Positions 1 to 64,000 of a DNA stretch of 64,000 bases are shown here, in pieces. Below the pieces are notes generated by a model, which saw nothing but the letters and a program-made list of their open reading frames with translations, was not told the origin of the DNA and ran no database searches. A program made the position numbers and the translations under genes. The stretch covers positions 3,782,001 to 3,846,000 of the forward strand of contig NC_086108.1 in NCBI RefSeq assembly GCF_963921235.1. The letters are read 5' to 3'. The stretch is from Mobula hypostoma (lineage: Eukaryota). Every line of letters begins with the position of its first letter. The first letter of the stretch is position 1.

Positions 1-82
1 TTCAGGAGGCCGATGGTTGTGGGGTAATAATTGTTCCTGAACCTGGCGGTGTGGGACCTGAGGCTCATTGTGGTGAGTGAAG

Positions 83-177
83 TTATCCACACTGGTTCAG
101 GAGCCTGATGGTTGTGGGGTAATAACTGTTCCTGAACCTGCTGGTGTGGGACCTGAGGCTCATTGTGGTGAGTGAAG
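83..177 (-). mobile_element. Representative monomer: putative fragment of the 3' end of a non-LTR retrotransposon (Rex1/Babar-like LINE), comprising the last ~25 codons of the RT ORF, its stop, and a short stretch of 3' UTR. Applies to every monomer.
   Basis: Minus strand 160..83 translates SLRSHTSRFRNSYYPTTIRLLNQCG*. This resembles the recalled C-terminal motif (R-Y-R-S-x-R-x-x-T-x-R-x-x-N-S-F-F-P-x-A-I-R-L-L-N) of fish and chondrichthyan Rex1/Babar-type RT proteins. Recognised from memory; no search run. Confidence 0.7.
87..149. repeat. Intra-monomer inverted repeat / hairpin (representative; present in most monomers)
   Basis: GGTTCAGGA (94-102) is the exact reverse complement of TCCTGAACC (130-138), with a 27-nt loop. 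Outer CCACAC (87-92) pairs with GTGTGG (144-149) across an asymmetric internal loop. Confidence 0.9.
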
Positions 178-2174
178 TTATCCACACTGGTTCAGGAGCC
201 TGATGGTTGTGGGGTAATAACTGTTCCTGAACCTGGTGGTGTGGGACCTGAGGCTCATTGTGGTGAGTGAAGTTATCCACACTGGTTCAGGAGCCTGATG
301 GTTGTGGGGTAATAACTGTTCCTGAACCTGGTGGTGTGGGACCTGAGGCTCATTGTGGTGAGTGAAGTTATCCACACTGGTTCAGGAGCCTGATGGTTGT
401 GGGGTAATAACTGTTCCTGAAGCTGGCGGTGTGGGACCTGAGGCTCATTGTGGTGGGTGAAGTTATCCACACTGGTTCAGGAGCCTCGATGGTTGTGGGG
501 TAATAACTGTTCCTGAACCTGGCTGGTGTGGGACCTGAGGCTCATTGTGGTGGGTGAAGTTATCCACACTGGTTCAGGAGCCTGATGGTTGTGGGGTAAT
601 AACTGTTCCTGAACCTGCTGGTGTGGGACCTGAGGCTCATTGTGGTGGGTGAAGTTATCCACACTGGTTCAGGAGCCTGATGGTTGTGGGGTAATAACTG
701 TTCCTGAACCTGCTGGTGTGGGACCTGAGGCTCATTGTGGTGGGTGAAGTTATCCACACTGGTTCAGGAGCCTGATGGTTGTGGGGTAATAACTGTTCCT
801 GAACCTGCTGGTGTGGGACCTGAGGCTCATTGTGGTGAGTGAAGTTATCCACACTGGTTCAGGAGCCTGATGGTTGTGGGGTAATAACTGTTCCTGAACC
901 TGCTGGTGTGGGACCTGAGGCTCATTGTGTGGATTGAAGTTATCCACACTGGTTCAGGAGCCTGATGGTTGTGGGGTAATAACTGTTCCTGAACCTGCTG
1001 GTGTGGGACCTGATGCTCATTGTGGGTAGTGAAGTTATCCACACTGGTTCAGGAGCCTGATGGTTGTGGGGTAATAACTGTTCCTGAACCTGCTGGTGTG
1101 GGACCTGAGGCTCATTGTGGTGAGTGAAGTTATCCACACTGGTTCAGGAGCCTGATGGTTGTGGGGTAATAACTGTTCCTGAACCTGGTGGTGTGGGACC
1201 TGAGGCTCATTGTGGTGAGTGAAGTTATCCACACTGGTTCAGGAGCCTGATGGCTGTGGGGTAATAACTGTTCCTGAACCTGGTGGTGTGGGACCTGAGG
1301 CTCATTGTGGTGAGTGAAGTTATCCACACTGGTTCAGGAGCCTGATGGTTGTGGGGTAATAACTGTTCCTGAACCTGGTGGTGTGGGACCTGAGGCTCAT
1401 TGTGGTGGGTGAAGTTATCCACACTGGTTCAGGAGCCTGATGGTTGTGGGGTAATAACTGTTCCTGAACCTGCTGGTGTGGGACATGAGGCTCATTGTGG
1501 TGAGTGAAGTTATCCACACTGGTTCAGGAGCCTGATGGTTGTGGGGTAATAACTGTTCCTGAACCTGCTGGTGTGGGACCTGAGGCTCATTGTGGGGATT
1601 GAAGTTATCCACACTGGTTCAGGAGCCTGACGGTTGTGGGGTAATAACTGTTCCTGAACCTGCTGGTGTGGGACCTGAGGCTCATTGTGGTGGGTGAAGT
1701 TATCCACACTGGTTCAGGAGCCTGATGGTTGTGGGGTAATAACTGTTCCTGAACCTGCTGGTGTGGGACCTGAGGCTCATTGTGGTGAGTGAAGTTATCC
1801 ACACTGGTTCAGGAACCTGATGGTTGTGGGGTAATAACTGTTCCTGAACCTGCTGGTGTGGGACCTGAGGCTCATTGTGGTGAGTGAAGTTATCCACACT
1901 GGTTCAGGAGCCTGATGGTTGTGGGGTAATAACTGTTCCTGAACCTGGTGGTGTGGGACCTGAGGCTCATTGTGGTGAGTGAAGTTATCCACACTGGTTC
2001 AGGAGCCTGATGGTTGTGGGGTAATAACTGTTCCTGAACCTGCTGGTGTGGGACCTGAGGCTCATTGTGGGTAGTGAAGTTATCCACACTGGTTCAGGAG
2101 CCTGATGGTTGTGGGGTAATAACTGTTCCTGAACCTGCTGGTGTGGGACCTGAGGCTCATTGTGGTGAGTGAAG

Positions 2175-2263
2175 TTATCCACACTGGTTCAGGAGCCTGA
2201 TGGTTGTGGGGTAATAACTGTTCCTGAACCTGGTGGTGTGGGACCTCATTGTGGTGAGTGAAG
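2175..2263. repeat. 89-bp variant monomer (6-bp deletion), first of about 50 copies
   Basis: GGGACCTGAGGCTCATT becomes GGGACCTCATT. Also at monomers starting 3986, 6194, 7993, 9222, 11021, 13176, 14975, 17866, 19854 and onward to 63773; these match the 63-aa ORFs in the track. Confidence 0.95.
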
Positions 2264-3118
2264 TTATCCACACTGGTTCAGGAGCCTGATGGTTGTGGGG
2301 TAATAACTGTTCCTGAACCTGGTGGTGTGGGACCTGAGGCTCATTGTGGTGAGTGAAGTTATCCACACTGGTTCAGGAGCCTGATGGTTGTGGGGTAATA
2401 ACTGTTCCTGAACCTGGTGGTGTGGGACCTGAGGCTCATTGTGGTGGGTGAAGTTATCCACACTGGTTCAGGAGCCTGATGGTTGTGGGGTAATAACTGT
2501 TCCTGAACCTGCTGGTGTGGGACCTGAGGCTCATTGTGGTGAGTGAAGTTATCCACACTGGTTCAGGAGCCTGATGGTTGTGGGGTAATAACTGTTCCTG
2601 AACCTGCTGGTGTGGGACCTGAGGCTCATTGTGGGGATTGAAGTTATCCACACTGGTTCAGGAGCCTGATGGTTGTGGGGTAATAACTGTTCCTGAACCT
2701 GCTGGTGTGGGACCTGAGGCTCATTGTGGTGAGTGAAGTTATCCACACTGGTTCAGGAGCCTGATGGTTGTGGGGTAATAACTGTTCCTGAACCTGCTGG
2801 TGTGGGACCTGAGGCTCATTGTGGTGAGTGAAGTTATCCACACTGGTTCAGGAGCCTGATGGTTGTGGGGTAATAACTGTTCCTGAACCTGGTGGTGTGG
2901 GACCTGAGGCTCATTGTGGTGAGTGAAGTTATCCACACTGGTTCAGGAGCCTGATGGTTGTGGGGTAATAACTGTTCCTGAACCTGGTGGTGTGGGACCT
3001 GAGGCTCATTGTGGTGAGTGAAGTTATCCACACTGGTTCAGGAGCCTGATGGTTGTGGGGTAATAACTGTTCCTGAAGCTGGCGGTGTGGGACCTGAGGC
3101 TCATTGTGGTGGGTGAAG

Positions 3119-3225
3119 TTATCCACACTGGTTCAGGAGCCCGATGGTTGTGGGGTAATAACTGGGGTAATAACTGTTCCTGAACCTGCTGGTGTGGGAC
3201 CTGAGGCTCATTGTGGTGGGTGAAG
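3119..3225. repeat. 107-bp variant monomer with a 12-bp internal tandem duplication
   Basis: TGGGGTAATAAC repeated at 3151-3162 and 3163-3174; seen only once in the window. Confidence 0.9.
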
Positions 3226-6200
3226 TTATCCACACTGGTTCAGGAGCCTGATGGTTGTGGGGTAATAACTGTTCCTGAACCTGCTGGTGTGGGACCTGAG
3301 GCTCATTGTGGTGGGTGAAGTTATCCACACTGGTTCAGGAGCCTGATGGTTGTGGGGTAATAACTGTTCCTGAACCTGCTGGTGTGGGACCTGAGGCTCA
3401 TTGTGGTGAGTGAAGTTATCCACACTGGTTCAGGAGCCTGATGGTTGTGGGGTAATAACTGTTCCTGAACCTGCTGGTGTGGGACCTGAGGCTCATTGTG
3501 GTGAGTGAAGTTATCCACACTGGTTCAGGAGCCTGATGGTTGTGGGGTAATAACTGTTCCTGAACCTGCTGGTGTGGGACCTGAGGCTCATTGTGGTGGG
3601 TGAAGTTATCCACACTGGTTCAGGAGCCTGATGGTTGTGGGGTAATAACTGTTCCTGAACCTGCTGGTGTGGGACCTGAGGCTCATTGTGGTGAGTGAAG
3701 TTATCCACACTGGTTCAGGAGCCTGATGGTTGTGGGGTAATAACTGTTCCTGAACCTGCTGGTGTGGGACCTGAGGCTCATTGTGGGGAGTGAAGTTATC
3801 CACACTGGTTCAGGAGCCTGATGGTTGTGGGGTAATAACTGTTCCTGAACCTGCTGGTGTGGGACCTGAGGCTCATTGTGGGTAGTGAAGTTATCCACAC
3901 TGGTTCAGGAGCCTGATGGTTGTGGGGTAATAACTGTTCCTGAACCTGCTGGTGTGGGACCTGAGTCTCATTGTGGTGAGTGAAGTTATCCACACTGGTT
4001 CAGGAGCCTGATGGTTGTGGGGTAATAACTGTTCCTGAACCTGGTGGTGTGGGACCTCATTGTGGTGAGTGAAGTTATCCACACTGGTTCAGGAGCCTGA
4101 TGGCTGTGGGGTAATAACTGTTCCTGAACCTGGTGGTGTGGGACCTGAGGCTCATTGTGGTGAGTGAAGTTATCCACACTGGTTCAGGAGCCTGATGGTT
4201 GTGGGGTAATAACTGTTCCTGAACCTGGTGGTGTGGGACCTGAGGCTCATTGTGGTGGGTGAAGTTATCCACACTGGTTCAGGAGCCTGATGGTTGTGGG
4301 GTAATAACTGTTCCTGAACCTGCTGGTGTGGGACCTGAGGCTCATTGTGGTGAGTGAAGTTATCCACACTGGTTCAGGAGCCTGATGGTTGTGGGGTAAT
4401 AACTGTTCCTGAACCTGCTGGTGTGGGACCTGAGGCTCATTGTGGGGAGTGAAGTTATCCACACTGGTTCAGGAGCCTGATGGTTGTGGGGTAATAACTG
4501 TTCCTGAACCTGCTGGTGTGGGACCTGAGGCTCATTGTGGTGAGTGAAGTTATCCACACTGGTTCAGGAGCCTGACGGTTGTGGGGTAATAACTGTTCCT
4601 GAACCTGGTGGTGTGGGACCTGAGGCTCATTGTGGTGAGTGAAGTTATCCACACTGGTTCAGGAGCCTGAGGTTGTGGGGTAATAACTGTTCCTGAACCT
4701 GTGGTGTGGGACCTGAGGCTCATTGTGGTGAGTGAAGTTATCCACACTGGTTCAGGAGCCTGATGGTTGTGGGGTAATAACTGTTCCTGAACCTGGTGGT
4801 GTGGGACCTGAGGCTCATTGTGGTGAGTGAAGTTATCCACACTGGTTCAGGAGCCTGATGGTTGTGGGGTAATAACTGTTCCTGAACCTGGTGGTGTGGG
4901 ACCTGAGGCTCATTGTGGTGAGTGAAGTTATCCACACTGGTTCAGGAGGCCGATGGTTGTGGGGTAATAATTGTTCCTGAAGCTGGCGGTGTGGGACCTG
5001 AGGCTCATTGTGTTAGGTGAAGTTATCCACACTGGTTCATGAGCCCGATGGTTGTGGGGTAATAACTGTTCCTGAAGCTGGCGGTGTGGGACCTGAGGCT
5101 CATTGTGGTGGGTGAAGTTATCCACACTGGTTCAGGAGCCCGATGGTTGTGGGGTAATAACTGTTCCTGAACCTGCTGGTGTGGGACCTGAGGCTCATTG
5201 TGGTGGGTGAAGTTATCCACACTGGTTCAGGAGCCTGATGGTTGTGGGGTAATAACTGTTCCTGAACCTGCTTGTGTGGGACCTGAGGCTCATTGTGGTG
5301 GGTGAAGTTATCCACACTGGTTCAGGAGCCTGATGGTTGTGGGGTAATAACTGTTCCTGAACCTGCTGGTGTGGGACCTGAGGCTCATTGTGGTGAGTGA
5401 AGTTATCCACACTGGTGTTCAGGAGCCTCATAACTGTTCCTGAACCTGCTGGTGTGGGACCTGAGGCTCATTGTGGGAGTGAAGTTATCCACACTGGTTC
5501 AGGAGCCTGATGGTTGTGGGGTAATAACTGTTCCTGAACCTGTGGTGTGGGACCTCTCATTGTGGGAGTGAAGATCCACACTGGTTGCCTGGGTGCCTGA
5601 CCTGAGGCTCATGGTGAGTGAAGTTATCCACACTGGTTCAGCAGCCTGATGGTTGTGGGGTAATAACTGTTCCTGAACCTGCTGGTGCGGGACCTGAGGC
5701 TCATTGTGGTGAGTGAAGTTATCCACACTGGTTCAGGAGCCTGATGGTTGTGGGGTAATAACTGTTCCTGAACCTGCTGGTGTGGGACCTGAGGCTCATT
5801 GTGGGGAGTGAAGTTATCCACACTGGTTCAGGAGCCTGATGGTTGTGGGGTAATAACTGTTCCTGAACCTGGTGGTGTGGGACCTGAGGCTCATTGTGGT
5901 GAGTGAAGTTATCCACACTGGTTCAGGAGCCTGATGGTTGTGGGGTAATAACTGTTCCTGAACCTGCTGGTGTGGGACCTGAGGCTCATTGTGGTGAGTG
6001 AAGTTATCCACACTGGATAAGGAGCCTGATGGTTGTGGGGTAATAACTGTTCCTGAACCTGCTGGTGTGGGACCTGAGGCTCATTGTGGGGAATGAAGTT
6101 ATCCACACTGGCTCAGGAGCCTGATGGTTGTGGGGTAATAACTGTTCCTGAACCTGCTGGTGTGGGACCTGAGGCTCATTGTGGTGAGTGAAGTTATCCA

Positions 6201-8746
6201 CACTGGTTCAGGAGCCTGATGGTTGTGGGGTAATAACTGTTCCTGAACCTGGTGGTGTGGGACCTCATTGTGGTGAGTGAAGTTATCCACACTGGTTCAG
6301 GAGCCTGATGGCTGTGGGGTAATAACTGTTCCTGAACCTGTTGGTGTGGGACCTGAGGCTCGTTGTGGTGAGTGAAGTTATCCACACTGGTTCAGGAGCC
6401 TGATGGTTGTGGGGTAATAACTGTTCCTGAACCTGGTGGTGTGGGACCTGAGGCTCATTGTGGTGGGTGAAGTTATCCACACTGGTTCAGGAGCCTGATG
6501 GTTGTGGGGTAATAACTGTTCCTGAACCTGCTGGTGTGGGACCTGAGGCTCATTGTGGTGAGTGAAGTTATCCACACTGGTTCAGGAGCCTGATGGTTGT
6601 GGGGTAATAACTGTTTCTGAACCTGCTGGTGCGGGACCTGAGGCTCATTGTGGGGAGTGAAGTTATCCACACTGGTTCAGGAGCCTGATGGTTGTGGGGT
6701 AATAACTGTTCCTGAACCTGCTGGTGTGGGACCTGAGGCTCATTGTGGGGAGTGAAGTTATCCACACTGGTTCAGGAGCCTGATGGTTGTGGGGTAATAA
6801 CTGTTCCTGAACCTGCTGGTGTGGGACCTGAGGCTCATTGTGGGGAGTGAAGTTATCCACACTGGTTCAGGAGCCTGTTGGTTGTGGGGTAATAACTGTT
6901 CCTGAACCTGCTGGTGTGGGACCTGAGGCTCATTGTGGGGAGTGAAGTTATCCACACTGGTTTAGGAGCCTGATGGTTGTGGGGTAATGACTGTTCCTGA
7001 ACCTGGTGGTGTGGGACCTGAGGCTCATTGTAGTGAGTGAAGTTATCCACACTGGTTCAGGAGCCTGACGGTTGTGGGGTAATAACTGTTCCTGAACCTG
7101 GTGGTGTGGGACCTGAGGCTCATTGTGGTGAGTGAAGTTATCCACACTGGTTCAGGAGCCTGACGGTTGTGGGGTAATAACTGTTCCTGAACCTGGTGGT
7201 GTGGGACCTGAGGCTCATTCTGGTGAGTGAAGTTATCCACACTGGTTCAGGAGGCCGATGGTTGTGGGGTAATAATTGTTCCTGAAGCTGGCGGTGTGGG
7301 ACCTGAGGCTCATTGTGGTGGGTGAAGTTATCCACACTGGTTCAGGAGCCCGATGGTTGTGGGGTAATAACTGTTCCTGAAGCTGGCGGTGTGGGACCTG
7401 AGGCTCATTGTGGTGGGTGAAGTTATCCACACTGGTTCAGGAGCCCGATGGTTGTGGGGTAATAACTGTTCCTGAACCTGCTGGTGTGGGACCTGAGGCT
7501 CATTGTGGTGGGTGAAGTTATCCACACTGGTTCAGGAGCCTGATGGTTGTGGGGTAATAACTGTTCCTGAACCTGCTGGTGTGGGACCTGAGGCTCATTG
7601 TGGTGGGTGAAGTTATCCACACTGGTTCAGGAGCCTGATGGTTGTGGGGTAATAACTGTTCCTGAACCTGCTGGTGTGGGACCTGAGGCTCATTGTGGTG
7701 AGTGAAGTTATCCACACTGGTTCAGGAGCCTGATGGTTGTGGGGTAATAACTGTTCCTGAACCTGCTGGTGTGGGACCTGAGGCTCATTGTGGGGATTGA
7801 AGTTATCCACACTGGTTCAGGAGCCTGATGGTTGTGGGGTAATAACAGTTCCTGAACCTGCTGGTGTGGGACCTGAGGCTCATTGTGGGTCGTGAAGTTA
7901 TCCACACTGGTTCAGAAGCCTGATGGTTGTGGGGTAATAACTGTTCCTGAACCTGCTGGTGTGGGACCTGAGTCTCATTGTGGTGAGTGAAGTTATCCAC
8001 ACTGGTTCAGGAGCCTGATGGTTGTGGGGTAATAACTGTTCCTGAACCTGGTGGTGTGGGACCTCATTGTGGTGAGTGAAGTTATCCACACTGGTTCAGG
8101 AGCCTAATGGCTGTGGGGTAATAACTGTTCCTGAACCTGGTGGTGTGGGACCTGAGGTTCATTGTGGTGAGTGAAGTTATCCACACTGGTTCAGGAGCCT
8201 GATGGTTGTGGGGTAATAACTGTTCCTGAACCTGCTGGTGTGGGACCTGAGGCTCATTGTGGTGGGTGAAGTTATCCACACTGGTTCAGGAGCCTGATGG
8301 TTGTGGGGTAATAACTGTTCCTGAACCTGCTGGTGTGGGACCTGAGGCTCATTGTGGTGAGTGAAGTTATCCACACTGGTTCAGGAGCCTGATGGTTGTG
8401 GGGTAATAACTGATCCTGAACCTGCTGGTGTGGGACCTGAGGCTCATTGTGGGGATTGAAGTTATCCACACTGGTTCAGGAGCCTGACGGTTGTGGGGTA
8501 ATAACTGTTCCTGAACCTGCTGGTGTGGGACCTGAGGCTCATTGTGGTGAGTGAAGTTATCCACACTGGTTCAGGAGCCTGACGGTTGTTGGGTAATAAC
8601 TGTTCCTGAACCTGCTGGTGTGGGACCAGAGGCTCATTGTGGTGAGTGAAGTTATCCACACTGGTTCATGAGCCTGATGGTTGTGGGGTAATAACTGTTC
8701 CTTAACCTGGTGGTGTGGGACCTGAGGCTCATTGTGGTGAGTGAAG

Positions 8747-11700
8747 TTATCCACACTGGTTCAGGAGCCTGATGGTTGTGGGGTAATAACTGTTCCTGAA
8801 CCTGCTGGTGTGGGACCTGAGGCTCATTGTGGTGGGTGAAGTTATCCACACTGGTTCAGGAGCCTGATGGTTGTGGGGTAATAACTGTTCCTGAACCTGC
8901 TGGTGTGGGACCTGAGGCTCATTGTGGTGAGTGAAGTTATCCACACTGGTTCAGGAGCCTGATGGTTGTGGGGTAATAACTGTTCCTGAACCTGGTGGTG
9001 TGGGACCTGAGGCTCATTGTGGTGAGTGAAGTTATCCACACTGGTTCAGGAGCCTGATGGTTGTGGGGTAATAACTGTTCCTGAACCTGCTGGTGTGGGA
9101 CCTGAGGCTCATTGTGGGTAGTGAAGTTATCCACACTGGTTCAGGAGCCTGATGGTTGTGGGGTAATAACTGTTCCTGAACCTGCTGGTGTGGGACCTGA
9201 GTCTCATTGTGGTGAGTGAAGTTATCCACACTGGTTCAGGAGCCTGATGGTTGTGGGGTAATAACTGTTCCTGAACCTGGTGGTGTGGGACCTCATTGTG
9301 GTGAGTGAAGTTATCCACACTGGTTCAGGAGCCTGATGGCTGTGGGGTAATAACTGTTCCTGAACCTGGTGGTGTGGGACCTGAGGCTCATTGTGGTGAG
9401 TGAAGTTATCCACACTGGTTCAGGAGCCTGATGGTTGTGGGGTAATAACTGTTCCTGAACTTGGTGGTGTGGGACCTGAGGCTCATTGTGGTGGGTGAAG
9501 TTATCCACACTGGTTCAGGAGCCTGATGGTTGTGGGGTAATAACTGTTCCTGAACCTGCTGGTGTGGGACCTGAGGCTCATTGTGGTGAGTGAAGTTATC
9601 CACACTGGTTCAGGAGCCTGATGGTTGTGGGGTAATAACTGTTCCTGAACCTGCTTGTGTGGGACCTGAGGCTCATTGTGGGGATTGAAGTTATCCACAC
9701 TGGTTCAGGAGCCTGACGGTTGTGGGGTAATAACTGTTCCTGAACCTGCTGGTGTGGGACCTGAGGCTCATTATGGTGAGTGAAGTTATCCACACTGGTT
9801 CAGGAGCCTGACGGTTGTGGGCTAATAACTGTTCCTGAACCTGCTGGTGTGGGACCTGAGGCTCATTGTGGTGAGTGAAGTTATCCACACTGGTTCAGGA
9901 GCCTGATGGTTGTGGGGTAATAACTGTTCCTGAACCTGGTGGTGTGGGACCTGAGGCTCATTGTGGTGAGTGAAGTTATCCACACTGGTTCAGGAGCCTG
10001 ATGGTTGTGGGGTAATAACTGTTCCTGAAGCTGGCGGTGTGGGACCTGAGGCTCATTGTGGTGGGTGAAGTTATCCACACTGGTTCATGAGCCCGATGGT
10101 TGTGGGGCAATAACTGTTCCTGAAGCTGGCGGTGTGGGACCTGAGGCTCATTGTGGTGGGTGAAGTTATCCACACTGGTTCAGGAGCCCGATGGTTGTGG
10201 GGTAATAACTGTTCCTGAACCTGGTGGTGTGGGACCTGAGGCTCATTGTGGTGGGTGATGTTATCCACACTGGTTCAGGAGCCTGATGGTTGTGGGGTAA
10301 TAACTGTTCCTGAACCTGGTGGTGTGGGACCTGAGGCTCATTGTGGTGGGTGAAGTTATCCACACTGGTTCAGGAGGCCGATAGTTGTGGGGTAATAATT
10401 GTTCCTGAAGCTGGCGGTGTGGGAACTGAGGCTCATTGTGGTGGGTGAAGTTATCCACACTGGTTCAGGAGCCCGATGGTTGTGGGGTAATAACTGTTCC
10501 TGAAGCTGGCGGTGTGGGACCTGAGGCTCATTGTGGTGGGTGAAGTTATCCACACTGGTTCAGGAGCCCGATGGTTGTGGGGTAATAACTGTTGCTGAAC
10601 CTGCTGGTGTGGGACCTGATGCTCATTGTGGTGGGTGAAGTTATCCACACTGGTTCAGGAGCCTGATGGTTGTGGGGTAATAACTGTTCCTGAACCTGCT
10701 GGTGTGGGACCTGAGGCTCATTGTGGTTGGTGAAGTTATCCACACTGGTTCAGGAGCCTGATGGTTGTGGGGTAATAACTGTTCCTGAACCTGCTGGTGT
10801 GGGACCTGAGGCTCATTGTGCTGAGTGAAGTTATCCACACTGGTTCAGGAGCCTGATGGTTGTGGGGTAATAACTGTTCCTGAACCTGCTGGTGTGGGAC
10901 CTGAGGCTCATTGTGGGGAGTGAAGTTATCCACACTGGTTCAGGAGCCTGATGGTTGTGGGGTAATAACTGTTCCTGAACCTGCTGGTGTGGGACCTGAG
11001 TCTCATTGTGGTGAGTGAAGTTATCCACACTGGTTCAGGAGCCTGATGGTTGTGGGGTAATAACTGTTCCTGAACCTGGTGGTGTGGGACCTCATTGTGG
11101 TGAGTGAAGTTATCCACACTGGTTCAGGAGCCTGATGGCTGTGGGGTAATAACTGTTCCTGAACCTGGTGGTGTGGGACCTGAGGCTCATTGTGGTGAGT
11201 GAAGTTATCCACACTGGTTCAGGAGCCTGATGGTTGTGGGGTAATAACTGTTCCTGAACCTGGTGGTGTGGGACCTGAGGCTCATTGTGGTGGGTGAAGT
11301 TATCCACACTGGTTCAGGAGCCTGATGGTTGTGGGGTAATAACTGTTCCTAAACCTGCTGGTGTGGAACCTGAGGCTCATTGTGGTGAGTGAAGTTATCC
11401 ACACTGGTTCAGGAGCCTGATGGTTGTGGGGTAATAACTGTTCCTGAACCTGCTGGTGTGGGACCTGAGGCTCATTGTGGGGAGTGAAGTTATCCACACT
11501 GGTTCAGGAGCCTGATGGTTGTGGGGTAATAACTGTTCCTGAACCTGCTGGTGTGGGACCTGAGGCTCATTGTGGGGAGTGAAGTTATCCACACTGGTTC
11601 AGGAGCCTGATGGTTGTGGGGTAATAACTGTTCCTGAACCTGGTGGTGTGGGACCAGAGGCTCATTGTGGTGAGTGAAGTTATCCACACTGGTTCAGGAG

Positions 11701-14700
11701 CCTGACGGTTGTGGGGTAATAACTGTTCCTGAACCTGGTGGTGTGGGACCTGAGGCTCATTGTGGTGAGTGAAGTTATCCACACTGGTTCAGGAGCCTGA
11801 TGGTTGTGGGGTAATAACTGTTCCTGAACCTTGTGGTGTGGGACCTGAGGCTCATTGTGGTGAGTGAAGTTATCCACACTGGTTCAGGAGCCCAATGGTT
11901 GTGGGGTAATAATTGTTCCTGAACCTGGTGGTGAGTGAAGTTATCCACACTTGTTCAGGAGCCCGATGGTTGTGGGGTAATAACTGTTCCTGAAGCTGGC
12001 GGTGTGGGACCTGAGGCTCATTGTGGTGAGTGAAGTTATCCACACTGGTTCAGGAGCCTGATGGTTGTGGGGTAATAACTGTTCCTGAACCTGGTGGTGT
12101 GGGACCTGAGGCTCATTGTGGTGGGTGAAGTTATCCACACTGGTTCAGGAGCCTGATGGTTGTGGGGTAATAACTGTTCCTGAACCTGGTGGTGTGGGAC
12201 CTGAGGCTCATTGTGGTGGGTGAAGTTATCCACACTGGTTCAGGAGCCTGATGGTTGTGGGGTAATAACTGTTCCTGAAGCTGGCGGTGTGGGACCTGAG
12301 GCTCATTGTGGTGGGTGAAGTTATCCACACTGGTTCAGGAGCCTGATGGTTGTGGGGTAATAACTGTTCCTGATGCTGGCGGTATGGGACCTGAGGCTCA
12401 TTGTGGTGGGTGAAGTTATCCACACTGGTTCAGGAGCCTGATGGTTGTGGGGTAATAACTGTTCCTGAACCTGCTGGTGTGGGACCTGAGGCTCATTGTG
12501 GTGGGTGAAGTTATCCACACTGGTTCAGGAGCCTGATGGTTGAAGGGTAATAACTGTTCCTGAACCTGCAGGTGTGGGACCTGAGGCTCATTGTGGTGAG
12601 TGAAGTTATCCACACTGGTTCAGGAGCCTGATGGTTGTGGGGTAATAACTGTTCCTGAACCTGCTGGTGTGGGACCTGAGACTCATTGTGGGGAGTGAAG
12701 TTATCCACACTGGTTCAGGAGCCTGATGGTTGTGGGGTAATAACTGTTCCTGAACCTGCTGGTGTGGGACCTGAGGCTCATTGTGGTGGGTGAAGTTATC
12801 CACACTGGTTCAGGAGCCTGATGGTTGTGGGGTAATAACTGTTCCTGAACCTGCTGGTGTGGGACCTGAGGCTCATTGTGGTGAGTGAAGTTATCCACAC
12901 TGGTTCAGGAGCCTGATGGTTGTGGGGTAATAACTGTTCCTGAACCTGGTGGTGTGGGACCTGAGGCTCATTGTGGTGAGTGAAGTTATCCACACTGGTT
13001 CAGGAGCCTGATGGTTGTGGGGTAATAACTGTTCCTGAACCTGCTGGTGTGGGACCTGAGGCTCATTGTGGGTAGTGAAGTTATCCACACTGGTTCAGGA
13101 GCCTGATGGTTGTGGGGTAATAACTGTTCCTGAACCTGCTGGTGTGGGACCTGAGTCTCATTGTGGTGAGTGAAGTTATCCACACTGGTTCAGGAGCCTG
13201 ATGGTTGTGGGGTAATAACTGTTCCTGAACCTGGTGGTGTGGGACCTCATTGTGGTGAGTGAAGTTATCCACACTGGTTCAGGAGCCTGATGGCTGTGGG
13301 GTAATAACTGTTCCTGAACCTGGTGGTGTGGGACCTGAGGCTCATTGTGGTGAGTGAAGTTATCCACACTGGTTCAGGAGCCTGATGGTTGTGGGGTATT
13401 AACTGTTCCTGAACCTGGTGGTGTGTGACCTGAGGCTCATTGTGGTGGGTGAAGTTATCCACACTGGTTCAGGAGCCTGATGGTTGTGGGGTAATAACTG
13501 TTCCTGAACCTGCTGGTGTGGGACCTGAGGCTCATTGTGGTGAGTGAAGTTATCCACACTGGTTCAGGAGCCTGATGGTTGTGGGGTAATAACTGTTCCT
13601 GAACCTGCTTGTGTGGGACCTGAGGCTCATTGTGGGGATTGAAGTTATCCACACTGGTTCAGGAGCCTGACGGTTGTGGGGTAATAACTGTTCCTGAACC
13701 TGCTTGTGTGGGACCTGAGGCTCATTATGGTGAGTGAAGTTATCCACACTGGTTCAGGAGCCTGACGGTTGTGGGGTAATAACTGTTCCTGAACCTGCTG
13801 GTGTGGGACCTGAGGCTCATTGTGGTGAGTGAAGTTATCCACACTGGTTCAGGAGCCTGATGGTTGTGGGGTAATAACTGTTCCTGAACCTGGTGGTGTG
13901 GGACCTGATGCTCATTGTGGTGAGTGAAGTTATCCACACTGGTTCAGGAGCCTGATGGTTGTGGGGTAATAACTGTTCCTGAAGCTGGCGGTGTGGGACC
14001 TGAGGCTCATTGTGGTGGGTGAAGTTATCCACACTGGTTCATGAGCCCGATGGTTGTGGGGTAATAACTGTTCCTGAAGCTGGCGGTGTGGGACCTGAGG
14101 CTCATTGTGGTGGGTGAAGTTATCCACACTGGTTCAGGAGCCCGATGGTTGTGGGGTAATAACTGTTCCTGAACCTGGTGGTGTGGGACCTGAGGCTCAT
14201 TGTGGTGGGTGATGTTATCCACACTGGTTCAGGAGCCTGATGGTTGTGGGGTAATAACTGTTCCTGAACCTGGTGGTGTGGGACCTGAGGCTCATTGTGG
14301 TGGGTGAAGTTATCCACACTGGTTCAGGAGGCCGATAGTTGTGGGGTAATAATTGTTCCTGAAGCTGGCGGTGTGGGACCTGAGGCTCATTGTGGTGGGT
14401 GAAGTTATCCACACTGGTTCAGGAGCCCGATGGTTGTGGGGTAATAACTGTTCCTGAAGCTGGCGGTGTGGGACCTGAGGCTCATTGTGGTGGGTGAAGT
14501 TATCCACACTGGTTCAGGAGCCCGATGGTTGTGGGGTAATAACTGTTGCTGAACCTGCTGGTGTGGGACCTGATGCTCATTGTGGTGGGTGAAGTTATCC
14601 ACACTGGTTCAGGAGCCTGATGGTTGTGGGGTAATAACTGTTCCTGAACCTGCTGGTGTGGGACCTGAGGCTCATTGTGGTTGGTGAAGTTATCCACACT

Positions 14701-16560
14701 GGTTCAGGAGCCTGATGGTTGTGGGGTAATAACTGTTCCTGAACCTGCTGGTGTGGGACCTGAGGCTCATTGTGCTGAGTGAAGTTATCCACACTGGTTC
14801 AGGAGCCTGATGGTTGTGGGGTAATAACTGTTCCTGAACCTGCTGGTGTGGGACCTGAGGCTCATTGTGGGGAGTGAAGTTATCCACACTGGTTCAGGAG
14901 CCTGATGGTTGTGGGGTAATAACTGTTCCTGAACCTGCTGGTGTGGGACCTGAGTCTCATTGTGGTGAGTGAAGTTATCCACACTGGTTCAGGAGCCTGA
15001 TGGTTGTGGGGTAATAACTGTTCCTGAACCTGGTGGTGTGGGACCTCATTGTGGTGAGTGAAGTTATCCACACTGGTTCAGGAGCCTGATGGCTGTGGGG
15101 TAATAACTGTTCCTGAACCTGGTGGTGTGGGACCTGAGGCTCATTGTGGTGAGTGAAGTTATCCACACTGGTTCAGGAGCCTGATGGTTGTGGGGTAATA
15201 ACTGTTCCTGAACCTGGTGGTGTGGGACCTGAGGCTCATTGTGGTGGGTGAAGTTATCCACACTGGTTCAGGAGCCTGATGGTTGTGGGGTAATAACTGT
15301 TCCTAAACCTGCTGGTGTGGAACCTGAGGCTCATTGTGGTGAGTGAAGTTATCCACACTGGTTCAGGAGCCTGATGGTTGTGGGGTAATAACTGTTCCTG
15401 AACCTGCTGGTGTGGGACCTGAGGCTCATTGTGGGGAGTGAAGTTATCCACACTGGTTCAGGAGCCTGATGGTTGTGGGGTAATAACTGTTCCTGAACCT
15501 GCTGGTGTGGGACCTGAGGCTCATTGTGGGGAGTGAAGTTATCCACACTGGTTCAGGAGCCTGATGGTTGTGGGGTAATAACTGTTCCTGAACCTGGTGG
15601 TGTGGGACCAGAGGCTCATTGTGGTGAGTGAAGTTATCCACACTGGTTCAGGAGCCTGACGGTTGTGGGGTAATAACTGTTCCTGAACCTGGTGGTGTGG
15701 GACCTGAGGCTCATTGTGGTGAGTGAAGTTATCCACACTGGTTCAGGAGCCTGATGGTTGTGGGGTAATAACTGTTCCTGAACCTTGTGGTGTGGGACCT
15801 GAGGCTCATTGTGGTGAGTGAAGTTATCCACACTGGTTCAGGAGCCCGATGGTTGTGGGGTAATAATTGTTCCTGAACCTGGTGGTGAGTGAAGTTATCC
15901 ACACTTGTTCAGGAGCCCGATGGTTGTGGGGTAATAACTGTTCCTGAAGCTGGCGGTGTGGGACCTGAGGCTCATTGTGGTGAGTGAAGTTATCCACACT
16001 GGTTCAGGAGCCTGATGGTTGTGGGGTAATAACTGTTCCTGAACCTGGTGGTGTGGGACCTGAGGCTCATTGTGGTGGGTGAAGTTATCCACACTGGTTC
16101 AGGAGCCTGATGGTTGTGGGGTAATAACTGTTCCTGAACCTGGTGGTGTGGGACCTGAGGCTCATTGTGGTGGGTGAAGTTATCCACACTGGTTCAGGAG
16201 CCTGATGGTTGTGGGGTAATAACTGTTCCTGAAGCTGGCGGTGTGGGACCTGAGGCTCATTGTGGTGGGTGAAGTTATCCACACTGGTTCAGGAGCCTGA
16301 TGGTTGTGGGGTAATAACTGTTCCTGAAGCTGGCGGTGTGGGACCTGAGGCTCATTGTGGTGGGTGAAGTTATCCACACTGGTTCAGGAGCCTGATGGTT
16401 GTGGGGTAATAACTGTTCCTGAACCTGCTGGTGTGGGACCTGAGGCTCATTGTGGTGGGTGAAGTTATCCACACTGGTTCAGGAGCCTGATGGTTGTGGG
16501 GTAATAACTGTTCCTGAACCTGCAGGTGTGGGACCTGAGGCTCATTGTGGTGAGTGAAGT
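8747..16560. repeat. Higher-order tandem duplication, 3954-bp unit (42 monomers)
   Basis: 89-bp monomers at 9222/13176 and 11021/14975 and 71-bp monomers at 11870/15824 share a constant 3954 offset, as do several rare SNPs. Boundaries approximate. Confidence 0.85.
11870..11940. repeat. 71-bp variant monomer (24-bp deletion), first of 8 copies
   Basis: AACCTGGTGGTG joined directly to AGTGAAG. Also at 15824, 16940, 20703, 26649, 27854, 31712 and 51330; each is followed by a monomer reading CACACTTGTTCA. Confidence 0.95.
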
Positions 16561-19500
16561 TATCCACACTGGTTCAGGAGCCTGATGGTTGTGGGGTAAT
16601 AACTGTTCCTGAACCTGGTGGTGTGGGACCTGAGGCTCATTGTGGTGAGTGAAGTTATCCACACTGGTTCAGGAGCCTGATGGTTGTGGGGTAATAACTG
16701 TTCCTGAACCTGGTGGTGTGGGACCTGAGGCTCATTGTGGTGGGTGAAGTTATCCACACTGGTTCAGGAGCCTGATGGTTGTGGGGTAATAACTGTTCCT
16801 GAACCTGCTGGTGTGGGACCTGAGGCTCATTGTGGTGAGTGAAGTTATCCACACTGGTTCAGGAGCCTGATGGTTGTGGGGTAATAACTGTTCCTGAACC
16901 TTGTGGTGTGGGACCTGAGGCTCATTGTGGTGAGTGAAGTTATCCACACTGGTTCAGGAGCCCGATGGTTGTGGGGTAATTATTGTTCCTGAACCTGGTG
17001 GTGAGTGAAGTTATCCACACTTGTTCAGGAGCCCGATGGTTGTGGGTTAATAACTGTTCCTGAAGCTGGCGGTGTGGGACCTGAGGCTCATTGTGGTGAG
17101 TGAAGTTATCCACACTGGTTCAGGAGCCTGATGGTTGTGGGGTAATAACTGTTCCTGAACCTGGTGGTGTGGGACCTGAGGCTCATTGTGGTGGGTGAAG
17201 TTATCCACACTGGTTCAGGAGCCTGATGGTTGTGGGGTAATAACTGTTCCTGAACCTGGTGGTGTGGGACCTGAGGCTCATTGTGGTGGGTGAAGTTATC
17301 CACACTGGTTCAGGAGCCTGATGGTTGTGGGGTAATAACTGTTCCTGAAGCTGGCGGTGTGGGACCTGAGGCTCATTGTGGTGGGTGAAGTTATCCACAC
17401 TGGTTCAGGAGCCTGATGGTTGTGGGGTAATAACTGTTCCTGATGCTGGCGGTATGGGACCTGAGGCTCATTGTGGTGGGTAAAGTTATCCACACTGGTT
17501 CAGGAGCCTGATGGTTGTGGGGTAATAACTGTTCCTGAACCTGCTGGTGTGGGACCTGAGGCTCATTGTGGTGGGTGAAGTTATCCACACTGGTTCAGGA
17601 GCCTGATGGTTGAAGGGTAATAACTGTTCCTGAACCTGCAGGTGTGGGACCTGAGGCTCATTGTGGTGAGTGAAGTTATCCACACTGGTTCAGGAGCCTG
17701 ATGGTTGTGGGGTAATAACTGTTCCTGAACCTGCTGGTGTGGGACCTGAGACTCATTGTGGGGAGTGAAGTTATCCACACTGGTTCAGGAGCCTGATGGT
17801 TGTGGGGTAATAACTGTTCCTGAACCTGCTGGTGTGGGACCTGAGGCTCATTGTGGTGAGTGAAGTTATCCACACTGGTTCAGGAGCCTGATGGTTGTGG
17901 GGTAATAACTGTTCCTGAACCTGGTGGTGTGGGACCTCATTGTGGTGAGTGAAGTTATCCACACTGGTTCAGGAGCCTGATGGCTGTGGGGTAATAACTG
18001 TTCCTGAACCTGCTGGTGTGGGACCTGAGGCTCATTGTGGTGAGTGAAGTTATCCACACTGGTTCAGGAGCCTGATGGTTGTGGGGTAATAACTGTTCCT
18101 GAACCTGCTGGTGTGGGACCTGAGGCTCATTGTGGTGGGTGAAGTTATCCACACTGGTTCAGGAGCCTGATGGTTGTGGGGTAATAACTGTTCCTGAACC
18201 TGCTGGTGTGGGACCTGAGGCTCATTGTGGTGAGTGAAGTTATCCACACTGGTTCAGGAGCCTGATGGTTGTGGGGTAATAACTGTTCCTGAACCTTCTG
18301 GTGTGGGACCTGAGGCTCATTGTGGTGAGTGAAGTTATCCACACTGGTTCAGGAGCCTGATGGTTGTGGGGTAATAACTGTTCCTGAACCTGGTTGTGTG
18401 GGACCTGAGGCTCATTGTGGGGAGTGAAGTTATCCACACTGGTTCAGGAACCTGACGGTTGTGGGGTAATAACTGTTCCTGAACCTGGTGGTGTGGGACC
18501 TGAGGCTCATTGTGGTGAGTGAAGTTATCCACACTGGTTCAGGAGCCTGTCGGTTGTGGGGTAATAACTGTTCCTGAACCTGGTGGTGTGGGACCTGAGG
18601 CTCATTGTGGTGAGTGAAATTATCCACACTGGTTCAGGAGCCTGACGGTTGTGGGGTAATAATTGTTCCTGAACCTGGTGGTGTGGGACCTGAGGCTCAT
18701 TGTGGTGAGTGAAGTTATCCACACTGGTTCAGGAGCCCGATGGTTGTGGGGTAATAATTGTTCCCAACCTGGTGGTGTGGGACCTGAGGCTCATTGTGGT
18801 GAGTGAAGTTATCAATACTGGTTCAGGAGCCCGATGGTTGTGGGGTAATAACTGTTCCCGAACCTGGCGGTGTGGGACCTGAGGCTCATTGTGGTGAGCG
18901 AAGTTATCCACACTGGTTCAGGAGCCCGATGGTTGTGGGGTAATAACTGTTCCTGAACCTGGTGGTGTGGGACCTGAGGCTCATTGTGGTGGGTGAAGTT
19001 ATCCACACTGGTTCAGGAGCCTGATGGTTGTGGGGTAATAACTGTTCCTGAACCTTGTGGTGTGGGACCTGAGGCTCATTGTGGTGGGTGAAGTTATCCA
19101 CACTGGTTCAGGAGCCTGATGGTTGTGGGGTAATAACTGTTCCTGAACCTGCTGGTGTGGGACCTGAGGCTCATTGTGGTGGGTGATGTTATCCACACTG
19201 GTTCAGGAGCCTGATGGTTGTGGGGTAATAACTGTTCCTGAACCTGGTGGTCTGGGACCTGAGGCTCATTGTGGTGGGTGAAGTTATCCACACTGGTTCA
19301 GGAGGCCGATAGTTGTGGGGTAATAATTGTTCCTGAAGCTGGCGGTGTGGGACCTGAGGCTCATTGTGGTGGGTGAAGTTATCCACACTGGTTCAGGAGC
19401 CCGATGGTTGTGGGGTAATAACTGTTCCTGAAGCTGGCGGTGTGGGACCTGAGGCTCATTGTGGTGGGTGAAGTTATCCACACTGGTTCAGGAGCCCGAT

Positions 19501-22500
19501 GGTTGTGGGGTAATAACTGTTGCTGAACCTGCTGGTGTGGGACCTGATGCTCATTGTGGTGGGTGAAGTTATCCACACTGGTTCAGGAGCCTGATGGTTG
19601 TGGGGTAATAACTGTTCCTGAACCTGCTGGTGTGGGACCTGAGGCTCATTGTGCTGAGTGAAGTTATCCACACTGGTTCAGGAGCCTGATGGTTGTGGGG
19701 TAATAACTGTTCCTGAACCTGCTGGTGTGGGACCTGAGGCTCATTGTGGGGAGTGAAGTTATCCACACTGGTTCAGGAGCCTGATGGTTGTGGGGTAATA
19801 ACTGTTCCTGAACCTGCTGGTGTGGGACCTGAGTCTCATTGTGGTGAGTGAAGTTATCCACACTGGTTCAGGAGCCTGATGGTTGTGGGGTAATAACTGT
19901 TCCTGAACCTGGTGGTGTGGGACCTCATTGTGGTGAGTGAAGTTATCCACACTGGTTCAGGAGCCTGATGGCTGTGGGGTAATAACTGTTCCTGAACCTG
20001 GTGGTGTGGGACCTGAGGCTCATTGTGGTGAGTGAAGTTATCCACACTGGTTCAGGAGCCTGATGGTTGTGGGGTAATAACTGTTCCTGAACCTGGTGGT
20101 GTGGGACCTGAGGCTCATTGTGGTGGGTGAAGTTATCCACACTGGTTCAGGAGCCTGATGGTTGTGGGGTCATAACTGTTCCTAAACCTGCTGCTGTGGA
20201 ACCTGAGGCTCATTGTGGTGAGTGAAGTTATCCACACTGGTTCAGGAGCCTGATGGTTGTGGGGTAATAACTGTTCCTGAACCTGCTGGTGTGGGACCTG
20301 AGGCTCATTGTGGGGAGTGAAGTTATCCACACTGGTTCAGGAGCCTGATGGTTGTGGGGTAATAACTGTTCCTGAACCTGCTGGTGTGGGACCTGAGGCT
20401 CATTGTGGGGAGTGAAGTTATCCACACTGGTTCAGGAGCCTGATGGTTGTGGGGTAATAACTGTTCCTGAACCTGGTGGTGTGGGACCAGAGGCTCATTG
20501 TGGTGAGTGAAGTTATCCACACTGGTTCAGGAGCCTGACGGTTGTGGGGTAATAACTGTTCCTGAACCTGGTGGTTTGGGACCTGAGGCTCATTGTGGTG
20601 AGTGAAGTTATCCACACTGGTTCAGGAGCCTGATGGTTGTGGGGTAATAACTGTTCCTGAACCTTGTGGTGTGGGACCTGAGGCTCATTGTGGTGAGTGA
20701 AGTTATCCACACTGGTTCAGGAGCCCGATGGTTGTGGTGTAATAATTGTTCCTGAACCTGGTGGTGAGTGAAGTTATCCACACTTGTTCAGGAGCCCGAT
20801 GGTTGTGGGGTAATAACTGTTCCTGAAGCTGGCGGTGTGGGACCTGAGGCTCATTGTGGCGAGTGAAGTTATCCACACTGGTTCAGGAGCCTGATGGTTG
20901 TGGGGTAATAACTGTTCCTGAACCTGGTGGTGTGGGACCTGAGGCTCATTGTGGTGGGTGAAGTTATCCACACTGGTTCAGGAGCCTGATGGTTGTGGGG
21001 TAATAACTGTTCCTGAACCTGGTGGTGTGGGACCTGAGGCTCATTGTGGTGGGTGAAGTTATCCACACTGGTTCAGGAGCCTGATGGTTGTGGGGTAATA
21101 ACTGTTCCTGAAGCTGGCGGTGTGGGACCTGAGGCTCATTGTGGTGGGTGAAGTTATCCACACTGGTTCAGGAGCCTGATGGTTGTGGGGTAATAACTGT
21201 TCCTGATGCTGGCGGTATGGGACCTGAGGCTCATTGTGGTGGGTGAAGTTATCCACACTGGTTCAGGAGCCTGATGGTTGTGGGGTAATAACTGTTCCTG
21301 AACCTGCTGGTGTGGGACCTGAGGCTCATTGTGGTGGGTGAAGTTATCCACACTGGTTCAGGAGCCTGATGGTTGAAGGGTAATAACTGTTCCTGAACCT
21401 GCAGGTGTGGGACCTGAGGCTCATTGTGGTGAGTGAAGTTATCCACACTGGTTCAGGAGCCTGATGGTTGTGGGGTAATAACTGTTCCTGAACCTGCTGG
21501 TGTGGGACCTGAGACTCATTGTGGTGAGTGAAGTTATCCACACTGGTTCAGGAGCCTGATGGTTGTGGGGTAATAACTGTTCCTGAACCTGCTGGTGTGG
21601 GACCTGAGGCTCATTGTGGTGAGTGAAGTTATCCACACTGGTTCAGGAGCCTGATGGTTGTGGGGTAATAACTGTTCCTGAACCTGGTGGTGTGGGACCT
21701 CATTGTGGTGAGTGAAGTTATCCACACTGGTTCAGGAGCCTGATGGCTGTGGGGTAATAACTGTTCCTGAACCTGCTGGTGTGGGACCTGAGGCTCATTG
21801 TGGTGAGTGAAGTTATCCACACTGGTTCAGGAGCCTGATGGTTGTGGGGTAATAACTGTTCCTGAACCTGCTGGTGTGGGACCTGAGGCTCATTGTGGTG
21901 GGTGAAGTTATCCACACTGGTTCAGGAGCCTGATGGTTGTGGGGTAATAACTGTTCCTGAACCTGCTGGTGTGGGACCTGAGGCTCATTGTGGTGGGTGA
22001 AGTTATCCACACTGGTTCAGGAGCCTGATGGTTGTGGGGTAATAACTGTTCCTGAACCTTCTGGTGTGGGACCTGAGGCTCATTGTGGTGAGTGAAGTTA
22101 TCCACACTGGTTCAGGAGCCTGATGGTTGTGGGGTAATAACTGTTCCTGAACCTGGTGGTGTGGGACCTGAGGCTCATTGCGGGGAGTGAAGTTATCCAC
22201 ACTGGTTCAGGAACCTGACGGTTGTGGGGTAATAACTGTTCCTGAACCTGGTGGTGTGGGACCTGAGGCTCATTGTGGTGAGTGAAGTTATCCACACTGG
22301 TTCAGGAGCCTGTCGGTTGTGGGGTAATAACTGTTCCTGAACCTGGTGGTGTGGGACCTGAGGCTCATTGTGGTGAGTGAAGTTATCCACACTGGTTCAG
22401 GAGCCTGACGGTTGTGGGGTAATAACTGTTCCTGAACCTGTGGTGTGGGACCTGAGGCTCATTGTGGTGAGTGAAGTTATCCACACTGGTTCAGAGCCTG

Positions 22501-25500
22501 ATGGTTGTGGGGTAATAACTGTTCCGATGGTTGTGGGGTAATAATTTTCCCAACCTGGTGGTGTGGGACCTGAGGCTCATTGTGGTGAGTGAAGTTATCA
22601 ATACTGGTTCAGGAGCCCGATGGTTGTGGGGTAATAACTGTTCCCGAACCTGGCGGGTGGGACCTGAGGCTCATTGTGGTGAGCGAAGTTATCCACACTG
22701 GTTCAGGAGCCCGATGGTTGTGGGGTAATAACTGTTCCTGAACCTGGTGGTGTGGGACCTGAGGCTCATTGTGGTGGGTGAAGTTATCCACACTGGTTCA
22801 GGAGCCTGATGGTTGTGGGGTAATAACTGTTCCTGAACCTTGTGGTGTGGGACCTGAGGCTCATTGTGGTGGGTGAAGTTATCCACACTGGTTCAGGAGC
22901 CTGATGGTTGTGGGGTAATAACTGTTCCTGAACCTGCTGGTGTGGGACCTGAGGCTGATTGTGGTGAGTGAAGTTATCCACACTGGTTCAGGAGCCTGAT
23001 GGTTGTGGGGTAATAACTGTTCCTGAACCTGCTGGTTTGGGACCTGAGGCTCATTGTGGGGAGTGAAGTTATCCACAGTGGTTCAGCAGCCTGATGGTTG
23101 TGGGGTAATAACTGTTCCTGAACCTGCTGGTGTGGGACCTGAGGCTCACTGTGGTGAGTGAAGTTATCCACACTGGTTCAGGAGCCTGATGGTTGTGGGG
23201 TAATAACTGTTCCTGAACCTGGTGGTGTGGGACCTCATTGTGGTGAGTGAAGTTATCCACACTGGTTCAGGAGCCTGATGGCTGTGGGGTAATAACTGTT
23301 CCTGAACCTGCTGGTGTGGGACCAGAGGCTCATTGTGGGGAGTGAAGATATCCACACTGGTTCAGGAGCCTGATGGTTGTGGGGTAATAACTGTTCCTGA
23401 ACCTGGTGGTGTGGGACCTCATTGTGGTGAGTGAAGTTATCCACACTGGTTCAGGAGCCTGATGGCTGTGGGGTAATAACTGTTCCTGAACCTGCTGGTG
23501 TGGGACCTGAGGCTCATCGTGGTGAGTGAAGTTATCCACACTGGTTCAGGAGCCTGATGGTTGTGGGGTAATAACTGTTCCTGAACCTGCTGGTGTGGGA
23601 CCTGAGGCTGATTGTGGGGAATGAAGTTATCCACACTGGCTCAGGAGCCTGATGGTTGTGGGGTAATAACTGTTCCTGAACCTGCTGGTGTGGGACCTGA
23701 GGCTCATTGTGGTGAGTGAAGTTATCCACACTGGTTCAGGAGCCTGATGGTTGTGGGGTAATAACTGTTCCTGAACCTGCTGGTGTGGGACCTGAGGCTC
23801 ATTGTGGTGAGTGAAGTTATCCACACTGGTTCAGGAGCCTGATGGTTGTGGGGTAATAACTGTTCCTGAACCTGGTGGTGTGGGACCTCATTGTGGTGAG
23901 TGAAGTTATCCACACTGGTTCAGGAGCCTGATGGCTGTGGGGTAATAACTGTTCCTGAACCTGCTGGTGTGGGACCTGCGGCTCATTGTGGTGAGTGAAG
24001 TTATCCACACTGGTTCAGGAGCCTGATGGTTGTGGGGTGATAACTGTTCCTGAACCTGCTGGTGTGGGACCTGAGGCTCATTGTGGGGAATGAAGTTATC
24101 CACACTGGTTCAGGAGCCTGATGGTTGTGGGGTAATAACTGTTCCTGAACCTGCTGGTGTGGGACCTGAGGCTCATTGTGGTGAGTGAAGTTATCCACAC
24201 TGGTTCAGGAGCCTGATGGTTGTGGGGTAATAACTGTTCCTGAACCTGGTGGTGTGGGACCTCATTGTGGTGAGTGAAGTTATCCACACTGGTTCAGGAG
24301 CCTGATGGCTGTGGGGTAATAACTGTTCCTGAACCTGGTGGTGTGGGACCTGAGGCTCATTGTGGTGAGTGAAGTTATCCACACTGGTTCAGGAGCCTGA
24401 TGGTTGTGGGGTAATAACTGTTCCTGAACCTGGTGGTGTGGGACCTGAGGCTCATTGTGGTGGGTGAAGTTATCCACACTGGTTCAGGAGCCTTATGGTT
24501 GTGGGGTAATAACTGTTCCTGAACCTGGTGGTGTGGGACCTGAGGCTCATTGTGGTGAGTGAAGTTATCCACACTGGTTCAGGAGCCTGATGGTTGTGGG
24601 GTAATAACTGTTCCTCAACCTGCTGGTGTGGGACCTGAGGCTCATTGTGGGGAGTGAAGTTATCCACACTGGTTCAGGAGCCTGATGGTTGTGGGGTAAT
24701 AACTGTTCCTGAACCTGCTGGTGTGGGACCTGAGGCTCATTGTGGGGAGTGAAGTTATCCACACTGGTTCAGGAGCCTGATGGTTGTGGGGTAATGACTG
24801 TTCCTGAACCTGGTGGTGTGGGACCTGAGGCTCATTGTGGTGAGTGAAGTTATCCACACTGGTTCAGGAGCCTGACGGTTGTGGGGTAATAACTGTTCCT
24901 GAACCTGGTGGTGTGGGACCTGAGGCTCATTGTGGTGAGTGAAGTTATCCACACTGGTTCAGGAGCCTGACGTTTGTGGGGTAATAACTGTTCCTGAACC
25001 TGGTGGTGTGGGACCTGAGGCTCATTGTGGTGAGTGAAGTTATCCACACTGGTTCAGGAGGCCGATGGTTGTGGGGTAATAATTGTTCCTGAAGCTGGCG
25101 GTGTGGGACCTGAGGCTCATTGTGGTGGGTGAAGTTATCCACACTGGTTCAGGAGCCCGATGGTTGTGGGGTAATAACTGTTCCTGAAGCTGGCGGTGTG
25201 GGACCTGAGGCTCATTGTGGTGGGTGAAGTTATCCACACTGGTTCAGGAGCCCGATGGTTGTGGGGTAATAACTGTTCCTGAAGCAGGCGGTGTGGGACC
25301 TGAGGCTCATTGTGGTGGGTGAAGTTATCCACACTGGTTCAGGAGCCCGATGGTTGTGGGGTAATAACTGTTGCTGAACCTGCTGGTGTGGGACCTGATG
25401 CTCATTGTGGTGGGTGAAGTTATCCACACTGGTTCAGGAGCCTGATGGTTGTGGGGTAATAACTGTTCCTGAACCTGCTGGTGTGGGACCTGAGGCTCAT

Positions 25501-28500
25501 TGTGGTTGGTGAAGTTATCCACACTGGTTCAGGAGCCTGATGGTTGTGGGGTAATAACTGTTCCTGAACCTGCTGGTGTGGGACCTGAGGCTCATTGTGC
25601 TGAGTGAAGTTATCCACACTGGTTCAGGAGCCTGATGGTTGTGGGGTAATAACTGTTCCTGAACCTGCTGGTGTGGGACCTGAGGCTCATTGTGGGGAGT
25701 GAAGTTATCCACACTGGTTCAGGAGCCTGATGGTTGTGGGGTAATAACTGTTCCTGAACCTGCTGGTGTGGGACCTGAGTCTCATTGTGGTGAGTGAAGT
25801 TATCCACACTTGTTCAGGAGCCTGATGGTTGTGGGGTAATAACTGTTCCTGAACCTGGTGGTGTGGGACCTCATTGTGGTGAGTGAAGTTATCCACACTG
25901 GTTCAGGAGCCTGATGGCTGTGGGGTAATAACTGTTCCTGAACCTGGTGGTGTGGGACCTGAGGCTCATTGTGGTGAGTGAAGTTATCCACACTGGTTCA
26001 GGAGCCTGATGGTTGTGGGGTAATAACTGTTCCTGACCCTGGTGGTGTGGGACCTGAGGCTCATTGTGGTGGGTGAAGTTATCCACACTGGTTCAGGAGC
26101 CTGATGGTTGTGGGGTAATAACTGTTCCTAAACCTGCTGGTGTGGAACCTGAGGCTCATTGTGGTGAGTGAAGTTATCCACACTGGTTCAGGAGCCTGAT
26201 GGTTGTGGGGTAATAACTGTTCCTGAACCTGCTGGTGTGGGACCTGAGGCTCATTGTGGGGAGTGAAGTTATCCACACTGGTTCAGGAGCCTGATGGTTG
26301 TGGGGTAATAACTGTTCCTGAACCTGCTGGTGTGGGACCTGAGGCTCATTGTGGGGAGTGAAGTTATCCACACTGGTTCAGGAGCCTGATGGTTGTGGGG
26401 TAATAACTGTTCCTGAACCTGGTGGTGTGGGACCAGAGGCTCATTGTGGTGAGTGAAGTTATCCACACTGGTTCAGGAGCCTGACGGTTGTGGGGTAATA
26501 ACTGTTCCTGAACCTGGTGGTGTGGGACCTGAGGCTCATTGTGGTGAGTGAAGTTATCCACACTGGTTCAGGAGCCTGATGGTTGTGGGGTAATAACTGT
26601 TCCTGAACCTTGTGGTGTGGGACCTGAGGCTCATTGTGGTGAGTGAAGTTATCCACACTGGTTCAGGAGCCCGATGGTTGTGGGGTAATAATTGTTCCTG
26701 AACCTGGTGGTGAGTGAAGTTATCCACACTTGTTCAGGAGCCCGATGGTTGTGGGGTAATAACTGTTCCTGAAGCTGGCGGTGTGGGACCTGAGGCTCAT
26801 TGTGGTGAGTGAAGTTATCCACACTGGTTCAGGAGCCTGATGGTTGTGGGGTAATAACTGTTCCTGAACCTGGTGGTGTGGGACCTGAGGCTCATTGTGG
26901 TGGGTGAAGTTATCCACACTGGTTCAGGAGCCTGATGGTTGTGGGGTAATAACTGTTCCTGAACCTGGTGGTGTGGGACCTGAGGCTCATTGTGGTGGGT
27001 GAAGTTATCCACACTGGTTCAGGAGCCTAATGGTTGTGGGGTAATAACTGTTCCTGAAGCTGGCGGTGTGGGACCTGAGGCTCATTGTGGTGGGTGAAGT
27101 TATCCACACTGGTTCAGGAGCCTGATGGTTGTGGGGTAATAACTGTTCCTGATGCTGGCGGTATGGGACCTGAGGCTCATTGTGGTGGGTGAAGTTATCC
27201 ACACTGGTTCAGGAGCCTGATGGTTGTGGGGTAATAACTGTTCCTGAACCTGCTGGTGTGGGACCTGAGGCTCATTGTGGTGGGTGAAGTTATCCACACT
27301 GGTTCAGGAGCCTGATGGTTGAAGGGTAATAACTGTTCCTGAACCTGCAGGTGTGGGACCTGAGGCTCATTGTGGTGAGTGAAGTTATCCACACTGGTTC
27401 AGGAGCCTGATGGTTGTGGGGTAATAACTGTTCCTGAACCTGGTGGTGTGGGACCTCATTGTGGTGAGTGAAGTTATCCACACTGGTTCAGGAGCCTGAT
27501 GGCTGTGGGGTAATAACTGTTCCTGAACCTGGTGGTGTGGGACCTGAGGCTCATTGTGGTGAGTGAAGTTATCCACACTGGTTCAGGAGCCTGATGGTTG
27601 TGGGGTAATAACTGTTCCTGAACCTGGTGGCGTGGGACCTGAGGCTCATTGTGGTGGGTGAAGTTATCCACACTGGTTCAGGAGCCTGATGGTTGTGGGG
27701 TAATAACTGTTCCTAAACCTGCTGGTGTGGAACCTGAGGCTCATTGTGGTGAGTGAAGTTATCCACACTGGTTCAGGAGCCTGATGGTTGTGGGGTAATA
27801 ACTGTTCCTGAACCTTGTGGTGTGGGACCTGAGGCTCATTGTGGTGAGTGAAGTTATCCACACTGGTTCAGGAGCCCGATGGTTGTGGGGTAATTATTGT
27901 TCCTGAACCTGGTGGTGAGTGAAGTTATCCACACTTGTTCAGGAGCCCGATGGTTGTGGGGTAATAACTGTTCCTGAAGCTGGCGGTGTGGGACCTGAGG
28001 CTCATTGTGGTGAGTGAAGTTATCCACACTGGTTCAGGAGCCTGATGGTTGTGGGGTAATAACTGTTCCTGAACCTGGTGGTGTGGGACCTGAGGCTCAT
28101 TGTGGTGGGTGAAGTTATCCACACTGGTTCAGGAGCCTGATGGTTGTGGGGTAATAACTGTTCCTGAACCTGGTGGTGTGGGACCTGAGGCTCATTGTGG
28201 TGGGTGAAGTTATCCACACTGGTTCAGGAGCCTGATGGTTGTGGGGTAATAACTGTTCCTGAAGCTGGCGGTGTGGGACCTGAGGCTCATTGTGGTGGGT
28301 GAAGTTATCCACACTGGTTCAGGAGCCTGATGGTTGTGGGGTAATAACTGTTCCTGATGCTGGCGGTATGGGACCTGAGGCTCATTGTGGTGGGTAAAGT
28401 TATCCACACTGGTTCAGGAGCCTGATGGTTGTGGGGTAATAACTGTTCCTGAACCTGCTGGTGTGGGACCTGAGGCTCATTGTGGTGGGTGAAGTTATCC

Positions 28501-31500
28501 ACACTGGTTCAGGAGCCTGATGGTTGAAGGGTAATAACTGTTCCTGAACCTGCAGGTGTGGGACCTGAGGCTCATTGTGGTGAGTGAAGTTATCCACACT
28601 GGTTCAGGAGCCTGATGGTTGTGGGGTAATAACTGTTCCTGAACCTGCTGGTGTGGGACCTGAGACTCATTGTGGGGAGTGAAGTTATCCACACTGGTTC
28701 AGGAGCCTGATGGTTGTGGGGTAATAACTGTTCCTGAACCTGCTGGTGTGGGACCTGAGGCTCATTGTGGTGAGTGAAGTTATCCACACTGGTTCAGGAG
28801 CCTGATGGTTGTGGGGTAATAACTGTTCCTGAACCTGGTGGTGTGGGACCTCATTGTGGTGAGTGAAGTTATCCACACTGGTTCAGGAGCCTGATGGCTG
28901 TGGGGTAATAACTGTTCCTGAACCTGCTGGTGTGGGACCTGAGGCTCATTGTGGTGAGTGAAGTTATCCACACTGGTTCAGGAGCCTGATGGTTGTGGGG
29001 TAATAACTGTTCCTGAACCTGCTGGTGTGGGACCTGAGGCTCATTGTGGTGGGTGAAGTTATCCACACTGGTTCAGGAGCCTGATGGTTGTGGGGTAATA
29101 ACTGTTCCTGAACCTGCTGGTGTGGGACCTGAGGCTCATTGTGGTGAGTGAAGTTATCCACACTGGTTCAGGAGCCTGATGGTTGTGGGGTAATAACTGT
29201 TCCTGAACCTTCTGGTGTGGGACCTGAGGCTCATTGTGGTGAGTGAAGTTATCCACACTGGTTCAGGAGCCTGATGGTTGTGGGGTAATAACTGTTCCTG
29301 AACCTGGTGGTGTGGGACCTGAGGCTCATTGTGGGGAGTGAAGTTATCCACACTGGTTCAGGAACCTGACGGTTGTGGGGTAAATACTGTTCCTGAACCT
29401 GGTGGTGTGGGACCTGAGGCTCATTGTGGTGAGTGAAGTTATCCACACTGGTTCAGGAGCCTGTCGGTTGTGGGGTAATAACTGTTCCTGAACCTGGTGG
29501 TGTGGGACCTGAGGCTCATTGTGGTGAGTGAAATTATCCACACTGGTTCAGGAGCCTGACGGTTGTGGGGTAATAATTGTTCCTGAACCTGGTGGTGTGG
29601 GACCTGAGGCTCATTGTGGTGAGTGAAGTTATCCACACTGGTTCAGGAGCCCGATGGTTGTGGGGTAATAATTGTTCCCAACCTGGTGGTGTGGGACCTG
29701 AGGCTCATTGTGGTGAGTGAAGTTATCAATACTGGTTCAGGAGCCCGATGGTTGTGGGGTAATAACTGTTCCCGAACCTGGCGGTGTGGGACCTGAGGCT
29801 CATTGTGGTGAGCGAAGTTATCCACACTGGTTCAGGAGCCCGATGGTTGTGGGGTAATAACTGTTCCTGAACCTGGTGGTGTGGGACCTGAGGCTCATTG
29901 TGGTGGGTGAAGTTATCCACACTGGTTCAGGAGCCTGATGGTTGTGGGGTAATAACTGTTCCTGAACCTTGTGGTGTGGGACCTGAGGCTCATTGTGGTG
30001 GGTGAAGTTATCCACACTGGTTCAGGAGCCTGATGGTTGTGGGGTAATAACTGTTCCTGAACCTGCTGGTGTGGGACCTGAGGCTCATTGTGGTGGGTGA
30101 TGTTATCCACACTGGTTCAGGAGCCTGATGGTTGTGGGGTAATAACTGTTCCTGAACCTGGTGGTCTGGGACCTGAGGCTCATTGTGGTGGGTGAAGTTA
30201 TCCACACTGGTTCAGGAGGCCGATCGTTGTGGGGTAATAAATGTTCCTGAAGCTGGCGGTGTGGGACCTGAGGCTCATTGTGGTGGGTGAAGTTATCCAC
30301 ACTGGTTCAGGAGCCCGATGGTTGTGGGGTAATAACTGTTCCTGAAGCTGGCGGTGTGGGACCTGAGGCTCATTGTGGTGGGTGAAGTTATCCACACTGG
30401 TTCAGGAGCCCGATGGTTGTGGGGTAATAACTGTTGCTGAACCTGCTGGTGTGGGACCTGATGCTCATTGTGGTGGGTGAAGTTATCCACACTGGTTCAG
30501 GAGCCTGATGGTTGTGGGGTAATAACTGTTCCTGAACCTGCTGGTGTGGGACCTGAGGCTCATTGTGGTTGGTGAAGTTATCCACACTGGTTCAGGAGCC
30601 TGATGGTTGTGGGGTAATAACTGTTCCTGAACCTGCTGGTGTGGGACCTGAGGCTCATTGTGCTGAGTGAAGTTATCCACACTGGTTCAGGAGCCTGATG
30701 GTTGTGGGGTAATAACTGTTCCTGAACCTGCTGGTGTGGGACCTGAGGCTCATTGTGGGGAGTGAAGTTATCCACACTGGTTCAGGAGCCTGATGGTTGT
30801 GGGGTAATAACTGTTCCTGAACCTGCTGGTGTGGGACCTGAGTCTCATTGTGGTGAGTGAAGTTATCCACACTGGTTCAGGAGCCTGATGGTTGTGGGGT
30901 AATAACTGTTCCTGAACCTGGTGGTGTGGGACCTCATTGTGGTGAGTGAAGTTATCCACACTGGTTCAGGAGCCTGATGGCTGTGGGGTAATAACTGTTC
31001 CTGAACCTGGTGGTGTGGGACCTGAGGCTCATTGTGGTGAGTGAAGTTATCCACACTGGTTCAGGAGCCTGATGGTTGTGGGGTAATAACTGTTCCTGAA
31101 CCTGGTGGTGTGGGACCTGAGGCTCATTGTGGTGGGTGAAGTTATCCACACTGGTTCAGGAGCCTGATGGTTGTGGGGTAATAACTGTTCCTAAACCTGC
31201 TGGTGTGGAACCTGAGGCTCATTGTGGTGAGTGAAGTTATCCACACTGGTTCAGGAGCCTGATGGTTGTGGGGTAATAACTGTTCCTGAACCTGCTGGTG
31301 TGGGACCTGAGGCTCATTGTGGGGAGTGAAGTTATCCACACTGGTTCAGGAGCCTGATGGTTGTGGGGTAATAACTGTTCCTGAATCTGCTGGTGTGGGA
31401 CCTGAGGCTCATTGTGGGGAGTGAAGTTATCCACACTGGTTCAGGAGCCTGATGGTTGTGGGGTAATAACTGTTCCTGAACCTGGTGGTGTGGGACCAGA

Positions 31501-34500
31501 GGCTCATTGTGTTGAGTGAAGTTATCCACACTGGTTCAGGAGCCTGACGGTTGTGGGGTAATAACTGTTCCTGAACCTGGTGGTTTGGGACCTGAGGCTC
31601 ATTGTGGTGAGTGAAGTTATCCACACTGGTTCAGGAGCCTGATGGTTGTGGGGTAATAACTGTTCCTGAACCTTGTGGTGTGGGACCTGAGGCTCATTGT
31701 GGTGAGTGAAGTTATCCACACTGGTTCAGGAGCCCGATGGTTGTGGTGTAATAATTGTTCCTGAACCTGGTGGTGAGTGAAGTTATCCACACTTGTTCAG
31801 GAGCCCGATGGTTGTGGGGTAATAACTGTTCCTGAAGCTGGCGGTGTGGGACCTGAGGCTCATTGTGGCGAGTGAAGTTATCCACACTGGTTCAGGAGCC
31901 TGATGGTTGTGGGGTAATAACTGTTCCTGAACCTGGTGGTGTGGGACCTGAGGCTCATTGTGGTGGGTGAAGTTATCCACACTGGTTCAGGAGCCTGATG
32001 GTTGTGGGGTAATAACTGTTCCTGAACCTGGTGGTATGGGACCTGAGGCTCATTGTGGTGGGTGAAGTTATCCACACTGGTTCAGGAGCCTGATGGTTGT
32101 GGGGTAATAACTGTTCCTGAAGCTGTCGGTGTGGGACCTGAGGCTCATTGTGGTGGGTGAAGTTATCCACACTGGTTCAGGAGCCTGATGGTTGTGGGGT
32201 AATAACTGTTCCTGATGCTGGCGGTATGGGACCTGAGGCTCATTGTGGTGGGTGAAGTTATCCACACTGGTTCAGGAGCCTGATGGTTGTGGGGTAATAA
32301 CTGTTCCTGAACCTGGTGGTGTGGGACCTGAGGCTCATTGTGGTGGGTGAAGTTATCCACACTGGTTCAGGAGCCTGATGGTTGATGGGTAATAACTGTT
32401 CCTGAACCTGCAGGTGTGGGACCTGAGGCTCATTGTGGTGAGTGAAGTTATCCACACTGGTTCAGGAGCCTGATGGTTGTGGGGTAATAACTGTTCCTGA
32501 ACCTGCTGGTGTGGGACCTGAGACTCATTGTGGGGAGTGAAGTTATCCACACTGGTTCAGGAGCCTGATGGTTGTGGGGTAATAACTGTTCCTGAACCTG
32601 CTGGTGTGGGACCTGAGGCTCATTGTGGTGAGTGAAGTTATCCACACTGGTTCAGGAGCCTGATGGTTGTGGGGTAATAACTGTTCCTGAACCTGGTGGT
32701 GTGGGACCTCATTGTGGTGAGTGAAGTTATCCACACTGGTTCAGGAGCCTGATGGCTGTGGGGTAATAACTGTTCCTGAACCTGCTGGTGTGGGACCTGA
32801 GGCTCATTGTGGTGAGTGAAGTTATCCACACTGGTTCAGGAGCCTGATGGTTGTGGGGTAATAACTGTTCCTGAACCTGCTGGTGTGGGACCTGAGGCTC
32901 ATTGTGGTGGGTGAAGTTATCCACACAGGTTCAGGAGCCTGATGGTTGTGGGGTAATAACTGTTCCTGAACCTGCTGGTGTGGGACCTGAGGCTCATTGT
33001 GGTGGGTGAAGTTATCCACACTGGTTCAGGAGCCTGATGGTTGTGGGGTAATAACTGTTCCTGAACCTTCTGGTGTGGGACCTGAGGCTCATTGTGGTGA
33101 GTGAAGTTATCCACACTGGTTCAGGAGCCTGATGGTTGTGGGGTAATAACTGTTCCTGAACCTGGTGGTGTGGGACCTGAGGCTCATTGCGGGGAGTGAA
33201 GTTATCCACACTGGTTCAGGAACCTGACGGTTGTGGGGTAATAACTGTTCCTGAACCTGGTGGTGTGGGACCTGAGGCTCATTGTGGTGAGTGAAGTTAT
33301 CCACACTGGTTCAGGAGCCTGTCGGTTGTGGGGTAATAACTGTTCCTGAACCTGGTGGTGTGGGACCTGAGGCTCATTGTGGTGAGTGAAATTATCCACA
33401 CTGGTTCAGGAGCCTGACGGTTGTGGGGTAATAATTGTTCCTGAACCTGGTGGTGTGGGACCTGAGGCTCATTGTGGTGAGTGAAGTTATCCACACTGGT
33501 TCAGGAGCCCGATGGTTGTGGGGTAATAATTGTTCCCAACCTGGTGGTGTGGGACCTGAGGCTCATTGTGGTGAGTGAAGTTATCAATACTGGTTCAGGA
33601 GCCCGATGGTTGTGGGGTAATAACTGTTCCCGAACCTGGCGGTGTGGGACCTGAGGCTCATTGTGGTGAGCGAAGTTATCCACACTGGTTCAGGAGCCCG
33701 ATGGTTGTGGGGTAATAACTGTTCCTGAACCTGGTGGTGTGGGACCTGAGGCTCATTGTGGTGGGTGAAGTTATCCACACTGGTTCAGGAGCCTGATGGT
33801 TGTGGGGTAATAACTGTTCCTGAACCTTGTGGTGTGGGACCTGAGGCTCATTGTGGTGGGTGAAGTTATCCACACTGGTTCAGGAGCCTGATGGTTGTGG
33901 GGTAATAACTGTTCCTGAACCTGCTGGTGTGGGACCTGAGGCTGATTGTGGTGAGTGAAGTTATCCACACTGGTTCAGGAGCCTGATGGTTGTGGGGTAA
34001 TAACTGTTCCTGAACCTGCTGGTTTGGGACCTGAGGCTCATTGTGGGGAGTGAAGTTATCCACAGTGGTTCAGCAGCCTGATGGTTGTGGGGTAATAACT
34101 GTTCCTGAACCTGCTGGTGTGGGACCTGAGGCTCATTGTGGTGAGTGAAGTTATCCACACTGGTTCAGGAGCCTGATGGTTGTGGGGTAATAACTGTTCC
34201 TGAACCTGGTGGTGTGGGACCTCATTGTGGTGAGTGAAGTTATCCACACTGGTTCAGGAGCCTGATGGCTGTGGGGTAATAACTGTTCCTGAACCTGCTG
34301 GTGTGGGACCAGAGGCTCATTGTGGGGAGTGAAGATATCCACACTGGTTCAGGAGCCTGATGGTTGTGGGGTAATAACTGTTCCTGAACCTGGTGGTGTG
34401 GGACCTCATTGTGGTGAGTGAAGTTATCCACACTGGTTCAGGAGCCTGATGGCTGTGGGGTAATAACTGTTCCTGAACCTGCTGGTGTGGGACCTGAGGC

Positions 34501-34710
34501 TCATCGTGGTGAGTGAAGTTATCCACACTGGTTCAGGAGCCTGATGGTTGTGGGGTAATAACTGTTCCTGAACCTGCTGGTGTGGGACCTGAGGCTGATT
34601 GTGGGGAATGAAGTTATCCACACTGGCTCAGGAGCCTGATGGTTGTGGGGTAATAACTGTTCCTGAACCTGCTGGTGTGGGACCTGAGGCTCATTGTGGT
34701 GAGTGAAGTT
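14400..34710. repeat. Higher-order tandem duplication of about 10.8-11.0 kb (approx. 14.4-23.7 kb vs 25.2-34.7 kb)
   Basis: Marker pairs 14975/25800, 15824/26649 (offset 10825); 16940/27854, 17866/28780 (10914); 19854/30863, 20703/31712, 21629/32638 (11009); 23164/34151 (10987). Boundaries approximate. Confidence 0.8.
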
Positions 34711-37160
34711 ATCCACACTGGTTCAGGAGCCTGATGGTTGTGGGGTAATAACTGTTCCTGAACCTGCTGGTGTGGGACCTGAGGCTGATTGTGGGGAATG
34801 AAGTTATCCACACTGGCTCAGGAGCCTGATGGTTGTGGGGTAATAACTGTTCCTGAACCTGCAGGTGTGGGACCTGAGGCTCATTGTGGTGAGTGAAGTT
34901 ATCCACACTGGTTCAGGAGCCTGATGGTTGTGGGGTAATAACTGTTCCTGAACCTGCTGGTGTGGGACCTGAGACTCATTGTGGGGAGTGAAGTTATCCA
35001 CACTGGTTCAGGAGCCTGATGGTTGTGGGGTAATAACTGTTCCTGAACCTGCTGGTGTGGGACCTGAGGCTCATTGTGGTGAGTGAAGTTATCCACACTG
35101 GTTCAGGAGCCTGATGGTTGTGGGGTAATAACTGTTCCTGAACCTGGTGGTGTGGGACCTCATTGTGGTGAGTGAAGTTATCCACACTGGTTCAGGAGCC
35201 TGATGGCTGTGGGGTAATAACTGTTCCTGAACCTGCTGGTGTGGGACCTGAGGCTCATTGTGGTGAGTGAAGTTATCCACACTGGTTCAGGAGCCTGATG
35301 GTTGTGGGGTAATAACTGTTCCTGAACCTGCTGGTGTGGGACCTGAGGCTCATTGTGGTGGGTGAAGTTATCCACACAGGTTCAGGAGCCTGATGGTTGT
35401 GGGGTAATAACTGTTCCTGAACCTGCTGGTGTGGGACCTGAGGCTCATTGTGGTGGGTGAAGTTATCCACACTGGTTCAGGAGCCTGATGGTTGTGGGGT
35501 AATAACTGTTCCTGAACCTTCTGGTGTGGGACCTGAGGCTCATTGTGGTGAGTGAAGTTATCCACACTGGTTCAGGAGCCTGATGGTTGTGGGGTAATAA
35601 CTGTTCCTGAACCTGGTGGTGTGGGACCTGAGGCTCATTGCGGGGAGTGAAGTTATCCACACTGGTTCAGGAACCTGACGGTTGTGGGGTAATAACTGTT
35701 CCTGAACCTGGTGGTGTGGGACCTGAGGCTCATTGTGGTGAGTGAAGTTATCCACACTGGTTCAGGAGCCTGTCGGTTGTGGGGTAATAACTGTTCCTGA
35801 ACCTGGTGGTGTGGGACCTGAGGCTCATTGTGGTGAGTGAAATTATCCACACTGGTTCAGGAGCCTGACGGTTGTGGGGTAATAATTGTTCCTGAACCTG
35901 GTGGTGTGGGACCTGAGGCTCATTGTGGTGAGTGAAGTTATCCACACTGGTTCAGGAGCCCGATGGTTGTGGGGTAATAATTGTTCCCAACCTGGTGGTG
36001 TGGGACCTGAGGCTCATTGTGGTGAGTGAAGTTATCAATACTGGTTCAGGAGCCCGATGGTTGTGGGGTAATAACTGTTCCCGAACCTGGCGGTGTGGGA
36101 CCTGAGGCTCATTGTGGTGAGCGAAGTTATCCACACTGGTTCAGGAGCCCGATGGTTGTGGGGTAATAACTGTTCCTGAACCTGGTGGTGTGGGACCTGA
36201 GGCTCATTGTGGTGGGTGAAGTTATCCACACTGGTTCAGGAGCCTGATGGTTGTGGGGTAATAACTGTTCCTGAACCTTGTGGTGTGGGACCTGAGGCTC
36301 ATTGTGGTGGGTGAAGTTATCCACACTGGTTCAGGAGCCTGATGGTTGTGGGGTAATAACTGTTCCTGAACCTGCTGGTGTGGGACCTGAGGCTGATTGT
36401 GGTGAGTGAAGTTATCCACACTGGTTCAGGAGCCTGATGGTTGTGGGGTAATAACTGTTCCTGAACCTGCTGGTTTGGGACCTGAGGCTCATTGTGGGGA
36501 GTGAAGTTATCCACAGTGGTTCAGCAGCCTGATGGTTGTGGGGTAATAACTGTTCCTGAACCTGCTGGTGTGGGACCTGAGGCTCATTGTGGTGAGTGAA
36601 GTTATCCACACTGGTTCAGGAGCCTGATGGTTGTGGGGTAATAACTGTTCCTGAACCTGGTGGTGTGGGACCTCATTGTGGTGAGTGAAGTTATCCACAC
36701 TGGTTCAGGAGCCTGATGGCTGTGGGGTAATAACTGTTCCTGAACCTGCTGGTGTGGGACCAGAGGCTCATTGTGGGGAGTGAAGATATCCACACTGGTT
36801 CAGGAGCCTGATGGTTGTGGGGTAATAACTGTTCCTGAACCTGGTGGTGTGGGACCTCATTGTGGTGAGTGAAGTTATCCACACTGGTTCAGGAGCCTGA
36901 TGGCTGTGGGGTAATAACTGTTCCTGAACCTGCTGGTGTGGGACCTGAGGCTCATCGTGGTGAGTGAAGTTATCCACACTGGTTCAGGAGCCTGATGGTT
37001 GTGGGGTAATAACTGTTCCTGAACCTGCTGGTGTGGGACCTGAGGCTGATTGTGGGGAATGAAGTTATCCACACTGGCTCAGGAGCCTGATGGTTGTGGG
37101 GTAATAACTGTTCCTGAACCTGCTGGTGTGGGACCTGAGGCTCATTGTGGTGAGTGAAGT
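32400..37160. repeat. Higher-order tandem duplication, 2451-bp unit (26 monomers)
   Basis: 89-bp monomers at 32638/35089, 34151/36602 and 34335/36786; rare CCACACAGG variant in monomers 32917/35368. Confidence 0.9.
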
Positions 37161-37533
37161 TATCCACACTGGTTCAGGAGCCTGATGGTTGTGGGGTAAT
37201 AACTGTTCCTGAACCTGCTGGTGTGGGACCTGAGGCTCATTGTGGTGAGTGAAGTTATCCACACTGGTTCAGGAGCCTGATGGTTGTGGGGTAATAACTG
37301 TTCCTGAACCTGGTGGTGTGGGACCTCATTGTGGTGAGTGAAGTTATCCACACTGGTTCAGGAGCCTGATGGCTGTGGGGTAATAACTGTTCCTGAACCT
37401 GCTGGTGTGGGACCTGCGGCTCATTGTGGTGAGTGAAGTTATCCACACTGGTTCAGGAGCCTGATGGTTGTGGGGTGATAACTGTTCCTGAACCTGCTGG
37501 TGTGGGACCTGAGGCTCATTGTGGGGAATGAAG

Positions 37534-40500
37534 TTATCCACACTGGTTCAGGAGCCTGATGGTTGTGGGGTAATAACTGTTGCTGAACCTGCTGGTGTGG
37601 GACCTGAGGCTCATTGTGGTGAGTGAAGTTATCCACACTGGTTCAGGAGCCTGATGGTTGTGGGGTAATAACTGTTCCTGAACCTGGTGGTGTGGGACCT
37701 CATTGTGGTGAGTGAAGTTATCCACACTGGTTCAGGAGCCTGATGGCTGTGGGGTAATAACTGTTCCTGAACCTGGTGGTGTGGGACCTGAGGCTCATTG
37801 TGGTGAGTGAAGTTATCCACACTGGTTCAGGAGCCTGATGGTTTTGGGGTAATAACTGTTCCTGAACCTGGTGGTGTGGGACCTGAGGCTCATTGTGGTG
37901 GGTGAAGTTATCCACACTGGTTCAGGAGCCTTATGGTTGTGGGGTAATAACTGTTCCTGAACCTGGTGGTGTGGGACCTGAGGCTCATTGTGGTGAGTGA
38001 AGTTATCCACACTGGTTCAGGAGCCTGATGGTTGTGGGGTAATAACTGTTCCTCAACCTGCTGGTGTGGGACCTGAGGCTCATTGTGGGGAGTGAAGTTA
38101 TCCACACTGGTTCAGGAGCCTGATGGTTGTGGGGTAATAACTGTTCCTGAACCTGCTGGTGTGGGACCTGAGGCTCATTGTGGGGAGTGAAGTTATCCAC
38201 ACTGGTTCAGGAGCCTGATGGTTGTGGGGTAATGACTGTTCCTGAACCTGGTGGTGTGGGACCTGAGGCTCATTGTGGTGAGTGAAGTTATCCACACTGG
38301 TTCAGGAGCCTGACGGTTGTGGGGTAATAACTGTTCCTGAACCTGGTGGTGTGGGACCTGAGGCTCATTGTGGTGAGTGAAGTTATCCACACTGGTTCAG
38401 GAGCCTGACGTTTGTGGGGTAATAACTGTTCCTGAACCTGGTGGTGTGGGACCTGAGGCTCATTGTGGTGAGTGAAGTTATCCACACTGGTTCAGGAGGC
38501 CGATGGTTGTGGGGTAATAATTGTTCCTGAAGCTGGCGGTGTGGGACCTGAGGCTCATTGTGGTGGGTGAAGTTATCCACACTGGTTCAGGAGCCCGATG
38601 GTTGTGGGGTAATAACTGTTCCTGAAGCTGGCGGTGTGGGACCTGAGGCTCATTGTGGTGGGTGAAGTTATCCACACTGGTTCAGGAGCCCGATGGTTGT
38701 GGGGTAATAACTGTTCCTGAACCTGCTGGTGTGGGACCTGAGGCTCATTGTGGGGAGTGAAGTTATCCACACTGGTTCAGGAGCCTGATGGTTGTGGGGT
38801 AATGACTGTTCCTGAACCTGGTGGTGTGGGACCTGAGGCTCATTGTGGTGAGTGAAGTTATCCACACTGGTTCAGGAGCCTGACGGTTGTGGGGTAATAA
38901 CTGTTCCTGAACCTGGTGGTGTGGGACCTGAGGCTCATTGTGGTGAGTGAAGTTATCCACACTGGTTCAGGAGCCTGACGTTTGTGGGGTAATAACTGTT
39001 CCTGAACCTGGTGGTGTGGGACCTGAGGCTCATTGTGGTGAGTGAAGTTATCCACACTGGTTCAGGAGGCCGATGGTTGTGGGGTAATAATTGTTCCTGA
39101 AGCTGGCGGTGTGGGACCTGAGGCTCATTGTGGTGGGTGAAGTTATCCACACTGGTTCAGGAGCCCGATGGTTGTGGGGTAATAACTGTTCCTGAAGCTG
39201 GCGGTGTGGGACCTGAGGCTCATTGTGGTGGGTGAAGTTATCCACACTGGTTCAGGAGCCCGATGGTTGTGGGGTAATAACTGTTCCTGAACCTGCTGGT
39301 GTGGGACCTGAGGCTCATTGTGGTGGGTGAAGTTATCCACACTGGTTCAGGAGCCTGATGGTTGTGGGGTAATAACTGTTCCTGAACCTGCTGGTGTGGG
39401 ACCTGAGGCTCATTGTGGTGGGTGAAGTTATCCACACTGGTTCAGGAGCCTGATGGTTGTGGGGTAATAACTGTTCCTGAACCTGCTGGTGTGGGACCTG
39501 AGGCTCATTGTGGTGAGTGAAGTTATCCACACTGGTTCAGGAGCCTGATGGTTGTGGGGTAATAACTGTTCCTGAACCTGCTGGTGTGGGACCTGAGGCT
39601 CATTGTGGGGATTGAAGTTATCCACACTGGTTCAGGAGCCTGATGGTTGTGGGGTAATAACAGTTCCTGAACCTGCTGGTGTGGGACCTGAGGCTCATTG
39701 TGGGTAGTGAAGTTATCCACACTGGTTCAGGAGCCTGATGGTTGTGGGGTAATAACTGTTCCTGAACCTGCTGGTGTGGGACCTGAGTCTCATTGTGGTG
39801 AGTGAAGTTATCCACACTGGTTCAGGAGCCTGATGGTTGTGGGGTAATAACTGTTCCTGAACCTGGTGGTGTGGGACCTCATTGTGGTGAGTGAAGTTAT
39901 CCACACTGGTTCAGGAGCCTGATGGCTGTGGGGTAATAACTGTTCCTGAACCTGGTGGTGTGGGACCTGAGGCTCATTGTGGTGAGTGAAGTTATCCACA
40001 CTGGTTCAGGAGCCTGATGGTTGTGGGGTAATACCTGTTCCTGAACCTGGTGGTGTCGGACCTGAGGCTCATTGTGGTGGGTGAAGTTATCCACACTGGT
40101 TCAGGAGCCTGATGGTTGTGGGGTAATAACTGTTCCTCAACCTGCTGGTGTGGGACCTGAGGCTCATTGTGGTGAGTGAAGTTATCCACACTGGTTCAGG
40201 AGCCTGATGGTTGTGGGGTAATAACTGTTCCTGAACCTGCTGGTGTGGGAGCTGAGGCTCATTGTGGGGATTGAAGTTATCCACACTGGTTCAGGAGCCT
40301 GACGGTTGTGGGGTAATAACTGTTCCTGAACCTGCTGGTGTGGGACCTGAGGCTCATTGTGGTGAGTGAAGTTATCCACACTGGTTCAGGAGCCTGACGG
40401 TTGTGGGGTAATAACTGTTCCTGAACCTGCTGGTGTGGGACCTGAGGCTCATTGTGGTGAGTGAAGTTATCCACACTGGTTCAGGAGCCTGATGGTTGTG

Positions 40501-43500
40501 GTGTAATAACTGTTCCTGAACCTGGTGGTGTGGGACCTGAGGCTCATTGTGGTGAGTGAAGTTATCCACACTGGTTCAGGAGCCTGATGGTTGTGGGGTA
40601 ATAACTGTTCCTGAACCTGCTGGTGTGGGACCTGAGGCTCATTGTGGTTGGTGAAGTTATCCACACTGGTTCAGGAGCCTGATGGTTGTGGGGTAATAAC
40701 TGTTCCTGAACCTGCTGGTGTGGGACCTGAGGCTCATCGTGGTGAGTGAAGTTATCCACACTGGTTCAGGAGCCTGATGGTTGTGGGGTAATAACTGTTC
40801 CTGAACCTTCTGGTGTGGGACCTGAGGCTCATTGTGGGGATTGAAGTTATCCACACTGGTTCAGGAGCCTGATGGTTGTGGGGTAATAACAGTTCCTGAA
40901 CCTGCTGGTGTGGGACCTGAGGCTCATTGTGGGTAGTGAAGTTATCCACACTGGTTCAGGAGCCTGATGCTTGTGGGGTAAGAACTGTTCCTGAACCTGG
41001 TGGTGTGGGACCTCATTGTGGTGAGTGAAGTGATCCACACTGGTTCAGGAGCCTGATGGCTGTGGGGTAATAACTGTTCCTGAACCTGGTGGTGTGGGAC
41101 CTGAGGCTCATTGTGGTGAGTGAAGTTATCCACACTGGTTCAGGAGCCTGATGGTTGTGGGGTAATAACTGTTCCTGAACCTGGTGGTGTGGGACCTGAG
41201 GCTCATTGTGGTGGGTGAAGTTATCCACACTGGTTCAGGAGCCTGATGGTTGTGGGTAATAACTGTTGCTGAACCTGCTGGTGTGGGACCTGAGGCTCAT
41301 TGTGGTGAGTGAAGTTATCCACACTGGTTCAGGAGCCTGATGGTTGTGGGGTAATAACTGTTCCTGAACCTGGTGGTGTGGGACCTCATTGTGGTGAGTG
41401 AAGTTATCCACACTGGTTCAGGAGCCTGATGGCTGTGGGGTAATAACTGTTCCTGAACCTGGTGGTGTGGGACCTGAGGCTCATTGTGGTGAGTGAAGTT
41501 ATCCACACTGGTTCAGGAGCCTGATGGTTGTGGGGTAATAACTGTTCCTGAACCTGGTGGTGTGGGACCTGAGGCTCATTGTGGTGGGTGAAGTTATCCA
41601 CACTGGTTCAGGAGCCTTATGGTTGTGGGGTAATAACTGTTCCTGAACCTGGTGGTGTGGGACCTGAGGCTCATTGTGGTGAGTGAAGTTATCCACACTG
41701 GTTCAGGAGCCTGATGGTTGTGGGGTAATAACTGTTCCTCAACCTGCTGGTGTGGGACCTGAGGCTCATTGTGGGGAGTGAAGTTATCCACACTGGTTCA
41801 GGAGCCTGATGGTTGTGGGGTAATAACTGTTCCTGAACCTGCTGGTGTGGGACCTGAGGCTCATTGTGGGGAGTGAAGTTATCCACACTGGTTCAGGAGC
41901 CTGATGGTTGTGGGGTAATGACTGTTCCTGAACCTGGTGGTGTGGGACCTGAGGCTCATTGTGGTGAGTGAAGTTATCCACACTGGTTCAGGAGCCTGAC
42001 GGTTGTGGGGTAATAACTGTTCCTGAACCTGGTGGTGTGGGACCTGAGGCTCATTGTGGTGAGTGAAGTTATCCACACTGGTTCAGGAGCCTGACGTTTG
42101 TGGGGTAATAACTGTTCCTGAACCTGGTGGTGTGGGACCTGAGGCTCATTGTGGTGAGTGAAGTTATCCACACTGGTTCAGGAGGCCGATGGTTGTGGGG
42201 TAATAATTGTTCCTGAAGCTGGCGGTGTGGGACCTGAGGCTCATTGTGGTGGGTGAAGTTATCCACACTGGTTCAGGAGCCCGATGGTTGTGGGGTAATA
42301 ACTGTTCCTGAAGCTGGCGGTGTGGGACCTGAGGCTCATTGTGGTGGGTGAAGTTATCCACACTGGTTCAGGAGCCCGATGGTTGTGGGGTAATAACTGT
42401 TCCTGAACCTGCTGGTGTGGGACCTGAGGCTCATTGTGGGGAGTGAAGTTATCCACACTGGTTCAGGAGCCTGATGGTTGTGGGGTAATGACTGTTCCTG
42501 AACCTGGTGGTGTGGGACCTGAGGCTCATTGTGGTGAGTGAAGTTATCCACACTGGTTCAGGAGCCTGACGGTTGTGGGGTAATAACTGTTCCTGAACCT
42601 GGTGGTGTGGGACCTGAGGCTCATTGTGGTGAGTGAAGTTATCCACACTGGTTCAGGAGCCTGACGTTTGTGGGGTAATAACTGTTCCTGAACCTGGTGG
42701 TGTGGGACCTGAGGCTCATTGTGGTGAGTGAAGTTATCCACACTGGTTCAGGAGGCCGATGGTTGTGGGGTAATAATTGTTCCTGAAGCTGGCGGTGTGG
42801 GACCTGAGGCTCATTGTGGTGGGTGAAGTTATCCACACTGGTTCAGGAGCCCGATGGTTGTGGGGTAATAACTGTTCCTGAAGCTGGCGGTGTGGGACCT
42901 GAGGCTCATTGTGGTGGGTGAAGTTATCCACACTGGTTCAGGAGCCCGATGGTTGTGGGGTAATAACTGTTCCTGAACCTGCTGGTGTGGGACCTGAGGC
43001 TCATTGTGGTGGGTGAAGTTATCCACACTGGTTCAGGAGCCTGATGGTTGTGGGGTAATAACTGTTCCTGAACCTGCTGGTGTGGGACCTGAGGCTCATT
43101 GTGGTGGGTGAAGTTATCCACACTGGTTCAGGAGCCTGATGGTTGTGGGGTAATAACTGTTCCTGAACCTGCTGGTGTGGGACCTGAGGCTCATTGTGGT
43201 GAGTGAAGTTATCCACACTGGTTCAGGAGCCTGATGGTTGTGGGGTAATAACTGTTCCTGAACCTGCTGGTGTGGGACCTGAGGCTCATTGTGGGGATTG
43301 AAGTTATCCACACTGGTTCAGGAGCCTGATGGTTGTGGGGTAATAACAGTTCCTGAACCTGCTGGTGTGGGACCTGAGGCTCATTGTGGGTAGTGAAGTT
43401 ATCCACACTGGTTCAGGAGCCTGATGGTTGTGGGGTAATAACTGTTCCTGAACCTGCTGGTGTGGGACCTGAGTCTCATTGTGGTGAGTGAAGTTATCCA

Positions 43501-45000
43501 CACTGGTTCAGGAGCCTGATGGTTGTGGGGTAATAACTGTTCCTGAACCTGGTGGTGTGGGACCTCATTGTGGTGAGTGAAGTTATCCACACTGGTTCAG
43601 GAGCCTGATGGCTGTGGGGTAATAACTGTTCCTGAACCTGGTGGTGTGGGACCTGAGGCTCATTGTGGTGAGTGAAGTTATCCACACTGGTTCAGGAGCC
43701 TGATGGTTGTGGGGTAATACCTGTTCCTGAACCTGGTGGTGTCGGACCTGAGGCTCATTGTGGTGGGTGAAGTTATCCACACTGGTTCAGGAGCCTGATG
43801 GTTGTGGGGTAATAACTGTTCCTCAACCTGCTGGTGTGGGACCTGAGGCTCATTGTGGTGAGTGAAGTTATCCACACTGGTTCAGGAGCCTGATGGTTGT
43901 GGGGTAATAACTGTTCCTGAACCTGCTGGTGTGGGAGCTGAGGCTCATTGTGGGGATTGAAGTTATCCACACTGGTTCAGGAGCCTGACGGTTGTGGGGT
44001 AATAACTGTTCCTGAACCTGCTGGTGTGGGACCTGAGGCTCATTGTGGTGAGTGAAGTTATCCACACTGGTTCAGGAGCCTGACGGTTGTGGGGTAATAA
44101 CTGTTCCTGAACCTGCTGGTGTGGGACCTGAGGCTCATTGTGGTGAGTGAAGTTATCCACACTGGTTCAGGAGCCTGATGGTTGTGGTGTAATAACTGTT
44201 CCTGAACCTGGTGGTGTGGGACCTGAGGCTCATTGTGGTGAGTGAAGTTATCCACACTGGTTCAGGAGCCTGATGGTTGTGGGGTAATAACTGTTCCTGA
44301 ACCTGCTGGTGTGGGACCTGAGGCTCATTGTGGTTGGTGAAGTTATCCACACTGGTTCAGGAGCCTGATGGTTGTGGGGTAATAACTGTTCCTGAACCTG
44401 CTGGTGTGGGACCTGAGGCTCATCGTGGTGAGTGAAGTTATCCACACTGGTTCAGGAGCCTGATGGTTGTGGGGTAATAACTGTTCCTGAACCTTCTGGT
44501 GTGGGACCTGAGGCTCATTGTGGGGATTGAAGTTATCCACACTGGTTCAGGAGCCTGATGGTTGTGGGGTAATAACAGTTCCTGAACCTGCTGGTGTGGG
44601 ACCTGAGGCTCATTGTGGGTAGTGAAGTTATCCACACTGGTTCAGGAGCCTGATGCTTGTGGGGTAAGAACTGTTCCTGAACCTGGTGGTGTGGGACCTC
44701 ATTGTGGTGAGTGAAGTGATCCACACTGGTTCAGGAGCCTGATGGCTGTGGGGTAATAACTGTTCCTGAACCTTGTGGTGTGGGACCTGAGGCTCATTGT
44801 GGTGAGTGAAGTTATCCACACTGGTTCAGGAACCTGATGGTTGTGGGGTAATAACTGTTCCTGAACCTGGTGGTGTGGGACCTGAGGCTCATTGTGGTGG
44901 GTGAAGTTATCCACACTGGTTCAGGAGCCTGATGGTTGTGGGTAATAACTGTTGCTGAACCTGCTGGTGTGGGACCTCAGGCTCATTGTGGTGAGTGAAG
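37534..45000. repeat. Higher-order tandem duplication, 3686-bp unit (39 monomers), each copy containing an internal 570-bp (6-monomer) duplication
   Basis: 89-bp monomers at 37629/41315, 39808/43494 and 40942/44628. The AATGACT variant monomer occurs at 38193, 38763, 41879 and 42449. Confidence 0.9.
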
Positions 45001-48000
45001 TTATCCACACTGGTTCAGGACCCTGATGGTTGTGGGGTAATAACTGTTCCTGAACCTGCTGGTGTGGGACCTGAGGCTCATTGTGGGGATTGAAGTTATC
45101 CACACTGGTTCAGGAGCCTGACCGTTGTGGGGTAATAACTGTTCCTGAACCTGCTGGTGTGGGACCTGAGGCTCATTGTGGTGAGTGAAGTTATCCACAC
45201 TGGTTCAGGAGCCTGACGGTTGTGGGGTAATAACTGTTCCTGAACCTGCTGGTGTGGGACCTGAGGCTCATTGTGGTGAGTGAAGTTATCCACACTGGTT
45301 CAGGAGCCTGATGGTTGTGGGGTAATAACTGTTCCTGAACCTGGTGGTGTGGGACCTGAGGCTCATTGTGGTGAGTGAAGTTATCCACACTGGTTCAGGA
45401 GCCTGATGGTTGTGGGGTAATAACTGTTCCTGAACCTGGTGGTGTGGGACCAGAGGCTCATTGTGGTGAGTGAAGTTATCCTCACTGGTTCAGGAGGGCG
45501 ATGGTTGTGGGGTAATAATTGTTCCTGAAGCTGGCGGTGTGGGACCTGAGGCTCATTGTGGTAGGTGAAGTTATCCACACTGGTTCATGAGCCCGATGGT
45601 TGTGGGGTAATAACTGTTCCTGAAGCTGGCGGTGTGGGACTTGAGGCTCATTGTGGTGGGTGAAGTTATCCACACTGGTTCAGGAGCCCGATGGTTGTGG
45701 GGTAATAACTGTTCCTGAATCTGCTGGTGTGGGACCTGAGGCTCATTGTGGTGGGTGAAGTTATCCACACTGGTTCAGGAGCCTGATGGTTGTGGGGTAA
45801 TAACTGTTCCTGAACCTGCTTGTGTGGGACCTGAGGCTCATTGTGGTGGGTGAAGTTATCCACACTGGTTCAGGAGCCTGATGGTTGTGGGGTAATAACT
45901 GTTCCTGAACCTGCTGGTGTGGGACCTGAGGCTCATTGTGGTGAGTGAAGTTATCCACACTGGTTCAGGAGCCTGATGGTTGTGGGGTAATAACTGTTCC
46001 CGAACCTGCTGGTTTGGGACCTGAGGCTCATTGTGGGGAGTGAAGTTATCCACACTGGTTCAGGAGCCTGATGGTTGTGGGGTAATAACTGTTCCTGAAC
46101 CTGCTGGTGTGGGACCTGAGGCTCATTGTGGTGAGTGAAGTTATCCACACTGGTTCAGGAGCCTGATGGTTGTGGGGTAATAACTGTTCCTGAACCTGGT
46201 GGTGTGGGACCTCATTGTGGTGAGTGAAGTTATCCACACTGGTTCAGGAGCCTGATGGCTGTGGGGTAATAACTGTTCCTGAACCTGCTGGTGTGGGACC
46301 TGAGGCTCATCGTTGTGAGTGAAGTTATCCACACTGGTTCAGGAGCCTGATGGTTGTGGGGTAATAACTGTTCCTGAACCTGCTGGTGTGGGACCTGAGG
46401 CTCATTGTGGGGAATGAAGTTATCCACACTGGCTCAGGAGCCTGATGGTTGTGGGGTAATAACTGTTCCTGAACCTGCTGGTGTGGGACCTGAGGCTCAT
46501 TGTGGTGAGTGAAGTTATCCACACTGGTTCAGGAGCCTGATGGTTGTGGGGTAATAACTGTTCCTGAACCTGGTGGTGTGGGACCTCATTGTGGTGAGTG
46601 AAGTTATCCACACTGGTTCAGGAGCGTGATGGCTGTGGGGTAATAACTGTTCCTGAACCTGTTGGTGTGGGACCTGAGGCTCATTGTGGTGAGTGAAGTT
46701 ATCCACACTGGTTCAGGAGCCTGATGGTTGTGGGGTAATAACTGTTCCTGAACCTGGTGGTGTGGGACCTGAGGCTCATTGTGGTGGGTGAAGTTATCCA
46801 CACTGGTTCAGGAGCCTGATGGTTGTGGGGTAATAACTGTTCCTGAACCTGCTGGTGTGGGACCTGAGGCTCATTGTGGTGAGTGAAGTTATCCACACTG
46901 GTTCAGCAGCCTGATGGTTGTGGGGTAATAACTGTTCCTGAACCTGCTGGTGCGGGACCTGAGGCTCATTGTGGGGAGTGAAGTTATCCACACTGGTTCA
47001 GGAGCCTGATGGTTGTGGGGTAATAACTGTTCCTGAACCTGCTGGTGTGGGACCTGAGGCTCATTGTGGGGAGTGAAGTTATCCGCACTGGTTCAGGATC
47101 CTGATGGTTGTGGGGTAATAACTGTTCCTGAACCTGGTGGTGTGGGACCTCATTGTGGTGAGTGAAGTTATCCACACTGGTTCAGGAGCCTGATGGCTGT
47201 GGGGTAATAACTGTTCCTGAACCTGCTTGTGTGGGACCTGAGGCTCATCGTGGTGACTGAAGTTATCCACACTGGTTCAGGAGCCTGATGGTTGTGGGGT
47301 AATAACTGTTCCTGAACCTGCTGGTGTGGGACCTGAGGCTCATTGTGGGGAATGAAGTTATCCACACTGGCTCAGGAGCCTGATGGTTGTGGGGTAATAA
47401 CTGTTCCTGAACCTGCTGGTGTGGGACCTGAGGCTCATTGTGGTGAGTGAAGTTATCCACACTGGTTCAGGAGCCTGATGGTTGTGGGGTAATAACTGTT
47501 CCTGAACCTGGTGGTGTGGGACCTCATTGTGGTGAGTGAAGTTATCCACACTGGTTCAGGAGCCTGATGGCTGTGGGGTAATAACTGTTCCTGAACCTGT
47601 TGGTGTGGGACCTGAGGCTCGTTGTGGTGAGTGAAGTTATCCACACTGGTTCAGGAGCCTGATGGTTGTGGGGTAATAACTGTTCCTGAACCTGGTGGTG
47701 TGGGACCTGAGGCTCATTGTGGTGGGTGAAGTTATCCACACTGGTTCAGGAGCCTGATGGTTGTGGGGTAATAACTGTTCCTGAACCTGCTGGTGTGGGA
47801 CCTGAGGCTCATTGTGGTGAGTGAAGTTATCCACACTGGTTCAGGAGCCTGATGGTTGTGGGGTAATAACTGTTCCTGAACCTGCTGGTGCGGGACCTGA
47901 GGCTCATTGTGGGGAGTGAAGTTATCCACACTGGTTCAGGAGCCTGATGGTTGTGGGGTAATAACTGTTCCTGAACCTGCTGGTGTGGGACCTGAGGCTC

Positions 48001-48396
48001 ATTGTGGGGAGTGAAGTTATCCACACTGGTTCAGGAGCCTGATGGTTGTGGGGTAATAACTGTTCCTGAACCTGCTGGTGTGGGACCTGAGGCTCATTGT
48101 GGGGAGTGAAGTTATCCACACTGGTTCAGGAGCCTGATGGTTGTGGGGTAATAACTGTTCCTGAACCTGCTGGTGTGGGACCTGAGGCTCATTGTGTGGA
48201 GTGAAGTTATCCACACTGGTTTAGGAGCCTGATGGTTGTGGGGTAATGACTGTTCCTGAACCTGGTTGTGTGGGACCTGAGGCTCATTGTGGTGAGTGAA
48301 GTTATCCACACTGGTTCAGGAGCCTGACGGTTGTGGGGTAATAACTGTTCCTGAACCTGGTGGTGTGGGACCTGAGGCTCATTGTGGTGAGTGAAG

Positions 48397-50854
48397 TTAT
48401 CCACACTGGTTCAGGAGCCTGACGGTTGTGGGGTAATAACTGTTCCTGAACCTGGTGGTGTGGGACCTTAGGCTCATTCTGGTGAGTGAAGTTATCCACA
48501 CTGGTTCAGGAGGCCGATGGTTGTGGGGTAATAATTGTTCCTGAAGCTGGCGGTGTGGGACCTGAGGCTCATTGTGGTGGGTGAAGTTATCCACACTGGT
48601 TCAGGAGCCTGATGGTTGTGGGGTAATAACTGTTCCTGAAGCTGGCGGTGTGGGACCTGAGGCTCATTGTGGTGGGTGAAGTTATCCACACTGGTTCAGG
48701 GTCCCGATGGTTGTGGGGTAATAACTGTTCCTGAACCTGCTGGTGTGGGACCTGAGGCTTATTGTGGTGGGTGAAGTTATCCACACTGGTTCAGGAGCCC
48801 GATGGTTGTGGGGTAATAACTGTTCCTGAACCTGCTGGTGTGGGACCTGAGGCTCATTGTGGTGGGTGAAGTTATCCACACTGGTTCAGGAGCCTGATGG
48901 TTGTGGGGTAATAACTGTTCCTGAACCTGCTGGTGTGGGACCTGAGGCTCATTGTGGTGAGTGAAGTTATCCACACTGGTTCAGGAGCCTGATGGTTGTG
49001 GGGTAATAACTGTTCCTGAACCTGCTGGTGTGGGACCTGAGGCTCATTGTGGGGATTGAAGTTATCCACACTGGTTCAGGAGCCTGATGGTTGTGGGGTA
49101 ATAACAGTTCCTGAACCTGCTGGTGTGGGACCTGAGGCTCATTGTGGGTAGTGAAGTTATCCACACTGGTTCAGGAGCCTGATGGTTGTGGGGTAATAAC
49201 TGTTCCTGAACCTGCTGGTGTGGGACCTGAGTCTCATTGTGGTGAGTGAAGTTATCCACACTGGTTCAGGAGCCTGATGGTTGTGGGGTAATAACTGTTC
49301 CTGAACCTGGTGGTGTGGGACCTCATTGTGGTGAGTGAAGTTATCCACACTGGTTCAGGAGCCTGATGGCTGTGGGGTAATAACTGTTCCTGAACCTGGT
49401 GGTGTGGGACCTGAGGCTCATTGTGGTGAGTGAAGTTATCCACACTGGTTCAGGAGCCTGATGGTTGTGGGGTAATAACTGTTCCTGAACCTGCTGGTGT
49501 GGGACCTGAGGCTCATTGTGGTGGGTGAAGTTATCCACACTGGTTCAGGAGCCTGATGGTTGTGGGGTAATAACTGTTCCTGAACCTGCTGGTTTGGGAC
49601 CTGAGGCTCATTGTGGTGAGTGAAGTTATCCACACTGGTTCAGGAGCCTGACGGTTGTGGGGTAATAACTGTTCCTGAACCTGGTGGTGTGGGACCTTAG
49701 GCTCATTCTGGTGAGTGAAGTTATCCACACTGGTTCAGGAGGCCGATGGTTGTGGGGTAATAATTGTTCCTGAAGCTGGCGGTGTGGGACCTGAGGCTCA
49801 TTGTGGTGGGTGAAGTTATCCACACTGGTTCAGGAGCCTGATGGTTGTGGGGTAATAACTGTTCCTGAAGCTGGCGGTGTGGGACCTGAGGCTCATTGTG
49901 GTGGGTGAAGTTATCCACACTGGTTCAGGGTCCCGATGGTTGTGGGGTAATAACTGTTCCTGAACCTGCTGGTGTGGGACCTGAGGCTTATTGTGGTGGG
50001 TGAAGTTATCCACACTGGTTCAGGAGCCCGATGGTTGTGGGGTAATAACTGTTCCTGAACCTGCTGGTGTGGGACCTGAGGCTCATTGTGGTGGGTGAAG
50101 TTATCCACACTGGTTCAGGAGCCTGATGGTTGTGGGGTAATAACTGTTCCTGAACCTGCTGGTGTGGGACCTGAGGCTCATTGTGGTGAGTGAAGTTATC
50201 CACACTGGTTCAGGAGCCTGATGGTTGTGGGGTAATAACTGTTCCTGAACCTGCTGGTGTGGGACCTGAGGCTCATTGTGGGGATTGAAGTTATCCACAC
50301 TGGTTCAGGAGCCTGATGGTTGTGGGGTAATAACAGTTCCTGAACCTGCTGGTGTGGGACCTGAGGCTCATTGTGGGTAGTGAAGTTATCCACACTGGTT
50401 CAGGAGCCTGATGGTTGTGGGGTAATAACTGTTCCTGAACCTGCTGGTGTGGGACCTGAGTCTCATTGTGGTGAGTGAAGTTATCCACACTGGTTCAGGA
50501 GCCTGATGGTTGTGGGGTAATAACTGTTCCTGAACCTGGTGGTGTGGGACCTCATTGTGGTGAGTGAAGTTATCCACACTGGTTCAGGAGCCTGATGGCT
50601 GTGGGGTAATAACTGTTCCTGAACCTGGTGGTGTGGGACCTGAGGCTCATTGTGGTGAGTGAAGTTATCCACACTGGTTCAGGAGCCTGATGGTTGTGGG
50701 GTAATAACTGTTCCTGAACCTGCTGGTGTGGGACCTGAGGCTCATTGTGGTGGGTGAAGTTATCCACACTGGTTCAGGAGCCTGATGGTTGTGGGGTAAT
50801 AACTGTTCCTGAACCTGCTGGTTTGGGACCTGAGGCTCATTGTGGTGAGTGAAG
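48397..50854. repeat. Higher-order tandem duplication, 1229-bp unit (13 monomers)
   Basis: CCTTAGGCTCATTCTGG in monomers 48397/49626; CAGGGTCCCG in monomers 48682/49911; 89-bp monomers at 49252/50481. Confidence 0.9.
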
Positions 50855-53800
50855 TTATCCACACTGGTTCAGGAGCCTTATGGTTGTGGGGTAATAACTG
50901 ATCCTGAACCTGCTGGTGTGGGACCTGAGGCTCATTGTGGGGATTGAAGTTATCCACACTGGTTCAGGAGCCTGACGGTTGTGGGGTAATAACTGTTCCT
51001 GAACCTGCTGGTGTGGGACCTGAGGCTCATTGTGGTGAGTGAAGTTATCCACACTGGTTCAGGAGCCTGACGGTTGTGGGGTAATAACTGTTCCTGAACC
51101 TGCTGGTGTGGGACCAGAGGCTCATTGTGGTGAGTGAAGTTATCCACACTGGTTCATGAGCCTGATGGTTGTGGGGTAATAACTGTTCCTTAACCTGGTG
51201 GTGTGGGACCTGAGGCTCATTGTGGTGAGTGAAGTTATCCACACTGGTTCAGGAGCCTGATGGTTGTGGGGTAATAACTGTTCCTGAACCTGCTGGTGTG
51301 GGACCTGAGGCTCATTGTGGTGGGTGAAGTTATCCACACTGGTTCAGGAGCCCGATGGTTGTGGGGTAATAATTGTTCCTGAACCTCGTGGTGAGTGAAG
51401 TTATCCACACTTGTTCATGAGCCCGATAGTTGTGGGGTAATAACTGTTCCTGAAGCTGGCGGTGTGGGACCTGAGGCTCATTGTGGTGAGTGAAGTTATC
51501 CACACTGGTTCAGGAGCCTGATGGTTGTGGGGTAATAACTGTTCCTGAACCTTGTGGTGTGGGACCTGAGGCTCATTGTGGTGGGTGAAGTTATCCACAC
51601 TGGTTCAGGAGCCTAATGGTTGTGGGGTAATAACTGTTCCTGAACCTGGTGGTGTGGGACCTGAGGCTCATTGTGGTGGGTGAAGTTATCCACACTGGTT
51701 CAGGAGCCTGATGGTTGTGGGGTAATAACTGTTCCTGAAGCTGGCGGTGTGGGACCTGAGGCTCATTGTGGTGGGTGAAGTTATCCACACTGGTTCAGGA
51801 GCCTGATGGTTGTGGGGTAATAACTGTTCCTGATGCTGGCGGTATGGGACCTGAGGCTCATTGTGGTGGGTGAAGTTATCCACACTGGTTCAGGAGCCTG
51901 ATGGTTGTGGGGTAATAACTGTTCCTGAACCTGCTGGTGTGGGACCTGAGGCTCATTGTGGTGGGTGAAGTTATCCACACTGGTTCAGGAGCCTGATGGC
52001 TGAGGGGTAATAACTGTTCCTGAACCTGCAGGTGTGGGACCTGAGGCTCATTGTGGTGAGTGAAGTTATCCACACTGGTTCAGGAGCCTGATGGTTGTGG
52101 GGTAATAACTGTTCCTGAACCTGCTGGTGTGGGACCTGAGACTCATTGTGGGGAGTGAAGTTATCCACACTGGTTCAGGAGCCTGATGGTTGTGGGGTAA
52201 TAACTGTTCCTGAACCTGCTGGTGTGGGACCTGAGGCTCATTGTGGTGAGTGAAGTTATCCACACTGGTTCAGGAGCCTGATGGTTGTGGGGTAATAACT
52301 GTTCCTGAACCTGGTGGTGTGGGACCTCATTGTGGTGTGTGAAGTTATCCACACTGGTTCAGGAGCCTGATGGCTGTGGGGTAATAACTGTTCCTGAACC
52401 TGCTGGTGTGGGACCTGAGGCTCATTGTGGTGAGTGAAGTTATCCACACTGGTTCAGGAGCCTGATGGTTGTGGGGTAATAACTGTTCCTGAACCTGCTG
52501 GTGTGGGACATGAGGCTCATTGTGGTGGGTGAAGTTATCCACACTGGTTCAGGAGCCTGATGGTTGTGGGGTAATAACTGTTCCTGAACCTGCTGGTGTG
52601 GGACCTGAGGCTCATTGTGGTGAGTGAAGTTATCCACACTGGTTCAGGAGCCTGATGGTTGTGCGGTAATAACTGTTCCTGAACCTTCTGGTGTGGGACC
52701 TGAGGCTCATTGTGGTGAGTGAAGTTATCCACACTGGTTCAGGAGCCTGATGGTTGTGGGGTAATAACTGTTCCTGAACCTGGTGGTGTGGGACCTGAGG
52801 CTCATTGTGGGGAGTGAAGTTATCCACACTGGTTCAGGAACCTGACGGTGGTGGGGTAATAACTGTTCCTGAACCTGGTGGTGTGGGACCTGAGGCTCAT
52901 TGTGGTGAGTGAAGTTATCCACACTGGTTCAGGAGCCTGACGGTTGTGGGGTAATAACTGTTCCTGAACCTGGTGGTGTGGGACCTGAGACTCATTGTGG
53001 TGAGTGAAATTATCCACACTGGTTCAGGAGCCTGACGGTTGTGGGGTAATAATTGTTCCTGAACCTGGTGGTGTGGGACCTGAGGCTCATTGTGGTGAGT
53101 GAAGTTATCCACACTGGTTCAGGAGCCCGATGGTTGTGGGGTAATAATTGTTCCCAACCTGGTGGTGTGGGACCTGAGGCTCATTGTGGTGAGTGAAGTT
53201 ATCAATACTGGTTCAGGAGCCCGATGGTTGTGGGGTAATAACTGTTCCCGAACCTGGCGGTGTGGGACCTGAGGCTCATTGTGGTGAGTGAAGTTATCCA
53301 CACTGGTTCAGGAGCCCGATGGTTGTGGGGTAATAACTGTTCCTGAACCTGGTGGTGTGGGACCTGAGGCTCATTGTGGTGGGTGAAGTTATCCACACTG
53401 GTTCAGGAGCCTGATGGTTGTGGGGTAATAACTGTTCCTGAACCTTGTGGTGTGGTACCTGAGGCTCATTGTGGTGGGTGAAGTTATCCACACTGGTTCA
53501 GGAGCCTGATGGTTGTGGGGTAATAACTGTTCCTGAACCTGCTGGTGTGGGACCTGAGGCTGATTGTGGTGAGTGAAGTTATCCACACTGGTTCAGGAGC
53601 CTGATGGTTGTGGGGTAATAACTGTTCCTGAACCTGCTGGTTTGGGACCTGAGGCTCATTGTGGGGAGTGAAGTTATCCACACTGGTTCAGCAGCCTGAT
53701 GGTTGTGGGGTAATAACTGTTCCTGAACCTGCTGGTGTGGGACCTGAGGCTCATTGTGGTGAGTGAAGTTATCCACACTGGTTCAGGAGCCTGATGGTTG

Positions 53801-55849
53801 TGGGGTAATAACTGTTCCTGAACCTGGTGGTGTGGGACCTCATTGTGGTGTGTGAAGTTATCCACACTGGTTCAGGAGCCTGATGGCTGTGGGGTAATAA
53901 CTGTTCCTGAACCTGCTGGTGTGGGACCTGAGGCTCATTGTGGTGAGTGAAGTTATCCACACTGGTTCAGGAGCCTGATGGTTGTGGGGTAATAACTGTT
54001 CCTGAACCTGCTGGTGTGGGACATGAGGCTCATTGTGGTGGGTGAAGTTATCCACACTGGTTCAGGAGCCTGATGGTTGTGGGGTAATAACTGTTCCTGA
54101 ACCTGCTGGTGTGGGACCTGAGGCTCATTGTGGTGAGTGAAGATATCCACACTGGTTCAGGAGCCTGATGGTTGTGGGGTAATAACTGTTCCTGAACCTG
54201 GTGGTGTGGGACCTGAGGCTCATTGTGGTGAGTGAAGTTATCCACACTGGTTCAGGAGGCCGATGGTTGTGGGGTAATAATTGTTCCTGAAGCTTGCGGT
54301 GTGGGACCTGAGGCTCATTGTGGTGGGTGAAGTTATCCACACTGGTTCAGGAGCCCGATGGTTGTGGGGTAATAACTGTTCCTGAAGCTGGCGGTGTGGG
54401 ACCTGAGGCTCATTGTGGTGGGTGAAGTTATCCACACTGGTTCAGGAGCCCGATGGTTGTGGGGTAATAACTGTTCCTGAATCTGCTGGTGTGGGACCTG
54501 AGGCTCATTGTGGTGGGTGAAGTTATCCACACTGGTTCAGGAGCCTGATGGTTGTGGGGTAATAACTGTTCCTGAACCTGCTGGTGTGGGACCTGAGGCT
54601 CATTGTGGTGGGTGAAGTTATCCACACTGGTTCAGGAGCCTGATGGTTGTGGGGTAATAACTGTTCCTGAACCTGCTGGTGTGGGACCTGAGGCTCATTG
54701 TGGTGAGTGAAGTTATCCACACTGGTTCAGGAGCCTGATGGTTGTGGGGTAATAACTGTTCCTGAACCTGGTGGTTTGGGACCTGAGGCTCATTGTGGGG
54801 AGTGAAGTTATCCACACTGGTTCAGGAGCCTGATGGTTGTGGGGTAATAACTGTTCCTGAACCTGCTGGTGTGGGACCTGAGGCTCATTGTGGTGAGTGA
54901 AGTTATCCACACTGGTTCAGGAGCCTGATGGTTGTGGGGTAATAACTGTTCCTGAACCTGGTGGTGTGGGAACTCATTGTGGTGAGTGAAGTTATCCACA
55001 CTGTTTCAGGAGCCTGATGGCTGTGGGGTAATAACTGTTCCTGAACCTGGTGGTGTGGGACCTGAGGCTCATTGTGGTGAGTGAAGTTATCCACACTGGT
55101 TCAGGAGCCTGATGGTTGTGGGGTAATAACTGTTCCTGAACCTGGTGGTGTGGGACCTGAGGCTCATTGTGGTGGGTGAAGTTATCCACACTGGTTCAGG
55201 AGCCTGATGGTTGTGGGGTAATAACTGTTCCTGAACCTGCTGGTGTGGGACCTGAGGCTCATTGTGGTGAGTGAAGTTATCCACACTGGTTCAGGAGCCT
55301 GATGGTTGTGGGGTAATAACTGTTCCTGAACCTTCTGGTATGGGACCTGAGGCTCATTGTGGTGAGTGAAGTTATCCACACTGGTTCAGGAGCCTGATGG
55401 TTGTGGGGTAATAACTGTTCCTGAACCTGGTGGTGTGGGACCTGAGGCTCATTGTGGGGAGTGAAGTTATCCACACTGGTTCAGGAACCTGACGGTTGTG
55501 GGGTAATAACTGTTCCTGAACCTGGTGGTGTGGGACCTGAGGCTCATTGTGGTGAGTGAAGTTATCCACACTGGTTCAGGAGCCTGACGGTTGTGGGGTA
55601 ATAACTGTTCCTGAACCTGGTGGTGTGGGACCTGAGGCTCATTGTGGTGAGTGAAATTATCCACACTGGTTCAGGAGCCTGACGGTTGTGGGGTAATAAT
55701 TGTTCCTGAACCTGGTGGTGTGGGACCTGAGGCTCATTGTGGTGAGTGAAGTTATCCACACTGGTTCAGGAGCCCGATGGTTGTGGGGTAATAGTTGTTC
55801 CCGAACCTGGTGGTGTGGGACCTGAGGCTCATTGTGGTGAGTGAAGTTA

Positions 55850-58800
55850 TCCACACTGGTTCAGGAGCCCGATGGTTGTGGGGTAATAACTGTTCCCGAA
55901 CCTGGCGGTGTGGGACCTGACGCTCATTGTGGTGAGTGAAGTTATCCACACTGGTTCAGGAGCCCGATGGTTGTGGGGTAATAACTGTTCCTGAACCTGG
56001 TGGTGTGGGATCTGAGGCTCATTGTGGTGGGTGAAGTTATCCACACTGGTTCAGGAGCCTGATGGTTGTGGGGTAATAACTGTTCCTGAACCTGGTGGTG
56101 TGGGACCTGAGGCTCATTGTGGTGGGTGAAGTTATCCACACTGGTTCAGGAGCCTGATGTTTGTGGGGTAATAACTGTTCCTGAACCTGCTGGTGTGGGA
56201 CCTGAGGCTGATTGTGGTGAGTGAAGTTATCCACACTGGTTCAGGAGCCTGATGGTTGTGGGGTAATAACTGTTCCTGAACCTGCTGGTTTGGGACCTGA
56301 GGCTCATTGTGGGGAGTGAAGTTATCCACATTGGTTCAGCAGCCTGATGGTTGTGGGGTAATAACTGTTCCTGAACCTGCTGGTGTGGGACCTGAGGCTC
56401 ATTGTGGTGAGTGAAGTTATCCACACTGGTTCAGGAGCCTGATGGTTGTGGGGTAATAACTGTTCCTGAACCTGGTGGTGTGGGACCTCATTGTGGTGAG
56501 TGAAGTTATCCACACTGGTTCAGGAGCCTGATGGCTGTGGGGTAATAACTGTTCCTGAACCTGCTGGTGTGGGACCAGAGGCTCATTGTGGGGAGTGAAG
56601 TTATCCACACTGGTTCAGGAGCCTGATGGTTGTGGGGTAATAACTGTTCCTGAACCTGGTGGTGTGGGACCTGAGGCTCATTGTGGTGAGTGAAGTTATC
56701 CACACTGGTTCAGGAGGCCGATGGTTGTGGGGTAATAATTGTTCCTGAAGCTTGCGGTGTGGGACCTGAGGCTCATTGTGGTGTGTGAAGTTATCCACAC
56801 TGGTTCAGGAGCCCGATGGTTGTGGGGTAATAACTGTTCCTGAAGCTGGCGGTGTGGGACCTGAGGCTCATTGTGGTGGGTGAAGTTATCCACACTGGTT
56901 CAGGAGCCCGATGGTTGTGGGGTAATAACTGTTCCTGAATCTGCTGGTGTGGGACCTGAGGCTCATTGTGGTGGGTGAAGTTATCCACACTGGTTCAGGA
57001 GCCTGATGGTTCTGTGGTAATAACTGTTCCTGAACCTGCTGGTGTGGGACCTGAGGCTCATTGTGGTGGGTGAAGTTATCCACACTGGTTCAGGAGCCTG
57101 ATGGTTGTGGGGTAATAACTGTTCCTGAACCTGCTGGTGTGGGACCTGAGGCTCATTGTGGTGAGTGAAGTTATCCACACTGGTTCAGGAGCCTGATGGT
57201 TGTGGGGTAATAACTGTTCCTGAACCTGGTGGTTTGGGACCTGAGGCTCATTGTGGGGAGTGAAGTTATCCACACTGGTTCAGGAGCCTGATGGTTGTGG
57301 GGTAATAACTGTTCCTGAACCTGCTGGTGTGGGACCTGAGGCTCATTGTGTTGAGTGAAGTTATCCACACTGGTTCAGGAGCCTGATGGTTGTGGGGTAA
57401 TAACTGTTCCTTAACCTGGTGGTGTGGGACTGAGGCTCATTGTGGTGAGTGAAGTTATCCACACTGGTTCAGGAGCCTGATGGTTGTGGGGTAATAACTG
57501 TTCCTGAACCTGCTGGTGTGGGACCTGCGGCTCATTGTGGTGAGTGAAGTTATCCACACTGGTTCAGGAGCCTGATGGTTGTGGGGTAATAACTGTTCCT
57601 GAACCTGGTGGTGTGGGACCTGAGGCTCATTGTGGTGGGTGAAGTTATCCACACTGGTTCAGGAGCCTGATGGTTGTGGGGTAATAACTGTTCCTGAACC
57701 TGCTGGTGTGGGACCTGAGGATGATTGTGGTGAGTGAAGTTATCCACACTGGTTCAGGAGCCTCATGGTTGTGGGGTAATAACTGTTCCTGAACCTGCTG
57801 GTTTGGGACCTGAGGCTCATTGTGGGGAGTGAAGTTATCCACACTGGTTCAGCAGCCTGATGGTTGTGGGGTAATAACTGTTCCTGAACCTGCTGGTGTG
57901 GGACCTGAGGCTCATTGTGGTGAGTGAAGTTATCCACGCTGGTTCAGGAGCCTGATGGTTGTGGGGTAATAACTGTTCCTGAACCTGGTGGTGTGGGACC
58001 TCATTGTAGTGAGTGAAGTTATCCACACTGGTTCAGGAGCCTGATGGCTGTGGGGTAATAACTGTTCCTGAACCTGCTGGTGTGGGACCAGAGGCTCATT
58101 GTGGGGAGTGAAGTTATCCACACTGGTTCAGGAGCCTGATGGTTGTGGGGTAATAACTGTTCCTGAACCTGGTGGTGTGGGACCTGAGGCTCATTGTGGT
58201 GAGTGAAGTTATCCATACTGGTTCAGGAGCCCGATGGTTGTGGGGTAATAACTGTTCCCAAACCTGGCGGTGTGGGACCTGAGGCTCATTGTGGTGAGTG
58301 AAGTTATCCACACTGGTTCAGGAGCCCGATGGTTGTGGGGTAATAACTGTTCCTGAACCTGGTGGTGTGGGATCTGAGGCTCATTGTGGTGGGTGAAGTT
58401 ATCCACACTGGTTCAGGAGCCTGATGGTTGTGGGGTAATAACTGTTCCTGAACCTGGTGGTGTGGGACCTGAGGCTCATTGTGGTGGGTGAAGTTATCCA
58501 CACTGGTTCAGGAGCCTGATGTTTGTGGGGTAATAACTGTTCCTGAACCTGCTGGTGTGGGACCTGAGGCTGATTGTGGTGAGTGAAGTTATCCACACTG
58601 GTTCAGGAGCCTGATGGTTGTGGGGTAATAACTGTTCCTGAACCTGCTGGTTTGGGACCTGAGGCTCATTGTGGGGAGTGAAGTTATCCACACTGGTTCA
58701 GCAGCCTGATGGTTGTGGGGTAATAACTGTTCCTGAACCTGCTGGTGTGGGACCTGAGGCTCATTGTGGTGAGTGAAGTTATCCACACTGGTTCAGGAGC

Positions 58801-60000
58801 CTGATGGTTGTGGGGTAATAACTGTTCCTGAACCTGGTGGTGTGGGACCTCATTGTGGTGAGTGAAGTTATCCACACTGGTTCAGGAGCCTGATGGCTGT
58901 GGGGTAATAACTGTTCCTGAACCTGCTGGTGTGGGACCAGAGGCTCATTGTGGGGAGTGAAGTTATCCACACTGGTTCAGGAGCCTGATGGTTGTGGGGT
59001 AATAACTGTTCCTGAACCTGGTGGTGTGGGACCTGAGGCTCATTGTGGTGAGTGAAGTTATCCACACTGGTTCAGGAGGCCGATGGTTGTGGGGTAATAA
59101 TTGTTCCTGAAGCTTGCGGTGTGGGACCTGAGGCTCATTGTGGTGGGTGAAGTTATCCACACTGGTTCAGGAGCCCGATGGTTGTGGGGTAATAACTGTT
59201 CCTGAAGCTGGCGGTGTGGGACCTGAGGCTCATTGTGGTGGGTGAAGTTATCCACACTGGTTCAGGAGCCCGATGGTTGTGGGGTAATAACTGTTCCTGA
59301 ATCTGCTGGTGTGGGACCTGAGGCTCATTGTGGTGGGTGAAGTTATCCACACTGGTTCAGGAGCCTGATGGTTCTGTGGTAATAACTGTTCCTGAACCTG
59401 CTGGTGTGGGACCTGAGGCTCATTGTGGTGGGTGAAGTTATCCACACTGGTTCAGGAGCCTGATGGTTGTGGGGTAATAACTGTTCCTGAACCTGCTGGT
59501 GTGGGACCTGAGGCTCATTGTGGTGAGTGAAGTTATCCACACTGGTTCAGGAGCCTGATGGTTGTGGGGTAATAACTGTTCCTGAACCTGGTGGTTTGGG
59601 ACCTGAGGCTCATTGTGGGGAGTGAAGTTATCCACACTGGTTCAGGAGCCTGATGGTTGTGGGGTAATAACTGTTCCTGAACCTGCTGGTGTGGGACCTG
59701 AGGCTCATTGTGGTGAGTGAAGTTATCCACACTGGTTCAGGAGCCTGATGGTTGTGGGGTAATAACTGTTCCTTAACCTGGTGGTGTGGGACCTCATTGT
59801 GGTGAGTGAAGTTATCCACACTGGTTCAGGAGCCTGATGGTTGTGGGGTAATAACTGTTCCTGAACCTGCTGGTGTGGGACCTGCGGCTCATTGTGGTGA
59901 GTGAAGTTATCCACACTGGTTCAGGAGCCTGATGGTTGTGGGGTAATAACTGTTCCTGAACCTGGTGGTGTGGGACCTGAGGCTCATTGTGGTGGGTGAA
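55850..60000. repeat. Higher-order tandem duplication, 2362-bp offset (25 monomers)
   Basis: GGGATCTGAGG in monomers 55942/58304; GATGTTTGTGG in 56132/58494; 89-bp monomers at 56417/58779; GGTTCTGTGGTAA in 56981/59343. Confidence 0.85.
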
Positions 60001-63000
60001 GTTATCCACACTGGTTCAGGAGCCTGATGGTTGTGGGGTAATAACTGTTCCTGAACCTGCTGGTGTGGGACCTGAGGCTCATTGTGGGGAGTGAAGTTAT
60101 CCACACTGGTTCAGGAGCCTGATGGTTGTCGGGTAATAACTGTTCCTGAACCTGCTGGTGTGGGACCTGAGGCTCATTGTGGTGAGTGAAGTTATCCACA
60201 CTGGTTCAGGAGCCTGATGGTTGTGGGGTAATAACTGTTCCTGAACCTGGTGGTGTGGGACCTCATTGTGGTGAGTGAAGTTATCCACACTGGTTCAGGA
60301 GCCTGATGGCTGTGGGGTAATAACTGTTCCTGAACCTGCTGGTGTGGGACCTGCGGCTCATTGTGGTGAGTGAAGTTATCCACACTGGTTCAGGAGCCTG
60401 AAGGTTGTGGGGTAATAACTGTTCCTGAACCTGGTGGTGTGGGACCTGAGGCTCATTGTGGTGAGTGAAGTTATCCACACTGGTTCAGGAGCCTGATGGT
60501 TGTGGGGTAATAACTGTTCCTGAACCTTCTGGTGTGGGACCTGAGGCTCATTGTGGTGAGTGAAGTTATCCACACTGGTTCAGGAGCCTGATGGTTGTGG
60601 GGTAATAACTGTTCCTGAACCTGGTGGTGTGGGACCTGAGGCTCATTGTGGGGAGTGAAGTTATCCACACTGGTTCAGGAACCTGACGGTTGTGGGGTAA
60701 TAACTGTTCCTGAACCTGGTGGTGTGGGACCTGAGGCTCATTGTGGTGAGTGAAGTTATCCACACTGGTTCAGGAGCCTGACGGTTGTGGGGTAATAACT
60801 GTTCCTGAACCTGGTGGTGTGGGACCTGAGACTCATTGTGGTGAGTGAAATTATCCACACTGGTTCAGGAGCCTGACGGTTGTGGGGTAATAATTGTTCC
60901 TGAACCTGGTGGTGTGGGACCTGAGGCTCATTGTGGTGAGTGAAGTTATCCACACTGGTTCAGGAGCCCGATGGTTGTGGGGTAATAATTGTTCCCGAAC
61001 CTGGTGGTGTGGGACCTGAGGCTCATTGTGGTGAGTGAAGTTATCCATACTGGTTCAGGAGCCCGATGGTTGTGGGGTAATAACTGTTCCCGAACCTGGC
61101 GGTGTGGGACCTGAGGCTCATTGTGGTGAGTGAAGTTATCCACACTGGTTCAGGAGCCCGATGGTTGTGGGGTAATAACTGTTCCCGAACCTTGTGGTGT
61201 GGGACCTGAGGCTCATTGTGGTGGGTGAAGTTATCCACACTGGTTCAGGAGCCTGATGGTTGTGGGGTAATAACTGTTCCTGAACCTGGTGGTGTGGGAC
61301 CTGAGGCTCATTGTGGTGGGTGAAGTTATCCACACTGGTTCAGGAGCCTGATGGTTGTGGGGTAATAACTGTTCCTGAACCTGCTGGTGTGGGACCTGAG
61401 GCTGATTGTGGTGAGTGAAGTTATCCACACTGGTTCAGGAGCCTCATGGTTGTGGGGTAATAACTGTTCCTGAACCTGCTGGTTTGGGACCTGAGGCTCA
61501 TTGTGGGGAGTGAAGTTATCCACACTGGTTCAGCAGCCTGATGGTTGTGGGGTAATAACTGTTCCTGAACCTGCTGGTGTGGGACCTGAGGCTCATTGTG
61601 GTGAGTGAAGTTATCCACACTGGTTCAGGAGCCTGATGGTTGTGGGGTAATAACTGTTCCTGAACCTGGTGGTGTGGGACCTCATTGTGGTGAGTGAAGT
61701 TATCCACACTGGTTCAGGAGCCTGATGGCTGTGGGGTAATAACTGTTCCTGAACCTGCTGGTGTGGGACCAGAGGCTCATTGTGGGGAGTGAAGTTATCC
61801 ACACTGGTTCAGGAGCCTGATGGTTGTGGGGTAATAACTGTTCCTGAACCTGGTGGTGTGGGACCTGAGGCTCATTGTGGTGAGTGAAGTTATCCACACT
61901 GGTTCAGGAGGCCGATGGTTGTGGGGTAATAATTGTTCCTGAAGCTTGCGGTGTGGGACCTGAGGCTCATTGTGGTGGGTGAAGTTATCCACACTGGTTC
62001 AGGAGCCCGATGGTTGTGGGGTAATAACTGTTCCTGAAGCTGGCGGTGTGGGACCTGAGGCTCATTGTGGTGGGTGAAGTTATCCACACTGGTTCAGGAG
62101 CCTGATGGTTGTGTGGTAATAACTGTTCCTGAACCTGCTGGTGTGGGACCTGAGGCTCATTGTGGTGAGTGAAGTTATCCACACTGGTTCAGGAGCCTGA
62201 TGGTTGTGGGGTAATAACTGTTCCTGAACATGGTGGTGTGGGACCTCATTGTGGTGAGTGAAGTTATCCACACTGGTTCAGGAGCCTGATGGCTGTGGGG
62301 TAATAACTGTTCCTGAACCTGCTGGTGTGGGACCTGCGGCTCATTGTGGTGAGTGAAGTTATCCACACTGGTTCAGGAGCCTGATGGTTGTGGGGTAATA
62401 ACTGTTCCTGAACCTGCTGGTGTGGGACCTGAGGCTCATTGTGGGGAATGAAGTTATCCACACTGGTTCAGGAGCCTGATGGTTGTGGGGTAATAACTGT
62501 TCCTGAACCTGCTGGTGTGGGACCTGAGGCTCATTGTGGTGAGTGAAGTTATCCACACTGGTTCAGGAGCCTGATGGTTGTGGGGTAATAACTGTTCCTG
62601 AACCTGGTGGTGTGGGACCTCATTGTGGTGAGTGAAGTTATCCACACTAGTTCAGGAGCCTGATGGCTGTGGGGTAATAACTGTTCCTGAACCTGGTGGT
62701 GTGGGACCTGAGGCTCATTGTGGTGGGTGAAGTTATCCACACTGGTTCAGGAGCCTGATGGTTGTGGGGTAATAACTGTTCCTGAACCTGGTGGTGTGGG
62801 ACCCTCATTGTGGTGAGTGAAGTTATCCACACTGGTTCAGGAGCCTGATGGTTGTGGGGTAATAACTGTTCCTGAACCTGGTGGTGTGGGACCTGAGGCT
62901 CATTGTGGTGGGTGAAGTTATCCACACTGGTTCAGGAGCCTGATGGTTGTGGGGTAATAACTGTTCCTGAACCTGCTGGTGTGGGACCTGAGGCTCATTG

Positions 63001-64000
63001 TGGTGAGTGAAGTTATCCACACTGGTTCAGGAGCCTGATGGTTGTGGGGTAATAACTGTTCCTGAACCTGCTGGTGTGGGACCTGAGGCTCATTGTGGGG
63101 AGTGAAGTTATCCACACTGGTTCAGGAGCCTGATGGTTGTGGGGTAATAACTGTTCCTGAACCTGCTGGTGTGGGAGCTGAGGCTCATTGTGGGGAGTGA
63201 AGTTATCCACACTGGTTCAGGAGCCCGATGGTTGTGGGGTAATAACTGTTCCCGAACCTGGCGGTGTGGGACCTGAGGCTCATTGTGGTGAGTGAAGTTA
63301 TCCACACTGGTTCAGGAGCCCGATGGTTGTGGGGTAATAACTGTTCCCGAACCTGGTGGTGTGGGACCTGAGGCTCATTGTGGTGGGTGAAGTTATCCAC
63401 ACTGGTTCAGGAGCCTGATGGTTGTGGGGTAATAACTGTTCCTGAACCTGGTGGTGTGGGACCTGAGGCTCATTGTGGTGGGTGAAGTTATCCACACTGG
63501 TTCAGGAGCCTGATGGTTGTGGGGTAATAACTGTTCCTGAACCTGCTGGTGTGGGACCTGAGGATGATTGTGGTGAGTGAAGTTATCCACACTGGTTCAG
63601 GAGCCTCATGGTTGTGGGGTAATAACTGTTCCTGAACCTGCTGGTTTGGGACCTGAGGCTCATTGTGGGGAGTGAAGTTATCCACACTGGTTCAGCAGCC
63701 TGATGGTTGTGGGGTAATAACTGTTCCTGAACCTGCTGGTGTGGGACCTGAGGCTCATTGTGGTGAGTGAAGTTATCCACGCTGGTTCAGGAGCCTGATG
63801 GTTGTGGGGTAATAACTGTTCCTGAACCTGGTGGTGTGGGACCTCATTGTGGTGAGTGAAGTTATCCACACTGGTTCAGGAGCCTGATGGCTGTGGGGTA
63901 ATAACTGTTCCTGAACCTGCTGGTGTGGGACCAGAGGCTCATTGTGGGGAGTGAAGTTATCCACACTGGTTCAGGAGCCTGATGGTTGTGGGGTAATAAC

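What the first reader, a model, noticed from the sequence alone, without database searches (positions are those of the whole stretch)
1..64000. A satellite apparently built from the 3' end of a Rex1/Babar-like LINE reverse-transcriptase ORF
Seen: each monomer's minus strand reads SLRSHT[T/S]RFRNSYYPTTIRLLNQCG-stop, then 14 nt (CTTCACTCACCACA), before the next copy. Known: Rex1/Babar-type LINE proteins of fishes and chondrichthyans end, as I recall, in a motif like LPSGRRYRSxRxxTxRxxNSFFPxAIRLLN, and satellites derived from transposon fragments are a documented phenomenon. Inference: a 95-bp slice spanning the ORF end and the start of the 3' UTR was amplified to at least 64 kb, with the junction inside CACAATG|AGCCTC. 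The sequence style suggests a fish or cartilaginous-fish host (weak). It may be an undescribed satellite family, possibly centromeric or subtelomeric.
Basis: partly seen in the sequence, partly recalled or inferred. Interest (0 to 1): 0.7.

Follow-up and report, generated by a model that had tools for sequence, protein, structure and literature searches.

The report
Ray satellite from a LINE's end
This 64-kb stretch is about 676 head-to-tail copies of a 95-base piece cut from the tail end of a jumping gene common in stingray-group rays, a clear new example of a known way in which satellite DNA arises.

Summary
Confirmed. The whole window is one satellite: 676 monomer anchors, mostly 95 bp apart, 2.5% from consensus, with exact multi-kilobase duplications. 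The unit is the last 25 codons, stop and 17 nt of 3' UTR of a dispersed element. In three public runs, 1,287-1,859 contigs each leave the unit at its start into the in-frame upstream codons SLLPSGRRYR, and 544-784 leave its end into a non-coding tail. The motif closes 970-aa reverse-transcriptase ORFs of Rex1/Babar type, three residues before the stop as here. The closest named relatives are from Hypanus and Mobula. The ray parent's own RT was not seen. No selection on the peptide (pN/pS 0.86). Centromeric role untested. LINE-derived satellites are known (chicken CR1/HinfI, cetacean L1); I found no Rex1 or ray case in nine paper searches.

The parts
1..64000 (-). Satellite array of about 676 head-to-tail monomers, running off both ends of the window; strand given is that of the parent LINE
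161..255 (-). One typical 95-bp monomer in LINE register
181..255 (-). Last 25 codons of the parent LINE's RT ORF (SLRSHTTRFRNSYYPTTIRLLNQCG)
161..180 (-). Stop codon (178-180) and first 17 nt of the parent's 3' UTR
   Evidence: loose ends before 258 in the next monomer; P0010 and P0023 tails
255..258 (-). Monomer junction: 256 is shared by both parent flanks (1-nt overlap); 257 differs from the commonest dispersed tail
   Evidence: table 7
199..206 (-). CCATCAGG, the 8-bp word that recurs 70 nt upstream in the parent and bounds the 70-nt unit of other ray arrays; its TCAGG core also bounds the 48-nt unit with 247-251
   Evidence: tables 5 and 7
2158..2246 (-). Example of the 89-bp monomer variant (6-nt deletion, 2-nt microhomology), 50 copies, marker of higher-order blocks
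11857..12004 (-). Example of the 71-bp variant (24-nt deletion, 6-nt microhomology), 8 copies
37845..44773 (.). Recent tandem duplication: 3243 bp identical at an offset of 3686
32387..37237 (.). Recent tandem duplication: 2400 bp identical at an offset of 2451

Best explanation
A non-coding satellite derived from a retrotransposon. Shown: the 95-bp unit is a slice of a very common dispersed element of rays, covering the ORF end and the start of the 3' UTR, and the motif is the C-terminus of Rex1/Babar-type RT proteins. Inferred: (1) one genomic copy suffered a 95-bp tandem duplication by end-joining or template switching with almost no microhomology (one base); (2) unequal exchange or break-induced copying between units expanded it; (3) this continues, as shown by exact duplications of 1.2-3.2 kb and irregular higher-order blocks, with microhomology deletions giving 89- and 71-bp variants; (4) the array is most likely passive heterochromatin, and the reading frame is a fossil that is not under selection.
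For: Loose ends at the junction: 1859/1287/1628 contigs (X1/X5/X9) continue into in-frame SLLPSGRRYR (reverse complement translated by eye) and 784/544/772 continue into a unique tail. L001 and L008 hold 970-aa ORFs with RVT_1 (E 4e-30) and PF09004 that end three residues after the motif; the peptide aligns to L001 residues 946-968, 12 of 23 identical. Of the 120 listed relatives 109 carry RVT_1; the motif was located in 68 and lies 3 residues from the end in 37 of those. Ray gene models carry the upstream LINE context in frame or one frame off, before their arrays (P0021 and P0004: 0 of 150 shuffles reach the score). Exact repeats of 1000 bp or more cover 34% of the window. Distinct variants in the 25 codons: 23 of 49 possible synonymous, 71 of 176 non-synonymous, p 0.42.
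Against: No ray protein joining an RT domain to this C-terminus was found in three word searches and one full HMMER search; the link to RT runs through bony-fish relatives 55-68% identical in DNA over 66 nt. The array ends lie outside the window and no genome is held, so birth inside one parent copy is not shown. Junction-bridging contigs, 87-94% alike, occur in three coded organisms (table 8), so the unit may be older than this array or may have been moved here.
Confidence: 0.8

Rival explanations
1. Same LINE origin, but the tandem unit was born in a still-mobile element: a LINE or LINE-dependent copy carrying tandem units next to an intact 3' tail was retrotransposed, seeding arrays at many places, one of which expanded here.
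For: 70-nt arrays sit in gene models at about a dozen loci in three species, several with LINE flanks on one side (P0004, P0021 upstream; P0005, P0023 downstream). The 95-bp junction appears in contigs of three coded organisms.
Against: The 70-nt unit is bounded by an 8-bp direct repeat, so independent births are easy to expect; the array variants differ between loci. No target-site duplication around an array-bearing copy could be examined.
Confidence: 0.15
2. Same origin, but the array has been recruited as functional centromeric or pericentromeric DNA.
For: Homogeneous (mean pairwise difference 4.1%), recent multi-kilobase duplications, a dimer of 190 bp near nucleosome repeat length (own knowledge), and a modest dyad: the plus-strand dimer folds better than 100 of 100 shuffles. 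Unchecked notes place two other element-born satellites 1.7 and 2.5 Mb away.
Against: The fold is weak for single monomers (z -1.3 to -2.1) and for the minus-strand dimer (8 of 100 shuffles as good); variants do not avoid the stem (32 of 120 in 30 of 95 nt, p 0.28). The best-studied analogues, squamate sSats, are subtelomeric (PMC10702118). No chromatin data.
Confidence: 0.12
3. The array is a repeated micro-gene: each junction supplies an ATG in frame with 25 codons, giving a 26-residue peptide.
For: The ATG is in frame in most monomers.
Against: pN/pS 0.86, p 0.42; the 89-bp variant, in 50 copies, puts the ATG straight into a frame shortened by two codons and other variants break it; no Pfam match; the ATG is explained by the parent's 3' UTR.
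Confidence: 0.02
4. Chance likeness to a LINE, or an assembly artefact.
For: The peptide is only 25 residues; a few zones hold read-error-like indels.
Against: Shuffle controls, in-frame flanks in thousands of contigs, and 197 distinct segment sequences in structured, nested duplications.
Confidence: 0.01

Closest known systems
Chicken HinfI repeat (SCR1), derived from a CR1 LINE (Table 1 and text of PMC9659126, passages)
   Same: Tandem repeat holding part of a LINE's ORF2 and 3' UTR; CR1 is described as moderately close to Rex1/Babar (PMC4635592).
   Different: There a CR1 piece is embedded in a tandem unit (title of the cited paper); here the whole 95-bp unit is LINE sequence, from a Rex1/Babar-type element, in a ray.
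Common cetacean satellite and seal Pvc20, derived from L1 (PMC9659126, passages)
   Same: Vertebrate satellites built from the 3' part or ORF2 of a LINE.
   Different: L1 clade, mammals; the unit here is short and spans the stop codon exactly.
SINE-derived satellites (sSats) of squamates (PMC10702118, abstract and passages)
   Same: Repeated, independent tandem amplification of sub-segments of a high-copy retroposon, arrays up to 1000 units, homogenised, often still flanked by the parent; matches the 48/70/95-nt family seen here.
   Different: Parent is a LINE coding end, not a SINE; flanks of the 95-bp array are outside the window; position on the chromosome unknown.
Rex1/Babar non-LTR retrotransposons (PMC4635592, PMC6274825, passages)
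   Same: The unit's peptide is the C-terminus of ORFs that show the Rex1 primer motifs at Rex1 spacing and short tandem 3' tails.
   Different: The array is not a retrotransposon: no RT, no endonuclease, no tail. Rex1 clusters in heterochromatin are reported by FISH, but as elements, not as a short-unit satellite.

Membership tests
Satellite DNA | Long head-to-tail array of a short unit | tested here: met
   676 anchors over 64 kb, one strand, no insert
Satellite DNA | Units homogenised, with turnover by block duplication | tested here: met
   2.5% from consensus, 4.1% pairwise, exact repeats to 3243 bp
Satellite DNA | Lies in heterochromatin | not testable with these tools
   No chromatin data; no genome held
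Transposon-derived satellite | Unit matches a dispersed element that has other flanks on both sides | tested here: met
   Loose ends at 256 and 258 in X1, X5, X9
Transposon-derived satellite | Array still flanked by the two halves of the parent copy | not testable with these tools
   Array runs off both ends; one-sided LINE flanks seen only for 70-nt arrays in ray gene models
Rex1/Babar (parent element) | Motif ends an ORF that holds an RT domain | tested here: met
   Met in fish relatives L001, L008 and 109 of 120 listed proteins; see next row for the ray parent
Rex1/Babar (parent element) | The ray parent itself carries the RT in this frame | tested here: inconclusive
   About 10 codons upstream seen in DNA and about 30 by gene models; no ray RT protein retrieved
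Rex1/Babar (parent element) | Rex1 primer-site motifs about 550-575 nt apart | tested here: met
   Peptide-level, relaxed match: 575 nt in L001 and L008; found in 84 of 120 relatives, 75 at 572 or 575 nt. At DNA level the primers fit L001 poorly (7 and 9 mismatches)
Rex1/Babar (parent element) | Apurinic endonuclease domain (often lost) | tested here: inconclusive
   PF03372 in 8 of 120 relatives; no Pfam hit at 0.001 in L001 or L008
Rex1/Babar (parent element) | 3' tail of 5-7 nt tandem units | tested here: inconclusive
   Seen by eye after AATAAA in L001 and L008; ray parent's tail not seen
Rex1/Babar (parent element) | Groups with Rex1/Babar in an RT tree | not tested
   No labelled reference RTs were on hand
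Centromeric satellite | CENP-A occupancy; presence at primary constrictions | not testable with these tools
   Needs ChIP, methylation or FISH

The most novel reading that the evidence does not exclude
The last 110 or so bases of this LINE's ORF are a recurrent satellite nursery in stingray-group rays: one segment has thrown off 48-, 70- and 95-nt units again and again, and the 95-bp product has been promoted to centromeric or pericentromeric DNA, which would give a ray centromeric repeat with a traceable birth sequence.
Probability: 0.1. Interest if true: 0.7.

Novelty: new member of a known kind. Interest (0 to 1): 0.38.

Why it matters
Satellites rarely keep a readable record of their birth. 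Here the parent is still abundant, so the cut points are known to the base and several sister units from the same segment can be compared: two bounded by 5-8 bp direct repeats, one by a single base, yet the last reached at least 64 kb. That makes it a test case for what decides whether a duplication stays small or becomes a satellite. It also gives a candidate marker for ray heterochromatin, where the papers read name no satellite families. A practical point: ray gene models named mucin-2-like, proline-rich protein-like and UBE2Z isoforms are wholly or partly translations of the sister arrays and are probably annotation artefacts.

Tried and rejected
No whole genome is held, so array ends, total size and chromosomal spread stay open. 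Pfam on the peptide and on the 67-residue frame that crosses monomers: nothing above threshold. Rfam on bases 1-1000: one chance-level hit, E 0.77. ESM Atlas on the 26-residue part: best 0.89, unnamed clusters, a lead only. Exact 25-nt pattern: 0 matches in metagenome and viral contigs; degenerate pattern: 0 in viral contigs. P0011 (4930 aa, dCache repeats) in the HMMER search is a chance hit and was dropped. Run X21 laid 0 reads, which is no test. Contig depths are not copy numbers and only the longest pieces are listed (24 shown, 124209 not), so I cannot say how abundant the exact 95-bp junction is in any organism. A conserved hairpin was considered and not supported. Earlier findings by sequence, by words and near the window: none. 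The hotspot idea is open to ascertainment bias: every query was centred on this segment, and LINE 3' ends are the highest-copy part of such elements.

Full report
Observation. The window is a single tandem array from first to last base. A core anchor occurs 676 times; 600 of 675 spacings are 95 bp, 50 are 89, 9 are 94, 8 are 71 and 8 are other. The 541 full-length monomers cut at the start anchor are 2.5% from their consensus and 4.1% from each other. All lie on one strand and there is no foreign insert. On the minus strand each reads 25 codons, a stop, and 17 nt.

Dispersed parent. Twenty of 24 listed runs hold words of the stretch; 14 rows from 10 coded organisms hold 37-56% of them. I laid three contig sets and one raw-read run on window 198-312, which has the junction in its middle. 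X1, X5 and X9 laid 48007, 37359 and 35898 contigs; X21 laid none and is no test. Loose ends pile up at the junction. Behind position 256, 1859, 1287 and 1628 contigs share a consensus whose reverse complement, translated by eye, reads SLLPSGRRYR in frame with the satellite's SLRSH. Before position 258, 784, 544 and 772 contigs share a different, non-repeating tail. So the unit is a slice of a dispersed element, and its ends are fixed to the base: position 256 fits both flanks and 257 differs from the commonest tail. The tail of ray model P0023 (FTHPNAEL) implies copies with a G at that place, so CpG decay in the parent copy would explain the odd base without any inserted nucleotide (inference).

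What the parent is. The peptide has no Pfam match alone. A degenerate scan for the two flanking motifs at the right spacing gave 11 metagenome and 2 genome loci, probably fish host DNA (inference). Two of the 13, L001 and L008, hold 970-residue ORFs with RVT_1 and PF09004 that end three residues after the motif, as the satellite does; the rest are partial or broken copies. To avoid circularity I scored only the 16 residues the pattern left free: the satellite beats all 100000 residue shuffles and all 2000 shuffled monomers. Searching with the C-terminal part of L001 gave 321 proteins; of the 120 listed, all carry PF09004, 109 carry RVT_1 and 8 an endonuclease domain. The end motif could be placed in 68 and lies three residues from the C-terminus in 37. 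An HMM from 111 of them gives the satellite peptide 23.4 bits against a best of 6.7 for 1000 shuffles. The peptides encoded by the standard Rex1 primers (PMC4635592, passages) are found, with relaxed matching, in 84 of 120 relatives, 75 of them 572 or 575 nt apart, close to the roughly 550-bp Rex1 product; L001 and L008 show short tandem tails by eye. The primers themselves fit L001 poorly as DNA. The parent therefore works like, and very probably is, a Rex1/Babar LINE; I did not test this with a tree, and no ray protein joining RT to this end was retrieved.

Host. Every close named protein hit comes from Hypanus sabinus, Mobula hypostoma or Mobula birostris, 82-95% identical over the matched part. 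Unchecked notes on the same genome also call it a ray. L2/CR1/Rex is the main LINE class of batoids, 12.5-22% of the genome (bioRxiv 10.64898/2026.10.27.761883, passages).

Sister repeats. Those ray proteins are not LINE proteins but gene models read through a different tandem unit: three units span 70 residues, so the unit is 70 nt. It runs between two copies of CCATCAGG, one in the PSG codons upstream of the satellite's start and one at window 199-206. The same joint (256 back to 199) is in 9, 10 and 3 contigs of X1, X5 and X9, and a 48-nt joint (246 back to 199, five shared letters) in 15, 11 and 12. By model names and contigs the 70-nt arrays lie at about a dozen loci in three species, one of them in UBE2Z models of both Mobula species. 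Two models begin with LINE context: P0021 matches the family profile in frame for ten residues (0 of 2000 shuffles as good), and P0021 and P0004 fit the next 15 columns one frame off (0 of 150 shuffles each). Others end in the LINE's last codons or tail (P0005, P0019, P0023). These arrays thus sit inside parent copies, as squamate sSats do (PMC10702118, abstract and passages). Whether this segment is a true hotspot is untested, since all my queries were centred on it.

Age and spread of the 95-bp unit. Of 24 listed contig pieces, 3 of 8 in X1, 8 of 8 in X5 and 1 of 8 in X9 bridge the junction with 31 or more letters each side, mostly 87-94% alike and at low depth. The junction thus exists in diverged form in three coded organisms, which suggests an origin older than this array. 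Only the longest pieces are shown, so abundance cannot be judged.

How the array grows. Exact repeats of 1000 bp or more cover 34% of the window; the longest are 3243 bp (offset 3686) and 2400 bp (offset 2451), with others at offsets of 11-20 kb. Variant strings show nested, irregular higher-order blocks. The 89- and 71-bp variants are deletions with 2- and 6-nt microhomology. This is the pattern expected from unequal exchange and break repair, as reviewed in PMC12628747 and PMC9659126 (passages). The mechanism is inferred.

Function. The reading frame is not selected: 23 of 49 possible synonymous and 71 of 176 non-synonymous changes occur (pN/pS 0.86, p 0.42). A 9-bp stem with a 6-bp extension exists; single monomers fold at z -1.3 to -2.1, the plus-strand dimer beats 100 of 100 shuffles but the minus-strand dimer is matched by 8 of 100, and variants do not avoid the arms. 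I judge the array passive heterochromatin (0.8), with a centromeric role possible but without direct support (0.12). Unchecked notes put two other element-born satellites 1.7 and 2.5 Mb before the window and another finding 48.8 Mb beyond it on the same piece; if right, the window lies in a satellite-rich region of a long chromosome, and element-born satellites are common in this genome, which lowers the surprise of this one.

Novelty. LINE-derived satellites are known: chicken HinfI from CR1 ORF2 and 3' UTR, cetacean and seal satellites from L1 (PMC9659126, passages and parts of Table 1; the word Rex does not occur in it; nor in PMC12628747). Nine searches (listings only, except the papers named) found no Rex1/Babar-derived satellite and no described ray satellite of this kind. 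The passages read in two ray genome preprints name no satellite family; their supplements are closed and the repeat tables there (Table S2 in each) may list the parent LINE or the repeat. Repbase and Dfam could not be searched, and most subscription papers are not in the library. PMC6274825 and PMC3381678 were read as passages for Rex1 background. Verdict: a well-supported new member of a known kind, with an unusually exact record of its origin and a set of sister repeats worth a genome-wide test. Interest 0.38.

Noticed in passing
P0003-P0010, P0012-P0024 (ray gene models): Models named mucin-2-like, basic salivary proline-rich protein-like, trithorax osa-like and uncharacterized in Hypanus and Mobula are translations through 70-nt tandem arrays of the same LINE segment; probably annotation artefacts.
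   Followed up: partly
P0009 and P0024: UBE2Z isoform models of both Mobula species end in the 70-nt repeat, suggesting a shared array at that gene and a possible or mis-called exonisation.
   Followed up: no
window 199-251, joints in runs X1, X5, X9: A 48-nt tandem joint bounded by a 5-nt direct repeat occurs in all three organisms.
   Followed up: partly
window 5386-5701 and 22366-22671: Short zones with clustered small indels and rearranged monomers (83, 141, 92, 118, 94 bp), either read errors or repair scars.
   Followed up: no
window 1-8000: Monomers here are closer to consensus (1.8%) than in the rest of the array (2.4-2.8%) and the higher-order blocks are less regular.
   Followed up: no
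window 256-258 and every junction: The junction places an ATG in frame with the 25 LINE codons, and a 67-residue stop-free frame crosses three monomers; no sign of selection.
   Followed up: yes
L012 and L013: Two contigs of a public bacterial genome record carry broken Rex1-like LINE ends, most likely fish host DNA in the assembly.
   Followed up: no
L001 970-3879 and L008 72-2981: Intact-looking 970-residue Rex1-like ORFs in metagenome contigs; PF09004, named after the ALKBH8 N-terminus, is a constant part of this LINE family just after the RT.
   Followed up: partly
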